From positions 5,600,001 to 5,664,000 of the forward strand of contig CBDFKD010000002.1 of NCBI GenBank assembly GCA_965248695.1: DNA of 64,000 nucleotides, given 5' to 3'. The stretch is from Acidobacteriota bacterium. GTDB lineage: Bacteria > Acidobacteriota > UBA890 > WLXD01. The notes under the pieces were generated by a model. That model saw only the letters and a list, made by a program, of their open reading frames with translations. It made no database searches and was not told the origin of the DNA. Within the stretch, counting starts at the first letter, position 1, and the number at the start of each line of letters is the position of its first letter. Positions 1-64,000 of this stretch are shown one piece after another. Position numbers and translations under genes: made by a program.

Positions 1-2168
1 ACTACCGGGCTGGTGAATTCGAAGGGCGTGAACACGTGGTCAATCGTGTCGTCGTAGTTGAAGAAGTTGCTGTCGTCCTTGTGGATATAGTCCAGGCCCG
101 CGACCCAGTTGTCGACGAACTCAAACTCGATACCGACATTGAAGACGTCGGTATGCAGCGAGTGCAAGTCCTCCGGGATCGGGAACTGTGGCGCATTCAG
201 CGAGTTCAGGTTTTCGGGTTGGAACGTCGCTGCCTGCAGCGCCAGCAGTTGGTCGGGGGTCGGGTTGTTCGGGTCGTAGTTGTCAGGGAAGAAACCGTCG
301 GGAATCGCGAAGCCGTACGACGCGTAGGGTGCGAAATCGGGTGCGCGAAAAGCGCCGCCGCTGGCTCTCGAGACGTGTCCGATGGCTACCTTCTCGAAGT
401 AGCGGCCCCAGCTGCCATGCGCGACCAGGCGGCCGTCGCCGGCCAGATCCCAGGTACCACCAAGGCGTGGCGCCAAGTTGTAGTACTTCGTGATCAGCCC
501 CGATCCCGATGGAGCCCAGGGAGATCCGAACTCGGTCCGCTGACCGTCCCTCTGGTCGTAACCATTCGTCCGGTCGTAGCGCAGCCCGAGGTTGAGGGTG
601 ATGTTGTCGGTCGGGCTGGCGTTGTCCTGGATGAACGCCGAGCTGCGAACGATGTTGGCCTCGAGGCCAACGTCGTAGATCGACCCGTATACGTACGATC
701 CATAGGTAAACAGACCGCCTTGGCCGGTATAACCACTGATCCAGGCGGACCAGCTGTCGTTGTAGTCGATACCCACCTTGACGTCATGCGACGCACCCAG
801 GAAGTTATCGACATACTGGGTCAGCGTTGCCGTCACCTCTGTCCGGGCGTTGGTTTCGTCCTCCAGGAAGCCTCGGGTGATCCTCCTGAACCCGCTGTAC
901 CAGTAATCGGGTAGGTCGCAGCACACGAGCGGGAGGCGCAAGAAGGCGCCGCTGTAGCCTGCGAAGCGCAGATCGGTGAAGGTGTTGTCGCCGAGTTGGC
1001 TTTGCAAGCTGGCCAGCCAGGTCGTGGTGCGGTAGGTGGTGTCCATGGCGACGTGTAGCGGCGAGCCTGCTCGCAGATCCTTGTTGAACTCTCCGCCCGG
1101 ATCATGGTTGATCATGAAACCGAGCGTGTGGCGGTCGCTGAGCAGGAAATCCAGCCTGCCGTGCAAACGCCACCTGTCGTTGCGCTGCTGGGCATCTTCG
1201 ACGGCGATCCCACCGTCCAGCCAAACCTGGTCGGCGACGACGGAATCTTTCGTTTCCTGACGGGCGGCGCTGGCAAAGAAAAGCGCCTTGTTGCGCACGA
1301 TCGGGCCACCGACGGTGAGGGAAATGTCGCGGTCGTAGGAGAACTTTCCGCGCGCCTGATCCGGGTGGCGGTGGTTGTCGCTTCTCATACCGCCGTTCTG
1401 GAAGTAGAAGGAGCCCGTGCCATGAAACTCGTTGGTGCCCCCCTTGGTCACCATGTTGACCATGGCGCCCGTGAAGTTGCTGTACTCGGCACTAGCGCCG
1501 ACACCGACAATCTGGATCTCGGCGATCGCGTCTACGTTCGGGTTGACCCAGGTGCTGCCCCAGTCGCCCTCATTGACGTCAACGCCGTTGAGCCGGTAGC
1601 CATTGGTCGCGGCGCCCACGCGGTGCACGCTGGAGCCTTCGGAGTGGTTGCCACCGGCGCCGTAGGCACCCTTGTCGGCGAAGCCAGGGGCGAAGTTCGT
1701 GATCTCGGCGAACTCACGCGCCACCGGAATGTTGTCCAGCAGCTCCGCAGTGTAGCTCGTGTCGAGCGCTGACGACGTGATGTCGATCAACGGAGTTTCG
1801 GAGATCACGGTGACCGTCTCTGAGACCCCGGCCAGTTCCATCATTGCAGTGATGTTCGAGGTCGAGCCTACGTTCACCGGGACGTTATAGGCAACCGACT
1901 GGAACCCGGTCAGCGAGACCGTAACGAGGTACGTTCCCGGCCTGAGATTCCGAAACCGGAAAGTCCCACCGACGTCGGTTGTCTGGGTAAGAGATTCCTG
2001 GATGAGGTTGTCTCCCTCCACGGTGACGCTGACTCCGGGCAGCCCAGCACCATCGGCGTCTTGAACTTCTCCGGCGATGATTCCGGTAGCACGCGCGCCC
2101 TGCGCCATTACCTGCGCGGGGAGTACGAGGAGTAATGCGACGGTCAGAACCGCTAGCTTGGTGCGCAT
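1..2168 (-). CDS. TonB-dependent receptor (Oar/carboxypeptidase-regulatory-like N-terminus), 3' end truncated by window edge
   Basis: Absent from the ORF track because there is no stop in the window. Manual translation from ATG 2168 (RBS GGAGG): MRTKLAVLTVALLLVLPAQVMAQ...GLPGVSVTV...FRNLRPGTYLVTVSLTGF...VTKGGTNEFHG...LNLGLRYD...APRLGGTWD. Colinear with paralog 34571..37459. Confidence 0.9.
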   Translation of the reverse strand, partial: MRTKLAVLTVALLLVLPAQVMAQGARATGIIAGEVQDADGAGLPGVSVTVEGDNLIQESLTQTTDVGGTFRFRNLRPGTYLVTVSLTGFQSVAYNVPVNVGSTSNITAMMELAGVSETVTVISETPLIDITSSALDTSYTAELLDNIPVAREFAEITNFAPGFADKGAYGAGGNHSEGSSVHRVGAATNGYRLNGVDVNEGDWGSTWVNPNVDAIAEIQIVGVGASAEYSNFTGAMVNMVTKGGTNEFHGTGSFYFQNGGMRSDNHRHPDQARGKFSYDRDISLTVGGPIVRNKALFFASAARQETKDSVVADQVWLDGGIAVEDAQQRNDRWRLHGRLDFLLSDRHTLGFMINHDPGGEFNKDLRAGSPLHVAMDTTYRTTTWLASLQSQLGDNTFTDLRFAGYSGAFLRLPLVCCDLPDYWYSGFRRITRGFLEDETNARTEVTATLTQYVDNFLGASHDVKVGIDYNDSWSAWISGYTGQGGLFTYGSYVYGSIYDVGLEANIVRSSAFIQDNASPTDNITLNLGLRYDRTNGYDQRDGQRTEFGSPWAPSGSGLITKYYNLAPRLGGTWDLAGDGRLVAHGSWGRYFEKVAIGHVSRASGGAFRAPDFAPYASYGFAIPDGFFPDNYDPNNPTPDQLLALQAATFQPENLNSLNAPQFPIPEDLHSLHTDVFNVGIEFEFVDNWVAGLDYIHKDDSNFFNYDDTIDHVFTPFEFTSPV

Positions 2169-2232
2169 TCCACTTCCTCCTGGGGGGAGATGCCCGTCAT
2201 CCAAACGGACAATGCTTATGTGAACGTTTACG

Positions 2233-2249
2233 TGCAAAAAACGTGCCGA
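2233..2249 (-). promoter_or_regulatory. sigma54-type -24/-12 promoter for the TonB-dependent receptor
   Basis: Minus strand TCGGCACGTTTTTTGCA = GG-N10-GC, matching TGGCACG-N4-TTGCA except at the first base; about 65 nt upstream of the ATG. Confidence 0.65.
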
Positions 2250-2384
2250 TCGCCCTGTTCGCGGCGTCTCGGTCGGCACCGCGCTTGTGCAAACTCAATA
2301 TCTCCGGTCGCCAGACCCACTCTTACTGGGCGATTCCGTCTAATATCCCGAGCGGTCATTAATTGACTGGAAGGCGAACACAGC

Positions 2385-2423
2385 ACGAAACGGGAGGCGC
2401 TCTGCGGGTCCGCAGCGCCTCCG
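2385..2423 (-). terminator. GC-rich hairpin, possible intrinsic terminator
   Basis: GGAGGCGC..TGCG/CGCA..GCGCCTCC stem; only a weak T tract (GTTTCG) follows on the minus strand. Confidence 0.45.
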
Positions 2424-2426
2424 GGC

Positions 2427-2505
2427 GTCACTGAATCCAACTAGTTGGGTCACTCGATCCAATGATTTGGGCCCTGTTTCAATGATTTGATCCCTGCACT
2501 TCTAT
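2427..2505. repeat. Degenerate 20-22 bp tandem repeat array interrupted by the IS
   Basis: GTCACTGAATCCAACTAGTTGG / GTCACTCGATCCAATGATTTGG / GCCCTGTTTCAATGATTTGA / TCCCTGCAC; a related unit GCCCTTCGCAGTTGAATTTGACCTGC lies at 3781-3806 beyond the IS. Confidence 0.6.
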
Positions 2506-2539
2506 TGACCTGACCCCGCGGTTAGTACCATGTCTTATC

Positions 2540-3433
2540 TCAGTAACTCGGTGCTGACAAGAGGTTGTTGAGGCCGGCGAAGCGGAGCGCAGCCGGCTTC
2601 AACAACGTCGCTTCGGGTGCGGGCGGCCGATAGCTCAGCGAGCTGTGCGGTCGCATGCGGTTGTAGTGCTGACGCCATCTCTCGATCAGAACCTTTGCCT
2701 CCTTGAGCGTGTAGAAGATCTCTCCATCCAGCAGCTCGTCGCGTAGCTTGCCGTTGAAGCTCTCCACGTAACCGTTCTCCCACGGCGAGCCCGGCTCGAT
2801 GAACAGCGTCCCCACGCCCAACCGGCCCAGCCAGTCGCGAACCGCCTCGGCGGTGAACTCTGGTCCGTTATCCGACCGGATGTGCTCAGGTATGCCCCGG
2901 TGTACGAACAACCTCCCGAGCTGCTCCAGCACGTCCTCAGAGTTGAGCTTCCGTGCTACATGGATCGCCAGGCTTTCTCGTGTGTACTCATCGACGATCG
3001 TCAGCAGCCTCATAGCCCGACCGTCGTGCGTCCGGTGGTGCAGGAAGTCATACGCCCAGACATGATCCCGGTGCTGTGGGCGCAGCCGGATGCAGGAGCC
3101 ATCGCTCAGCCACAGCCGTGCTCGTTTGGGCTGTTTTCTCGGTACTTTCAGCCCTTCGCGCCGCCAGATACGCTGCACTCGTTTGTGGTTCACGGACCAG
3201 CCCTCCATGCGCAGCAACGCTGTCACCCTCCGATATCCGTAGCGCCCGTACTGTCGGGCTAAATCCACGATCCGCTCCGTCAAAATCTGCTCCTGTTGCG
3301 GCTCTCTTGGCACGTACCGGTGTGTCGTGCGTGGTTGTTTCAGTACCCGACACGCCCGCCTCTCCGAGACGCCCAGCCGCCCCCGTACATGTGCCACCGC
3401 CTCTCGCCGCCGAGCTGGGCTCAGAAGTTTCCC
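2540..3433 (-). CDS. IS3 transposase OrfB (DDE/rve), expressed by -1 frameshift from OrfA
   Basis: WAYDF...SDNGPEF...PWENGYVESFNGKLRDE...YNRMRPHSSL; overlaps the end of orfA in the -1 frame. Confidence 0.93.
   Translation of the reverse strand, partial: GKLLSPARRREAVAHVRGRLGVSERRACRVLKQPRTTHRYVPREPQQEQILTERIVDLARQYGRYGYRRVTALLRMEGWSVNHKRVQRIWRREGLKVPRKQPKRARLWLSDGSCIRLRPQHRDHVWAYDFLHHRTHDGRAMRLLTIVDEYTRESLAIHVARKLNSEDVLEQLGRLFVHRGIPEHIRSDNGPEFTAEAVRDWLGRLGVGTLFIEPGSPWENGYVESFNGKLRDELLDGEIFYTLKEAKVLIERWRQHYNRMRPHSSLSYRPPAPEATLLKPAALRFAGLNNLLSAPSY
3371..3433 (-). other. Programmed -1 ribosomal frameshift signal
   Basis: G GGA AAC heptamer (3433-3427), 6-nt spacer TTCTGA, then stem GCCCAGC...GCTGGGC. 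Confidence 0.8.
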
Positions 3434-3699
3434 TCCGCCACTTCCTTCAGGATCGACAGGTCGAGTTCCTTTTCCGCCACCAGCCTCTTGAGCCGGGCAT
3501 TCTCCTTCTCCAGTTGCTTGAGCTTTCTGGCCTGGTTGAGCTTCAGTCCGCCGTACTCTCGCCGCCACCGGTAGTAGGTGTGCTCGGTGATTGCTAGCTT
3601 GCGGCAGGCATCCTTGACCGTCGCCCCTCGAGCCAGCTCCACCTCAGCCTCCCGGAGCTTGCGTACGATCTGCTCGGCGCTGTGCCTCTTACTCGGCAT
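3421..3699 (-). CDS. IS3 transposase OrfA (HTH)
   Basis: MPSKRHSAEQIVRKLREAE...TYYRWRREYGG...LKQLEKENARLKRLVAE. Confidence 0.93.
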   Translation of the reverse strand: MPSKRHSAEQIVRKLREAEVELARGATVKDACRKLAITEHTYYRWRREYGGLKLNQARKLKQLEKENARLKRLVAEKELDLSILKEVAEGNF

Positions 3700-3824
3700 T
3701 CTGACCTCCCGTTCTTGACCCAGATCGTGAGATTACATCCGGATCCGTTTTCGGGGGTCAGGTCACTATCACCCGAGCCGGCCCTTCGCAGTTGAATTTG
3801 ACCTGCGTGAGCCTAGTCGCCGGT

Positions 3825-3882
3825 TTATTAGCACCGCGCCACGACCGCTGTCAATGAGCAGCAGCCGCACGAGGCGTGCCAA
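3825..3882 (-). promoter_or_regulatory. Candidate promoters pointing into the IS/repeat array: TTGACA-N15-TGC-TAATAA and a sigma54-like TTGGCACG-N4-GTGC
   Basis: TTGACA 3854-3849 and TGCTAATAA 3833-3825; GG-N10-GC at 3880-3867. The same TTGACA-N15-TGCTA architecture occurs at 37564-37535. Confidence 0.45.
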
Positions 3883-4043
3883 TTCACACGCAGCGGATGC
3901 CACGAATTCCCTCGAGCTTCCTCACACTTCCGTGTCGGCTGTGGACTCGGATCGCGGCGTGGAGCAGGCAGCGGATCCATGCTTGAATCATCCGGGTGGC
4001 TCGCCGGTAGCAAGCCAACGACTCGCGTACCGAAGGAGGGAGC

Positions 4044-5696
4044 GTGAAAAGGCGTGACTTCATCAAGCTCGGAGCAGCTGTCGGCGCCATCGCAAGTGGG
4101 CCAACTACGCCATCTGCGGCCGCGGAACAGCGCCCAATGACCGGATCCGAGGCCCACCTGTCAAGGGGTGGCCGCGACCTGGCGATCGTCAACGCCAAGA
4201 TCGTCACGATGGAGGCAGGACAGCCGGAAGCCGAAGCTGCCCTTGTTCGTGATGGTCGCCTGATCCTGGTGGGCGATACGAACGAGGTGCGCTCGCAGGC
4301 CGGGCGCGTACCGATCTTCGACGCCGCTGGGCGGACGGTCGTACCAGGATTCATCGATGCACACACCCACTTCGAGGTGGCCTGCACCGCCGAGGCCTAC
4401 ATGGCGAAGGTTCACACGCCGCCGCTCGGCAGCCTTCGAGAGGTCATCAACGTCTTGCGCGCCAAGACAGCCGAGACACCAGCGGGTGAATGGGTGATCG
4501 CTCGCGGCTCGTTCGCGCTCGAGCGGCGCGTCAGCGAGGGCCGGTTGCTAGATCGGCACGATCTCGACGCCATCACCGAGAACCACCCCTTGATCGTGTT
4601 CTCCGGACGCCACGTGTCGATGCTGAACACGAAGGCGATCCACACGATGGGGCTCTGGGACGCGGACTCGACGCCGCCGCCTGGAGCGATCGTTCATCGC
4701 GACGCCGCCGGCATACCGACCGGGACCGCGACCGAGCTCTACTATCTGCTGCCCGAGTATTCGATCGAACAGGTCAAGGCCGCCATCCGCCAGCACGTCG
4801 GTCCGATGTTCGTCGCCAACGGTACGACCTCCGTCTATACCGTCCCCTACTCCACCAGCGACATCACCGCCGACCTGGAGCTACAAGCAGCCGGCGAGCT
4901 GCCCCTGCGGGTGCGCATGTACTACCACGTGCCCCACATGATCTCGCTGCAGGGTTTTCTAGATACCGGTCTGGTCTCCGGCTTCGGCGACGACATGTTT
5001 CGATTGGGCGGTGTAAAGCTCTTCGTCGACGGGCTCGGCGGCAATGGTCTCGGGGAGCCGCTCGAAGACTTCAAGTGGACCCAGGAGGAGCTCGACGAGA
5101 TCGTGTTCCAGGCTCACACGCGGGACCACCAGGTGCTGATGCACGTGATCACGCCGGGGGCCGTTCATCGAGCCGCGACCGCCGTGGAGAAAGCCCTGCA
5201 ACGCGATCCCCGACCCCATCGTCACCGGCTCGAGCACGGTGGCAGTGTCGAGACCGTCGAGGAGATGCGCTGGCTGCGCGATCTGGGATTGCGTCTGGTC
5301 GTCACCCCCAGCCGTGGCCGGCCGGGACGTCGGACCCCGCGCTACCGCACGCTGGTGGATGAGGGACTCGAGATCATCGGCATCACCGATACCACCGGCA
5401 CCGTGCCGGGGTCCTCCGCCCCAATGCCGAAGATCGCGGCGGCGATGGTATCGGTCGATGAGGGCGGCGGGGCGCCCGTCGGAGAGACGCTGACCTTCGA
5501 AGAGGCCCTGCGTCTGTACACGCTGTGGGCGGCACGCGGTGGTCGGGAAGAAGCCGACAAGGGCTCGATCGCCGTCGGCAAGCTAGGCGACTTTGCGGTG
5601 CTCTCCGATGACCCCCGAGACCTTGCCGGTGAGGACCTGTTCGGAGTCCAAGCAGAGGCGACGATCCTCGGCGGCGAGGTCGTCTTCGAGCGCTAG
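4044..5696 (+). CDS. Tat-exported metal-dependent amidohydrolase (YtcJ/amidohydrolase_3-like)
   Basis: KRRDFIK Tat motif; PGFIDAHTH, GGVKLFVDG, RLEH, KGSIAVGKLGDFAVLS; GTG start with RBS GGAGG. Confidence 0.9.
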   Translation: MKRRDFIKLGAAVGAIASGPTTPSAAAEQRPMTGSEAHLSRGGRDLAIVNAKIVTMEAGQPEAEAALVRDGRLILVGDTNEVRSQAGRVPIFDAAGRTVVPGFIDAHTHFEVACTAEAYMAKVHTPPLGSLREVINVLRAKTAETPAGEWVIARGSFALERRVSEGRLLDRHDLDAITENHPLIVFSGRHVSMLNTKAIHTMGLWDADSTPPPGAIVHRDAAGIPTGTATELYYLLPEYSIEQVKAAIRQHVGPMFVANGTTSVYTVPYSTSDITADLELQAAGELPLRVRMYYHVPHMISLQGFLDTGLVSGFGDDMFRLGGVKLFVDGLGGNGLGEPLEDFKWTQEELDEIVFQAHTRDHQVLMHVITPGAVHRAATAVEKALQRDPRPHRHRLEHGGSVETVEEMRWLRDLGLRLVVTPSRGRPGRRTPRYRTLVDEGLEIIGITDTTGTVPGSSAPMPKIAAAMVSVDEGGGAPVGETLTFEEALRLYTLWAARGGREEADKGSIAVGKLGDFAVLSDDPRDLAGEDLFGVQAEATILGGEVVFER

Positions 5697-5737
5697 TGTC
5701 CTGTTAAACCGTAGGCAGGCTCCATGCCGGTAAACTT

Positions 5738-6790
5738 TCAATCCGGCTCGGGCAGAGAACCGAAGATGCTCTTGGGTAGCATCACGTGCACCCCGAGGCT
5801 ATCGTCGACGATCTGTGTCATGCGCAGGTAGGCGGCCATGCTGGCGAGCCGGTTCGCTTCGCCTGGAGTCAGCGACCGCGTCTCCACGAGGAAGTCGATC
5901 GCCTCCTGAACCGCGATCCGCGTGGCCGTCGCGAGGTCCGGGTCCGACCCCATGGCGATGAAATGGGTCGGTGTCTCGGCGCGCGGCCAGCGCAGATGCA
6001 AGTCCTTGCGGACGATCAGCTGCAGGCGGCCGCGCAGCGAGCTCTCCAGTGCCGTGCCCCCCAACTCGCCATCGCCCTGGGCGGCGTGACCGTCGCCGAC
6101 GGTGAGCAACGCACCCTCGACAAACACCGGCAAGAAAAGCGTCGTCCCGCCCACCAGCTCCTGGTTGTCGATATTGCCGCCAAAGTTGGCCGGTGGGTTG
6201 GTGCTCACGCGCCCGAGCTCCGGCGGCGGCGCCACCCCCAGAATGCCGAAGAACGGCCGCAGCGGGACGTCGACCCCATGCACCGGCGCGACCATGCGTT
6301 CCATATCGAAGCGGATGAGCTGACTGCGGGGCTCCTCGCAGTTCTCCGGCACGTAGGTCCAGGCCGGGCTGCAGGCGTGGTAGCCGTACGGGATCGCCAC
6401 CTCGACGTCGAGGATCCGTATCTCGAGGGCATCTCCTGGTTGTGCCCCCTCAACCCAGATCGGTCCGGTGACGATGTGGCCGCCGGGACCGCGGTCGGTG
6501 ACCTCCGCGTAGATGGCCCGCAAAGAATCCTGGATCTCCGAGGGCGCAGCACCCAGATCCTCGAGATTGTCCGGGCCGGAGGTGATCAGGCTGTCGACAT
6601 CGACGACATCACCCGACTCGACCCGCAATACCGGCGCCAGCCGCGCATCGAAATACCCCCAGGCAACGGTCTGCGGCGTTGCCTCGAGCCGATGCACGGT
6701 TCCGGATACCTGACTCGGACGGGTGCCGGGAGTAGCAACGACCGCACCAACGCATACGAGCAATCCCACCACCGTTAGCGTGATCCTCAT
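5738..6790 (-). CDS. Acetamidase/formamidase family protein with signal peptide
   Basis: GPGGHIVTGPIWVEGAQPGD, FGGNIDN, GDGHAAQGDGE. Start moved to MRITLTVVGLLVCVGAVVA. Confidence 0.9.
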   Translation of the reverse strand: MRITLTVVGLLVCVGAVVATPGTRPSQVSGTVHRLEATPQTVAWGYFDARLAPVLRVESGDVVDVDSLITSGPDNLEDLGAAPSEIQDSLRAIYAEVTDRGPGGHIVTGPIWVEGAQPGDALEIRILDVEVAIPYGYHACSPAWTYVPENCEEPRSQLIRFDMERMVAPVHGVDVPLRPFFGILGVAPPPELGRVSTNPPANFGGNIDNQELVGGTTLFLPVFVEGALLTVGDGHAAQGDGELGGTALESSLRGRLQLIVRKDLHLRWPRAETPTHFIAMGSDPDLATATRIAVQEAIDFLVETRSLTPGEANRLASMAAYLRMTQIVDDSLGVHVMLPKSIFGSLPEPD

Positions 6791-7017
6791 GAATATCCTC
6801 TCGACTGGTCTGTCATGGTCATTTTGTCCACTTGGCGATCCCGAACGCCGACGATCGGCGTTCGTCGCACCGCATCGCGCCAGGCTCACCGCTCGAATCA
6901 GATCTCCTGACAGGACGCTAGCGCCTGAGCACGCTACAGCGACCGGAGCGACGATTCCAGCGACCGTGTCTTCGTCTTCCGGTTCTGCCCGCCGTTCGTC
7001 TTGAGCAGCCCCACGCA

Positions 7018-7096
7018 TCAGTGGTTGAATCCAGGCGTCCCGGTACCGACCCCGCCAAGCACGTGACTCGACGGGCGGATCTGGGGAACCCTAGGG
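7018..7096 (+). repeat. Conserved upstream element, copy A
   Basis: TCAGTGGTTGAATCCAGGCGTCCCGGTACCGACCCCGCCAAGCACGTGACTCGAC...GGGGAACCCTAGGG; aligns with copies at 27.5, 27.7 and 34.4 kb. Confidence 0.7.
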
Positions 7097-7101
7097 TACA
7101 G

Positions 7102-8151
7102 ATGAACCTGAATCTCCGGAGCTCGCTGCCGCTCGGGCTGTGTGCCATGGCCACGGCAGCAGTCGCGTTATCGGCGGCGACGCTGTGGTCAACAGCGGCG
7201 GCGCAGAGCGGCGCGTCCGACGACGCTGCATGGCAGGTGCCCAGAACGCCGCACGGCCACCCGGATCTCCAGGGGAACTGGACCAACGCCACGCTTACCC
7301 CCCTCGAGCGCCCGGAAGGTCTGGAGCCCGTTCTCACCCCGGATCAGGTTGCGGAGATCGAGGAAACCCGTGATCCCAGCGGTCGCCCCGAGGTGTTGAC
7401 CGACACTGGCTATTGGAGGCGATTCGGAGACGAGGTGGAACTCGGCAAGGGCACCGCACCGAGCGAGGGCGGTGATCGCGTGGCGGTCGTGGATGGCGTG
7501 CCCATGAGCTCGCTGATCACGCATCCAGCGGATGGCCGAGTGCCCGGGCTGACGCCGGAGGGACAACGGCGGATCGATGAGCGCGCGGCGCTCAAGAGCC
7601 AGTTCGATTTTCGCGATCATCCCGAGCTGCTACCGCTGGAGGACCGCTGCCTCGTATCGTTCGGCTCCAACGCCGGGCCGCCGATACTTCCCAATTACTT
7701 CTACCTCAACAACTACACGATCGTGCAGAACGCCGATCACGTGATGATCATGACGGAGATGGTGCACGACGTTCGGATCATCCGGCTCGGCGAGCCCGCA
7801 CCGCTCCCGAGCGGCATCCGTCCGTGGTTCGGTGACTCGTGGGGTCGTTGGGAGGGGGACACGCTCGTTGTCGAGACCACCAACTTGAATCCCGATCACG
7901 CGCTCCGCCGTGTCCCTCCCTCTGAAGATCGCAAGGTGATCGAACGCTTCACCCGGGTGGCCGAAGAAACCATTCTGTACGAGTTCACGATCGATGACCT
8001 CACCATGTACGGAAGCGTCTGGGGAGGCCAGGTGCCGTTCGATCGACTCAACAATCGACTGTACGAGTATGCGTGTCACGAGGGGAACTACTCGATGTCG
8101 AGTACCCTGAGCGGCGCGCGCTATGAGGAGAGCAGCGAGGAGAACAGGTAG
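7102..8151 (+). CDS. Conserved secreted hypothetical protein
   Basis: Signal peptide ending AAA-Q; motifs PRTPHGHPDLQGNW, GDSWGRWEGDTLVVETTN and YEYACHEGN recognised as a widespread uncharacterised family. Start uncertain. Confidence 0.8.
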   Translation: MNLNLRSSLPLGLCAMATAAVALSAATLWSTAAAQSGASDDAAWQVPRTPHGHPDLQGNWTNATLTPLERPEGLEPVLTPDQVAEIEETRDPSGRPEVLTDTGYWRRFGDEVELGKGTAPSEGGDRVAVVDGVPMSSLITHPADGRVPGLTPEGQRRIDERAALKSQFDFRDHPELLPLEDRCLVSFGSNAGPPILPNYFYLNNYTIVQNADHVMIMTEMVHDVRIIRLGEPAPLPSGIRPWFGDSWGRWEGDTLVVETTNLNPDHALRRVPPSEDRKVIERFTRVAEETILYEFTIDDLTMYGSVWGGQVPFDRLNNRLYEYACHEGNYSMSSTLSGARYEESSEENR

Positions 8152-8224
8152 CCGGGCGGTAAGCGGAGGGGTCACCAAGGCCCGTCAAGCGGCCCGACAT
8201 CACTACCAACGTGGGAGCGGAGCC

Positions 8225-9478
8225 ATGTCGCCGCATGATCGACGCAAGTTCCTCAAGCTGACCGGGGCTGGTGCGCTGGCGTTGGCCGGCACCAAAGAAC
8301 TGCAGGCAGCGGCCGCCGCAGTGCAGACGTCCGGACCGGCGGCAGCATCAACCGCGGACGTGGCGGTCATCGGGGCGGGAGCGTTCGGCGGCTGGACGGC
8401 ACTTTACCTGCGCGAGATGGGGCACCGGGTCACGCTCATCGACGCGTACGGCGCCGGCAACGCGCGCGCGGCCTCCGGCGGGGAGAGCCGGCAGATCCGC
8501 ACCCAATACGGCGAGCGAGAGATCTACACCCGTTGGGTGGTGCAGGCATTCGACCGTTGGGAAGCGCGTCAGAGGGAGTGGGGTGGACGGCCGCTCTTCT
8601 ACCGCACCGGTCAGCTGACACTGGCGCGCGGATGGTCCGATTACCTGCGAGCCTCCAAGGTTGTGCTCGATCGACACGGGATCGATAACGAACTCGTGCC
8701 GGCCGACGAGCTGCCTCGGCGCTATCCGCAGTTCAACCACGAAGACGTCGAGTTCGGCTTCTACGTACCCAGCACCGGCGTCCTCATGGCGCGTCGTGCA
8801 TGCTTCGCGGTCGCGGGTGCCTTCGAGCGCGCCGGCGGCACGGTGGTCACCGCCAGGGCCAAGCCCGGTCGGCACGCCGGAGGCAAACTGCTGGAGCTCG
8901 AGCTATCGACCGGCGAGCCGGTGTCGGCCGACACGTTCGTCTTCGCGTGCGGGCCATGGCTGCCGAAGGTGTTTCCCTCCGTGATGAAGAACAAGCTCCA
9001 GACTCCGCGACGGATCACCTTCTGGTACGGCGTGCCGACCGACGACAACCGGTTCATCTACCCCAACTGTCCGACGTGGGACATACGGGGCGTCTACGGT
9101 TTCCCGAGCATCGAGGGCCGCGGCTGGAAGGTGGCACCCTATTTCGACAGCATCCCGTTCGATCCGGACACCGGCGAGCGGATCGTCACCGCCGAGGAGA
9201 TCGAGCAGGCGCGCCTGGTCGTGACCCGCGCCTTCCCTGCCCTCGCCGACCAGCCGGTGCTCGAGTCGCGAGTCTGCCAGTACGAGAACAGCATCGATAA
9301 CCACTTCATCGTCGATCGCCATCCAGAGATGGACAACGTATGGATCGTCGGCGGCGGCTCGGGCCACGGCTACAAGCACGGAATCATGATGGGCGACTAC
9401 GCGGCCCATCGTGTCGTCGGCGACGATCACAGCCCGGAGCTGGCCGACACGTTCAAGCTCAAGAAGGACACCTTCTGA
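8225..9478 (+). CDS. Tat-exported FAD-dependent oxidase, monomeric sarcosine oxidase / N-methyl amino acid oxidase-like
   Basis: DRRKFLK Tat motif; VIGAGAFG FAD motif; RVCQYENS (position of the covalent-flavin Cys); GGSGHGYK. Confidence 0.88.
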   Translation: MSPHDRRKFLKLTGAGALALAGTKELQAAAAAVQTSGPAAASTADVAVIGAGAFGGWTALYLREMGHRVTLIDAYGAGNARAASGGESRQIRTQYGEREIYTRWVVQAFDRWEARQREWGGRPLFYRTGQLTLARGWSDYLRASKVVLDRHGIDNELVPADELPRRYPQFNHEDVEFGFYVPSTGVLMARRACFAVAGAFERAGGTVVTARAKPGRHAGGKLLELELSTGEPVSADTFVFACGPWLPKVFPSVMKNKLQTPRRITFWYGVPTDDNRFIYPNCPTWDIRGVYGFPSIEGRGWKVAPYFDSIPFDPDTGERIVTAEEIEQARLVVTRAFPALADQPVLESRVCQYENSIDNHFIVDRHPEMDNVWIVGGGSGHGYKHGIMMGDYAAHRVVGDDHSPELADTFKLKKDTF

Positions 9479-9599
9479 GGTGTCGTGAGATACGTCTTGC
9501 ATCCGATCGCCAGCCTGGGCGGCATGGTACGGTAGCGTGGGTCGCAAGCGTAGGCACGGCACCTCGACGAGCTGAGCTCCCGAAGACAGGAGAATGACG

Positions 9600-10865
9600 A
9601 TGAGCGACGATCTACACGGCCGGGATCGAACAGAACGACGACCACCTAGGGAACAGCCGACGATCGGCCGAGCAGGCCTGGCGCTGGCGGCGGTGCTGGC
9701 GGCGTTCCTGCTGGTGGCAGTGTCTGTGTTGAGCACGAGCGCAACCGTCAACGCGGCGCCGCGCCCAACCATCCAGGCGCAACAGGCCGCTGACCCCGCT
9801 ACCCTCGACACCGCGTCGATGAGCAACGATGAGTTCGCTACGCTGCTGGCGTCAGCGGAGCTCGGACCCTACGCGCGTGAGGACGCTCTCGCCGATGCGT
9901 TCTCGCTAGAGCGCGCCGCCGCCTTCCTCGATCGAGTTGCCGTGGCATGGGGTGAGAAGTACGGCTGCGTCACCTGCCATACGAACGGTTTGTATCTCGC
10001 GGCACCGCCCGAGATCTTCGCCGAGCGCCGTGCCTTCGAGATAGCACACGATCAGGCTGCTCGCTTCGTGCGCTCCTGGCGCGCCAACGACGTGCCTGGC
10101 AACGATGCGCCAGCCCCCCCAGACGTGACGGACGTCGTTGGCACGTCTGCGTTTCTGGCCATCAACGAGGCCCAGTCGGGTGCAAGCGAGCTCAGCGACA
10201 TCGCCGCGGAGGCGCTCGACCACGCCTGGTCGCTACAGGACGAAGGGGGCCACTGGACTGGGTTTGTATCCAACTGGCCGCCGTTCTACGATCGCCACTG
10301 GCCCGTCACGCTGATGGCGATCGCTACCGGCATGGCTCCGGGCGACTACCCCAGCACCGATGCTGCTGTACAGGGGATGCGCAGGATTCGTGCCTACATC
10401 GCCGCCAATCCGCCCGAGTTCGCCCACAACCGCGGCATGCTGCTATGGGCCGGCAGTGTCAACGAGGGGCTGATCAGCGACGCCGATCGCCAACTTTGGA
10501 TCGACGAGCTTCTCGGTCTGCAGCGTGATGACGGTGGCTGGGCCGCGGGACAGCTCGGCGTATGGCGTATGCGCATGGGACTCGAATCCGATCCCCCGGT
10601 GACTGTCGAAAGTGATGGATACGGCACCGGCTTCGTCATGTACGTTCTGCGACAGGCCGGAGTCCCGGCGTCGCACGCGGCGATCCAACGCGGCGTCGGC
10701 TGGTTGAAGACGAACCAGCGTGCCGGTGGCTACTGGTGGACCCAGTCCATACGCAATAGCTTCACAACCTCGAACTTTCTGACGCACGCCGGCACGATGT
10801 TCGCGGTCAAGGCGCTTGCGGCCACGGCGGTCGAAGCGGGCGGTGTCGCCGAAGCGGAGCGTTGA
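9600..10865 (+). CDS. Secreted prenyltransferase/squalene-hopene-cyclase-fold protein with CxxCH, copy 1
   Basis: QW-like repeats (LQDEGGHW, LQRDDGGW, NQRAGGYW), SDGYGTGF, CVTCH; hydrophobic N-terminal leader. Start inferred from the paralog. Confidence 0.8.
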   Translation: MSDDLHGRDRTERRPPREQPTIGRAGLALAAVLAAFLLVAVSVLSTSATVNAAPRPTIQAQQAADPATLDTASMSNDEFATLLASAELGPYAREDALADAFSLERAAAFLDRVAVAWGEKYGCVTCHTNGLYLAAPPEIFAERRAFEIAHDQAARFVRSWRANDVPGNDAPAPPDVTDVVGTSAFLAINEAQSGASELSDIAAEALDHAWSLQDEGGHWTGFVSNWPPFYDRHWPVTLMAIATGMAPGDYPSTDAAVQGMRRIRAYIAANPPEFAHNRGMLLWAGSVNEGLISDADRQLWIDELLGLQRDDGGWAAGQLGVWRMRMGLESDPPVTVESDGYGTGFVMYVLRQAGVPASHAAIQRGVGWLKTNQRAGGYWWTQSIRNSFTTSNFLTHAGTMFAVKALAATAVEAGGVAEAER

Positions 10866-11002
10866 GGGAGGGCCACCACGACGCGCCCATCGTCGCTGAC
10901 GCTCAACCTCGATGGCTTCGGTTACAAGGTCTCGATTCTCGCGCCTGACTACTGGTTGCCTTCGATCGGACAAGACGAGCTCACACGGACAGGAGAACGA
11001 CG

Positions 11003-12289
11003 ATGGGCGACGATCGACACGGCGGGGATCGGACCGAACTACGACTACCTGGCGACGAGCCCACGAAGGTCCGAGCAGGCCTGGCGCTGGCGGGAGTGCT
11101 AGCGACGGTCCTGCTGGTAGCGGTTTCCGTGCTGAGCACGACCGCGACCGTCGACGCAGCGTCGCATCCGCCGATCCAGGCGCAGCAGGCCGCCGACGTT
11201 GCGACCCCCGACACCGAGTCGATGAGCAACGAGGAGCTCGCAACGCTGCTGGCGTCGGCGGAGCTAGGCCCCTACGCGCGTGAGGACGCTCTCGCCGACA
11301 CGTTCTCGATGGAGCGCGCCGCCAGCTTCCTCGATCGGGTTGCCGTGACCTGGGGTGAGAAGTACGGCTGCGTCACCTGCCATACGAACGGTTTGTATCT
11401 CACCGCGCCGCCCGAGATCTTCGGCGAGCGCCGTGCTTTCGAGATCACACACAGCCAGGCTGCCCGTTTCGTGCGCTCCTGGCGCGCCGACGACGTGCCT
11501 GAACACGATGCAAAACACCTACAGCAGACGTACTCCCCACACGTGGTGAACATCATTGGCACGTCGGCGTTCTTGGCCATCAACGAGGCCCAGTCGGGTG
11601 CAAGCGAGCTCAGCGACATCGCCGCGGAGGCGCTCGACCACGCCTGGTCGCTACAGGACGAAGGCGGCCATTGGGCCGATTGGACGGTAAACAACTGGCC
11701 ACCGTTCGAGTCCGATTTTCACTTCCCCGTCACGCTGATGGCGATCGCCACCGGCATGGCTCCGGGCGACTACCCCAGCACCGATGCTGCTGTACAGGGG
11801 ATGCGCAGGATTCGCGCCCACATCGCCGCCAATCCGCCCGAGTTCGCCCACAACCGCGGCATGCTGCTATGGGCCGGCAGTGTCAACGAGGGGCTGATCA
11901 GCGACGCCGATCGCCAACTTTGGATCGACGAGCTTCTCGGTCTGCAGCGTGACGACGGTGGTTGGGCTTCCGGCGGGCTGGGCGTGTGGCGCATGCGCAA
12001 GGGTCTTCCTTCCGATCCCCCGGTCACCGTCGAGAGCGACGGCTACGGCACCGGCTTCGTCATCTATGTCCTGCGACAGGCGGGCGTGCCGGCTTCGAAC
12101 GCGGCAATTCAGCGCGGTGTCGGCTGGTTGAAGACGAACCAGCGCGCCGGCGGGTACTGGTGGACCCAGTCCATACGCAACAGCTTCACAACCTCGAACT
12201 ACCTTACTCACGCCGGCACGACGTTCGCGCTCAAAGCGCTCGCGGCCACTGCGCTCGAAACGGGGGGCGTCGCCGATCTCGAGCGTTGA
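11003..12289 (+). CDS. Secreted prenyltransferase/squalene-hopene-cyclase-fold protein with CxxCH, copy 2
   Basis: Tandem paralog of 9600..10865 with the same motifs and long near-identical DNA tracts. Confidence 0.8.
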   Translation: MGDDRHGGDRTELRLPGDEPTKVRAGLALAGVLATVLLVAVSVLSTTATVDAASHPPIQAQQAADVATPDTESMSNEELATLLASAELGPYAREDALADTFSMERAASFLDRVAVTWGEKYGCVTCHTNGLYLTAPPEIFGERRAFEITHSQAARFVRSWRADDVPEHDAKHLQQTYSPHVVNIIGTSAFLAINEAQSGASELSDIAAEALDHAWSLQDEGGHWADWTVNNWPPFESDFHFPVTLMAIATGMAPGDYPSTDAAVQGMRRIRAHIAANPPEFAHNRGMLLWAGSVNEGLISDADRQLWIDELLGLQRDDGGWASGGLGVWRMRKGLPSDPPVTVESDGYGTGFVIYVLRQAGVPASNAAIQRGVGWLKTNQRAGGYWWTQSIRNSFTTSNYLTHAGTTFALKALAATALETGGVADLER

Positions 12290-12319
12290 ACGCCACCGTC
12301 GGAGAGCTTGGAGGACGGG

Positions 12320-13654
12320 ATGAGCAAGAAGGCGGAAGGAACGACGTCGACTCGGCGTGACTTGGCGCGCAGCGCCGTTGTCGCGTACACCGCCGCCGCC
12401 ATGGGGGTTCCCCGGAACCTGCTTGCCAGGGCGATCCGAGAGCCGGCCCAGATGGGCGGTGGGGGTTCGGGGCCCGCTGGGTTTCGAAGAAACACAGTAG
12501 ACGCCGAGTACTATACGGACGAAGCGCGCTACCTGTTCGATGAGCGCCTGGTGGCCGACCACTTCTGGCAAATGGTCGACCACGAGAGCAGGATCCCTGA
12601 TGCGGGCGACTTCTTCGTGTTCGAGTTCGGTCGCACCGAGAGCATCCTGATCGTGCGCGGGCGGGACAACGCAGTCCGCGGCTTCTACAACGTCTGCCGC
12701 CACCGCGGCTCGCGCCTGTGTCGTCACGATGCGGATCCGATCCCCGGGGATCCGCGCCTGTCAGTCAAGCAGCTCAGCCAGTCGGGCAGCTCACCGGTGT
12801 TCCGCTGCCCGTACCACGCCTGGACGTACGACACCGAAGGCAGCCTGATCTATGCCTACGGCATGCAGGAGGACTTCGACCCGGCCGACAACGGTCTGAT
12901 CCCCTGCCACCTTCGCGTGGCAGACGGCTTCATCTTCGTGAACCTGTCGCCCGAGCCGGAGGCGCCGGAGTTCGAGTCAGCGATCGAGCCCTTCCGCACC
13001 GATGTGGGCGGACCCCACGGCACCGCCCAGCTGAAGGTCGGCGAACGGGTCTACGTTCCGATGCACGCCAACTGGAAGCTGGCGCTGGAGAACTTCCTGG
13101 AGTGCTACCACTGCGGTCCGTCGCACGACTACCTCTGCCACGTGTACCCGGGCTCTGACCTCACAACCCCTTCGGAGAGACAAGGAAAGGGTGGCCTGCT
13201 CAACGGATTCGTCAGCGGCACGATGGACGGCAAGGCGGCGGCACCGTTGCTGCCCGCCTTCGAGGGCACCGATGCGAGGATGACGTCACGCACGTCGACC
13301 GAAACGGCCACCGGTTGGTCGACCGGCTACTGGCTCGGGTACGACGATTACGTCTTCGCGGTGAGGTTCACTCCTCGCGATATCAAGCTCACCGACGTGG
13401 AGTGCATCTGGCTGGTGCATCCGGATGCGAAGCGCGGCGTGGACTACGACGCCGAGAAGCTCAAGGAGGTGTGGCTCGTCACGCTGCTGGAGGACATCTG
13501 GTTGTGCGAGAACAACCACGACGGAATGCGCTCCGGCGCCTACCGACCCGGGCGCTACGCCACCCATGAGATCGGCAGCGTCTTGCCGGCCAATTTCATC
13601 CACTGGTACATGAACGCCGTGGCGGGTGACGTCGACCGCGTGATGCCGTACTAA
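12320..13654 (+). CDS. Rieske oxygenase alpha subunit (GbcA/Stc2-like) with Tat-like leader, copy 1
   Basis: TRRDLAR leader; CRH-x34-CPYH; NWKLALENFLECYHCGPSH and LEDIW mononuclear-iron motifs; RBS GGAGG. Confidence 0.9.
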   Translation: MSKKAEGTTSTRRDLARSAVVAYTAAAMGVPRNLLARAIREPAQMGGGGSGPAGFRRNTVDAEYYTDEARYLFDERLVADHFWQMVDHESRIPDAGDFFVFEFGRTESILIVRGRDNAVRGFYNVCRHRGSRLCRHDADPIPGDPRLSVKQLSQSGSSPVFRCPYHAWTYDTEGSLIYAYGMQEDFDPADNGLIPCHLRVADGFIFVNLSPEPEAPEFESAIEPFRTDVGGPHGTAQLKVGERVYVPMHANWKLALENFLECYHCGPSHDYLCHVYPGSDLTTPSERQGKGGLLNGFVSGTMDGKAAAPLLPAFEGTDARMTSRTSTETATGWSTGYWLGYDDYVFAVRFTPRDIKLTDVECIWLVHPDAKRGVDYDAEKLKEVWLVTLLEDIWLCENNHDGMRSGAYRPGRYATHEIGSVLPANFIHWYMNAVAGDVDRVMPY

Positions 13655-13688
13655 CGCGGCGAGCGAGCTCCGCCTACCCGAGGTGCAC

Positions 13689-15623
13689 ATGAGCGATCGG
13701 GATCTTGATTTGGGGATGCGCCGGGAGATCACCCGTCGCGATTTCGTCTCCGGTGTCAGCGTAGCGCTGAGCGGTAGCCTCGCATTGCCGTGGGCGCAGA
13801 CCCACGCCCTGGCGGCCCCCGGGGCGCCGGCAGCACCCCTGCAGACGACGGCGGCCGCGTATCCACCGATCCGGACCGGTATGCGTGGCAGTCACGAAGG
13901 CTCCTACGAGGTTGCGCACCAGCTTCGAGATGGCATGCGCTGGGACGACCCGGAGGAGACCGGTGAGTTCTACGACCTGATCGTGGTCGGGGGCGGCATC
14001 AGTGGCCTGGCGGCGGCGTGGTTTTACCGAGAAGCGGTTCCCGAGGCCCGCATCCTGATCCTCGACAACCACGACGACTTCGGCGGTCACGCCAAGCGCA
14101 ACGAGTTCTGGCACGAAGGTCGGATGTTGCTATCGCACGGCGGCACCATCGAGATTGTCAACTTGAACCGCTACGGCAGCGCCGCCAAGCGCCTGATTCA
14201 TGCCCTCGGGATCGACGTACGGCGCTACCCGGAGTTCTTGAATCGCGAGTTGTATTCCTCACTCGGGTTGCGGAGCTCGGTGTTCTTCGACCGCGAGACC
14301 TTCGGCAGCGATCGCTTGTTGGTGGGCGAGGGTGAACCCTCCTGGCGCGAGTTTCTGGCGCGCGCGCCCCTGTCGGAGGCCGCCCGCGAACAGATCGTGC
14401 GATTGCACGAAACGAAGGTCGATTACCTGCCGGAGATGACGCTGCCGGAGAAGCGCGACCACCTCAGGCAAACCAGCTATGAGGATTTTCTCCTCGATGC
14501 CGCCAAGATCAGCCCGGAGGCGGTCTCCTTTCTCGAAACGTCCAACGGCTGGGCGATCGGTCTCGATGCCATCTCTGCCTGGGTAGGCGTCGGTAGCGGA
14601 TGGGCCGGCACCGAGGGGCTCGGGTTCGGTGAGGACGACAGCTGGGGAGCTGAAACCGCCGAGGAGCGACTCTACTTCCAGTTTCCCGATGGCAACTCGT
14701 CGATCGCGCGCCTGCTCGTTCGGTCGCTGGTGCCGGGGGTAGCGCCGGGCAGCACGATGGAGGACATCGTCGCCGCCGAATTCGACTACGGGCAACTCGA
14801 CCGCGAGGACTCTGCCGCCCGCATTCGTCTCGACAGCACGGCAGTAAGGGTGCGCCACCTGGGAGACCCTCAGACCGCCGCCGAGGTCGAAGTCACCTAC
14901 GTCCGCGGCGGGCGTGCCGCCCGCGTCCGCGCCGGCCAGTGTGTCCTTGCCTGCTACAACGCCGTCATCCCTCACATCTGCGACGAGCTTCCGAACCGCC
15001 AAAAGCAAGCGCTGTCGCAGGCGTTGAAGGCGCCCCTCATCTACACGAATGTTCTGATCCGCAACTGGACCGCCTTCGCCAAGCTCGGCGTGGACGCCGT
15101 GCGCTGCCCGGGGAGCTACTTCGACGACATCAACCTGAAGCCGCCGATCAGCATCGGAGGGTACCGACACGCTGAAACGCCCGACGAGCCCACCGTGGTG
15201 CGCTTGTGGCGAGCCCCCTTGGTGCCGGAAGCTCGTGGGCTTTCCGCGGCCGAGCAGTGGAAGGCCGGCCGCCGGGGTCTATTGACGACGACGTTCGAGA
15301 CCTTCGAGCGCAAGATCAGGGACCAACTCGGCCGGATACTGTCGGCCGGGGGCTTCGATCCGGCGCGCGACATCGAGGCCATTACCGTGAACCGCTGGCC
15401 ACACGGCTACGCCTACGGCCACGATCCGGAGACCGGCCAGGTGGCGTGGAGGCTCGACGAGCTACCGCCCGAGCGTCGTCCGTGGCTTGCCGCCCGACGG
15501 CCCTTCGGCCGCATCGCGATCGCCAACTCGGACGCGATGGCGGACGCCATGACCGAGGGTGCGATCGGCGCGGCGCATCTGGCGGTCGAGGCGCTCGTCG
15601 CGCTTGAGACGACGCCACGATGA
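13689..15623 (+). CDS. Tat-exported spermidine dehydrogenase (SpdH)-like FAD/heme b oxidoreductase, copy 1
   Basis: TRRDFVSG; YPPIRTGMRGSH..EVAH; VVGGGISG; NHDDFGGHAKRNEF; NRWPHGYA; IAIANSD. Confidence 0.88.
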   Translation: MSDRDLDLGMRREITRRDFVSGVSVALSGSLALPWAQTHALAAPGAPAAPLQTTAAAYPPIRTGMRGSHEGSYEVAHQLRDGMRWDDPEETGEFYDLIVVGGGISGLAAAWFYREAVPEARILILDNHDDFGGHAKRNEFWHEGRMLLSHGGTIEIVNLNRYGSAAKRLIHALGIDVRRYPEFLNRELYSSLGLRSSVFFDRETFGSDRLLVGEGEPSWREFLARAPLSEAAREQIVRLHETKVDYLPEMTLPEKRDHLRQTSYEDFLLDAAKISPEAVSFLETSNGWAIGLDAISAWVGVGSGWAGTEGLGFGEDDSWGAETAEERLYFQFPDGNSSIARLLVRSLVPGVAPGSTMEDIVAAEFDYGQLDREDSAARIRLDSTAVRVRHLGDPQTAAEVEVTYVRGGRAARVRAGQCVLACYNAVIPHICDELPNRQKQALSQALKAPLIYTNVLIRNWTAFAKLGVDAVRCPGSYFDDINLKPPISIGGYRHAETPDEPTVVRLWRAPLVPEARGLSAAEQWKAGRRGLLTTTFETFERKIRDQLGRILSAGGFDPARDIEAITVNRWPHGYAYGHDPETGQVAWRLDELPPERRPWLAARRPFGRIAIANSDAMADAMTEGAIGAAHLAVEALVALETTPR

Positions 15624-15696
15624 AACATTCGTGAGTTCCGGGCCGCCGGCCCTCACTCCGTTGCGCCGAACTCTCGTACCATCCGCCGACCCGCGC

Positions 15697-17034
15697 TCAG
15701 ATGCCGCTGAGGTAATCGAGCTCGAGACGGGCCGTGCTATTGCCGAAGCTCTCTACTGGAACACCCAGCTTGTCGAGCAGCGCGACATGCAGGTTCGCGA
15801 GCGGCGTGCCCTCGCCGTAGCGAATGTACTGTCCACCCTCGAGCTGGCCGGCGCCCCCACCGGCTAGCACGATCGGCAGATCGTTGACGATATGGCCGTT
15901 GCCGTCGTTCATGCCGGCGCCGAACTTGATGACCATCTGATCCAGCAACGACCCGTCGCCGTCCGGCGTCGCGGCCAGCTTCTCCAGCAGATGGCTGAAC
16001 AGCCTCGCATGGTAGCGGTTGATCTGGGCACACTTGTCCATCTTCTCGGGGTCATTGCGGTGGTGCGAGATCGGGTGGTGCGAGTCGGGTACACCGATCT
16101 CGGGGTAGGTGCGGCCGTTGAACTCCCTTCCCATCATGAACGTGCAGACGCGAGTGATGTCGGCCTGGTAAGCAATTACCTGCAGGTCGAACATCAACTT
16201 CGCATGCTCCGCGTAGTCGCCTGGAACGCCGGCTGGTCGGTCGAACGCCGGCAGCTCGACGTTCTGCTCGACCGCTCGCTGAATGCGCTGCTCCACCGCG
16301 CGCACGCTCTCCAAGTATCCAGTCAGTCGGGATTGGTCGCTCGGACCGACCTTGTTCTTGAGCAGCGCGACCTCAGCGAGCACCGAATCGAGAATGCTGG
16401 TCTTGCGGAGTGCGCTGGCGCGGCGCGCCGCCGGATCGGTGGTGTCTTCGCCGAACAAGCGCTCGAAGACGGCCGCAGGATCGGTCTCCATCGGCAGCGG
16501 CGAAGTCGGTCCGGCCCAGGAGATCGTTCCCGTGTAGATACAGCTTCCATCGTCGCAAGTCGCCGCGGCGTCCACCGTATCCAGAGCGAGCTCGAGCGAT
16601 GGCAGCTGTGTTGTCCGACCCAGTTCCCGGGCCGCCAGCTGGTCCATCGAGATGCCGGCTTTGAGCGCACGGCTGGGGTGCACGTTGGTCAGGAACTTCG
16701 TGCTCGCCCTCGCGTGAACCGCGGAGGGGGCGCCGGGTGGCCTGATCGGGTCGCTGTCGAGCCCGCCCAACACCTTCAGTCGATCGCGAAACGGCTCCAG
16801 CGGTTTCAAGGCGTACGAAAACTCGAAGTCGGAACCCACCTCGGCGGGGAACCAACGATCCGGGATCACGCCGTTCGGCACATAGACGGCGCCAAAGCGT
16901 TTTATCGCTTTGGCCGGCGTCTGACTGAGAGCGGTGGCCGCAGGCACCATCGCGTCCAGCAGCGGAAGTGCGACGGCAGCGCCCAACCCGCGTAGTACCG
17001 TGCGCCGGGGAATGGCCTTCTTGGCGATGATCAT
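15697..17034 (-). CDS. DUF1552 domain protein (Tat-like leader)
   Basis: IPRRTVLRGLGAAVALPLLDAM, YVPNG, HHPISHH, DGDGSLLD, LPIVLAGG. Start at MIIAKK. Confidence 0.88.
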   Translation of the reverse strand: MIIAKKAIPRRTVLRGLGAAVALPLLDAMVPAATALSQTPAKAIKRFGAVYVPNGVIPDRWFPAEVGSDFEFSYALKPLEPFRDRLKVLGGLDSDPIRPPGAPSAVHARASTKFLTNVHPSRALKAGISMDQLAARELGRTTQLPSLELALDTVDAAATCDDGSCIYTGTISWAGPTSPLPMETDPAAVFERLFGEDTTDPAARRASALRKTSILDSVLAEVALLKNKVGPSDQSRLTGYLESVRAVEQRIQRAVEQNVELPAFDRPAGVPGDYAEHAKLMFDLQVIAYQADITRVCTFMMGREFNGRTYPEIGVPDSHHPISHHRNDPEKMDKCAQINRYHARLFSHLLEKLAATPDGDGSLLDQMVIKFGAGMNDGNGHIVNDLPIVLAGGGAGQLEGGQYIRYGEGTPLANLHVALLDKLGVPVESFGNSTARLELDYLSGI

Positions 17035-17195
17035 GACGCAGTGCTCTCCATCTGAAGCGGCGCTCTCCCCATCTGGAATGGCTCGCTGGCGACGATTCCC
17101 TGGATGATAGCCGACCACCGGCAATCGGTGGCGGCGGCGCGCCGCAGAATCCTACGAATGGAGGGATTGTCGTAGTACTCGAGTCCTCGGCCGAA
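17031..17195 (-). pseudogene. 3' remnant of DUF1592/DUF1585 (PSD/cytochrome c) partner gene
   Basis: FGRGLEYYDNPSIRRILRRAAATDCRWSAIIQGIVASEPFQM...; its TGA overlaps the DUF1552 ATG (ATGA); in-frame stop upstream at 17229-17231. Confidence 0.75.
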
Positions 17196-17343
17196 CGGGT
17201 CAGATCGCCTGGATGCTCGACGTAGGCCTCAAGAGTCCGCTCTTCACGTTGTCGTAGCTGGATCTCGGGGGTAGAGTTCACCTCCTCGTTGGTTCACGGA
17301 GCGCGCTGAACGGGAAACGTCGGGCGCCGGGTAAGAGCAGACA

Positions 17344-19401
17344 ATGCGCCGAATAAGGCTCGCTAGCTCCTTTGTGGCAATCACGCTGTTGGCGGGGCTT
17401 TCGCACGCCGGCGGGCAGCTCTCCCAGACCGAGAGCCAGATCCTGGGCGCGCTGGACAAAGACAGGACCCTCGCCCTCACCCGCCGCCTCTCGGAAGAGC
17501 TGGTCAAGAACGACTCCGGTGGGGGCGCCGGCTCGGCCATCGCCGGCAGCGCCGATGAACGCCTCTTGGCCGGCTTCATCGAGGCCGAAATGACCCGGAT
17601 GGGTCTGGACGTGCGGCGCGAGAGCTTTCCCGTGCACGCCTACGACTACGGCAAAGTACTGCTGCGGGCAGCGGGCAGACAGCTGGCGGCGATTACCCAA
17701 CATTCCGGCGGTGGCACCTGGGGCACGGCCGAGCGCGTGCCGTACACCAAGGGCAACACGTCTGCTGGACGGGTCTTGCGAGCGGCCTTGCTCGATGCCG
17801 GAGAAGGCTGGGTTAATGACTACGCTGATCTGAGCGAGGTGCCCGGCAACGCCGTGCTCGTGCGCCGCGGAGACGACTGGCTCAACAGCCAGGTCGTGAT
17901 GGAGGCGGCGGAACAGGGAGCCTCCGCGATCTTGCTCTACGACTACGACAGCGGTGCGGAGGCCCCACAGGACTCGATCCAGCAGATGAGCATCGTCTAC
18001 CGCGACCCGATCCCGACCGTAACGATCAGCAACAGCGATGCGGCATGGCTCAAGGAGCGCCTCGCCGAGGGCGAGGTGATGATCGAGCTGGAAAACCGGG
18101 TCGACGTCGAATACGGCTCCTCAGAGAACGTCATCGGCATGATCCGGGGCCGGGAGTATCCAGACGAATGGATCATCGTCTCGGCGCACCACGACCGCTG
18201 GTGGCAGGGGGCCCAGGACGACAGCGTCGGGGTGGCCGTCATGCTGGAGTTGGCGCGCGTGATCTCGGAGGGCTACCGGCCGCGGCGCAGCTTCCTCTTC
18301 ATTGGCTTCGGCAGCGAAGAGGTCGGAGGGCTGTGGACCCAGTTCGACTGGCTGGCGGGCTCGCATGCGTTCATCCGGGCACACCCCGAGATCACCTCGC
18401 GGTTGGCCTATGCCTTCAACCTGGACATCGCTGGATGGACGGGGCGCGAGGGCCGCGTGAACGCCACCCCCGACCAGGTTGCCTTCCAACGCGAACTGCT
18501 GGCGGACCTCGGCCTCGACGAGCGGGTGACGGTGCGTGAGCACGTCAGTACCGGCGTCGATGCCTGGTCACTCGGAGGTGTTCGGGGCGGAGCGGTGGCA
18601 ACCCTGAGCTGGACGGGTGACGTCCCCTACAGCCGCTACTACCACACGCAGCACGATGTCTATCGAGCCGAGGACTATGCCAACCTGGAGCACGATCTGC
18701 GACACGGGGCACTCGGCGTGTTGCGGATGGACCAGGCTGTCGTCCTGCCCGTCGGCTTTTCGGAGATCGCCGGCTGGGTCGCCAAAGAGCTCGAGAGGCT
18801 CGAGCAGACGCTCTCGGGTCTCTCGGCGCCGACCGACCTGCTTCGCGACGCCGGACAGGCGGCAGAGCGCCTGCGCGTGCAGGGCGACAGGTTGACCGCG
18901 TCGTCTGCGTCTTTGGCGGATGGAGATCACGCGGCCATGGTCAACGCCCTCTTGATGAACACCCGGCATGATCTCGTTCCCTGGCTTCTGAACACGGAAG
19001 CGCGTCTGCGCGGGAGCGGGCACGCGGACGATGTCGTCGCCCTCCAGAGGGCGCGTATCGCTGCCGCGGATGGAGATGCCGAGGCTGCAGCTACTGCGCT
19101 CGAAGAAGTCAACACGATGCTGTGGGGCAAGCGGGTCTCGTCCGGGACCTATCGCGCCGAGAGGCTGCTCTCCTACGAGCCAACCGGTTGGATGTGGGAG
19201 TTCGACCAGCACCCGCGTCCGGTCAGCCCCGAGCTCTACACCATCTACTCGAAGCTCCGGGCAGGGCGCGGCGCCGATTCGGTCGCCGGGATCGGCAGGC
19301 TCGAGGCGCAGGCGGAGGGCTCGCTGCGGGAGGCCTTGTTCATCGTCAGCGGCAAGCTCAGGGACGCCGCGAGGGCGCTCGCCGACACTCCTCTACCGTA
19401 G
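17344..19401 (+). CDS. Secreted M28 family metallopeptidase with PA domain
   Basis: Signal peptide; SAHHD, GAQDD, GSEE, NLD and YHT zinc-ligand motifs. Confidence 0.88.
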   Translation: MRRIRLASSFVAITLLAGLSHAGGQLSQTESQILGALDKDRTLALTRRLSEELVKNDSGGGAGSAIAGSADERLLAGFIEAEMTRMGLDVRRESFPVHAYDYGKVLLRAAGRQLAAITQHSGGGTWGTAERVPYTKGNTSAGRVLRAALLDAGEGWVNDYADLSEVPGNAVLVRRGDDWLNSQVVMEAAEQGASAILLYDYDSGAEAPQDSIQQMSIVYRDPIPTVTISNSDAAWLKERLAEGEVMIELENRVDVEYGSSENVIGMIRGREYPDEWIIVSAHHDRWWQGAQDDSVGVAVMLELARVISEGYRPRRSFLFIGFGSEEVGGLWTQFDWLAGSHAFIRAHPEITSRLAYAFNLDIAGWTGREGRVNATPDQVAFQRELLADLGLDERVTVREHVSTGVDAWSLGGVRGGAVATLSWTGDVPYSRYYHTQHDVYRAEDYANLEHDLRHGALGVLRMDQAVVLPVGFSEIAGWVAKELERLEQTLSGLSAPTDLLRDAGQAAERLRVQGDRLTASSASLADGDHAAMVNALLMNTRHDLVPWLLNTEARLRGSGHADDVVALQRARIAAADGDAEAAATALEEVNTMLWGKRVSSGTYRAERLLSYEPTGWMWEFDQHPRPVSPELYTIYSKLRAGRGADSVAGIGRLEAQAEGSLREALFIVSGKLRDAARALADTPLP

Positions 19402-19567
19402 GCTCGGGTGCCTCTAATCGGAAGAGTCGGTCGGCTCCCTACTGTTAACCGGCGCCCGGTCGTGATACGCCTGAGCCAGACTCCCGACGGGGACGAAGCC
19501 CGATTCGGAGAACGTGGTCGGGAGCTCTTGCACCGCGCCACTTCAGCCCGTTGATCGAGGAGAGTCC

Positions 19568-20953
19568 ATGAGCGCAAGGAAAGGCAAGCGCAAGAAAGAC
19601 GGCATGAGCCGCCGCGACTTCGCCAAGTCCTCGGTTGCCGCTGGTGCCGCTGCCGTCACGCTTCCGAAAGAGCTACGTGCCGAGACGGCCTCGGGGAAGA
19701 CAAGACAGAGCTTGCGGGATGGCTGGACAGCGGGCACCACCATTCCGGCCGAGTATTACGTCGACGAGAGGCACTACGTCGCAGATGAGCGTTTCCTCGC
19801 CGAGAACATCTGGCTCTACGTCGACCACGAAAGCCGCATTCCGAACGTCGGCGACTACTTCGTGTTCGAGATGGGGCGCTCGGAGAGCGTCATCATCGTA
19901 CGCGGCAACGACGACGGCCAGATCCGGGCCTTTCACAATGTTTGCCGCCACCGTGGCTCGCGGCTCTGCCGACACGATGCCGATTCGATCCCCGGCGACC
20001 CGCGGCTGTCAGTCAAGCAGCTGGGGCAGAGCGGCAACTCGCCCGTGTTTCGCTGCCCTTACCACGCCTGGACCTATGACGTGGACGGCAACCTGATCTA
20101 CGCCTACGGCATGCAAGAGGACTTCGACCCAGCGGACAACGGCTTGAACCCGTGTCACCTGCGAACGTCGGAGGGCAGCATCTTCGTCAACCTGTCGCAG
20201 CAGGACGAGCCACCGGACTTCGAGTCCGCCGTCTCGGCACAACAGCTCATGGGCCGGTACTACGGACACGCGGGCCTGAAGATCGCCGCCCGGGAAAGCC
20301 ACCTGGTCCATGCCAACTGGAAGCTGGTGTTGGAAAACTTCTCCGAGTGCTATCACTGCGGACCAACCCACAAGGGGTTGACCACCACCCACAACTACGA
20401 CTACGACGCCACGCCCGAGCAGATGGCGGTGCGCAACGCGGCGGTGGGCGAATGGCTGACGCCGGCGGGCAGGGTACGGCCCGAGGGTCCCGAGCAGGGG
20501 CCGCGGCTGACAGGGAACCTCAACCCCGGCTTCGTCACGGGGTCCAGCGACGGCAAGTCGGTGGCACCGTTGCTTCCAACCATCGAGCAGCCAACTCACG
20601 GCACCAACGAGGCATACACGGGTTACTACACCGGCTACTGGCAATCCTATGACGACTACGTCGTCGGGCTCCGGTTCACGCCTCGAGACGTCGCGCTCAC
20701 CGACGCTGAGCTCATCTGGCTGGTGCACCCGGACGCCGTGGAGGGAAGAGACTACGATCTGGACACCCTCAAGGCCTTCTGGCAGATCATCGTCCAAGAG
20801 GATATCTGGGTGATCGGCAACAACCACAGGGGCGTGCTCTCCGGCGCCTATCGTTCAGGTCCGTACTCTACCCATGAGAATTCCACGGCCGATTTCATCA
20901 AGTGGTACATGGACGAGGTCGTGACGGCGGGAGGGCGGCCAGACCTGGCATAG
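19568..20953 (+). CDS. Rieske oxygenase alpha subunit with Tat leader, copy 2
   Basis: SRRDFAKSSVAAGAAAV; CRH-x34-CPYH; ENFSECYHCGPTH; QEDIW. Confidence 0.9.
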   Translation: MSARKGKRKKDGMSRRDFAKSSVAAGAAAVTLPKELRAETASGKTRQSLRDGWTAGTTIPAEYYVDERHYVADERFLAENIWLYVDHESRIPNVGDYFVFEMGRSESVIIVRGNDDGQIRAFHNVCRHRGSRLCRHDADSIPGDPRLSVKQLGQSGNSPVFRCPYHAWTYDVDGNLIYAYGMQEDFDPADNGLNPCHLRTSEGSIFVNLSQQDEPPDFESAVSAQQLMGRYYGHAGLKIAARESHLVHANWKLVLENFSECYHCGPTHKGLTTTHNYDYDATPEQMAVRNAAVGEWLTPAGRVRPEGPEQGPRLTGNLNPGFVTGSSDGKSVAPLLPTIEQPTHGTNEAYTGYYTGYWQSYDDYVVGLRFTPRDVALTDAELIWLVHPDAVEGRDYDLDTLKAFWQIIVQEDIWVIGNNHRGVLSGAYRSGPYSTHENSTADFIKWYMDEVVTAGGRPDLA

Positions 20954-21005
20954 GTCGCTTCCCCACAATTCAGAGTGCATCGGCCCAGAGAAGTTGGAGG
21001 GCGGG

Positions 21006-22328
21006 ATGAGCAAGAACGAGGAAGTCACCACGTCGACCCGGCGTGACCTGGCGCGCAGCGCAGTCGCTGCGTATACCGCCGCCGCCCTCGGGCTGCCGCG
21101 GAACCTGTTTGCCCGTGCGATTCCGGATACAGGCCAGATGGGGGGCGGAGAATCCGGCCCCGCGGGGTGGGTACGAGACACGATCGACGCCGAGTACTAC
21201 GTCGACGAAGCGCGCTGGCAGGTCGACGAGCGCCTGGTGGCCGACCACTTCTGGCAGATGGTCGACCACGTGAGCAGGATCCCCGAGCCGGGCGACTTCT
21301 TCGTGTTCGAGTTCGGTCGCTCCGAGTCCATCTTGATCGTGCGCGGGCGAGACAACGAAGTCCGCGGCTTCTACAACGTCTGCCGCCACCGCGGCTCGCG
21401 CCTGTGCCGTCACGATGCCGATCCGATTCCCGAGGACCCGCGCCTGTCGGTCAAGCAGCTGGGCCAGTCAGGTAGCTCGCCGGTGTTCCGCTGCCCGTAC
21501 CACGCCTGGACCTACGACACCGAGGGCAGCCTGATCTACGCCTACGGCATGCAGGACGACTTCGACCCGGCCGAAAACGGCCTGATCCCCTGCCACCTTC
21601 GTGTGGCCGAGGGCTTCATCTTCGTGAACCTGTCGCGCGAGGCGGAGCCGCCGGAGTTCGAGACGGCGATCGAGCCGTTCCGCGAGGTGGGTCAGTCACA
21701 CGGCATGGCCGACCTGAAGGTGGCCGAGCGCGTCTTCGTGCCGTGCCGGTCCAACTGGAAGCTGGCGCTCGAGAACTTCCTGGAGTGCTACCACTGTGGG
21801 CCGTCGCACGACTACCTGTGCCACGTGTTCCCGAACATCGATCTCTCGCTACCGGAATCTCAAAGACCTGGGAGCGGGATGCCCGCGAGCTTCGTCAGCG
21901 CCACGATGGACGGCAAGCCGGCGGCACCGTTGCTGCCCGCCTTCGAGCGCAGAACTGGCCGGAAGATGGGAAGCGACGTGGCGACGGGTTGGTCGACCGG
22001 TTACTGGTCTCCCAACGAGGACTACGTCTTTGCAGTCCGATTCACCCCCCGCGATGTGGACCTCACCGACGTGGAGTGCACCTGGCTCGTGCACCCGGAC
22101 GCGAAGCGCGGCGTGGACTACGACCCGGAGAGGCTGAAGGAAGTCTGGTACGTCACGCTGCTGGAGGACATCTGGTTGTGCGAGAACAACCACATCGGGA
22201 TCCGCTCAGGCGCCTACCGCCCCGGACGCTACGCCACCCACGAGATCGGCCGGATCCTGCCGGCCAACTTCATGCACTGGTACGTGAAGGCCGTGGCGGG
22301 TGACGTCGGCCGAGTGATGCCTTACTGA
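21006..22328 (+). CDS. Rieske oxygenase alpha subunit with Tat-like leader, copy 3
   Basis: TRRDLAR; CRH-x34-CPYH; ECYHCGPSH; LEDIW. Confidence 0.9.
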   Translation: MSKNEEVTTSTRRDLARSAVAAYTAAALGLPRNLFARAIPDTGQMGGGESGPAGWVRDTIDAEYYVDEARWQVDERLVADHFWQMVDHVSRIPEPGDFFVFEFGRSESILIVRGRDNEVRGFYNVCRHRGSRLCRHDADPIPEDPRLSVKQLGQSGSSPVFRCPYHAWTYDTEGSLIYAYGMQDDFDPAENGLIPCHLRVAEGFIFVNLSREAEPPEFETAIEPFREVGQSHGMADLKVAERVFVPCRSNWKLALENFLECYHCGPSHDYLCHVFPNIDLSLPESQRPGSGMPASFVSATMDGKPAAPLLPAFERRTGRKMGSDVATGWSTGYWSPNEDYVFAVRFTPRDVDLTDVECTWLVHPDAKRGVDYDPERLKEVWYVTLLEDIWLCENNHIGIRSGAYRPGRYATHEIGRILPANFMHWYVKAVAGDVGRVMPY

Positions 22329-22345
22329 CGAGCTTGGAGGATGGG

Positions 22346-23728
22346 ATGAGCAAGAAAGAGGAAGGCAACAAATCGACTCGGCGTGACTTGGCGCGTAGCG
22401 CTGTTGTCGGCTACACCGCCGCCGCCCTCGGGCTGCCAGCTCACCTGCTTGGCAGGGAAGTTGCGGAAGTGGGCCAGATGGCCAGCGGGGAATCGGGCGT
22501 CGCTGGGTCGCTCGGAGCCACGATTGACGCCGAGTACTACACGGACGCAGAGCGCTGGGAGTTCGATGAGCGCCTGGTGGCCGACCACTTCTGGCAAATG
22601 GTCGACCACGAGAGCAGGATCCCGAATACAGGCGACTTCTTCGTGTTCGAGTTCGGTCGCAGCGAGAGCATCCTGATCGTGCGCGGGCGGGACAACGAAG
22701 TCCGCGGCTTCTATAACGTGTGCCGCCACCGCGGCTCGCGCCTGTGTCGTCACGATGCGGATGCGATCCCCCAGGATCCACGCCTGTCGGTCAAGCAGCT
22801 CAGCCAGTCGGGCAGCTCGCCGGTGTTCCGCTGCCCCTACCACGCCTGGACGTACGACACCGAAGGCAGCCTGATCTATGCCTACGGCATGCAGGAGGAC
22901 TTCGACCCGGCGGACAACGGTTTGATCCCCTGCCACCTGCGCATCGCGGACGGCATGATCTTCGTGAACCTGTCGCGAGAGCCGGAACCGCCAGAGTTCG
23001 AGACAGCAGTCGAGCCCTTCCGCCGCGATGTGGGCAGACCCCACGGCACCGCCGACTTGAAGGTCGGCGAGCGGGTCTACGTTGCGATGCACGCCAACTG
23101 GAAGCTGGCGCTGGAGAACTTCCTGGAGTGCTACCACTGCGGTCCGTCGCACGACTACCTGTGCTACGTGTACCCGGGCTCCGACTTCACCACGGAGTCC
23201 GAGAAACAGGGGAAGGGTGGGCTGCTCAACGGATTCGTCACCGGCACGATGGACGGCAAGGCGGCGGCACCGTTGCTGCCCGCCTTTGAGGGCACCGACG
23301 CGAGGACAACGTCACGCACGTCGACCGAGACGACGTCGGGTTGGTCGACCGGCTACTGGCTCGGGTACGACGATCACGTCTTCACGGTGAGGTTCACCCC
23401 CCGTGACGTCGATCTCACCGACGTGGAGTGCACCTGGCTGGTGCATCCGGATGCGAAGCGCGGCGTCGATTACGACCCCGAGAGGCTAAAGGAAGTGTGG
23501 CTCGTCACGCTGCTGGAGGACATCTGGTTGTGCGAGAACAACCACGCCGGCATTCGCTCAGGCGCCTACCAGCCTGGCCGCTACGCCACTCATGAGCGCA
23601 GCCCGTCCAGATTCATACAGTGGTATATGGCCGCCGTCGCGGGTGACATCGGGCCGGCGTGGAACCCACGGCGGTATGAGCGTCCGACTGCCCGCCTCGA
23701 GGGTCCGGACGATGCACTCTTGACCTGA
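22346..23728 (+). CDS. Rieske oxygenase alpha subunit with Tat-like leader, copy 4
   Basis: TRRDLAR; CRH-x34-CPYH; ECYHCGPSH; LEDIW. Confidence 0.9.
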   Translation: MSKKEEGNKSTRRDLARSAVVGYTAAALGLPAHLLGREVAEVGQMASGESGVAGSLGATIDAEYYTDAERWEFDERLVADHFWQMVDHESRIPNTGDFFVFEFGRSESILIVRGRDNEVRGFYNVCRHRGSRLCRHDADAIPQDPRLSVKQLSQSGSSPVFRCPYHAWTYDTEGSLIYAYGMQEDFDPADNGLIPCHLRIADGMIFVNLSREPEPPEFETAVEPFRRDVGRPHGTADLKVGERVYVAMHANWKLALENFLECYHCGPSHDYLCYVYPGSDFTTESEKQGKGGLLNGFVTGTMDGKAAAPLLPAFEGTDARTTSRTSTETTSGWSTGYWLGYDDHVFTVRFTPRDVDLTDVECTWLVHPDAKRGVDYDPERLKEVWLVTLLEDIWLCENNHAGIRSGAYQPGRYATHERSPSRFIQWYMAAVAGDIGPAWNPRRYERPTARLEGPDDALLT

Positions 23729-23796
23729 ATCTCCGAGTTGCTGCATCAGGTAGCGACTGCGGGCAACCGAGCGCACTCCGCGCACCGAGGATGCAC

Positions 23797-25725
23797 ATGA
23801 GAGATCGGGATCTTGATCTGGGAATGCACCGGGAGATCACCCGGCGTGATTTCGTCTCCGGTGTCAGCGTAGCGCTGAGCGGCAGCCTCGCATTGCCGTG
23901 GGCGCAGACGGGCGCCCTGGCTAACCCCACGGCTCCGGCACAAACCCCACAGTCCATGGCGGCCGCGTATCCACCGATCCGGACCGGTATGCGCGGCAGT
24001 CATGAAGGCTCCTACGAGGTCGCTCACCAGCTTCGAGATGGCATGCGCTGGGACAACCCGGAGGAGACGGGTGAGCTCTACGACCTGATCGTGGTCGGTG
24101 GCGGCATCAGCGGCCTCGCCTCGGCATGGTTTTATCGCGAAGCCGTCCCCGGGGCGCGCATCCTGATCCTCGATAACCACGACGACTTCGGCGGTCATGC
24201 CAAGCGCAACGAGTTCTGGCACGAAGACCAGATGGAGCTGTCACATGGCGGCACCATCTTCATCTCCAACTTGCATCGGTACAGTGCAGCAGCCCAGCGC
24301 CTGATCCGCGGGATCGGCATCGATGTGAACCGCTACTCCGAGTTCCTCGACGAGGATCTGTACAGCTCGCTCGGCATGGGCGGGTCGGTCTTCTTCGACC
24401 GCGAGACGTTCGGCACCGATCGTCTGCTGTTGGGTGAAGGCGAGCCATCTTGGCGCCAGTTTCTGGCGCACGCACCCTTGTCCGAGGCGGCGCGTGAGGA
24501 CCTCGTACGACTCCACGAATCGGACGTCGATTATCTGGCGCACCTCAGCTTGGAGGAGAAGGTCGAGTACCTTCAGCACACGAGCTACGAGGACTTTCTC
24601 TTGCAGGTGGTCAAGATCAGCCCGGAGGCGGTCTCCTTCCTCCGGACGTCCAACGGCTGGGCGATCGGCATCGACGCCATCTCCGCCTGGAGTGGCGCTG
24701 GCAGCCGGCCAGGAACCACCGGGCTCGGTTTGGGTCGCGACGATGCGGCCGCCGAACCGCGCGAGGAGCGCGCGTTCTTCCAGTTCCCGGATGGCAACTC
24801 TTCCGTCGCGCGCCTGCTCGTCCGGTCGCTGATCCCCGACGTCGCTCCCGGCACCACGATGGAGGATGTCGTCGCTGCACGATTCGATTACGGCAAGCTC
24901 GATCGGGAAGACTCGCCCGTCCGCGTGCGCCTGGAGAGCACAGCGGTGCGAGTAGGCCACCGGGGCGATCCGCGCACTGCCGAAGAAGTCGAGGTCACCT
25001 ACGTCCGCCACGGCCGCGCCCAGCGAGCTCGCGCCGGCCGCTGTGTGCTTGCCTGCTACAACGCGGTCATTCCTCATATTTGCGACGAGCTGCCGGACAC
25101 GCAAGAGCACGCGCTATCGAATGCTCTCAAGGCGCCCCTTATCTACACCAACGTCCTGATCCGCAACTGGACCGCCTTCCAGAAGCTCGGCACGCACGAT
25201 GTGCGCTGCCCGGGCAGTTATTTCGACGACGTCAATCTGACACCGCCGATCAGCATTGGAGGCTACCGACACGCAAGCACTCCCGACGAGCCCACCGTGG
25301 TGCGCATGTGGCGCGCCCCGCTGGTGCCCGAGGCCCGCGGGCAGTCCGCGGCGGAGCAATGGAAAGCCGCCCGCCAGAGTCTGGTGATGACGACGTTCGA
25401 GACCTTCGAGCGCAAGATCAGGGATCAGCTCGGCCGCATACTCTCCACCGGAGGCTTCGACCCGGCGCGCGACATCGAGGCGATCACCGTGAACCGCTGG
25501 CCACACGGCTATGCCTACGGCCACGATCTGGAGACCGGTCAGATCGCATGGAGGCTCGATGAGGTACCGCCCGAGCGCTCTTCGTGGATCGTCGCCCGCC
25601 AGCGTTTCGGCCGCATCGGGATCGCCAACTCGGACGCGATGGCCGACGCCATGACCGAAGGTGCGATCGGCGCGGCGCATCTGGCGGTCGAGGCGCTCAT
25701 TGCCCCCGAGACAGCGCCATTGTGA
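23797..25725 (+). CDS. Tat-exported SpdH-like FAD/heme b oxidoreductase, copy 2
   Basis: Close paralog of 13689..15623 with the same motifs. Start could be 23791. Confidence 0.88.
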   Translation: MRDRDLDLGMHREITRRDFVSGVSVALSGSLALPWAQTGALANPTAPAQTPQSMAAAYPPIRTGMRGSHEGSYEVAHQLRDGMRWDNPEETGELYDLIVVGGGISGLASAWFYREAVPGARILILDNHDDFGGHAKRNEFWHEDQMELSHGGTIFISNLHRYSAAAQRLIRGIGIDVNRYSEFLDEDLYSSLGMGGSVFFDRETFGTDRLLLGEGEPSWRQFLAHAPLSEAAREDLVRLHESDVDYLAHLSLEEKVEYLQHTSYEDFLLQVVKISPEAVSFLRTSNGWAIGIDAISAWSGAGSRPGTTGLGLGRDDAAAEPREERAFFQFPDGNSSVARLLVRSLIPDVAPGTTMEDVVAARFDYGKLDREDSPVRVRLESTAVRVGHRGDPRTAEEVEVTYVRHGRAQRARAGRCVLACYNAVIPHICDELPDTQEHALSNALKAPLIYTNVLIRNWTAFQKLGTHDVRCPGSYFDDVNLTPPISIGGYRHASTPDEPTVVRMWRAPLVPEARGQSAAEQWKAARQSLVMTTFETFERKIRDQLGRILSTGGFDPARDIEAITVNRWPHGYAYGHDLETGQIAWRLDEVPPERSSWIVARQRFGRIGIANSDAMADAMTEGAIGAAHLAVEALIAPETAPL

Positions 25726-25751
25726 TCACAGCGGGCTCACCCCTGCGCAGG

Positions 25752-27413
25752 TTACCGCTCGTAGACGATCTCGCCACCGAGGATGGTGGCGTCGACCCCG
25801 ACGTCGAACATCTCCGCGCCCTGCAACCGCGTCGGGTCTGCCGACAACACGGCTAAGTCCCCGAGCTTGCCAACCGCAATCGAGCCCTTCTCTCGCTCTT
25901 CGAAGCCAGCGCGCGCCGCCCAGATGGTGTGCATCCGCAGGGCGTCCTCAAAGCCGAGCTCCTCGCCCGGCGGCGTGCCGCCGCCGTCCTCCGGCGAGGC
26001 CATCAACGAGGCGATTGCCCCCATGGGACTGAAGACCGGCACGGTGCCGGTGGCGTCCGACACCGCCACCGGGCGAACGCCCTGCTGAACGAGCGTGCGG
26101 TATCGCGGGACTGTCCGGGGCGTCGTGCGCGGCGGTGTGCTCCTCTGCTGCTGGGGCGTGATGATCGGGATGAGGCCGAGCTCCGCAAGGCGTTCGATGC
26201 GATCGAGCGCCTCGACGTCTCCGCCGTGCTCGAGCCGGTGGCGCATGGGCGTCGGATCGTGTTGCAGCGCCGCCTCGACGGCCGCCTCGGCGGCCATATG
26301 TCCCGGATCGGTGACCACGTGCATCATGAGCTGCACCCCGGCGGTATGCGCCCGAAGCACGAACTCGTCGAGCTCCGGTTGTGTCCACTTGAAGTCGGTA
26401 AAGGCGCGACCCAGACCATCGCTGCCGGCGCCGTCGACGAAGATCTTGACGCCGCCGAAGCGGAACATGTCGTTGCCGAACCCTGACTGAAGCCCGATCT
26501 CCAAGAAGTGGTCGAGCCCGAACAGGTGCGGCACGTGGTAGTAGGCGCGCAGGCGAATCGGTAGCTCACCGGAAGCCTGCACCGCCTGGTCGGCCAGAAG
26601 ATCGGTTCCGGCCAGCGGCAACGTCTGGATCGAGGTAATCGCCTTGGCCACGAACAGCTCCGAGGCGTGAGCCCGGAGCGCTGCCTCGACCTCTGCGACC
26701 GTGTAGGCGGGCGGCAACGTCCAGATCTCCGTTGCGATACCTGTCGGATCTCCCCCAGGATCACGATGCACGAGCGCCCCCCGGGGCGCCGCGTCGTCCG
26801 AGTCCCAGAGACCGAGCTCCCGAAGACCTCGCGTGTTCACCATGCCGACGTGGAAGCCGGCGTAGAGGATCAGCGGGTGGTCCTCGGTGATGGCGTCAAG
26901 CTCGTGGCGATCGGGGAGCCGACCCTCCTCGACGCGGCCAGCCATGCCGAACGAACCCCGACCGATGATCCATCGTCCGTTGGGGCTCTCCGCCGCTTTC
27001 GACTGCAGCGCTGCCTTGATCTCGCGGAGACTGGTGAACGGAGGCGTGTGGCAGGCGACTTGATAGGCGCTCGCGTTGCACGCCATCTCGAAGTGGACGT
27101 GAGCATCGACGAAACCGGGGACGACCCCACGCCCGTCGGCGTCGAAGACGGGGGCTGTCCCGGCGGCCGCGCTCACAGCCTCGTTGCTGCCGACCAACGC
27201 GATGCGGCCAGCGCGTACGAGTACTGCCTCGGCTCGCGGTTGGTCCGTCTCGAGGGTCACGACGCTACCGTTGACCAGCGCCAGGTCCCGCGCCCAGCGG
27301 CCGCCGCCGCCAGCAGCCGGGCCCATGCCTGTCCCGGGCGCTCCGCAGCCGATCGGGAGCGTGGCCCCGACGCCTGCGGCGGCACCGATCTTGAGCAGGT
27401 CGCGTCGTCTCAT
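25752..27413 (-). CDS. Tat-exported amidohydrolase (paralog of 4044..5696)
   Basis: MRRRDLLK; PGFVDAHVH; GGVKIFVDG; RLEHGG; KGSIAVGKLGD. Confidence 0.9.
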   Translation of the reverse strand: MRRRDLLKIGAAAGVGATLPIGCGAPGTGMGPAAGGGGRWARDLALVNGSVVTLETDQPRAEAVLVRAGRIALVGSNEAVSAAAGTAPVFDADGRGVVPGFVDAHVHFEMACNASAYQVACHTPPFTSLREIKAALQSKAAESPNGRWIIGRGSFGMAGRVEEGRLPDRHELDAITEDHPLILYAGFHVGMVNTRGLRELGLWDSDDAAPRGALVHRDPGGDPTGIATEIWTLPPAYTVAEVEAALRAHASELFVAKAITSIQTLPLAGTDLLADQAVQASGELPIRLRAYYHVPHLFGLDHFLEIGLQSGFGNDMFRFGGVKIFVDGAGSDGLGRAFTDFKWTQPELDEFVLRAHTAGVQLMMHVVTDPGHMAAEAAVEAALQHDPTPMRHRLEHGGDVEALDRIERLAELGLIPIITPQQQRSTPPRTTPRTVPRYRTLVQQGVRPVAVSDATGTVPVFSPMGAIASLMASPEDGGGTPPGEELGFEDALRMHTIWAARAGFEEREKGSIAVGKLGDLAVLSADPTRLQGAEMFDVGVDATILGGEIVYER

Positions 27414-27458
27414 GCTACGTCACTCATGGCATTCGACCGTTCTACGGCGACTCTTCCA

Positions 27459-27537
27459 CCCGGGATTTCCGAGAGATGACCCGAGTCGCGTTCTTGGCTT
27501 GGTCTATCAGGGACGCTCTTGACTCAACCACTGACCG
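27459..27537 (-). repeat. Conserved upstream element, copy D
   Basis: Minus strand CGGTCAGTGGTTGAGTCAAGAGCGTCCCTGATAGACCAAGCCAAGAACGCGACTCGGGTCATCTCTCGGAAATCCCGGG. Confidence 0.75.
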
Positions 27538-27661
27538 CCGGAAGCTTCAAGGGATCGTCGTCCGTCCTTGCATCGATCTGTCCCAGCCAGGGGTTGCTTC
27601 GTCGACGTAGACAAGCTCGTCGTAGCCATCGCTCACGCGGTGGATCCCTTGAGGAGCCTGA

Positions 27662-27745
27662 CGGTCAGTGATTGACTCCTGGCGGTTCCCGATACTGACC
27701 AAGCCAAGACCGTGACCCGACCAGGGTCTCCCAGGAAATCCCGGG
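27662..27745 (+). repeat. Conserved upstream element, copy B
   Basis: CGGTCAGTGATTGACTCCTGGCGGTTCCCGATACTGACCAAGCCAAGACCGTGACCCGACCAGGGTCTCCCAGGAAATCCCGGG; abuts the RBS GGAGG. Confidence 0.75.
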
Positions 27746-27754
27746 AGGTGAACA

Positions 27755-29566
27755 ATGCCGCGCAGATCATCGACCGAAACCGGGCTCCGTCTGTTGATCG
27801 CATTGCTGGCGAGCCTGAGCCTATCAGCGTGTCAGCCGTCAACGCAGGACGCGTCGCCACGCGATGGTGACGGTCCTGCCGATCTGGTCTTGCGCGGGGG
27901 TAAGTTCTTTACCCTCGACGAAGCCCAGGTCTGGGCGGAAGCCGTCGCGATCAAGGAGGGCAGGTTCGTCTACGTCGGCGACGACGCCGGTGCACAGAGC
28001 CTTGTCGGCCCCGATACCGATCGCCATGACCTCGGCGGCAGGCTGACACTTCCCGGCCTGGTGGATTCCCATACCCACCCGGGTCTGATGGGGCGGGAGT
28101 CGGCCGGGTACATCGCCGTCCCCGTGGGTGGTGGTCCGAGAGGGAGTCTGCCCCGGCGCGGGAGCAACGAGGAGGTGGTCGCCGCGGTGCAGGCGTATGC
28201 CCAGGCCAACCCGGACCTTCCCTGGATCGAGATGGGTAGCTGGTCCGGACATGTTTACGGCAAAGCGGGTCCACACAGGAGCGATCTGGATCGCGTCGTA
28301 GCGGATCGACCGGTGATGCTGGGAGACGACACCGGCCATAGCGTTTGGGTCAATTCCAAGGCGCTCGAAATGATGGGCGTCGACAGGAACACACCCGATC
28401 CGGTACCCGGTCTGTCGATGTTCGTACGGGATGCCGATGGGGAGCCTACCGGCTGGATCAAGGAGTTCGCCGCCTGGCCCTATGCGCGGCCCATTGCCGC
28501 TGCCGTTGACCGGGAGGCCAACAAGGAGGGCATCGTCACCTTCTTGGAGTACCTATCACGCCACGGCGTCACTTCGCTCTTGGACGCCGGCAACTTCGAC
28601 TACCACGATCTCACCTACTCGTTGCTTGCCGAGCTGGAGGCCGCCGGTCGCCTGCCGATTCGCTACGAGGCCGCATATCACATCATCTTGCCCGATCAGG
28701 TGCCCGATGCGATCGATGAGCTACTACGGTTGCGCCGCACCTACGGCGGCGAACGTCTGACGTTCAACACCATCAAGATTCACTTCGACGGCACGGACGA
28801 GCTTCGTACCGGCGCGGTGCTCGAACCGTTCAGCGATGATCCGGGCAACCGCGGCACGACTCTCCTCGACACCGAGGAGCTCAGTGACTTCATCGTGAAG
28901 CTTCACGACGCCCGCATCGATCTGCACCTTCACATCATGGCCGACCGGGGCGTGCGCATCGCGCTGGATGCCGTGGAAGCAGCGCGGGGATCGGTCGACG
29001 GCGAGCTCTATCCGCGCGTCACCATCTGCCATCTGGATATCATCGACACCGCGGACTACCCCCGTTTCAAACAGCTCGGTGTCATTGCCAACTACACGCC
29101 CCAATGGCACGGCCTGGGAGACCGGCTGCCGTTGACCGCGCTGACCCTTGGCGATCGCTTCGAGAGGATGTTGCTGGTGCAGCCGTTACTGGATGACGGC
29201 GCCGTCGTCACCTTCTCCAGCGACGTGACATCGCTCAGTGGCATGGAGCGAGCCAACCCGTATCTCGGGATGCAGATCGGCCACAACCGCCAGTACCATG
29301 AGCAAGGTGCGGATGCGCCGATAAGGCTGCCGATGACCGAACGGCTGAACCTGGAGGATCTGATCAAGGGATACACCTCGAGCGGCGCCTATCAGCTCCG
29401 CGTGGAGGACCAGCTCGGCTCGATCGAGGTGGGCAAGCTCGCCGATCTGGTGGTGCTCGATCGAAACCTGTTCGAGGTGGACCGCTACGAGATCCACACG
29501 GTGCGCCCCGAAGCGGTCTTCATGGAAGGCGAGATCATCAGCGGAAGCCCGGACGCCTGGAGATGA
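27755..29566 (+). CDS. Amidohydrolase (YtcJ-like) lipoprotein
   Basis: Lipobox LSAC; PGLVDSHTH; IKIHFDG; HLHIMAD; GSIEVGKLADLVVLD. Confidence 0.9.
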   Translation: MPRRSSTETGLRLLIALLASLSLSACQPSTQDASPRDGDGPADLVLRGGKFFTLDEAQVWAEAVAIKEGRFVYVGDDAGAQSLVGPDTDRHDLGGRLTLPGLVDSHTHPGLMGRESAGYIAVPVGGGPRGSLPRRGSNEEVVAAVQAYAQANPDLPWIEMGSWSGHVYGKAGPHRSDLDRVVADRPVMLGDDTGHSVWVNSKALEMMGVDRNTPDPVPGLSMFVRDADGEPTGWIKEFAAWPYARPIAAAVDREANKEGIVTFLEYLSRHGVTSLLDAGNFDYHDLTYSLLAELEAAGRLPIRYEAAYHIILPDQVPDAIDELLRLRRTYGGERLTFNTIKIHFDGTDELRTGAVLEPFSDDPGNRGTTLLDTEELSDFIVKLHDARIDLHLHIMADRGVRIALDAVEAARGSVDGELYPRVTICHLDIIDTADYPRFKQLGVIANYTPQWHGLGDRLPLTALTLGDRFERMLLVQPLLDDGAVVTFSSDVTSLSGMERANPYLGMQIGHNRQYHEQGADAPIRLPMTERLNLEDLIKGYTSSGAYQLRVEDQLGSIEVGKLADLVVLDRNLFEVDRYEIHTVRPEAVFMEGEIISGSPDAWR

Positions 29567-31740
29567 CTAGCGTGACTCGACACCGGCCATCAGGGAAACC
29601 CCGGATAAACCCACACAGACTGGGCATTGCGGCCAGCGCTGCGATCGTCGCGGCGATAGTGCTCGGTTTTGTCTCCCACGAAACACTGATGGGTGGCACG
29701 CTGCGGCGCCAAGCGACGGTGGCCAAGGGCATCGACAGCGTCGACGGTGCCCGCATCGCCGGGGCGGACGAGGAACCGGGGAACTGGTTCACCGGCGGCC
29801 GTACCTTCTCCGAGCAACGATTCTCGCCGTTGGCCCAGATCCACGAGGATAACGTCGGCGCGCTCGGCTTCGCCTGGGAATACGACCTGCGGACCAAGGA
29901 CCCGCTCGAGGCCTCGCCGGTCGTCATTGACGGCATCCTGTACGCCAGCGGCCCCTGGGGTCGCGTCTACGCCGTGGACGCCGCCACCGGTGAGGAGCTC
30001 TGGGCCTACGATCCCCAGGCGTCCGGCAGCTGGGCCCGCAAGGCGTGTTGTGGGGTGGTCAACCGCGGCTTGGCGGCCTGGAAGGGCTCTCTGTACGTGG
30101 CTTCGCTCGACGGTCGGCTCGTCCGACTGGACGCCCGTACGGGCGAGCCGCTTTGGGAGCAGGACACGCTGATTGATCGTGACCGTGACTACACCATCAC
30201 CAGCGCCCCTCGCGTCATCCGGGATCGCGTCGTCATTGGCAACAGCGGCGCCGAGTACGGGGTGCGCGGCTACGTCACCGCTTACGACGTCGAGTCGGGC
30301 GAGCTGGCGTGGCGCTTCTATACCGTGCCGGGCCATCCCGACCTGCCCTTCGAGCATCCCGAGATGGAGATGGCGGCGGCCACCTGGGACCCCGAATCGC
30401 TCTGGGAGTTCGGTGGCGGCGGCACCGTATGGGGCGACATGGCCTACGACCCGGAGGCGAACCTGCTGTACGTGGGAACGGGCAACGCCTCACCCTACCC
30501 GGTGGCCACCAGGAGCCCAGCCGGCGGCGACAACCTGTTTCTGGCATCGATTCTGGCCATCAACCCGGACACCGGTCGGCTCGTTTGGCACTACCAGACG
30601 ACGCCCGGAGAAAACTGGGACTACACGGCAACGCAGAACCTGATCCTGGCCGACCTGGAGATCGACGGACGCCAGCGACAGGTCATCATGCAGGCGCCGA
30701 AGAACGGCTTCTTCTATGTGATCGACCGGCGCACCGGCGAGCTGCTGTCCGCGGAACCGTACGTCACCGTGAACTGGGCCAGCCACGTGGATCTCGACAC
30801 CGGTCGTCCGATACAGGTGCCGGCCGGCGACTATGCCGATGAACCGAAGACGGTCAGCCCGTCGTGGTGGGGCGGGCACAACTGGCATCCGATGGCGTTC
30901 AGTCCGACGACGGGGTTCGTTTACATTCCGACGATCGAGTGGCCGACCACCTTCGAGCGTGTGCGCGACCCCCTCGTATACAGTCCGGGCCAGCAAGTCA
31001 CGGGAGTGAGGACCCAGGGCGGGTCGTTTCCCCACGATCCGCCCGAAAAGGACCCGCCCCACGCCCTCAAGGCCTGGGACCCGGTCGCCAACCGCGAGGT
31101 CTGGCGTGTGAGCTACCGTTTCCCCTACAATGGCGGACTGCTGACCACAGCCGGCAACCTGGTGTTCCAGGGGACGGTCGACGGTCGCCTGAAGGTCTAT
31201 GCCGCCGACACCGGGGCAGAGCTGGCGGACATCGAGGTCGGAACCAGCATCATGGCGGCGCCGGTCGCGTACCTCGTTGACGACACCCAGTTCATCGCCG
31301 TGATGGCCGGCTACGGCGGTGGATCGAGCGCCCGGGCATTCCCGGAGGGCTCGGCGGCGATCGAGCGCGGCAACGCCGGTCGCATGATCGCGTTCAAGCT
31401 CGACGGCGGGCCAGTGCCGCTGCCGTCAGTGGTTGATCCTCGCCCCGAAAGCCCGCTGCCGACTCGCCCGAACGTTGCCCCTGAAACCCTCGCTGAGGGC
31501 CAGCTGCTCTACCGCCGCTATTGCGCCGACTGCCATCGAATCGATGACCAGCCGACGATAGCGCCCAACCTGTTGCGCATGGGCTCCGCCGCTCGCGCCG
31601 GGTTCAAGCGCATCGTTCTCGAGGGGCTCCTCGAGGCCAACGGCATGCCCGACTTCGGCCTCGAGCTTGGCGACGCCCAGGTCGACGCGATTCACGCGTT
31701 TCTTGTCGAGACCGCCCACGAGGTACGGGGCAACGACTGA
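29563..31740 (+). CDS. PQQ-dependent quinohemoprotein alcohol dehydrogenase (type II, C-terminal cytochrome c)
   Basis: ACCGVVNRG vicinal disulfide, GAEYGVRG, WDYTATQ, GGHNW, CADCH...GMP. Start uncertain. Confidence 0.92.
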   Translation: MTSVTRHRPSGKPRINPHRLGIAASAAIVAAIVLGFVSHETLMGGTLRRQATVAKGIDSVDGARIAGADEEPGNWFTGGRTFSEQRFSPLAQIHEDNVGALGFAWEYDLRTKDPLEASPVVIDGILYASGPWGRVYAVDAATGEELWAYDPQASGSWARKACCGVVNRGLAAWKGSLYVASLDGRLVRLDARTGEPLWEQDTLIDRDRDYTITSAPRVIRDRVVIGNSGAEYGVRGYVTAYDVESGELAWRFYTVPGHPDLPFEHPEMEMAAATWDPESLWEFGGGGTVWGDMAYDPEANLLYVGTGNASPYPVATRSPAGGDNLFLASILAINPDTGRLVWHYQTTPGENWDYTATQNLILADLEIDGRQRQVIMQAPKNGFFYVIDRRTGELLSAEPYVTVNWASHVDLDTGRPIQVPAGDYADEPKTVSPSWWGGHNWHPMAFSPTTGFVYIPTIEWPTTFERVRDPLVYSPGQQVTGVRTQGGSFPHDPPEKDPPHALKAWDPVANREVWRVSYRFPYNGGLLTTAGNLVFQGTVDGRLKVYAADTGAELADIEVGTSIMAAPVAYLVDDTQFIAVMAGYGGGSSARAFPEGSAAIERGNAGRMIAFKLDGGPVPLPSVVDPRPESPLPTRPNVAPETLAEGQLLYRRYCADCHRIDDQPTIAPNLLRMGSAARAGFKRIVLEGLLEANGMPDFGLELGDAQVDAIHAFLVETAHEVRGND

Positions 31741-31791
31741 GACTCCGACCGTCGCTCACTCAGCTGACGGAACGTAGCCAATGGCCTGTCG

Positions 31792-34227
31792 TCAGCGTTG
31801 TGTCCCGTCTTGGAGCTGCATCCCAAGACGCGCGTGCTGGTTGGAGAGCTCATTTCTGCCGAGTCGATTGTAGAGATCCGCCAGCAAGAGATGCCCTAGC
31901 ACCCGGTCCTGCCTGGTGATCGCTTGCGGCACCCCGCTCGCCGTCGCCGACTCGAGTCGCTGCAGCGCCCCCTCGACCAGCGGCACGGCCGCGTCGAGGC
32001 GCTCGTTCTTCACCAGATAGATACGGGCGAGGAAAAGGCGCCCGCTGACCGACTGCGGGTCGATCTCGAGAGTCAGACGCAGGTAGCGCTCCTCCTCGAC
32101 GAGATCGCCGCGGCCGCGAAAGATGACGCTGAGGTTGAAGGCGGCCATGCCGTTGCGCGGCGAGATCTCGAGCTCGCGGCGGTAGGCGGCGATCGCCTCA
32201 TCGGGCTGTTGCCGGTTCTGGAACAGCAAGGCACGCTGGAAGTGCAGATCGGCGATGCTGTCGTTGAAGCTGCGCGCCAGGTTCAGGTGTTCCTCCGCCA
32301 GGCTCAGGCGGTTGGTGGCCAGGTGCACGGCGCCGAGTCCGACGTGCGCGGCGGCCAGGATGTTGTTCGCCGGAGCATCCTCGTTGAGGCGCAACGCCTC
32401 GTTGAAATAGGTCGCCGCCTCGGTGTAGGCGCGCTTGGTCTGCTTGATGCGCCCGAGGCTGATGTACAGCCGGGAATCCTGGACCGCCCGGCGCCCCCCC
32501 GGCTCCAGGACGCCGGTGAAGTCCAGCAATACCTTCTCGGCCTCGTCCAACCGACCGGCCTTCCTTTGCGTGCTGGTGAGAAAGAGCACCAGGGCCGCAT
32601 CCTCGGGCCGCATGGAAAGGGCGGTCTTGAAGGCTTCGATCGCCTCGTCGTGGCGGAGTTGCTCGACAAGCAGGTTGCCGAGCGACTGGTGTGCATCGAC
32701 GACTCCGGCATCCGCAGCGATGACTCCCCGCAGGAGCAGCTCGGCCTCGGCCATCTCCCCATTGACGGTCAGGCGGCGGGCCCGCAGCAGGTCGTTGTAG
32801 ATCTCGATCTTGTCCCTCGGGTTGGCGCGGTCGACGTCCTGGTCGCCCGCATCGGCGCTGGCGTTGCCGATGTATCCGAGTGCGGCGAGGCGCTGGAGAG
32901 TCTCCTGGTCGAGCGTGACTGTGTCCGCCGGGTTGGCGTTCTCCTCGAGCTGCTCCACCAGTTCCTCGGCCTCCCGGCGCAGCGCCTCCGCCGTGGCGGC
33001 GCGCTCTGGTGCGAGATCCTGCTGCTCCTCGGGGTCCTGCAGAAGATCGTAGAGCTCCGGCTCGGGCGAGATGATGAGCTTGTGGGTGGGCTCGAGGATC
33101 GCCTGGAGCTCGCTCCAGCCGAAATGGAGGCGCGGGTAGAAGGTCTCGGCGTATATGCGCCTATCAGGCCAATCCTCGACTTCGGCCGCCTCGGCAAACA
33201 GAGGAACCAGGCTGTCGCCGTGCACGTCCTCGGGGGTCTCCAGCCCGGTCAACTCCAGCACGGTCGGCATGACGTCGATCAGCGAGACGAGCTCGTGGCG
33301 CTGGATTCCCTGCGGCTCGTCAAACGGCGTTGCGATGATCAGCGGTACCCGGATCGCGGATTCGTACAGCAGCAACCCGTGCTCGCTCTCTCCGTGCTCG
33401 CCGAGGCTCTCCCCGTGATCGGCTGTCACCACGACGTAGGTGTCGTCAGACCGGCCGGAATCGTCCAGCCACGACATCAGCCGGCCCACCAAGGAGTCGG
33501 TCCAGGCGATCTCACCAACGTAGGGCCGGTCAGCGTATCGTGACTTGAAGGGCTCAGGCGGCTCGTACGGCGTATGCGGGTCGTACAGGTGCACCCACAT
33601 GAAGAAGGGGGTCGTGTCGTCCTCGCGCACCCACGCCAGAGCGGTGTCGATGACCTCCGATCCGGAACGCTGCACGCGGCTCAGAAAGATCGCTTGCTGC
33701 TTGGGCATCTCGAAGTCGTCGAAGTAGCGGTCGAACCCCTGGGCCAGGCCCCAGCGCGAGTCGAGGACGAAGGCTCCGACGAAGGCGCCGGTGCGGTAAC
33801 CGGCCGCCTGGAAGCTCTCGGCCATGGTCTGCAGCCCTTCCGGTGCGATGTGCACGCCGTTGTCGCGCACCCCGTGGTAGGGAGGGTGGGTACCGGTGAG
33901 CAGCGACGTGTGCGACGGCAGCGTCAGCGGCGTCGAGGCGTAGGCGCGCATGAAGGTGACGCCGCGGCCGGCAAGGGCGTCGATCACCGGTGTTTCGATC
34001 TCGTCGAAGCCGTACACGCCGATACGATCGGCGCGCGTCGTGTCGAGCGTCACCAGCAGGACGTTGAGCTTGCGGTCGCCGCGGAGCTCGTCGAGGTCCG
34101 CCCCCGGGGACGCTCCCGAGCCACAGCCGATCGTCAGCAGGACGATCGCGGACACGGACGCGACAGCGGTGAGCGCTGCGATCGCACCAGGCCGCGGCAT
34201 ACGCCGACCGCGGTCGAAGCTCGGCAT
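31792..34227 (-). CDS. Sulfatase-like hydrolase/transferase with C-terminal TPRs, lipoprotein
   Basis: LDTTRAD, TLPSHTSLLTG, HLYDPH, ADHGE; TPR repeats; lipobox TIGC; RBS GGAGG before ATG 34227. Confidence 0.88.
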   Translation of the reverse strand: MPSFDRGRRMPRPGAIAALTAVASVSAIVLLTIGCGSGASPGADLDELRGDRKLNVLLVTLDTTRADRIGVYGFDEIETPVIDALAGRGVTFMRAYASTPLTLPSHTSLLTGTHPPYHGVRDNGVHIAPEGLQTMAESFQAAGYRTGAFVGAFVLDSRWGLAQGFDRYFDDFEMPKQQAIFLSRVQRSGSEVIDTALAWVREDDTTPFFMWVHLYDPHTPYEPPEPFKSRYADRPYVGEIAWTDSLVGRLMSWLDDSGRSDDTYVVVTADHGESLGEHGESEHGLLLYESAIRVPLIIATPFDEPQGIQRHELVSLIDVMPTVLELTGLETPEDVHGDSLVPLFAEAAEVEDWPDRRIYAETFYPRLHFGWSELQAILEPTHKLIISPEPELYDLLQDPEEQQDLAPERAATAEALRREAEELVEQLEENANPADTVTLDQETLQRLAALGYIGNASADAGDQDVDRANPRDKIEIYNDLLRARRLTVNGEMAEAELLLRGVIAADAGVVDAHQSLGNLLVEQLRHDEAIEAFKTALSMRPEDAALVLFLTSTQRKAGRLDEAEKVLLDFTGVLEPGGRRAVQDSRLYISLGRIKQTKRAYTEAATYFNEALRLNEDAPANNILAAAHVGLGAVHLATNRLSLAEEHLNLARSFNDSIADLHFQRALLFQNRQQPDEAIAAYRRELEISPRNGMAAFNLSVIFRGRGDLVEEERYLRLTLEIDPQSVSGRLFLARIYLVKNERLDAAVPLVEGALQRLESATASGVPQAITRQDRVLGHLLLADLYNRLGRNELSNQHARLGMQLQDGTQR

Positions 34228-34361
34228 CCTACTCGCCTCCATCATCAGGGATCGCAGACCGCAGCCCTTTGGGGATCCTCCCAGATATTAGCGCGGATTC
34301 CCCAGATGGATCATTGATCCCGGTAGGCACCTGATGGAGTTTGCCCAGCAGACTACGGGGC

Positions 34362-34430
34362 AATCCAGGCATACCGATACTGACCAAGCCACGAACGTGA
34401 CTCGACAAGGCTCATCGACGGTATCCCGCG
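34362..34430 (+). repeat. Conserved upstream element, copy C (no downstream gene on this strand)
   Basis: AATCCAGGCATACCGATACTGACCAAGCCACGAACGTGACTCGACAAGG...GGTATCCCGCG. Confidence 0.7.
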
Positions 34431-34453
34431 TGACGCCTCGGTTTTGACGGTAT

Positions 34454-34500
34454 GAGGCCGCGTGGCCGGGCGTGAAACGCCCGGCCACGGCAAAGGCCTC
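34454..34500. terminator. Long hairpin downstream of the TonB receptor gene
   Basis: Perfect 13-bp stem CGTGGCCGGGCGT-GAA-ACGCCCGGCCACG, extended by GAGGCC/GGCCTC. Confidence 0.65.
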
Positions 34501-34570
34501 GAGGTTCAGGGATCGCGAGTTTGGCGCCGATTTCGAGTTAACTTGACGGTGCCGTTCGCGTCCATTCCGA

Positions 34571-37459
34571 TCAGAAGGAGACTCGTGCCCCGAGCCGAAA
34601 CTGCCGCCCGGGCTGCAATGAGGTTGATGACCGGGGCGACCCGACCGAGGAGCCTCCGTCGACGCGGAACGTTCGGTTGATTCGCTCGCTGACGCCGGTC
34701 GGGGAGAAGTCGTTGAGCAAGTTGAATCCGTCGACCATCAGCTCCAACCGGCCTTGCGCCCCCATATTGAAGGATTTCGACAACCGCAGATCGAGCTGGT
34801 TGAGCGAGTCCCACGTCCTGCTGCCGATCTTCTCGATGTGTGTGCTGCCGTAGGGCATGTTGCGCAAAATGCGAAGTCCCCCCGCTCGGCTGTTGTGATC
34901 TACCTGGAGGTTCCACGGCCGACCCGACGACAGGTTGTAGTACATACCCGCAAGGATGCCTCCGGGCAGCCTGATGTTGCCCAGGACCTTCCAGCTCCAT
35001 TTCCTGCTGAAGCGCAACGGACCATCCATGGCGAACGGGTTGCCGTTGAAGTTCGGGTGGTTTGCCGCGTCGGGGCCCCACCCCCAGAGGCTCTCGCCGT
35101 CGCCATTCTCCAGCGTTCCCCTGTTGTTCTGGTAGGTGAGGGAGGTGCTGATGTTGAGACCGGAACCCGTTCGCCTTCGGTCCAGCGTCAGCGTCACGAT
35201 ATCGTGCGTCCGCTTGTAGTAGTCGAGGTTGCCGAGAATGGGTTCGCGAAGGCCATCTTCTTTGGAGTAGAGCGTCTGCGACGTCCCGGGCACCACGGTT
35301 CCGTCCCACAGCGTCGCGTCGGGGCTGGTGTAGTCGAAGGCTGTGTAGACGTGCGTGAGCTGGTCGATCGCCCTGATAAAGTTGCTGTCGTCTTTGTGGA
35401 TGTAGTCGACCCCCACGACCCAGTCGTCGACGAACTCGTACTCGAATCCGACGTTGAAGATATCCGTGTGCATCCCCTGCACGCCGTCGGCGAGCGGAAT
35501 TGTGGCGGCGTCGAGCGAAATCAGGTTTTCGGGTTGGAAAACAAGCTCTTGCAGCAGGAACAGTTCCGCGTCCGTCGGGTTGTTCGGGTCAGCCAACAAA
35601 CCGTCAGGTATATCGAAGTAGTACGACGCGTAGGGTTGATATGGGTCCTGGTACGCGGTGCCGCTGGCTGTAGAGACGTGTGAGATGACGCTCTTTTCGA
35701 AGTAACGCCCCCAGCTGCCATGCAGAACGGCACGGCCATCGCCGCCCAGGTCCCAGGTCCCACCAAGGCGTGGCGCCAGGTAGTTGAGCTGGTGCGCCAC
35801 GGGGGCGCCGGTCGGCTTGCCGTCGAGTCTCTCGTGCCAGTTGGTCCTCTCAAAGCGCAGCCCGAGGTTGAGGGTGACGTTGTCGGTAACGGTAACGTCA
35901 TCCTGAAGAAAGGCTGAGGAGGTTACGGTTTGGCCCTCGAGGCCAATGTCGTAGATAGACCCGTATGTGTACGAGTAGCCATAGTAGTTGTAGGTAAACA
36001 GACCCCCGAGGCCGGTATAACCAGCAATCCAGCTGGACCAACTGTCCTTGTACTGGAGACCGATCTTGGCGTCATGCGCGACGCCCAGGAAGTTGTCGAC
36101 GTATTGGGTCACCGTTCCCGAGATCTCTTTGCGGGCGTTGTCCTCGTCCTCCAGGAAGCCCCGGGTGATCCTCCTCGAGTTGTTAAACCAGTAATCGGGT
36201 AGATCGCAGCACACGATCGGGAGGCGCAAGAAGTCCGCCCTATTCGATGCGAAGCGGAGATCGGTGAAGGTGTTGTCGCCCAGCTGGGATTGCCAGGACA
36301 ACAACAGGGTCAGGCTGTTGTAATCGGTATCCATGGCGACGTCGAGCGGCGAACCTGTTCGCAGGTCGCGGTTCGTCTCGTGGCCCGGATCGTAGTTGAC
36401 CATGAACCCGAACGTGTTTTTGTCGTTGAGCAGGTAATCCACCCTGCCGTGCCCTGTCCACCGATCGTTACCCTGCTGGGCATCATCGACGGCGATTCCG
36501 CCGTCAAGCCAGATCTGATCGGCGACAACCGAATCGAGCGTCTCATTACGGCCGATGCTGCCGAAGAACAGCAGCTTGTTGCGCACAATCGGGCCACCGA
36601 TAGTGGCGGTCCATTCGCGGTCGTAGGAGTACTTGCCGCGCTCGAGATCGACGATGCCGCGCGAGTTGTCGGATCTCAGAGAGCCGTTCTCCCAGTAGAA
36701 AGAGCCGCTGCCGTGAAACTCGTTGGTGCCCCCCTTGGTCACCAGGTTGATCATCGCGCCAGTGAACTCGCTGTGCTCGGCGCTGGCGCCGACACCGACA
36801 ATCTGGATCTCGGCGATCGTATCGACGTTCGGGTTGACCCAGGTGGTACCCCATTCGTTCTCGGTGATATCAACGCCGTTGAGCCGGTAGCCGTTGGTTG
36901 CCGAACCCACCCGATGCGCGCTGGTACCCTCGGCGTGGTTGCCGCCGGCGCCATAGGCTCCCTTGTCGGCGAAGCCAGGGGCGAAGTTCGTCATGTCGGT
37001 GAACTCACGCACCACCGGAACGTTTTCCAGCATATCCGCGCCGTATGACGTCGTAAGCGATGACGACTCGATGTCGATCAACGGCGTCTCGGAGATCACG
37101 GTTACCGTCTCTGAAACCCCTGCCAGCTCCAGCTGCGCAAGCACGGTCGTGGTTGTGCCGACGTTCACCGGGACGTTGTAGGCCATCGTCTGGAAGCCGG
37201 TGAGTGAGACCGTTACGAGGTACGTTCCCGGCCTGAGATTACGGAACCGGAACTCACCCGCGACGTCGCTCGTCGCCGAGACAGATTCCTGGATGAGGTT
37301 TTGTCCCTCGATGGTGGCAGTGGCGCCGGGCAGCCCCGCGCCATCCGCGTCCACAACCTCTCCGACGACAATGCCGGTCAGCTGCTCCCCCTGCGCCATG
37401 ACCTGGGAGGGGAGTATCAGCAGCATAGCAACCGTCATGATGGCGAGCTTGGAGCGCAT
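34571..37459 (-). CDS. TonB-dependent receptor (Oar-like)
   Basis: Signal peptide, carboxypeptidase-regulatory-like N-domain, TKGGTNEFHG, LNLGLRFE, C-terminal GARVSF. Confidence 0.92.
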   Translation of the reverse strand: MRSKLAIMTVAMLLILPSQVMAQGEQLTGIVVGEVVDADGAGLPGATATIEGQNLIQESVSATSDVAGEFRFRNLRPGTYLVTVSLTGFQTMAYNVPVNVGTTTTVLAQLELAGVSETVTVISETPLIDIESSSLTTSYGADMLENVPVVREFTDMTNFAPGFADKGAYGAGGNHAEGTSAHRVGSATNGYRLNGVDITENEWGTTWVNPNVDTIAEIQIVGVGASAEHSEFTGAMINLVTKGGTNEFHGSGSFYWENGSLRSDNSRGIVDLERGKYSYDREWTATIGGPIVRNKLLFFGSIGRNETLDSVVADQIWLDGGIAVDDAQQGNDRWTGHGRVDYLLNDKNTFGFMVNYDPGHETNRDLRTGSPLDVAMDTDYNSLTLLLSWQSQLGDNTFTDLRFASNRADFLRLPIVCCDLPDYWFNNSRRITRGFLEDEDNARKEISGTVTQYVDNFLGVAHDAKIGLQYKDSWSSWIAGYTGLGGLFTYNYYGYSYTYGSIYDIGLEGQTVTSSAFLQDDVTVTDNVTLNLGLRFERTNWHERLDGKPTGAPVAHQLNYLAPRLGGTWDLGGDGRAVLHGSWGRYFEKSVISHVSTASGTAYQDPYQPYASYYFDIPDGLLADPNNPTDAELFLLQELVFQPENLISLDAATIPLADGVQGMHTDIFNVGFEYEFVDDWVVGVDYIHKDDSNFIRAIDQLTHVYTAFDYTSPDATLWDGTVVPGTSQTLYSKEDGLREPILGNLDYYKRTHDIVTLTLDRRRTGSGLNISTSLTYQNNRGTLENGDGESLWGWGPDAANHPNFNGNPFAMDGPLRFSRKWSWKVLGNIRLPGGILAGMYYNLSSGRPWNLQVDHNSRAGGLRILRNMPYGSTHIEKIGSRTWDSLNQLDLRLSKSFNMGAQGRLELMVDGFNLLNDFSPTGVSERINRTFRVDGGSSVGSPRSSTSLQPGRQFRLGARVSF

Positions 37460-37534
37460 TGCACCTCCTCTTGGGCAACGCCATCGCCATTGGCGAGCGT
37501 CGCCCGACCGGAAACTAGTTGATCTTGATAGTTC

Positions 37535-37564
37535 GTACTAGCATCGTACCGACGCCAATGTCAA
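37535..37564 (-). promoter_or_regulatory. Candidate sigma70-type promoter for the TonB receptor
   Basis: TTGACA-N15-TGC-TAGTAC; an AACTAGTT palindrome lies just downstream (37513-37520). Confidence 0.4.
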
Positions 37565-37734
37565 TGGACTCGGACGATCTCTCGTGCGATCACTCACGTC
37601 CTGGCGACCCGGAATTGGATGGGCAAGCGAGACCGCAAGAGACGAGAAGAAGCTGCCTACCGAGCGATTCTTCTGAAGCAGGTATGCTGGAAGCGGCGTC
37701 CGCTTGGAGGCGCAAACGGCGGACAATTGTGGCT

Positions 37735-39012
37735 ATGAAGAGCCTCTTGGCGACGCTCAGTTTGGCGCTGACGTGCATCGTCTTCGTGATCATTGAAGTG
37801 AGCGCCCAGACGATCGAAGCGCAGAGCCCGACGCAGTTAGAAACGGCCGAGCGCGCCGGGCTCGCCGCGTTGGAGAGCGGCGACCTCGAGGCAGCCGTCG
37901 AGGCCATCGGCTCGCTCGAGCAGGCCATCAGCGCGGGCCTCGGTGGCGCGGACACCTTGGTTCTGCTCGGCCGTCTACTCGCGCACTACTCCGACGACCT
38001 GTTCGGCGCCCTTCGTGCCGCTGAAGCGTTCGAGCGTGCCTTCGTCATCCGTCACGACGACGCCGAGCTATGCCGTGATCTGGCGGCCTCCTATCGCCGC
38101 ATCGGTCTCGGCCGCCAGGGCCTCGAGGCGATCGAGGCCTGCGAAGCCCCGGCACGCGGCCCGGGCCTCTGGCTCGAGCGCGGGCGTATTCTCGACAGGA
38201 TGGGCCGCTATCACGAGGCCCGTGAGGCGATGCATCAGGCAGCAGCGGCGGGGGCCGGGGCGTCGGCCGACTACGAGCTCGGCCTCATGGCGATCACCAA
38301 CCGCGACGTCGAGACGGCGATGGCTGCGTTGCAGCGCGCCGTAGCTCGCGAGCCCGGCATGGCGCCGGCCCATCTGCGCCTCGGAAGCCTACTGATCCAG
38401 GCGGGCGAGATCGACACCGCCATCACCAGCCTACGGCGCGCCATCGAGGCGTCGCCCAGGATGGCCGAAGCGCACCATCTGCTCGGTCGCGCCCTCGCGG
38501 ACGCGGGTGAGCCCGAGGCGGCATTGGCGGCTCTGGACGACGCGCTGACGGTCGATGCGGAGCTGCTCCCTGCCGCACAAGGGCGCATCGAGACATTGCA
38601 AGCCCTTGGCAGGGAAGAAGAAGCTCGGGTGGCCATGGATGAGCTCGCAGCGATGCAACAGGTGAGTCGCGAGGCCGAGTCCGGCGACTTTCTCAACATC
38701 GCAGCGGCCACACACAACATCCACGGCCTCTACTACTATCGACGGGGTGATCTGGCAGCCGCCGTCGAGCGCTTCCAGCTGGCATTGGCCATCTTCCCGG
38801 ACAACGCACTGCTGCACGAGAACCTCGCCAGAGCCTATGCAGCAGGCGGCGATCACGAACTCGCTGTCGATGCGCTGAATCGGGCGATCGAGGCGGATCC
38901 GCGTCGGCCAGACGCTTACGTGCTGCTCACCGGCCAGTACCGGGCCCTCGGGCGCCACGACGAAGCGAGCCACGTTGAGGCCCGATACCGGGCGCTTCTC
39001 GAGCAGCGCTGA
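37735..39012 (+). CDS. Secreted tetratricopeptide repeat protein
   Basis: Signal peptide MKSLLATLSLALTC...SAQ; multiple TPRs. Start moved from the ORF track. Confidence 0.85.
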   Translation: MKSLLATLSLALTCIVFVIIEVSAQTIEAQSPTQLETAERAGLAALESGDLEAAVEAIGSLEQAISAGLGGADTLVLLGRLLAHYSDDLFGALRAAEAFERAFVIRHDDAELCRDLAASYRRIGLGRQGLEAIEACEAPARGPGLWLERGRILDRMGRYHEAREAMHQAAAAGAGASADYELGLMAITNRDVETAMAALQRAVAREPGMAPAHLRLGSLLIQAGEIDTAITSLRRAIEASPRMAEAHHLLGRALADAGEPEAALAALDDALTVDAELLPAAQGRIETLQALGREEEARVAMDELAAMQQVSREAESGDFLNIAAATHNIHGLYYYRRGDLAAAVERFQLALAIFPDNALLHENLARAYAAGGDHELAVDALNRAIEADPRRPDAYVLLTGQYRALGRHDEASHVEARYRALLEQR

Positions 39013-39026
39013 GCAGGGGGCGAGCC

Positions 39027-40736
39027 GTGATGGCGGAGAGTATTCGAGCGGGCGCAATCCTGGGCGTGCTCGTCTTGATCGCCCCCGAAGGCTTGTCGGG
39101 ACAGCTTCGCCCCACGTTCCGTTTCGTCGAGGCCGCCGACGACGTCGGCCTGCTGTTCGACCATCACCACGGCGGTACGGGCGAGCGTTACCTCGTGGAG
39201 ACCATGGGATCGGGAGTGGCGACCGTCGACTACGACGCGGACGGGCGGACGGACGTGTATTTCGTACAATCCGCCGCAACACTGGGCTATGAGCCTTCCG
39301 GTCCGTTGCCCAACCGGCTCTTTCGCAACCGGTCATCCGGATACGAGGGCGGGGCGCGCTTCGTCGACGTCACGACCGCGTCCGGTGCCGGTGACGCGTC
39401 GTACGGTCAGGGCGTCGCCGCCGCCGACTACGACAACGACGGCTTTGTCGACCTGTACGTGACCAACTACGGTCCCAACGTTCTGCTGCGCAACAACGGC
39501 GACGGTACGTTCGAGGAAGTCGGCGTCAACGGCGGGGCCGACGACCAGCGTTGGAGTACATCGGCCGCCTGGGGCGACGTGGACCTGGATGGCGACCTCG
39601 ACCTCTACGTCGCCAACTACCTCGATTTCCGCTGGGACAACCACCGATACTGCGGAAAACCGCACCTGCAACTCCAGGCCTACTGCTCACCAGAGGCCTA
39701 CGCCGGAGTTTCGGACCTCCTCTACCGCAACGACGGTGACGGCTTCAGCGACGTCTCGGAGACGGCTGGCGTGGTCAACCCCGAGGAGGGCAAAGGTCTT
39801 GGTGTGATCTTCGTGGACTACGACGACGACGGGGACGCAGACCTCTATGTGGCCAACGACTCGACTCGCAACTTCCTCTACACCAACGACGGCCATGGTG
39901 GCTTCGTCGACGACGCCCTGCTCGCGGGCGCGGGGTTCAACAGGGACGGGCGGGTCGAGGGCGGGATGGGGGTCGATGCCGGCGACTACGATGGTGACGG
40001 CACGCTGGACCTTTTGGTGACCAACCTCGATCTCGAAACCAATACGCTCTACCGGGGTCTCGGGACAAGCAGCTTCAGGGACGCCAGCTTCGACGCGGGT
40101 CTCGGCGTGTCGAGCTTGATGAGCGTCGGCTTCGGCACCAACTGGATCGACGTCGACAACGACGGCGACCTCGATCTGTTCGTCGCCAACGGCCACGTCA
40201 ACGACCTCACCGCGCAGCTGCGCCAGGGCACGACTTACCGACAGCCCAACCACCTGTACCTGAACATCGGCGGCGGACGTTTCGATTCGGCGCACGCCCG
40301 CCTCGCCTCGGATCCGGTGACTGCCAAGGTCTCGCGAGGATCGGCGATCGCCGATCTCGACGAAGACGGCGATCTCGACATCGTGGTGAGCAACAACAAC
40401 CAGACTGCCGACTACCTGCGCAACGAAGGCGGCAATCGCGCCGGCGCCTTCATTCAGCTGTTGCTCGTGGGCTCGCAGGCAAATCGCTCTGCCAGCGGCG
40501 CCCGGGTGCGGGTGCAACTGGAAGGGCGAGCTCAGGTGATGGAGGTGAGGACCGGGTCTTCCTATGCGTCCACCAGCACGCCCCGGCTGCACGTCGGGCT
40601 GGGTGAGGCTCGTGCGGCCGATGTCACGATTCGCTGGCCGGGCGGCGGCATCGAGCGAATTGACCGGCTCATCGCAGGCCGGCTGTACGTCGTGCGCGAG
40701 GGTCGTGGGGTCGTCGCCTCACGCTTGTTGAACTGA
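39027..40736 (+). CDS. CRTAC1 family / FG-GAP (VCBS) repeat protein with ASPIC/UnbV domain
   Basis: Repeated DYDNDGFVDLYVTN-type motifs; C-terminal GSSYAS...LHVGLG...IRWPGG. Confidence 0.92.
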   Translation: MMAESIRAGAILGVLVLIAPEGLSGQLRPTFRFVEAADDVGLLFDHHHGGTGERYLVETMGSGVATVDYDADGRTDVYFVQSAATLGYEPSGPLPNRLFRNRSSGYEGGARFVDVTTASGAGDASYGQGVAAADYDNDGFVDLYVTNYGPNVLLRNNGDGTFEEVGVNGGADDQRWSTSAAWGDVDLDGDLDLYVANYLDFRWDNHRYCGKPHLQLQAYCSPEAYAGVSDLLYRNDGDGFSDVSETAGVVNPEEGKGLGVIFVDYDDDGDADLYVANDSTRNFLYTNDGHGGFVDDALLAGAGFNRDGRVEGGMGVDAGDYDGDGTLDLLVTNLDLETNTLYRGLGTSSFRDASFDAGLGVSSLMSVGFGTNWIDVDNDGDLDLFVANGHVNDLTAQLRQGTTYRQPNHLYLNIGGGRFDSAHARLASDPVTAKVSRGSAIADLDEDGDLDIVVSNNNQTADYLRNEGGNRAGAFIQLLLVGSQANRSASGARVRVQLEGRAQVMEVRTGSSYASTSTPRLHVGLGEARAADVTIRWPGGGIERIDRLIAGRLYVVREGRGVVASRLLN

Positions 40737-40941
40737 CGATCGAGGACTTGCCGCGCACTCTGACACGGACGTCCGGTGTCTTGTTGATCGAGACCTCCTC
40801 GCAGCAGTGGGGCGATCCCTTTCATCGCTCAACGGTTGACCTGCCATCGCCGCTGCTGCCAACGTAGCCGGGCTCGGCAACACGACGCCGACGACAAGAG
40901 CCAACGCTCGGATGAATCGAGCCCGGTCAAGGAGGCGAGAG

Positions 40942-43041
40942 ATGAGGCTCGGTCACCACAAGACACTCCTCGTTTGTTCGGTGGTCGGCTTGGTTTGTCT
41001 CGCGGCTGCGCAGGTGCTGATGGCCCATGGCGGTGAGGCACGCCTGGTCAAGCTCATGCCGTGGCAAGCGGAACGGATTCCGCGGGTCCTGGGAGCGGAG
41101 CGCTCCGAGCTCGGCGTAAGAGGTTCCGATCGCCGCATCGAGATGACGACGATCGGCGACCGATCCTGCGTCGTGGGACCGGTCATCGCCTTCGACATCG
41201 ACGACGACTACGCCTTCGATATCGACGAGCCGGTCAGTCTGACTCTCACCTATGTTCCGGAGCTCACGGGGCCGTTCACCGTTGGCTGGGACCAGAACGG
41301 CGGTGAAGGCGTCGGCGTCTCGGAGCGCATCGAGCCACAGCCGGGGGCGATGTTCCGCAGCCTGACGCTGACCCTCGACCGCGCCCGGCTGGCCGGCCAG
41401 GGTATCCGCCGCACCGACATCGCGGTCGGCGGCCAGGGCGGCATCGTGCTATGCGACGTCGAGATCGCACGCAGCGGCAGTACCGTGCCGGCCAGCGCGT
41501 TCGGGCGCCTGCAGCTGACGGTGACGGATGCGAGCTCGGAACGCCCTATCCCGGCGCGAGTGGGCGTGTACGACTCGACCGGTCGTGCGCCGCTGCCGTC
41601 GGACGATGCACTGCTGGTGCATCGGTTCACCGACGAAGTTCGTCTTCTTTGGATCCATGGCAAAACGCTGTGGCCGTCGGACAACCGCCAGGCCTTTTAC
41701 GTGAACGGGGACTACGAGGCTCGCTTGCCAGTGGGCTCCTACGAGCTCGTCCTCACGCGAGGACCCGAATACCGCGTCGCCCATCGCAGCTTTGAGGTTC
41801 GCGAGAACGTCACCAGCACGGTCGACGTGGCGATGGAACGGTACGCCGACCTGCCGGCGCGCGGCTGGTTCTCCGGCGACTCCCACGTTCACATCCAACG
41901 ACACAGGGTCGACGACGAGGCCGTCTGGGGACAGCTGGCTGCCGAGGACGTTCATGTCGCCAACCTGCTGGAGATGGGCAACATCGCCGGCACTCACTTC
42001 AAGCAACCCGCCTGGGGCGAAGAGGGCCACTTCGGACGCGATACCTACATGCTGGTCTCCGGCCAGGAAGACCCGCGCACCGTGCAGCGTGGCCACACGA
42101 TCCACCACAATCTCTATCGTCCGTTCCATCAGGATCCGGACTCCTACTTCCTCTACCATCGCGTCTTCGAGGAGTCTCACCGGCAGGGCGGCATCTCGGG
42201 GTACGCACACCTCGGTGAACTGTTCAACGGCCGGCGCGGCCTGGCGTTGGACGTGCCCTTCGGGATCGTCGACTTCATCGAGGTGCTCCAGGGCGGGCGT
42301 CTGTTCGGCGATATCTGGTACAGCTTCTTGAACCTCGGCTTCAAGGTGTTGCCGGTCGCCGGTGCCGATTTCCCGTATTTCGGTCCGACCCTGCCCGGGG
42401 TCGAGCGTACCTACGTCAAGCTGGATGGCCCATTCAGCGTCGATGCCTTCTTCGACGCCTTCCTGCGTGGTCGAGTGTTCGTGAGCAACGGCCCGTTCCT
42501 GGAGTTCACCGTGAACGGGCACGAGATCGGCGAGGAGCTACGGGTAGAGCGTGGTGCGCGGCTCGAGATCGTAGCCGAAGCGTCACTCAACCCGGACGTC
42601 GACCAGCTCGACCGATTGGAGCTGCTGGTTCACGGTGAGGTGGTGACGTCGGAGGCGGCCGGCGGACGAGACCGGGTCCGGCTGCGCACGGAGATCACCG
42701 CCGACCGCAGCATGTGGCTCGCCGTTCGCGCCCTTGGGCAGCGCCAGGAGCGCCGCAACTCGATCGTCGCTCACAGCGCCCCGACCGTGGTCATCGTCGA
42801 TGACGAGCCGTTCTGGAAGCCGGAAGCCGTCCCCGAGCTGGTCGCCCGTCATCGCGCCCAACTGCAAGAGCTGATGACGGCGCGGATCGCGCCGGACGAT
42901 GATCTGGAGCCGTGGGAGACCCGCTACCTGCTGCTGCAACAATGGGAGCGACAACGCGAGCTACTGGAGTCCCGGGTGGAAGAGGCCGACGCGCGCTACC
43001 TCGATTTGTTGGAGCGCGTCCAGGCATCATCGCGGCGCTAG
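40942..43041 (+). CDS. Secreted CehA/McbA-family (PHP-like) metallohydrolase
   Basis: RGPEY, GWFSGDSHVH, GYAH, AGAD, VSNGPFL; RBS AAGGAGG. Confidence 0.82.
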   Translation: MRLGHHKTLLVCSVVGLVCLAAAQVLMAHGGEARLVKLMPWQAERIPRVLGAERSELGVRGSDRRIEMTTIGDRSCVVGPVIAFDIDDDYAFDIDEPVSLTLTYVPELTGPFTVGWDQNGGEGVGVSERIEPQPGAMFRSLTLTLDRARLAGQGIRRTDIAVGGQGGIVLCDVEIARSGSTVPASAFGRLQLTVTDASSERPIPARVGVYDSTGRAPLPSDDALLVHRFTDEVRLLWIHGKTLWPSDNRQAFYVNGDYEARLPVGSYELVLTRGPEYRVAHRSFEVRENVTSTVDVAMERYADLPARGWFSGDSHVHIQRHRVDDEAVWGQLAAEDVHVANLLEMGNIAGTHFKQPAWGEEGHFGRDTYMLVSGQEDPRTVQRGHTIHHNLYRPFHQDPDSYFLYHRVFEESHRQGGISGYAHLGELFNGRRGLALDVPFGIVDFIEVLQGGRLFGDIWYSFLNLGFKVLPVAGADFPYFGPTLPGVERTYVKLDGPFSVDAFFDAFLRGRVFVSNGPFLEFTVNGHEIGEELRVERGARLEIVAEASLNPDVDQLDRLELLVHGEVVTSEAAGGRDRVRLRTEITADRSMWLAVRALGQRQERRNSIVAHSAPTVVIVDDEPFWKPEAVPELVARHRAQLQELMTARIAPDDDLEPWETRYLLLQQWERQRELLESRVEEADARYLDLLERVQASSRR

Positions 43042-43077
43042 CAAAGCACGCGGAGCACCATTGAAGGAGGATCACTC

Positions 43078-44808
43078 ATGAAGAGGATCTCCAAGCATCG
43101 GATCTTGGAGCTTACTTTCCGCCACATCGTCATCCTGGGAGCCGCCGTCGCGCTGACCGTCGCGGGCGAGGCTCCCGCGCGCGCGCGCGCTTCTCAAGCA
43201 GCCGAGCCCTTCGACGTCCTGATCCAAGGCGGACGTGTCTTTGATGGCAGCGGCAACCCCTGGTTCCGCGCCGACGTCGGCGTGCGGGATGGCAAGATCG
43301 CCGCCATCAGCGACCTCTCCGACGCCGCTGCGGCGCATGTCATCGATGCCACCGGCATGGCCGTCGCCCCCGGCTTCATCGACATCCACAGCCATTCGGA
43401 CGGCACTCTGCCCGTCGATGGCACGGCACAGAGCAAGATCCGCCAGGGGGTAACGTTGGATGTCGGCGGCGAGCGGTCGTCGGTAGCGCCACTGGCCGGC
43501 GAAGTGCTGGAGGAGCGCCGGGCCAGCGCTCGAAGCCAGGGTTACGAGCTCGACTGGACCGATCTCGACGGCTACTTCGAGCACCTGATGCGCAAAGGCA
43601 TCTCGCTCAACGTCGCCATCAAGATCGCACCTCAACAGGTCAAGCGCGTCGTCGTCGGTGGGAGCGTAGAGCAGGCTGCTACGCCGGAGCAGCTGGAGCG
43701 CATGAAGCAGCTGATCGTCGAGGCGATGCACGACGGCGCCATCGGTATCGCCAGCTGGTTCCGCGGCGGCGGCTATCGCTTCGCCGAGGAGATGATCCCG
43801 ATGGCGCAAGCGGCAGTCGATCACGGCGCCGTGGTCTATGAGACGCATGTCGGCAGCGAGGGCTACCAGCTGCAGGAAGAGCTGCAGAAAGCGATCGACA
43901 TCGTCGAGCAGACGGGCCTGCCGGTGAGCGTTGCCCACTTCAAGATTCGCGGCCGCGCCATCTGGGATCAGCTGGAGCCCGCCATCCGCATGATCGAGGA
44001 CGCTCGCGAGCGCGGCCTGGACATCACCGCCAACCAGTACCCCTACACGGCGATGACGCAGGGGTGGTCCAACTTCTTCCCGACCTGGGCGCGTGAGACG
44101 GAGGACCTGGAGGATCTCCTCGGGAGCATCGCCACCCGCGATCGGATCCGCAACGATCCTGAGTGGATCCAGTACTTCGAGGAGCACGGCGGTATCGAGG
44201 GCGTCGTCCTGTGCTGCCTCCGAAACGACAGTCCGGTCAAGCAGTACGACGGCATGAGCGTGGCGGAGATCGCCGCGGAGCGTGGTGATCCGGACCCGAT
44301 CAATGCTCTCTTCGAAGTGGTGATGGAGAACGGTCGTTTCCCGGGCGGCATCCACCACAACCAATCGGAGGAGAACGTGCGCCGCATCATGGCGCTGCCG
44401 TGGGTGGCGATCGCTTCGGACGGATGGGCCGTGCGTCCGGACGGCATTCTGGGTGAAGGGGTCGTGCACCCGCGACTCTACGGCACCTTTCCCCGCGTGC
44501 TGGGACGCTACGTGCGCGACCAGCCGCTGCTGACCTTGGCGGACGCGATCCGCAAGATGACCTCCCTGCCGGCCCAGGTGCTTCGGCTCGAGGACAGGGG
44601 TAGCCTACGCCAGGGCTACTGGGCCGATATCGTCGTCTTCGACCCGGAGACGGTTATCGACGTCGCCACCTACGACGAGCCGCACCGGTACCCGATCGGC
44701 GTCGACTATGTGTTGGTCAACGGCGTCGTCGTCATCGACGACGGCGAGCACACCGGTGCGCGGCCCGGACAACCCGTCTATGGGCCCGGAAGACGAGCCA
44801 CGCATTGA
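43078..44808 (+). CDS. Secreted N-acyl-D-amino-acid deacylase (D-aminoacylase) family
   Basis: APGFIDIHSHSD, ANQYPY, IASDG, HPRLYGTFPRVLG, ADIVVFDP. Confidence 0.92.
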   Translation: MKRISKHRILELTFRHIVILGAAVALTVAGEAPARARASQAAEPFDVLIQGGRVFDGSGNPWFRADVGVRDGKIAAISDLSDAAAAHVIDATGMAVAPGFIDIHSHSDGTLPVDGTAQSKIRQGVTLDVGGERSSVAPLAGEVLEERRASARSQGYELDWTDLDGYFEHLMRKGISLNVAIKIAPQQVKRVVVGGSVEQAATPEQLERMKQLIVEAMHDGAIGIASWFRGGGYRFAEEMIPMAQAAVDHGAVVYETHVGSEGYQLQEELQKAIDIVEQTGLPVSVAHFKIRGRAIWDQLEPAIRMIEDARERGLDITANQYPYTAMTQGWSNFFPTWARETEDLEDLLGSIATRDRIRNDPEWIQYFEEHGGIEGVVLCCLRNDSPVKQYDGMSVAEIAAERGDPDPINALFEVVMENGRFPGGIHHNQSEENVRRIMALPWVAIASDGWAVRPDGILGEGVVHPRLYGTFPRVLGRYVRDQPLLTLADAIRKMTSLPAQVLRLEDRGSLRQGYWADIVVFDPETVIDVATYDEPHRYPIGVDYVLVNGVVVIDDGEHTGARPGQPVYGPGRRATH

Positions 44809-44993
44809 ACACTCGACAGGGGCCGGCGTCGACAAGCGTCGTTGCCGCGGTCGTCAGTTGCACCGCACGACCTCACTGCATCTCGGAGACGCCAGACAGA
44901 GAGAATTCTCTCAAGCTCGACGATGCCGTGGTGAAAGCGGTGCGCGTGTGCTTCCATTCAGGGATCTGAGTGTCGGGGCCGCGGGAGGATGGC

Positions 44994-46544
44994 ATGAGCA
45001 AAAGAGACAGCGAGAACGGGAAAGAGACCAAGGGAAAGAAGGTCAGTCGCCGCGACTTCGCCAAGTCATCGGTCGCAGCGGGGGCCGCTGCAGTAGCGCT
45101 TCCCAAGGCGTTGCGTGGCGAACCGTTGGTGGAGAAGGCAGCGTCGACGGCGGCAAAGGCATCGACCTCCGCGAGTCGGGGCCCGATTACGATGCCGCCC
45201 GAAGTGTCGTACGGCGGTGTGGATTTCGACGGACGCGACGTGCTCCTGGATGAGATTCTGTCGCCCCCCGGCAAAGCGCCGACCTATCCAGGCGGATGGC
45301 AGGAGGGAACGACGATTCCTGCCGAGTACTACCTCGACGAGAAGCACTGGCTCAACGAAGAGCGCTTCCTCCGTGATCAATTCTGGTTCATGGCCGACCA
45401 CGAGAGCCGCATCGCCAATCCCGGCGACTACTTCCTCTTCGAGTTCGGGCGTGGCGACAGTGTGATCATCGCGCGCGCCGAAGACGGTTCCGTGAAGGCC
45501 CACCACAACGTCTGTCGACACCGCGGATCGCGCATCTGCCTGCACGACCAGAACCTGCCCGGGTCGGCGACGGCCAACGGCAAGCCGGAGGACCCGCGGC
45601 TGTCGGTAGTGCAGCAGGGGCCGAGCGGCAATACGGCGGTCTTCCGTTGCCCCTATCACGCCTGGACGTACGATCTCGACGGCAAGCTGATCTCGTTCCC
45701 CACCGGCATGCCGGAGGGGTTCGACGAAACCCAGCACGGCCTGCACCCGGCCCATGTGCGGATGGTCGAAGGATTCATCTTCGTCAGCCTGGCCGACGAG
45801 GAGCCATCGGGGTTCGACGAGTTCGTTGCCAACTGGCGACGGGTGTCCCAGTTCTATGGGACCGCGGGCATGAAAGTAGCGGCGCGCACGCAACACCCGA
45901 CGAGGGCCAACTGGAAGCTGGCGGTGGAGAACTTCGAAGAGTGCTATCACTGTGAGCCAGCGCACAAGTCGCTGGTAGAGGTGCAGTGGTGGCAGCGCCA
46001 ACACGTGCTGAGCGACGAGCAAGTCGCCGACATCGAGCAGGCGGTGGCGCGTCACCAACACCCGGACGAGAAACTTCGGAAGGGGGCGGACGGGGTACGG
46101 GAGGACACCTATTCAATGAGCGTCCACCTGGCTCCCGGCTACGTGACGGGCAGCCTCGATGGCAAGCCGGTAGCGCCGCTCTTGCTCGACGAGTGGACGC
46201 ACAAGCGCCGCGGCGCCACGACCGGGTTCTCGACGTCGTTCTTCGCCGCCTACGACGATCATCTCGCGGTCGCCCGATTCACCCCACGAGACATCTTGAT
46301 GACCGATGTCGAGATCTTCTGGCTGGTAAGAGGCGACGCGAAGGAAGACGAGGTAGACGTAGAGCGAATGATGGAGCTCTGGGACGTCACCTATCGTGAG
46401 GATCTATGGATCGTCGAGAACAACCAGCACGGCATCCGCAACAGCCGCTACAACCATCGCGGCGGACAGCCATACGCGCAACGTGAGGGCGGACCCGCTG
46501 GGTTCATCAAGTGGTACATGACCGAAATCGCACCCCACGCATGA
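44994..46544 (+). CDS. Rieske oxygenase alpha subunit with Tat leader, copy 5
   Basis: SRRDFAKSSVAAGAAAV; CRH-x42-CPYH; ENFEECYHCEPAH; REDLW. Confidence 0.9.
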   Translation: MSKRDSENGKETKGKKVSRRDFAKSSVAAGAAAVALPKALRGEPLVEKAASTAAKASTSASRGPITMPPEVSYGGVDFDGRDVLLDEILSPPGKAPTYPGGWQEGTTIPAEYYLDEKHWLNEERFLRDQFWFMADHESRIANPGDYFLFEFGRGDSVIIARAEDGSVKAHHNVCRHRGSRICLHDQNLPGSATANGKPEDPRLSVVQQGPSGNTAVFRCPYHAWTYDLDGKLISFPTGMPEGFDETQHGLHPAHVRMVEGFIFVSLADEEPSGFDEFVANWRRVSQFYGTAGMKVAARTQHPTRANWKLAVENFEECYHCEPAHKSLVEVQWWQRQHVLSDEQVADIEQAVARHQHPDEKLRKGADGVREDTYSMSVHLAPGYVTGSLDGKPVAPLLLDEWTHKRRGATTGFSTSFFAAYDDHLAVARFTPRDILMTDVEIFWLVRGDAKEDEVDVERMMELWDVTYREDLWIVENNQHGIRNSRYNHRGGQPYAQREGGPAGFIKWYMTEIAPHA

Positions 46545-46552
46545 GGTAAGCC

Positions 46553-48517
46553 ATGACAAATCGCGATCTCGGCATGCGCCGCGACATCACCCGTCGTGAC
46601 TTCGTCAACGGAGTCAGCGTCGCCGTCGGCGGGGCGCTGGCGCTGCCGGCCCGACTGCGCGCCGCCGGAATGCCACAGGCCTACGCGCCCGAGCAGACGG
46701 CGGACTACTACCCGCCTACCCGTACCGGCATGCGGGGCTCCCATCCGGGCTCCTTCGAGGCGGCGCACGCCGCCCGCGACGGGATGAATTTCGATGCCGC
46801 CGAGGATACCGGCGAGACCTACGATCTTATCGTCGTCGGTGCCGGCCTCAGCGGTCTGGCAGCAGCGTATTTCTATCGCAAGGCAACCGGCCCCGACGCC
46901 CGCATCCTGATCCTCGAGAACCACGACGACTTCGGCGGCCACGCCAAGCGCAACGAGTTCGAGCACGACGGCGAGGTGCTGCTTGCAACGGGCGGCACGG
47001 TGTACATGGTGCACGCGGACCAATACCCGGCGCCGGCGCGGGAGATGCTCGAGGACATCGGCGTCGAGCTCGATCATCCGACCAACAACATGCATCGAGG
47101 CATGTTCAGGGAGATGGGACTGGAGCCCGCCGTCTTCTTCCACGAGGAAGGCTACGGCGAGGACGCGCTTGTCGCCGGCAGCGTCCGACGACCCACCGAG
47201 GAGTTCCTCGCCAAGACGCCGCTGCCTGACCAGGTGCGGGCAGATCTACTGCGCCTCTGGAACGACCGGCGCGACTACATGCCTGGGCTGTCCCAGGCGG
47301 AGAAAATCCAGGAACTCCAACGGATCAGCTACCGCGACTATCTGCTCGACGTCGCCAAGGTCCATCCGGACGTGCTGCCGCTGGTGGGTGGCGTTTGGTG
47401 TCTTGGCGCCGATACATCGAGCGCCTGGTTCGCCCTGTATCGTGCGCTGCCGGGTTTCCAGGGACTCGGGATCGCGATTCCGGCGGAGTCGCCGTCGCTC
47501 CCCGGCCACGGCAAGACCGACGTCTACTTCCCCGCCGGCAACTCCGACATCGCCCGGATGATCGTCCGATCGTTGATCCCGGCAGCCCTGCCGGCCGGGT
47601 CGATGGCCGACCTCGAGCTGCAGCGCACCGACTACTCGACGCTCGACGAACCGCGCTCGCCCGTCCACCTGCGGCTCAACAGCGCGGCCGTGCACGTACG
47701 CCATGTCGGCGATGCGCCCGATCTCTTGAGCTCCGACTCGCGCCAGACCGAGGTCACCTACGTGCGTGGCGGCCGAGCCTATAAGGTGCGAGGAAAGGGC
47801 TGTGTGCTGGCCTGCTACCACACCATGATCCCGCATCTGTGCCCCGAGCTTCCGAACAAGCAGAAGGACGCCCTGAGCCTCGCCTCACGCGCCGTACAGA
47901 TGTACACCAACGTCCTGGTGCGCGACTGGAGGCCTTTCGAAGAACTGGGCGTGTCGACGATTTCGTGTCCGGGTTCGTTCTACAGCGCCATCCGTCCGCG
48001 AACACCGCATGCGTTCGGGGCCCACGATCCACCGCGTTCGCCCGGCGACCCGATCATTGTCTCGCTGGGAGACGGCGGCGGGGTGCTCTCCTGGGAGCCG
48101 ATGGTTCGAGGTCTACGCCGCGGAGAATCGATTCCACCCGGCACACCGGTTCGGGAGCAAATGCGATTGGTGCGACAGGGGCTGCTGGAGACATCCTTCG
48201 AGGATTTCGAACGGCGAATTCGTGAACAGATGACGCGGGTGCTGGGGCCGGCAGGCTTCGACGCGGCGCGCGACATCGAGGCCATCATGGTCAACCGCTG
48301 GCCACACGGCTATGCGCTGGCGACCAACACGCTCTTCGACCCGGAGTGGGCGCCCGGCGAGGAACCTTGGAAAGTCGCCAGTCGGCAGTTCGGGCGGATC
48401 ACGATCGCCAACACCGATGCCTCGGGGATCGATCTCACTCAGACCGCTTTCGACGAGGCTCACCGCGCGGTGGACGAACTCCTGCAGATGCGCCACGGCT
48501 GGTTCCCGAAGGTCTGA
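46553..48517 (+). CDS. Tat-exported SpdH-like FAD/heme b oxidoreductase, copy 3
   Basis: TRRDFVNG; YYPPTRTGMRGSHPGSFEAAH; NHDDFGGHAKRNEF; NRWPHGYA; starts 8 bp after the Rieske stop. Confidence 0.88.
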   Translation: MTNRDLGMRRDITRRDFVNGVSVAVGGALALPARLRAAGMPQAYAPEQTADYYPPTRTGMRGSHPGSFEAAHAARDGMNFDAAEDTGETYDLIVVGAGLSGLAAAYFYRKATGPDARILILENHDDFGGHAKRNEFEHDGEVLLATGGTVYMVHADQYPAPAREMLEDIGVELDHPTNNMHRGMFREMGLEPAVFFHEEGYGEDALVAGSVRRPTEEFLAKTPLPDQVRADLLRLWNDRRDYMPGLSQAEKIQELQRISYRDYLLDVAKVHPDVLPLVGGVWCLGADTSSAWFALYRALPGFQGLGIAIPAESPSLPGHGKTDVYFPAGNSDIARMIVRSLIPAALPAGSMADLELQRTDYSTLDEPRSPVHLRLNSAAVHVRHVGDAPDLLSSDSRQTEVTYVRGGRAYKVRGKGCVLACYHTMIPHLCPELPNKQKDALSLASRAVQMYTNVLVRDWRPFEELGVSTISCPGSFYSAIRPRTPHAFGAHDPPRSPGDPIIVSLGDGGGVLSWEPMVRGLRRGESIPPGTPVREQMRLVRQGLLETSFEDFERRIREQMTRVLGPAGFDAARDIEAIMVNRWPHGYALATNTLFDPEWAPGEEPWKVASRQFGRITIANTDASGIDLTQTAFDEAHRAVDELLQMRHGWFPKV

Positions 48518-48528
48518 GTCCGGTACCT

Positions 48529-48999
48529 CTACTGCTTGTCGAAGTGGAGCTCCTGGAGGATCGAGCCGTCCGCCCGGTACCACATCACCTGCATCGTCTT
48601 GCCGTCCTCCGAGACCTGTCGCAAGAACATGCCGGAGAAGGTCCCATCGGCGCGCTTGCCGAGCCGCAGCTCGCTGCGTTCCGACATGCGGATCATCCTC
48701 ACGAACCCCCGCGATTCCTCGCCGGTGTCGAGGCTCTTGCCCCGGTACCACTGGCCGTCGTCGAAGGTTGCCGTATACGTGCTCCGTGATCGCCGGCCGT
48801 TGTCGGTGATGTCGTTGATACCGGTCTCGGCGTTGTTCTCATGCTTGAGCGTGATGATCTCCACTTCCGGAAGCGGCGAGCCGTTGGTAATCGACTTCGA
48901 TTGATCGAGCTTCCAGACCCCGTTGAAGGGATCGTCCTGGGCATGGGCAGTCCCGACCAGCAAGAGAGACAGTGCGAGCGCTGCGATCGACGTCTTCAT
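48529..48999 (-). CDS. Small secreted hypothetical beta-rich protein
   Basis: MKTSIAALALSLLLVGTAHA-QDDPFNGVWKLDQSKS; RBS GGAG. Confidence 0.78.
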   Translation of the reverse strand: MKTSIAALALSLLLVGTAHAQDDPFNGVWKLDQSKSITNGSPLPEVEIITLKHENNAETGINDITDNGRRSRSTYTATFDDGQWYRGKSLDTGEESRGFVRMIRMSERSELRLGKRADGTFSGMFLRQVSEDGKTMQVMWYRADGSILQELHFDKQ

Positions 49000-49079
49000 G
49001 GTTTTCTCCCTGTTTGTGAGTAGTGCAAGCCCGAATCGGTTGCTCGCCGTGCCGCTCTCGTCGACGCTGGCTCCGGTGC

Positions 49080-49805
49080 TCAACGCCTGTTCCAGATGTC
49101 GATGACCTCGGTATGCCCCACCAGCGTGGCGTTGTCACCGATGTACAACATTGCATCCTCGGCGCGCGCGGGATCCGTCGGCACGATGGCGTCTTTGATC
49201 GCCACCGTACGATAGCCGAGGCCGCGGGCAGTCTGCATCGTCGGCACGACACCAACCTCGGCGCCGACCCCGACGATGACGATGGTCGTGAGTCGATTCC
49301 ACCGCAGCAACTCGTCGAGGGCGGTGCCGATGAACGCGTCCGGTCGGTACTTCCTGAGCACCCAGTCATTGGCCACGGGCTCGATTTCCCCAGGATTCTC
49401 CCATCCCCAGGTGCCCTCGTTAGTTGAGATCGTGGACGGCGGCCCGGGGTCAATGGGCCTTTCCCCGGGTCTGCCATAGGTCGACCCGTCCGGGTAGGAG
49501 GTCCAGCGAACATACGCAACCCGCACGTTGTTTGCCCTCGCGGCAGCCAGCAGATCGACCATCGGGTCCATGATGCCGGTAACGTCGATGCGTCGCCCGC
49601 TTTCGTCGAACGATCCGCCCTCTGAGACGAAGGCGTTCAGCACTTCGTGAACGAGAAGAACGGTGTGCTCAGGATCGAGGAGCTGTCCGAGCTCATCGCC
49701 GGATTGCGCTTCGACGCCCCCTGGCATTCCCGCGGCCAGCGTGAGCCCGGCGACAACGATCACCGAAGCGGGGCTCGCCAGACGCGATTCAGGCCTGATT
49801 CTCAT
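49080..49805 (-). CDS. Secreted isochorismatase-fold protein lacking the catalytic Cys
   Basis: LLVHEVLNAF, GTWGWE, VLRKYRPDAF, GVGAEVGVVPT. Confidence 0.82.
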   Translation of the reverse strand: MRIRPESRLASPASVIVVAGLTLAAGMPGGVEAQSGDELGQLLDPEHTVLLVHEVLNAFVSEGGSFDESGRRIDVTGIMDPMVDLLAAARANNVRVAYVRWTSYPDGSTYGRPGERPIDPGPPSTISTNEGTWGWENPGEIEPVANDWVLRKYRPDAFIGTALDELLRWNRLTTIVIVGVGAEVGVVPTMQTARGLGYRTVAIKDAIVPTDPARAEDAMLYIGDNATLVGHTEVIDIWNRR

Positions 49806-50163
49806 CGTTCCTCTTCCTCCGTCCTAAGGTATCGAAAGCCATCGCCGCATCGTCGCGACGGGACCGACCGGCTGACCGGCGTGTGTCGCCGGAGCGACCC
49901 AACGCCCCCACAACTCCTGACGCGGAGCGCCCGCGAGAGGAACATCCTGTTTTCTTTCGGCTTTTACAAGGGGCGATCAGGATCGGCCCTGATGTCACTG
50001 TCCGGTCATCTCGGATTCAGCCAGTACTCGTGATCCCTGAAGCCCTGGTTGACACGATCGTCACGACTCGTGATCGTTCGTCCGGCAAAGGCAAGCCTCG
50101 AACGAACAATCCAGCCACACGAAGACGACACGACCACATCGTGCTGCGTCGTGGGAGGGATCC

Positions 50164-51711
50164 ATGTGGACATCAGCGATCCGACTCAAATTAGCTGCGC
50201 AGGGCGCGCTCGCGAGGACGGCGATCCTCATGGTCTTCGCAGTATCAGCTGCGGCGTGTGCGGGACCGCCCGACTCTCCGACAGACGCGCGGGCGACGGC
50301 GGCGGACGACCTGAACGAATCGTTGCTGCGATGGCCGCTGCCGCCTGGCGCTGAGGCGTACGCCGACATCGACGGCCGGCGCCTGCATCAGTACGTCGTG
50401 CAGCAGGCGGAGATATCGTGGCGGTACAGGGACGGGGGGCATCCGCAATTCTGGGGACGGATTACCGGTACGTCTGCCGATGCGGAGAGCGCCGAGTGGC
50501 TAGCCGCCGAGTTCCGGGACCTCGGCCTCGCGGACGTGCGTATCCAGCGGCTCGATCTGGAGCCGCAGTGGATGGCGCAGTCGTGGGATGTGTCGGTTAC
50601 GGCCGGTGGCAAGACCTTGCCGCTCGAATCCGCCCAGCCGGCCTACCGTACGTCGGCGACGCCTCCAGCCGGCCTTCAACTCGACGCCGCCTATGTGGGG
50701 CTCGGCAGTGAGGCTGACTTCGTCGGGCGCGATGTCGACGGCAAGGCGACGTTCGCCTTCGGCATGCTGGGGATCCGGTCGGAAGGCGCGCTGGCACGAG
50801 CCGATGCCAACGGCGCCGCAGCCATCTTCGATGTGCGGATGTTGCCCGGGAACATGCGCTACCAGGCCTATCCGGCGCGGACCAACGTCCCTACCTTTAC
50901 CCTCGGAAGCGAGGATGGCTACGCGGTCCGCAACCTGATCGCCGCCGGCGAAGCGCCGCGCCTGAGCGTCACGCTCGATGTAGAGATGGTGCCGGATATG
51001 GAGACGGCGCTCGTCTGGGGAACGCTGCCGGGCACCTCCGACGAGACGATCTACGTCATGGCGCACCGCGATGGCTGGTTCGATGCGGCCGGTGACAACG
51101 CCTCCGGTGTCGCCTCGATGATCGGGCTGGCGGGGTACTACGCACAGGTCCCTCAGTCGGAGCGACGTCGCACAATGGTCTTTATCGGCTTGGATGGGCA
51201 CCACAATCTGGGCGGCGGGGGGACCGGAGCCGCCGGGGGATTCTGGTTGATGGACCACCGCGAGGAGCTCTTTGCCAAGACCGCCCTGGTGATCAACTGC
51301 GAGCATCCGTCGACGGTGCAGACCACGGTGAGGCCACGGTACCTGGGCCGGGACGAGATCGTCTGGTCGAATGCCTACATGCCCCAGCAGTGGTACGTCG
51401 GCGGCCCGTCGAGACCGGAGCTCGGAGCAATCGCCATCAAAGCCTTCCGAGAGTTCGGGGTCAGCACGTATCTCGAGCCGAACGCCGAGCCGCCAGCCGG
51501 TGATCTCGGTTGGCGAGGCGGACCGGAGTTATGGCGCTTCGTGCCGGGCATCGCGACGAGCGAATTCTACCACTACTTCCACACCGACCAGGAGACGCCG
51601 GAAACCGTTTTGTGGACTGGTCTCGAGGCGTCGACGCGTGCCTACGCACGCATCATTGATGAGGTGAACCGGCTTGCGCTGAGCGACCTGCGGCGACCGG
51701 AAGAGCCATAG
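50164..51711 (+). CDS. M28-like peptidase lipoprotein (GHH variant)
   Basis: Lipobox AAAC; MAHRDGWFDAAGDNASG; LDGHH; NCEH; YFHT. Confidence 0.82.
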   Translation: MWTSAIRLKLAAQGALARTAILMVFAVSAAACAGPPDSPTDARATAADDLNESLLRWPLPPGAEAYADIDGRRLHQYVVQQAEISWRYRDGGHPQFWGRITGTSADAESAEWLAAEFRDLGLADVRIQRLDLEPQWMAQSWDVSVTAGGKTLPLESAQPAYRTSATPPAGLQLDAAYVGLGSEADFVGRDVDGKATFAFGMLGIRSEGALARADANGAAAIFDVRMLPGNMRYQAYPARTNVPTFTLGSEDGYAVRNLIAAGEAPRLSVTLDVEMVPDMETALVWGTLPGTSDETIYVMAHRDGWFDAAGDNASGVASMIGLAGYYAQVPQSERRRTMVFIGLDGHHNLGGGGTGAAGGFWLMDHREELFAKTALVINCEHPSTVQTTVRPRYLGRDEIVWSNAYMPQQWYVGGPSRPELGAIAIKAFREFGVSTYLEPNAEPPAGDLGWRGGPELWRFVPGIATSEFYHYFHTDQETPETVLWTGLEASTRAYARIIDEVNRLALSDLRRPEEP

Positions 51712-51715
51712 GTGG

Positions 51716-51741
51716 GGTTGACTCTCGCTACGAAGTCAACC
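51716..51741. terminator. Inverted repeat after the M28 gene (terminator or operator)
   Basis: GGTTGACT-N10-AGTCAACC. Confidence 0.4.
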
Positions 51742-51839
51742 TTAACTGCGCTCCTCTACTTTGGGGCCCGCGCCTGGTGTCTTCAGCTCCTCCGGCAGGA
51801 CCCCGTACCGACACCAGCGCACGCAGTGGAGTACGCGCC

Positions 51840-52562
51840 GTGGAACGTAATCAGGCATTCCGGTTGCTCATGACAGGATCGGTCGGCGTCATGCTCGTCG
51901 GTCTCCTCTGGACACCGGGCGGAACGCTTTCGGCACAGGACCGGCCGCCAGCGCTGTCGGAGGTTGTCGCCCCGGAGCACACCGTCCTCCTCGTGCACGA
52001 GGTGCTCAACGCGTTCGTTTCCGACGGGGGGATGTTCGCCGAGCAGGGCCAACAGATCGACATCACCGGCATCATGGATCCGATGGTGAAGCTGATCGCC
52101 GCCGCCAGGGACAACGGTGTTCGAGTCGCCTACGTTCGGTGGAACACCTATCCGGACTACTCCAATTATCGGCGGCCCTCGGAACGTCCCGACCCTGATG
52201 CGCCGGTGGCAACGAACGAGATGCACGAGGGGACCTGGGGATGGGAGAACCCGCCGGAGATTGCCCCCGGCCCCTTCGATTGGATCCTGCGGAAATACCG
52301 CTCGGACGCTTTCGTCGCTACCGCACTCGACGAGCTGCTGCGATGGAACGGGATCACCACGATCGTGATCGTCGGGGTCGGCGCCGAGGTCGGGGTCGTG
52401 CCGACCCTGTCGACGGCCGAGGTCCTCGGGTACGCCACCGTAGCCGTCGAGGATGCCATCCGACCTACAGAAGAGCATCGGCTTGCGGATGCGATGCTCT
52501 ATATCAACGACCATGCCCGGGTGGTAAACCACACCGACCTCATCGAAGCCTGGAACCGGTGA
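51840..52562 (+). CDS. Secreted isochorismatase-fold protein lacking the catalytic Cys (paralog of 49080..49805)
   Basis: PEHTVLLVHEVLNAF, ILRKYRSDAF, GVGAEVGVVPT. Start (GTG 51840 or ATG 51870) uncertain. Confidence 0.82.
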   Translation: MERNQAFRLLMTGSVGVMLVGLLWTPGGTLSAQDRPPALSEVVAPEHTVLLVHEVLNAFVSDGGMFAEQGQQIDITGIMDPMVKLIAAARDNGVRVAYVRWNTYPDYSNYRRPSERPDPDAPVATNEMHEGTWGWENPPEIAPGPFDWILRKYRSDAFVATALDELLRWNGITTIVIVGVGAEVGVVPTLSTAEVLGYATVAVEDAIRPTEEHRLADAMLYINDHARVVNHTDLIEAWNR

Positions 52563-54808
52563 GCCGGGCCGGTCGACGCTCGGTGCGGTCTCGTCGGGTG
52601 CTGTGGACGCTGGCGGTTCCGCTCCTCTGGGCGACGACCGCGCTCCAAGAACCCGATCTTGACAGCGGGCTCGTCGCCGCGGCGGCGGCGGGCAACCTGG
52701 CAGGCGTGCAAGCCCTGATGGAACAGGGTGCGGACGTCAACGCCGACAACGGCTTCGGAGTCACCGCGCTGTACAGCGCCGCGGACTGGGGCCGGGTCGA
52801 GCTGGTGCGCTTGCTGCTCGAGAACGGTGCCGATCCCGACTCGAACCCGATATCGCGTGGCCGGTCGCCGTGGGGGAAGACCCCGCTGCAGCTGGCGGCG
52901 AACTCCAACACCGACGTGGCTGCGCCCGAGGCGCGAGCAGAGATCATCCGGCTGCTCATCGAGCACGGCGGCGGGACCGAGGGCGAGGCTCTCCGCGAGC
53001 TCATCCGGATGGGCTACTTCGACGCGGCACGGACGATCGTCGGGCGGGGTGAGACGAAGCCTTCGTATCTCAATGCGGCGCTCGGCGCGGCCAGAAGTGG
53101 TGACCACACGGAGCTGATCGCCCTTCTGGTGCAGGCAGGTGCCCAGGAGCCGGGCGAGACAGATCGGTTCAACGCTCCGGAGCGGTTGGAGCAAGTCGCC
53201 GGGACCTATCGAGCGGCAGGAGGAGAAACTGCAACGCTCCGGACGGGGCTGGAGGATGGCGAGCTCATCCTCGAGCGATCCGATCGCGATGCTCTGACGC
53301 TCGTACCGGCGAACCTGACCATCCTGCGCTCGCTCGACCGAACGACGGCCGCCGAGCTACGCGGACGCGCCCTACCGCCATCCGAGCTGGTGGTTTTCGA
53401 GGGAAATCTGTCTCACGCGTATGCCTGGACCGGCCCGGTGGCCGCCCGACCGCCGCGAGCTCCCGTCCGCAGCGACACCACCGCTGTGTCCTCCGAGCCC
53501 ACATCGACGACCCACACTGGCAACTGGCCCTCATTTCGCGGCACCGCGGGCTCAGGGGTGGCAGACGGGGCCGACCCGCCAGTGCAGTGGGATGCGGAGA
53601 AGGGCGTCAACGTCGTCTGGAAAACGCCGATTCCGGGGCTCGGCCATTCCAGCCCCATCGTCTGGGGCAATCGGGTATTCGTCACGACGGCCGTCCCGGA
53701 ATCGGGCGCGGCCGCGACCTTCAAGGACTTCTCGGAGGCGGCGCGCTCAGGCGTGCTGGCGTACGTCAAGGAGGACGTGCCGTTTTCCTGGCGCGTCGTA
53801 GCGCTCGACAAGGCCAGCGGGGAGGTTGTCTGGGAGCGGGTGGCGCGCCAAGGATTGCCACGCACGGCGCGCCACGTCATGGCGTCGCACGCCAACCAGA
53901 CGCCGGTCACGGATGGCCGGCACGTGGTGGCGTGGTTCGGTTCCGAAGGAGTCTACTGCTACGGCGTCGCCGGCAAGCTGCTGTGGTCAAAGGACCTCGG
54001 TCCGGTCCCGTCGGGTCGCTACTTCGATCCGGGATACGAGTGGAACACCGCCAGCTCACCCATCATCTACAGGAATCTGGTGATCCTTCAGGTGGACGGG
54101 ATCAATGAGGCGTACCTGTTGGCGCTCGACATCACGACCGGCGAGGAGGTCTGGCGTGTGGAACGCGATGAGCACCCGTCGTGGCCGACTCCGCTGATCT
54201 ACGAAGACGCGACGGGCACGCAGCTGGTTACCGCTGCCATCCGCTACGCGCGCGGTTACGACCCCGAGACCGGCGAGGAGCTGTGGCGGCTCGGTCTCCA
54301 CGGCGACTTCCCGACACCCACACCGATTGCCGGCCGCGGGCTGATCTTCATCACCAGCGCATACGGGACGGTGGAGCCGATCTACGCCATCCGTCCCGGC
54401 GCCCGCGGCGACATTACGTTGGCTGACCACGAAGCCTCCAACGAATCGGTCGCCTGGAGCAAGCGGCGCGGGGGCTCCGGCATCCCGACGCCGATCGTGT
54501 ATGGCGACCTGCTGTACATCCCCCGCGGCGGTGGGATCCTTGCCGCCTACCAGGCCCAGACCGGAGAGCGAATCTATCAATCGCGGATCACTCGCGGCGG
54601 CAACTACTCCGCGTCCCCGGTCGCGGCCGACGGCAAGATCTACTTCTCCAGCGAGGACGGCGAGGTGATCGTCGTCAAGGCCGGCCCGGAATTCGAACGG
54701 CTGGCGGTCAATCCGATGGGCGAGCCGCTCATGGCAACCCCGGCGATCTCCCACGGGATGATGATCTTCCGCACGCAGGAGCACGTCGTCGCGATCGCTA
54801 CGCCTTGA
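52559..54808 (+). CDS. Ankyrin repeat + PQQ-like (BamB-like) beta-propeller fusion, secreted
   Basis: GTG overlaps the upstream TGA; GADVNA..GVTALYSAA ankyrins; NWPSFRG, GHSSPIVWG, YSASPVAADGKIYF. Confidence 0.85.
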   Translation: MSRAGRRSVRSRRVLWTLAVPLLWATTALQEPDLDSGLVAAAAAGNLAGVQALMEQGADVNADNGFGVTALYSAADWGRVELVRLLLENGADPDSNPISRGRSPWGKTPLQLAANSNTDVAAPEARAEIIRLLIEHGGGTEGEALRELIRMGYFDAARTIVGRGETKPSYLNAALGAARSGDHTELIALLVQAGAQEPGETDRFNAPERLEQVAGTYRAAGGETATLRTGLEDGELILERSDRDALTLVPANLTILRSLDRTTAAELRGRALPPSELVVFEGNLSHAYAWTGPVAARPPRAPVRSDTTAVSSEPTSTTHTGNWPSFRGTAGSGVADGADPPVQWDAEKGVNVVWKTPIPGLGHSSPIVWGNRVFVTTAVPESGAAATFKDFSEAARSGVLAYVKEDVPFSWRVVALDKASGEVVWERVARQGLPRTARHVMASHANQTPVTDGRHVVAWFGSEGVYCYGVAGKLLWSKDLGPVPSGRYFDPGYEWNTASSPIIYRNLVILQVDGINEAYLLALDITTGEEVWRVERDEHPSWPTPLIYEDATGTQLVTAAIRYARGYDPETGEELWRLGLHGDFPTPTPIAGRGLIFITSAYGTVEPIYAIRPGARGDITLADHEASNESVAWSKRRGGSGIPTPIVYGDLLYIPRGGGILAAYQAQTGERIYQSRITRGGNYSASPVAADGKIYFSSEDGEVIVVKAGPEFERLAVNPMGEPLMATPAISHGMMIFRTQEHVVAIATP

Positions 54809-54900
54809 TCGACTCCAAGACAGTGCCGCTAATGGGACGCCGAGCTCGGCAACCGCCGCGATGGTGTTGTGGCCACGGTGACCCGGGTCGCAACCTGCGC

Positions 54901-57795
54901 CTACTCGATCACCCGCATCACACCCTGCATCGTCTGCCAGTGATTCGGGAACGTGCAGAGGTAGTCGTAGTCGCCAGTGGCGGCCGGGGCGGTGAAGTCG
55001 ATCACCTGGTACTCGCGATGGTTCAGCAGCTCTGACGCCACGAGGATCTTCTCGTCGTCGGGGCGAAACCCGACAGCGAAACCGACAGCGCCGAGCGCCT
55101 CGGCGGCCAGGGCGATGTCCTCGGCCGAGCCCGGCTCCCCGATGATCAGGTTGTGCGGCATGTAGTCGGGGTTCTCGAACCAGATCTTGACGTTCTGCCC
55201 CGGCTTGACGGTGAACTCGGTGGTGTCGAAGCGCATCTCGTCCACCAGGGTTCGGATGACGATGGCGGCGGGATCCGGGGTCACGTCGTCGATGTCCGGG
55301 TCGTCGGCCAGCCTGGAGGTGAAATCGATCGGTTCGGAGGCGTTGTGATCCCAGAACTGCTGCACCGTCTGGGCGGCGATGCGAGCGTGCGGCTCGGGCG
55401 AGTTGAGTACCAGCGCGAGCAGGTCGCGATTGACAACGTTGTGCTGCTGGTGGACCCAGAGCGCTTCGAGAAGATGGTGCGCATCGCGTGCGTCGCGCGC
55501 ATCGAACTGCTGTAGCCACTCCTCGGTGGCTGCAACCACCTCGGCGCTGTCACGCTCCGAGAGCTCGACGCGCGCCCGCCGGCGGATGCCGTTGATCGGG
55601 TGTTGGAGCGCTTCGAGCAGCTCGGCGTTCGGCCGGCCGTCGATCGCGACATGTGGTGACAGCGGTCGCCCCGGCACCGTGATCCGGTGGATGCGTCCGT
55701 GGGCGTGGTCGCGCGCCGGATCGCGGATGTTGTGCTGCATGTGGCCAACGATGGCGTTGGCCCAGTCGGCGACGTACACAGCGCCGTCGCCGGCGATGTC
55801 GAAGTCGGTGGGCCGGAAGTTGGGGTCGGCAGAGACCAGGAAGTCGTCGGTTTCGGTGCCCCAGGCGTCGCCGTTGTCGGTGTCGAAGTCCAGCGCGTAC
55901 TGCTTGATGCCCAGGAACGCGATGGCGTTGAGGATCAGGAAGTTGCCCTGGCTCGAATCGGGGAAATGCGCACTGGAGAGAATGCCGCTGCTGGGAACCG
56001 GTCGTACCGTGTGTTGCAGTAGCTTGCGCATGCTGAACGAGCCGTCGCCGTTCGGCTTCACCTGATACGCCGAGCCGCCGGTGGCGTCGGTGGCGTAGTG
56101 ATGACCCCAGTAGTCGAAGCTGATGCCGTGGGCGTTGGGGACGTTCTCGGCGTGGAAGCTGAACTCGTAGGTGCGCGGGTTGAACCGGTACATGCCGGAG
56201 AAGTTCGACTCTTGGTTCGTCCGCCAGGGCGTTTCGACGTTGGACACATTGAAAATGCCGCGCTGATAGTAGATGAAGCCGTCGGGCCCGTAGACAAAGT
56301 TGTTGGCCGAGTGGTGCGTGTCCGCCGATCCGAGCGCGCCGAGCACACGGACGCGGACGTCGGCCACGTCGTCTCCATCGGTGTCTTTGAGAAACAGGAT
56401 GTCCGGCACCGAGGCCACGATCACGCCGCCGTCCCAGAACTCGAACCCGGTGGGGTTGTGCACATAGGCGAACGTGATTGCCTCGTCGGCAACCCCGTCA
56501 CGATCCTCATCGGGGAGGATCAGCAACCGGTCGGCCATGTCCTTGGTGGGTTCCCACTTCGGATAGGTGGCCCACGTCGCCGCCCACAGCCGCCCTCGAG
56601 TGTCGACGCCAAGCTGCACCGGGTTGACGAGCTCGGGAAACATCTCCTCGGAGGCGAACAGGTTGGCGTGCATGCCCTCCTGCAGCGTCATCCGGTCGAT
56701 GCTTTCCTCGGCGGTGAGGAAATCGAGAGTACCGGTAATGCTGACCCCATCCTGGTATTGGGGCTCCGCCAGGTTGGTCTTCACCTCGAAGGGCTCGGGT
56801 ACGTTGGAGTCGTCCGGCGTCCGCAGCTCGCCGTTGGCCGCGGCCCAGATCACCGCGTCGCGGTTGGCGGTCATCACATCGAGCTGCGAGAGCTCGTGTT
56901 GCAGCACGTCGAAGTTCGTCTGGCCGTCGGTAAAGGCAAGCGAGGAGCGCGTTCCCCAGACGTCGTTGCCGTCGGTGGTGCGGTAGCGGTTGAACCAGTG
57001 CCAGTTCTTTTCTAGGACCGCGGTGCGTACCGCCTCGAGCCTCGGGGCGGCGACAGCCGGCGGCGCACCCAGCAACGACTCGACAATTACCGCGGCGATC
57101 TCACGGTTGCCGTCATCGTTGAGGTGGATTCCGTTGATCGTCAACGGCGCGGCGGCGGCGCGATAGAGCTCCTGCGAGGGGCCGAACAGGTCGACGTATC
57201 GGACGCCCTTGGTTCGCGCCACCTCCCGCATGGCCTCCGTGTAGGCGGCTAGCCGGGCGTTGTTGTCGCGGCCATCAGGCAGATTCGGGTCGTACAGATC
57301 CTCGTGTGCGATGGGCGACAACAGCACGATGCGAGGGGGCCCGCGGCCGGAATAGTTCTGCGCTCGCGTGTGATCGATCCACTCGGTCAAGGCGGCAGCG
57401 AACTGCGCCGGCCGTCCATCGAACGATTCGTTGTAGCCGAACATTGCCACGATGACGTCGGCTTGCGAGAACGCCAGGTACTCGTCGGCGCTCGGAAACC
57501 CCGGCCCGGTGGGGGCCCGGGGCGGCAACGATCCCTTGACGCGCGGGCGATGATCGATGCGGTCGCCGGCGAAGCCATGATTGCGAATGACGAGCTGCAG
57601 CGCTGGGAGCTCCGATTGCAGATAGGCCTCGAGCCACCCGTCGTGCTGCATCCGATCTGCGAGCGCGTTGCCGACGAGCACGACGTGATCGCCCTGCCGA
57701 AACGGGATCTCGGCAGTGCCGCACGCGATCGCCGTCAGCAGCAAGCCGCCGAGCACCGCCGCGACAACCACAGCGCCGTTGGAGCGGTCGGACAT
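54901..57795 (-). CDS. Lipoprotein fusion: SGNH/GDSL-like + PVC-type glucose/sorbosone dehydrogenase-like propeller + azurin/auracyanin cupredoxin
   Basis: Lipobox AIAC; FGYNE..NGIHLN; FASEEMFPELVNP, DTDGDDVAD, NFRPTD..GAVYVADW, RDHAHGRIHR; MPHN..CTFPNHWQTMQG type-1 Cu ligands. Confidence 0.85.
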   Translation of the reverse strand: MSDRSNGAVVVAAVLGGLLLTAIACGTAEIPFRQGDHVVLVGNALADRMQHDGWLEAYLQSELPALQLVIRNHGFAGDRIDHRPRVKGSLPPRAPTGPGFPSADEYLAFSQADVIVAMFGYNESFDGRPAQFAAALTEWIDHTRAQNYSGRGPPRIVLLSPIAHEDLYDPNLPDGRDNNARLAAYTEAMREVARTKGVRYVDLFGPSQELYRAAAAPLTINGIHLNDDGNREIAAVIVESLLGAPPAVAAPRLEAVRTAVLEKNWHWFNRYRTTDGNDVWGTRSSLAFTDGQTNFDVLQHELSQLDVMTANRDAVIWAAANGELRTPDDSNVPEPFEVKTNLAEPQYQDGVSITGTLDFLTAEESIDRMTLQEGMHANLFASEEMFPELVNPVQLGVDTRGRLWAATWATYPKWEPTKDMADRLLILPDEDRDGVADEAITFAYVHNPTGFEFWDGGVIVASVPDILFLKDTDGDDVADVRVRVLGALGSADTHHSANNFVYGPDGFIYYQRGIFNVSNVETPWRTNQESNFSGMYRFNPRTYEFSFHAENVPNAHGISFDYWGHHYATDATGGSAYQVKPNGDGSFSMRKLLQHTVRPVPSSGILSSAHFPDSSQGNFLILNAIAFLGIKQYALDFDTDNGDAWGTETDDFLVSADPNFRPTDFDIAGDGAVYVADWANAIVGHMQHNIRDPARDHAHGRIHRITVPGRPLSPHVAIDGRPNAELLEALQHPINGIRRRARVELSERDSAEVVAATEEWLQQFDARDARDAHHLLEALWVHQQHNVVNRDLLALVLNSPEPHARIAAQTVQQFWDHNASEPIDFTSRLADDPDIDDVTPDPAAIVIRTLVDEMRFDTTEFTVKPGQNVKIWFENPDYMPHNLIIGEPGSAEDIALAAEALGAVGFAVGFRPDDEKILVASELLNHREYQVIDFTAPAATGDYDYLCTFPNHWQTMQGVMRVIE

Positions 57796-57799
57796 CGGC

Positions 57800-58879
57800 T
57801 CAGTCCTGCGTCGACTTGTCCGTTGACATGATCGGCGTGTCCCAACCGGCAAGATCGGCTGGGCGCACACCGCGACGATAGCCATCGAAGGCGAAGGCGA
57901 CGGGATTGTAGGGCCCCACCAGCGCGATGTCGCTGTCCGGCTGGATCGATCCTTCCAGGCCGACGGCCCACAGCGCCGCGTTGATCATCAGGCGGCGGAA
58001 TCCCTCGTTGAGAAAGTCCTCCGAGGCGCCGTGGGTGGTGGTGAAGACACGGGCTTGGCGGCCGTCTCCGGCCTCGTAGGTGCGCGTCCAGGCGACCGGC
58101 AACACCGCCTTGTCAGGTGCCGGGGGCGAGTCGGCACTCATTCCATCGAGGACTTGACCGGTGGCGAGAACGACGGAATCGGGCATCGGGTCGGCATAGT
58201 AGCCACCGGAGACAGCGTGCACGTCGCGTACGCCGCGAAGAACCGGGTGTGTCTCCTGGTTCTGTCCCTCTCGGTCCGCCAGCAGCAGCCTCGAGCTCTG
58301 TTCGTGGTTCTCGCCGTGATGCGTTACCCAGGTCTCGCCGAGAACCTGGCGGCCGAAGCCGCCGCTGTACTCCGCCCCAGCGTAGTCCCAGGTGTACTTG
58401 CCGAACGGTCCGCCCTCGATCTCGAAGGCATGCGTCGCGGTGCGAATGCCGACAATCGGACCGCCGCGGTCGAGGTAGTCGACGATGTGCTGCATCTCGG
58501 CATTCGGAAAGTCCTGGAATCGCAGGCCGACGATCAGCAGATCGGCGCTCGTCAGCGCTTCGAGGCCGGCGATATCGGAGCTGCCGGGCTCGATGAAACC
58601 GTCGCCGTCGAGGGTGAAGAACACGCTGCATTTGAAGCCGAATCTGCTGGCCAGAATGCGCCCCATCGCCGGCAGTATCTCCTCGGATCGATACTCGTGG
58701 TCCCCGGCGATCAGGACGATGTGCCGACCGGCGCCGGGTCCATCCGCGCGCGGGCCCGCACTACCGTCGTAAACGACGCGATAGGGGTTGTCTGGCAAGA
58801 CCGTATCGTCCTGCGGCACCGAGGCGACGCAGCTCGCCAGGACGGCCGGGAGCAGCATGGACGAAGATGCGATTCTCAT
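57800..58879 (-). CDS. ThuA-like domain lipoprotein
   Basis: Lipobox LASC; AGDHEYRSEE, GIRTATHAF, VAWTR, FTTTHG; RBS GGAGG. Confidence 0.85.
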   Translation of the reverse strand: MRIASSSMLLPAVLASCVASVPQDDTVLPDNPYRVVYDGSAGPRADGPGAGRHIVLIAGDHEYRSEEILPAMGRILASRFGFKCSVFFTLDGDGFIEPGSSDIAGLEALTSADLLIVGLRFQDFPNAEMQHIVDYLDRGGPIVGIRTATHAFEIEGGPFGKYTWDYAGAEYSGGFGRQVLGETWVTHHGENHEQSSRLLLADREGQNQETHPVLRGVRDVHAVSGGYYADPMPDSVVLATGQVLDGMSADSPPAPDKAVLPVAWTRTYEAGDGRQARVFTTTHGASEDFLNEGFRRLMINAALWAVGLEGSIQPDSDIALVGPYNPVAFAFDGYRRGVRPADLAGWDTPIMSTDKSTQD

Positions 58880-58935
58880 CGGCGACCTCCAACCTCGAAC
58901 AACACCGGGGATCGTTCCAGAGTACGGTGTCTGTA

Positions 58936-60240
58936 TCACGTCGGCGCCGACGTGGGGGCCGAAACGCCCTCGCCGACAACAATTCGGCCGCGCTTGATCA
59001 CCCACCGCGGGCCCAGCTGTCCGAACCGGTACGGCAGCATTCGATAATCGTCGGTCGCGTAGATCTGCAGATCGGCCCGCATGCCCGGCTCCAGTCGGCC
59101 GACGACGGCGCCCTGGCCGATCGCATGCGCCGCGTTGGTGGTCGCTGCCACCAGCGCCGCCTCGGGGCTCATCCCCAGCAGCGTGCAGGCGAGCGAGACG
59201 ATCAAGCCCATCGACTCGACGGCGCTCGTCCCGGGGTTGAAGTCGGTGGCAAGCGCAATCGGAACCCCCGCTGCCTGCAGACGGCGCGCCGGTGCCTGCC
59301 GGCGCGACATCACGTACAGCGGCACCGACGGCAGCAGCACCGCCACGACTCCCGCACCCGCAAGCGCCGCGATCCCAGCGGTTGAGATGTAGTCGAGATG
59401 GTCCGCCGAGGCAGCCCCGACCTCCGCGGCGAGCTCTGCACCGCCACTTTCCCCGAGCTGATCAGCGTGGACCTTGACGCCGCACCCGGCGCGGCCGGCC
59501 GCGGCAAAGACGCGGCGACACTCCGGTACCGAAAACGCGCCGTCCTCGCAGAACGCATCGACGTAGTCGACGCGATCCGCGAGCGTCGCGATGATCTCCT
59601 CGACTAGATCCAGATATCCCTCGCGGTCCTCGCGGAACTCACGCGGCACCGCATGCGCCGCCAGCAGCGTCACCACCACGTCCGTGGCTTCGGTCGCTCC
59701 CAAGCGTCGTGCCGCGCGCACGAGCTTTGCCTCGTCGGAGGCGCTGAGCCCGTAGCCGCTCTTGGCCTCGACGGTAGTCGTGCCGCTGTTCATCATGCGG
59801 CGTAGCCGGCGCGTCCCGATCTCGACGAGCTCCTCCTCACCACAGGCGCGGGTAGCGGCAACCGTGCTCAGAATGCCGCCACCAGCCTTCAGGATGTCGC
59901 CGTAGCTGTCGCCAGCGATGCGCTGGGCAAACTCGCCCGGCCGCCAGCCGCCGAACAACACGTGAGTATGTGGGTCGACGAATCCGGGCAGCAGCACACC
60001 GCCGGCGGCGTCCAGGCTCACGGCATCGGGCGCCACCCGTACGCTCGACAGGATGCCGCTGGCCGGGCCGGCATAGACGATCTGTTCGCCGGCCACCGCG
60101 ATGGCGGCGTCCTCGACCAGACCGACGTTGTTCTGATCGGCGCCACAGCTCGGGCCGCTGGCCGGCCCGGTCATTGTCAGGCACTGCCGCAGGCCGCGCA
60201 CCACCAGCGTGGCGACCGTCTTGCCACCGGCGTCTGTCAT
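58936..60240 (-). CDS. hutI: Imidazolonepropionase
   Basis: PGFVDPHTH, GGGILSTV, EAKSGYGL, DAFCE, KVHADQL, SADHL, LATDFNPG. Confidence 0.96.
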   Translation of the reverse strand: MTDAGGKTVATLVVRGLRQCLTMTGPASGPSCGADQNNVGLVEDAAIAVAGEQIVYAGPASGILSSVRVAPDAVSLDAAGGVLLPGFVDPHTHVLFGGWRPGEFAQRIAGDSYGDILKAGGGILSTVAATRACGEEELVEIGTRRLRRMMNSGTTTVEAKSGYGLSASDEAKLVRAARRLGATEATDVVVTLLAAHAVPREFREDREGYLDLVEEIIATLADRVDYVDAFCEDGAFSVPECRRVFAAAGRAGCGVKVHADQLGESGGAELAAEVGAASADHLDYISTAGIAALAGAGVVAVLLPSVPLYVMSRRQAPARRLQAAGVPIALATDFNPGTSAVESMGLIVSLACTLLGMSPEAALVAATTNAAHAIGQGAVVGRLEPGMRADLQIYATDDYRMLPYRFGQLGPRWVIKRGRIVVGEGVSAPTSAPT

Positions 60241-60282
60241 CGGTCACCAACGATCAGCGTCGCCACCTGCGTAGCGGCAAGC

Positions 60283-61995
60283 TCAGTCATCGAGCGTAGG
60301 CATGTTCACGTTGCGGGCGCGGGCCGTCTCGGCGGCGAGCTCGTAGCCGGCGTCGGCGTGACGCACGACTCCCAGCCCAGGATCAACGGTGAGCACTCGC
60401 TCGAGTCGCTCCGCCTTGCGCTCCGTGCCGTCGGCGACGATCACCATCCCGGCGTGCAGAGCGCGTCCCATTCCGACCCCGCCGCCATGATGAAACGATA
60501 TCCACGAGGCGCCACTGACCGCGTTCATGGCGAAGTTCAAGAGCGGCCAGTCGGCGACCGCGTCGGACCCGTCGATCATCGCCTCGGTCTCCCGGTTCGG
60601 CGACGCAACCGAGCCACAGTCGAGATGATCGCGACCAATCGCGACCGGCGCCGACACTTCGCCGGAGGCCACCAGGCGGTTTATCTCCAGTCCGAATCGC
60701 GCCCGCTCGCCGTAGCCCAGCCAGCAGATCCTCGACGGTAGCCCGAGCTGTGGGACGCGCTCCCGCGCCAGGCTGACCCACCGGTGCAGCACCGGATCGT
60801 CCGGGAACACACGGATGAGGGCATCGTCCAGCACGTCGAGGTCTGCCTCGTCGCCTGATAGACAGGCCCATCTGAAGGGGCCTTTCCCTTCGCAGAACAG
60901 CGGCCGAACGTAGGCCGGAACGAAGCCCGGATACAGATAGTGGCCGTCCTCGCCGCGCACCCGCAGGCCACCGCGCTCCGCCTGGCCGCGCAGGTTGTTG
61001 CCGTAGTCGAAGCACACTGCCCCGGCGCGCTGCAGATCGAGGATGCCCTGTGTGTGGGCCACGATCGACTCGAGAGATCGACGGCGGTACTCCTCCGGAT
61101 CGTCGGCGCGCAGCCGATCCACTTCGTCCAGATCGCCCAGCGGCACGTAGTCGAGCAGGTTATGCGCCGACGTCTGATCGGTGACCACGTCCGGAATCGC
61201 GCCGCGCACGGCGAGCTGCGGGTAAACCTCCGCCGCGTTGCCCACGAGCCCGACCGAGAGGCCACGGCCCTCGCTGCGCGCCGCCTCGATCCAGTCGAGC
61301 GCCTGATCCAGATCGTCCGCTTGGCGATCACAGTAGCCTTCCTCGACCTTGCGGGCAACCCGATGCGGGCGCACCTCCACGATCAGGACGGCCGCGTCGT
61401 TCATCGTCGCTGCCAGGGGCTGCGCACCGCTCATACCACCGAGCCCGGCGGTGAGCACGAACTTGCCGCGCAAGCTATCGGCGCCGAACTCCTGCCGCGC
61501 GCAGGCGGCGAAGGTCTCGTAGGTGCCCTGCAGGATTCCCTGCGTACCGATATAGATCCAGGACCCAGCAGTCATCTGCCCGTACATCATGAGCCCGGCC
61601 TGATCGAGCTCTTCGAAATGCTCCTCGGTGGCCCAGTCCGGTACCAGATTCGAATTGGCGATCACGACGCGCGGCGCGTCCGGCCAGGTGCGTGCGATGT
61701 ACACGGGCTTGCCCGACTGCACACAGAGGGTCTCGTCGGCGGCCAGCCCCTGCAGGGCGGTGACGATCTTGCCGTACGCACGCCAGTTGCGCGCCGCCCT
61801 GCCGCTACCGCCGTATACCACCAGGTTCTCCCAGTCGACGGCAACCTCGGGATCGAGGTTGTTCATCAGCATTCGCAGCGCGCCCTCCGTGTCCCACGTG
61901 GAGCAGCTGCGCTCGGTGCCGCGCGGCGCGCGGATCGGCCCCGCTGGACGATCCTCGGTGTACATCGGCCGGCTTGTGCCGTCGGAATCGGTCAT
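60283..61995 (-). CDS. hutU: Urocanate hydratase
   Basis: [52 protein letters not shown]. Confidence 0.97.
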
Positions 61996-62020
61996 CTCGC
62001 TTCCCGTTCGTCGCTCACGG

Positions 62021-63169
62021 TCACCTTCCGGAGCTTGTCTCGCGCAAGCGCCAGACAGAGATATCCGCCACGAACGCTTCGCCTAGCTGGGTGGTTCGCA
62101 GTGGTTCGAAATAGGCCTCGAATGCGCGATCCCAGCGGTTCAGAACCCGGTCGCCGGCGCCGCCTGGCCCGCGGTCCTCGTAGAGGATGCCGGCATGGTC
62201 ATCGATGGTGAGGATATCGCCAGGGCGCACAATGTCGAAGTCCACCGCCCGCAACGGATCGTTGGTCCAGTAGTAGGTGCCGTCGACGGCCAGGAACATG
62301 TCGTCCACCACCAGGTCGGCGATCTCCTGCAGACGATCCCACGGCAAGATGGGGCCCTCGTAGACGCCGGCGCGGCGTTGCGCCGCCTGCCAGAAGGCGA
62401 GCACGGTGCCACCCAGGAAACGGCTGGTCGGATGGTCGTCTGTCGAACCGACGATCGGAATGTACGGCAACCCGGCAAAGCCGTGTAGTACCCCGAACGC
62501 GTCGTCACCAGCGCGCACGGTCACGCGATGGGGGTGTTCAGCCTCCGACCGGGAGTGGACCGCGTCGGCCCCGGGCGACGCCGACCTCTGGAGGATACGG
62601 TCGCGCGGATCGCGAATCACCGCTCGGGCCATGAAGCGCATCGTGCCGGCACCGAGGTCCGGGTAGGCGTCACCGCCAGGATCGATGTCGGCCGCGTGGC
62701 TCCAGCCGAATCCCCAGCTCACTTGATAGTTGTCGGCGAACCCGATCTGGGTCACGTCGAAGGCCGGGTCGAAGGTCTCGTTGGCAAATGGGAACGTGGG
62801 CTCGACTTTGAACCAGAGAAACTCGGGCGCGTACCACCAACTGTTCCACGCCTCGACCGCGACGGGCTCGGCGTCTGGGGCGAGACGCACGCTCGGCGTC
62901 GTTCCGTACAGCACGGGCTCGCCACCGCCGAAGCGCGGAACGGCCTCCAGGATGGCGAACAAGGTCACGGGTGTGCCGGAGATCGTCTCCTTGGGCGCCA
63001 CGCTGGCCACGGTATCGCCGAGCGCCGCGGACGCGACCCATACCTGTCGAATCTCCGGCGTCAGCCAGGCACGGGCCCGCGGCACACCGAGAACAACAGA
63101 CAGCAGCGCCGCGACGACGGTCGAGGTAATCAACGCCAACCTCAGTCGTTCTGGAGACGGTGGGCGCAC
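62021..63169 (-). CDS. Secreted hypothetical protein
   Basis: GTG start with GGAAGG RBS and hydrophobic leader ending ARA; the upstream part of the ORF-track call overlaps the protease gene. Confidence 0.7.
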
Positions 63170-63251
63170 GTGCAGCCTTCCTACTGCCCCGCTACTCGTT
63201 GCCTGCAGCAGGGGCTCATGGCAGATCGCGGTGAACGGACGGCCGCGGCCA

Positions 63252-64000
63252 TCAGGACGTTGCGATCGCGGCGGGGTCCTCGTCCGGGGCCAACAAGCCG
63301 GCGCGACCGATGAGGCGCGACGCCACCCGTCGCACAGTGTTGATCGGAATCGCAAAACCGACCCCGGCATAGGCTCCGCGCCCCGATCTCGAAGCAGCCT
63401 CGGAGACCGCGATGGCGGTGTTGATGCCGATGACCTCGCCGCGCAGATTCGCCAGCGGGCCGCCCGAGTTGCCTGGATTGATCGCAGCGTCGGTCTGGAT
63501 GAAGGCGCTGCGCAGCGACAGCGACCGTACGCGGCGATCGAGGGCGCTGACGATACCCGTCGACACAGTTCCGGTGAGCCGGAACGGAGCACCCATGGCC
63601 ACCACCCACTCGCCCACCTGCAGCACCTCGGAATCACCCAACGCGGCGGCGCGCAGCGGCTCCACGACGTCGACTTTCAGCACCGCAAGGTCGGTGCCGC
63701 TGTCGCGGCCGACGACGGTTGCCGGCAAGGGCGGCTTGCCCTGCAGCTGGACCTCGATGTACCCGGCACCCTCCACCACGTGCCAGTTAGTGACCAGGTA
63801 GCCATCTGCTCGCACCACCAGCGCCGAGCCACTCGAACGCTGCGCAGATCCCTCGGCACGCGCTCCTTCGTAGATCGCCACCACGGCTACCGAAGGTTCG
63901 AGCACGCGGGCAACTTCGGTCCACGAGGTGGCGAGAGGCTCGGTGCGAAACTCCGGTACTGGGCCGCCGAGGTCGACCTCGGGCCACATGGCGCCGTCCG
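63252..64000 (-). CDS. Trypsin-like (HtrA/DegP family) serine protease, 5' partial, no PDZ domain
   Basis: VTNWHVV, DLAVLK, QTDAAINPGNSGGPL, GFAIP; frame open to the window edge. Confidence 0.9.
   Translation of the reverse strand, partial: DGAMWPEVDLGGPVPEFRTEPLATSWTEVARVLEPSVAVVAIYEGARAEGSAQRSSGSALVVRADGYLVTNWHVVEGAGYIEVQLQGKPPLPATVVGRDSGTDLAVLKVDVVEPLRAAALGDSEVLQVGEWVVAMGAPFRLTGTVSTGIVSALDRRVRSLSLRSAFIQTDAAINPGNSGGPLANLRGEVIGINTAIAVSEAASRSGRGAYAGVGFAIPINTVRRVASRLIGRAGLLAPDEDPAAIATS

Follow-up and report, generated by a model that had tools for sequence, protein, structure and literature searches.

Twin-arginine-leader Rieske oxygenase genes next to SpdH-like flavocytochrome genes in an Acidobacteriota genome suggest an undescribed way to power oxygenases outside the cytoplasm

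We analyzed a window of 64,000 nt from an Acidobacteriota bacterium (UBA890; WLXD01), taken from the forward strand of assembly GCA_965248695.1 (contig CBDFKD010000002.1, positions 5,600,001–5,664,000). The genes discussed below are the following:

4044..5696, + strand: amidohydrolase, a predicted exported catabolic enzyme by its KRRDFIK leader (context)
8123..9478, + strand: MTOX/sarcosine-oxidase-like flavoprotein, internal start, DRRKFLK leader (context)
9594–10865 and 11003–12289, + strand: two tandem paralogous predicted exported proteins immediately upstream of Rieske 1; CVTCH motif, squalene-cyclase-like C-terminus
ATG 12320..13654 (ORF 12308–13654, opening with TTG at 12308), + strand: Rieske alpha subunit 1, Rieske and Ring_hydroxyl_A domains, TRRDLAR leader
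13683..15623 (ATG 13689), + strand: SpdH-like FAD/haem b dehydrogenase 1, ITRRDFV leader, full-length match to PDB 7D9I (SpdH; E = 1.5e-141)
ATG 19568..20953 (ORF 19514–20953), + strand: Rieske alpha subunit 2, Rieske and Ring_hydroxyl_A domains, SRRDFAK leader
ATG 21006..22328 (ORF 20994–22328), + strand: Rieske alpha subunit 3, Rieske and Ring_hydroxyl_A domains, TRRDLAR leader
ATG 22346..23728 (ORF 22334–23728), + strand: Rieske alpha subunit 4, Rieske and Ring_hydroxyl_A domains, TRRDLAR leader
23791..25725, + strand: SpdH-like dehydrogenase 2, ITRRDFV leader, 81% identical to SpdH-like 1
29563..31740, + strand: PQQ dehydrogenase with a fused cytochrome c domain (Pfam PQQ and Cytochrome_CBB3)
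ATG 44994..46544 (ORF 44970–46544), + strand: Rieske alpha subunit 5, Rieske and Ring_hydroxyl_A domains, SRRDFAK leader and long linker
46553..48517, + strand: SpdH-like dehydrogenase 3, ITRRDFV leader, passing TIGR01409

The original prediction had described five Rieske genes with twin-arginine leaders (SRRDFAK in two, TRRDLAR in three, with an Ala-rich stretch after each) that retain the [2Fe-2S] and the 2-His-1-Asp iron ligands. Both points held. The window profile search placed the Pfam domains Rieske and Ring_hydroxyl_A above cut-off in all five ORFs, PF00848 (Ring_hydroxyl_A) scoring 88–105 bits at a cut-off of 24.9. The CxH/CxxH cluster ligands (C126, H128, C163 and H166), the His pair of ECYHCGPxH and the Asp in EDIW were invariant in three family alignments of 27 (A1), 62 (A2) and 13 (A4) members; the Asp in EDIW is probably the iron-binding one, judging by alignment to 3N0Q. 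The genome encodes 18 such Rieske paralogues.

The best solved relatives are the stachydrine demethylase Stc2 (3VCA, 4QUP) and the 3N0Q protein, which match over the whole catalytic region with E = 2e-53 to 7e-53. With these and with GbcA the family shares the Rieske CxH/CxxH residues, the ECYHCGxxH iron site and the Asp. It also shares the alpha-only architecture of Stc2 and GbcA, as Ring_hydroxyl_B, the oxygenase beta subunit, had no match in the whole genome. Unlike Stc2 and GbcA, the proteins carry a twin-arginine leader plus a linker of about 55–100 residues and an insertion of about 17 residues, longer in some members, between the two Rieske cluster motifs, and their genes lie next to haem-protein genes rather than near a reductase gene. 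All five score 215–236 bits on the NCBIfam equivalog NF058607, far below its cut-off of 670, and are therefore relatives rather than orthologues of GbcA.

To our knowledge, every characterised Rieske oxygenase works in the cytoplasm and is supplied by an NAD(P)H reductase chain. We looked closely at the leader with which, in the original prediction, all five genes begin. Its twin arginine was invariant in alignments A1 and A2, the motif follows the S/T-R-R-x-F-L-K-type Tat pattern, and an Ala-rich h-region and a basic c-region come after it. Homologues number roughly 4,000. The leader was present in 111 of the 120 best database homologues, the remaining nine beginning within or past it, and, irrespective of the partner gene, in 12 of the 13 family members taken from other assemblies. 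In this genome 17 of the 18 paralogues carry it, each with an ATG 10–21 codons upstream. Differences in the leader codons of 12 paralogues numbered 273/145/890 at codon positions 1, 2 and 3, and 695 codon differences were synonymous versus 304 non-synonymous. This excess of third-position and synonymous changes indicates that the leader is translated and under purifying selection. In the AF2 model of Rieske 1, residues 1–55 have a pLDDT below 50 and the fold begins at about residue 56, leaving the leader unstructured and outside the fold. The leader thus stood up as a family-wide, translated feature.

Export of the five Rieske proteins to the periplasm via Tat is what these leaders would predict. 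The genome encodes two TatC genes (profile matches above cut-off), and the genes around the Rieske paralogues overwhelmingly encode predicted exported proteins, several with RR leaders. Alternatively, the proteins could stay in the cytoplasm, the N-terminal extension having a non-export role or being a vestige, and be fed by a distant shared reductase. The TAT_signal HMMs (PF10518, TIGR01409) speak for this, since the TRRDLAR leaders of Rieske 1, 3 and 4 gave no match and PF10518 (cut-off 22.7) remained below threshold on Rieske 2 (20.3 bits, E = 5e-4) and Rieske 5 (19.1 bits, E = 1.3e-3), as does the one paralogue that lacks the RR motif with its reading frame still open (C2:2817746). The HMMs are just as weak on SpdH-like 1 and 2, and only SpdH-like 3 passes TIGR01409 (19.2 bits, cut-off 16.7). 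A twin arginine invariant in more than 100 homologues, a leader under selection and outside the predicted fold, and the exported neighbourhood all argue against a cytoplasmic location, which we consider improbable.

Tat export of a Rieske cluster has precedents. The Rieske subunit of arsenite oxidase is exported by Tat. The available text of PMC6085387 describes the same for the Rieske subunit of cytochrome bc1. In both cases, as would apply here, the cluster protein is put together in the cytoplasm before its transport by Tat; unlike the proteins described here, these subunits serve electron transfer and have no oxygenase catalytic domain, and the leader of the bc1 subunit is retained as a membrane anchor. 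Our literature searches (supplementary files lay outside their reach) found no publication that describes Rieske oxygenases as periplasmic or exported by Tat, and no experiment on any family member.

Each of the three Rieske clusters had been predicted to end directly in an SpdH-like gene with a Tat leader, and this is the case: SpdH-like 1, 2 and 3 start 28, 62 and 8 nt past a Rieske stop codon. Their assignment as flavo-haem proteins was likewise upheld. They are homologous to Pseudomonas aeruginosa SpdH (PA3713; PDB 7D9F–7D9J) along their entire length and, like it, have the FAD motif, the two haem b ligands and a Tat leader; the haem ligands His77 and His572 of SpdH-like 1 were invariant among 48 homologues (alignment A3). 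We know of no identified physiological acceptor for flavocytochromes of the SpdH type. The available text of PMC12564564 describes the haem b of SpdH as surface-exposed, bound by His54 and His562, receiving electrons from FAD and reducing cytochrome c in vitro. The PA3713 leader, homologous to those of the SpdH-like proteins, is reported in the available text of PMC6085387 as an experimentally validated Tat signal. The SpdH-like proteins differ from PA3713 in an identity of roughly 50% (alignment judged by eye), in their linkage to genes for Rieske oxygenases or lipoprotein cytochrome c, and in number, with about 27 SpdH paralogues per genome. These are 43–82% identical, a divergence arguing that their substrates are varied. 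Close SpdH homologues also occur in Gammaproteobacteria MAGs.

We then considered where the electrons for the Rieske proteins might originate. The claim that the 64 kb hold no ferredoxin, beta subunit or NAD(P)H reductase gene held for the families searched: Fer2, NAD_binding_1 (FNR-type) and Pyr_redox_2 had no match inside the window, with 14, 1 and 37 matches genome-wide, respectively. Nor did a reductase turn up among the 27 window ORFs, the 114 genes neighbouring the other paralogues or the 112 neighbouring genes from other assemblies. At one metagenome locus (L096) an FNR-like gene (NAD_binding_1 and DHODB_Fe-S_bind) lies convergent, about 100 bp beyond a cytochrome c gene. We also considered the missing neighbour reductase as diagnostic of the leader-bearing family and rejected this, since among leaderless relatives an FNR gene was found in 0 of 5 control loci; the absence is not special to the exported family. 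Unlinked reductases are common for Rieske oxygenases, which favors a cytoplasmic location with a distant reductase, but a single FNR-type domain in the genome would then have to serve 18 such oxygenases.

The pairing of Rieske and SpdH-like genes extends beyond the window. A leader-bearing Rieske gene is found no more than 300 bp from seven SpdH ORFs in this genome. Twelve of its 18 Rieske genes have an SpdH gene within 12 kb, while six have none at that range. Most of the SpdH paralogues have no Rieske neighbour. In three congeneric genomes an SpdH gene was located within 1 kb at 8 of 28 scored Rieske places and within 10 kb at 16 of 28. An SpdH-like gene was present at 6 of the 10 family loci from other assemblies versus 2 of 70 leaderless control loci; related genomes do not count as independent samples. 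SpdH-like genes are strongly enriched beside leader-bearing Rieske genes, yet they are not a universal partner. One genome (G038) encodes Rieske and cytochrome c proteins although no SpdH was found in it at E ≤ 1e-10, so that SpdH appears dispensable for the family. A long open frame upstream of the Rieske gene at this locus was considered as SpdH and rejected as not SpdH-like. The proposed linkage to SpdH is thus strong in the genus and its relatives, but in more distant members the Rieske genes adjoin cytochrome c.

In nine loci of such distant leader-bearing members the adjacent gene encodes a lipoprotein monohaem cytochrome c:

Directly downstream, on the Rieske strand: L093, L095, L096, L100, L103, L178
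Convergent to the Rieske gene: L007, L008, L102

Of the 14 metagenome loci resembling the family, eleven were inspected manually; L094, L101 and L152 (too short) were left out. At L093 the SpdH-like, Rieske and cytochrome c genes are consecutive. The present genome encodes five homologues of this cytochrome c, among them a gene at C2:5251523–5251864, with one starting about 1 nt after an SpdH gene and another overlapping a PQQ dehydrogenase gene. These two operons suggest that SpdH normally hands its electrons to cytochrome c. PQQ dehydrogenases recur near Rieske genes in the window, at other paralogues and in other assemblies, and the one at 29563..31740 is a possible alternative periplasmic electron source.

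These observations fit a reading in which the Rieske proteins are periplasmic and draw, not on SpdH, but on a shared pool of lipoprotein cytochrome c, replenished from the respiratory chain or from periplasmic dehydrogenases of any kind, PQQ enzymes included; the adjacency of SpdH would then reflect only consecutive steps on the same amines. The nine cytochrome c loci, the lack of a detected SpdH in G038 and the recurring PQQ dehydrogenases favor this reading. However, none of the five cytochrome c homologues in this genome adjoins a Rieske gene, SpdH takes in this genome and its congeners the downstream slot held elsewhere by cytochrome c, and SpdH has its own exposed haem. Moreover, oxygenase Rieske clusters are usually of low potential, so that reduction by a Met/His cytochrome c of typical potential could be uphill. 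We regard a common cytochrome c pool as a possible but rather doubtful explanation.

The Rieske proteins could also be periplasmic and receive no protein-borne electrons, working by a peroxide shunt, as known for some Rieske oxygenases, or on quinol electrons passed on by some membrane protein. This would agree with the lack of an adjoining redox partner at 8 of the 23 loci examined beyond this genome. However, all four cluster ligands are invariant and would be superfluous in a shunt enzyme, and no membrane redox protein recurred among the 114 and 112 neighbours. We consider this very unlikely.

The reading we prefer, with somewhat less than even confidence, places these Rieske monooxygenases in the periplasm, with haem proteins of that compartment as electron donors; here the donor would be the SpdH-like flavocytochrome b, acting directly or by way of cytochrome c. 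The five genes would encode Stc2/GbcA-like alpha-only Rieske non-haem-iron monooxygenases, exported in folded form by their twin-arginine leader into a compartment where no NAD(P)H reductase could serve them. The two electrons per turnover would come from periplasmic haem proteins, in the window from the presumably co-transcribed SpdH-like protein, whose FAD would oxidise an amine and reduce the surface-exposed bis-His haem b. From there electrons might pass directly to the Rieske [2Fe-2S] cluster or via a lipoprotein monohaem cytochrome c whose gene lies elsewhere in the genome, and on to the mononuclear iron for activation of O2. Since the same cytochrome c family here follows one SpdH gene and one PQQ dehydrogenase gene, we rate the route via cytochrome c equal in likelihood to the direct transfer, which is purely hypothetical. 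Likely substrates would be N-alkylated amines, amino acids or peptide fragments freed by the neighbouring exported amidohydrolases and peptidases. Of the overall interpretation offered by the original prediction, the leaders, the SpdH haem ligands, the lack of a nearby reductase and the SpdH linkage within the genus were retained; SpdH as general partner and the reductase absence as a specific trait were not.

A functional analogy exists in fungi, where cellobiose dehydrogenase (CDH) feeds lytic polysaccharide monooxygenase (LPMO) extracytoplasmically. There too, the electrons for a monooxygenase outside the cytoplasm that cannot draw on NAD(P)H would come from an extracytoplasmic flavin dehydrogenase bearing an exposed haem b. 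The two systems differ in folds and metals (copper in LPMO, Rieske/Fe here), in substrates and in the eukaryotic secretion of the fungal pair, making this an analogy and not a family relationship. Reduction of a Rieske-centre monooxygenase by a haem b protein, cytochrome b5, is known from CMP-Neu5Ac hydroxylase; unlike the system proposed here, this enzyme is animal, cytosolic, ultimately NADH-dependent via b5 reductase and has a different catalytic domain. CDH is also named as a flavocytochrome b comparator in the available text of PMC12564564.

The predicted export of the Rieske proteins and the pairing of their genes with SpdH-like genes suggest an undescribed way to power oxygenases outside the cytoplasm. 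If true, a large conserved exported family would overturn the rule of cytoplasmic, NAD(P)H-dependent Rieske oxygenases, introduce a new electron-supply logic beyond the cytoplasm and indicate natural partners for SpdH-type flavocytochromes. It would also imply that Acidobacteriota break down nitrogenous organics oxidatively in the periplasm on a large scale, and reductase-free pairs of oxygenase and dehydrogenase would be attractive for biocatalysis and bioelectrochemistry. A direct SpdH–Rieske couple would be the bacterial counterpart of CDH–LPMO. One could go further and propose a fourth, NAD(P)H-independent class of Rieske systems, in which amine oxidation of the SpdH type directly pays for oxygenation and cytochrome c is an interchangeable donor in other lineages, an extension we find rather unlikely.

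A complex prediction for SpdH-like 1 (residues 58–634, with haem) and Rieske 1 (60–434, with 2Fe-2S), based on separate alignments, scored 0.00/0.00 relative to a mark of 0.32 and counts neither for nor against binding. A promoter and terminator scan of positions 9000–27000, uninformative for this phylum, gave 0 promoter-like sites and 12 terminator-like sites versus 7.3 ± 2.7 expected, none of them between a Rieske gene and its SpdH gene. The tandem pair at 9594..12289, which may belong to one operon with Rieske 1, showed weak matches to SQHop_cyclase_C and an Atlas score of 0.96 to clusters named ‘squalene-hopene cyclase’.

The window, with a G+C content of about 65%, carries five genes whose products match the Pfam models Rieske and Ring_hydroxyl_A. 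Each of three genes for homologues of the Pseudomonas aeruginosa spermidine dehydrogenase SpdH (PA3713, PaSpDH) follows a Rieske stop codon by 8–62 nt, an arrangement that the original prediction had described accurately:

12308-13654, Rieske 1
13683-15623, SpdH-like 1, 28 nt past the Rieske stop codon, leader ITRRDFV
19514-20953, Rieske 2
20994-22328, Rieske 3
22334-23728, Rieske 4
23791-25725, SpdH-like 2, 62 nt past the Rieske stop codon, leader ITRRDFV
44970-46544, Rieske 5
46553-48517, SpdH-like 3, 8 nt past the Rieske stop codon, leader ITRRDFV

The translated Rieske N-termini consist of an MSK-type N-region followed by STRRDLAR (three genes) or SRRDFAK (two) and an Ala-rich stretch. The closest solved structures are 3N0Q and Stc2 (3VCA/4QUP; E about 1e-53). 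Because the NCBIfam GbcA equivalog reached only 215–236 bits versus a cut-off of 670, the proteins are, judged by sequence, relatives and not orthologues of the betaine and stachydrine demethylases. The oxygenase component has the structural make-up of a Rieske oxygenase alpha subunit, lies below the GbcA cut-off and is without a reductase partner.

Other genes of the window also code for putatively exported proteins, which gives the region the look of an island for exported catabolism. An amidohydrolase (4044-5696) has the twin-arginine leader KRRDFIK, and an MTOX/sarcosine-oxidase-like flavoprotein (8123-9478) has DRRKFLK from an internal start. Tandem paralogues at 9594-10865 and 11003-12289 lie immediately 5' of Rieske 1 and are co-directional with it. 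Both have a signal or TM segment at the N-terminus, conserve a CVTCH motif of haem c type and weakly resemble squalene-hopene cyclase in the C-terminal region; no paralogues of this pair were seen beside the genome's other Rieske/SpdH loci. A DUF1552 (HXXSHH) protein (15697-17124, minus strand) lies between the first two Rieske clusters, and a DUF1592/1588/1585/1595/1587 protein adjoins the Rieske gene of a metagenome locus (L092:90-2549, minus strand); both are Planctomycete-type families whose function is not known.

All RR-bearing Rieske paralogues of the genome have an ATG 10–21 codons 5' of the RR. In pairwise comparison the 12 SRRxFAK-type leaders differ 273, 145 and 890 times at codon positions 1, 2 and 3 (695 synonymous, 304 non-synonymous codon differences), the five TRRDLAR-type leaders 32, 18 and 84 times (71 and 36). 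Since third-position and synonymous differences prevail, the stretch is, on codon evidence, translated and under purifying selection. A start codon 3' of the RR, which would have refuted the original prediction, is ruled out by these codons. In a homologue search 4292 of 8000 scored proteins reached E <= 1e-20. Among the 120 best (>=50% identical), 111 contain xRRx[FLIVMA] in their first 90 residues, and the other nine, apparently fragments or gene calls that are too short, start only within the h-region or at the domain. Alignments of 27 and of 62 members show the RR without exception, and 12 of 13 members from other assemblies carry the leader, the 13th ORF being called from a downstream start. 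In the AlphaFold2 model of Rieske 1 (mean pLDDT 76.7, pTM 0.80) residues 1–55 have pLDDT below 50 with one helix over the h-region, and folded structure starts near residue 56. The genome contains two TatC genes. PF10518 scored 20.3 and 19.1 bits on the SRRDFAK leaders (cut-off 22.7) and gave no match on the three TRRDLAR leaders; among window leaders TIGR01409 exceeded its cut-off for SpdH-like 3 only. These curated models are weakly informative here and miss true positives of this kind, since the homologous PA3713 leader is an experimentally validated Tat signal (PMC6085387).

SpdH-like 1 matches the solved P. aeruginosa enzyme (7D9I) over its whole length (E = 1.5e-141). PaSpDH contains FAD and a surface-exposed haem b with the ligands His54 and His562; its electrons run from FAD to haem, with cytochrome c as acceptor in vitro (PMC12564564). 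Both histidines are matched in the alignment, and H77, H572 and the twin arginines are invariant in 48 SpdH-like homologues. Those SpdH family features that can be read from sequence were found in the window dehydrogenases. The family is very large, with at least 8000 proteins at E <= 1e-30 (8000 of 8000 scored candidates), and both Gammaproteobacteria MAGs and Acidobacteriota are named as sources of close SpdH-like 1 relatives.

Both families are expanded in this genome (5.89 Mb, two contigs), of which the window covers C2:5600001-5664000. Besides three unrelated leaderless Rieske oxygenases there are 18 family genes, one of them split, with the RR leader present in 17 and lost in one (2817746). 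About 27 SpdH-like ORFs were counted, and RRDF or RRDL occurs in 24 of 28 matches above 260 bits. For seven SpdH ORFs (four co-directional downstream, one upstream, one divergent, one convergent) a family Rieske gene is no more than 300 bp away, and 12 of the 18 Rieske genes have an SpdH within 12 kb. Three congeneric genomes have 25–34 SpdH matches each; SpdH lies within 1 kb of 8/28 and within 10 kb of 16/28 scored Rieske places, with only 11 Rieske candidates scored per genome and the genomes being kin. Some of their clusters are ordered SpdH-Rieske-Rieske-SpdH-SpdH.

Strong family members in GTDB species genomes all come from Acidobacteriota MAGs. An SpdH-like gene lies within 10 kb at 6/10 of these loci (directly adjacent in L003, L005 and L067) versus 2/70 leaderless control loci. 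We read 23 loci outside the genome: 10 GTDB, 11 metagenome, L178 and L011.

Rieske neighbours in loci outside the genome.
SpdH-like: L003, L005, L067, L099, L093
Monohaem cytochrome c, same strand: L093, L095, L096, L100, L103, L178
Monohaem cytochrome c, convergent: L007, L008, L102
PQQ dehydrogenase-cytochrome c fusion, convergent: L011 (Woeseia MAG)
[2Fe-2S] subunit of molybdenum hydroxylase: L092
None of these kinds: L001, L002, L004, L006, L026, L097, L098, L115

The predicted co-localisation with SpdH holds for part of the family; nine loci of other genomes have a cytochrome c neighbour. The upstream SpdH-like copy of L093 is 29% identical to SpdH-like 1, with both haem His aligned. The Rieske-adjacent cytochromes c are mutually homologous, each having a lipobox signal, a single CxxCH and, as a possible second haem ligand, a conserved methionine within an MP(P/F) motif. 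In a genome from another family of the phylum (G038, estimated 100% complete) the one leader-bearing Rieske gene is followed by a cytochrome c of this kind, and none of 24 scored candidates was an SpdH homologue at E <= 1e-10. Our genome has five homologues of this lipoprotein, none beside a Rieske gene; one starts about 1 nt after an SpdH paralogue and one overlaps the start of a PQQ dehydrogenase gene. Two (L173, L176) adjoin NHL-repeat beta-propeller proteins, and L174 has two cytochrome c genes in tandem. On the metagenome contig L095, genes for a cytochrome c' and another cytochrome c (2763-3287 and 3016-4143) lie just 3' of the Rieske-cytochrome c pair.

In Pfam searches no Rieske gene had a linked FNR-type reductase, plant-type ferredoxin or beta subunit; the searches covered 27 window ORFs, 114 neighbours of ten other loci of the genome and 112 neighbours of ten loci in six other assemblies. 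Genome-wide there are 14 Fer2 matches (none near a family gene), one NAD_binding_1, 37 Pyr_redox_2 (none in the window) and no Ring_hydroxyl_B. The absence of a linked reductase, originally stated for the window, agrees with these searches, but it is not peculiar to the leader-bearing family, because in five genomes with leaderless relatives 0/19 NAD_binding_1 matches lay, by coordinates, inside the 21-kb locus. Moreover, L096 has a convergent FNR-like gene just past the cytochrome c; at L008 and L102 NAD-linked formate-dehydrogenase-like genes follow. The case for a donor other than NAD(P)H rests on compartment, not on the missing neighbour.

Rieske genes are thus linked pairwise with SpdH and with cytochrome c, and cytochrome c genes also with SpdH and with PQQ dehydrogenase; with the L093 triple added, the pairs describe a putative periplasmic electron-transfer network. 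Dehydrogenases would be its electron sources, the lipoprotein cytochrome c its carrier, and the Rieske oxygenases the only members needing electrons. Because these linkages outline such a network, we suggest that the family comprises monooxygenases that are exported and receive their electrons from periplasmic haem proteins. The window SpdH-like enzyme occupies the downstream slot held elsewhere by cytochrome c and has its own exposed haem, and is for these reasons the likeliest electron source. Direct transfer to the Rieske protein has a modest probability, below even, and electrons may instead pass via a cytochrome c. Between its two cluster-binding motifs the family has an insertion of its own, about 17 or more residues long and modelled with lower confidence, which is a candidate docking element. 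Around the Rieske genes there are many exported amidohydrolases, peptidases (M28, M19 and S15) and formamidase-like or MTOX-like enzymes, a number of them with RR leaders. From these neighbours and the demethylase kinship, N-alkylated amines and peptide-derived compounds are our best guess for substrates.

CDH-LPMO and cytochrome b5-CMAH are functional near-analogues, the closest to the proposed dehydrogenase-Rieske pairing. In arsenite oxidase a Tat-exported Rieske protein serves as electron-transfer subunit. Electron-transfer subunits are the only known Tat-exported Rieske proteins (PMC6085387); the present family consists of predicted oxygenases. In the full-text literature covered, which includes few subscription journals, we found no Rieske oxygenase described as periplasmic or exported by Tat, and the family is apparently undescribed.

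Several copies in the genome are decaying: a Rieske gene split by a stop, an SpdH gene in two pieces, an SpdH gene with an in-frame TAG and a Rieske gene that lacks the RR but retains the h-region (C2:3037322-3038890, C2:5174510-5176479, C2:2030847-2032745 and C2:2817746-2819149). IS-type transposase genes (HTH_Tnp_1/rve, Transposase_mut) adjoin several Rieske/SpdH paralogues (L082, L085, L086, L088, L090). L088 repeats the window order sulfatase-TPR / TPR / outer-membrane-protein / Rieske / SpdH, which suggests segmental duplication. Near another Rieske/SpdH pair, a VanA-like Rieske oxygenase is present as two ORFs (Rieske and VanA_C; L081:4775-5797, minus strand, and 5885-6460, plus strand) and adjoins a cupin/DMSP-lyase-like gene.
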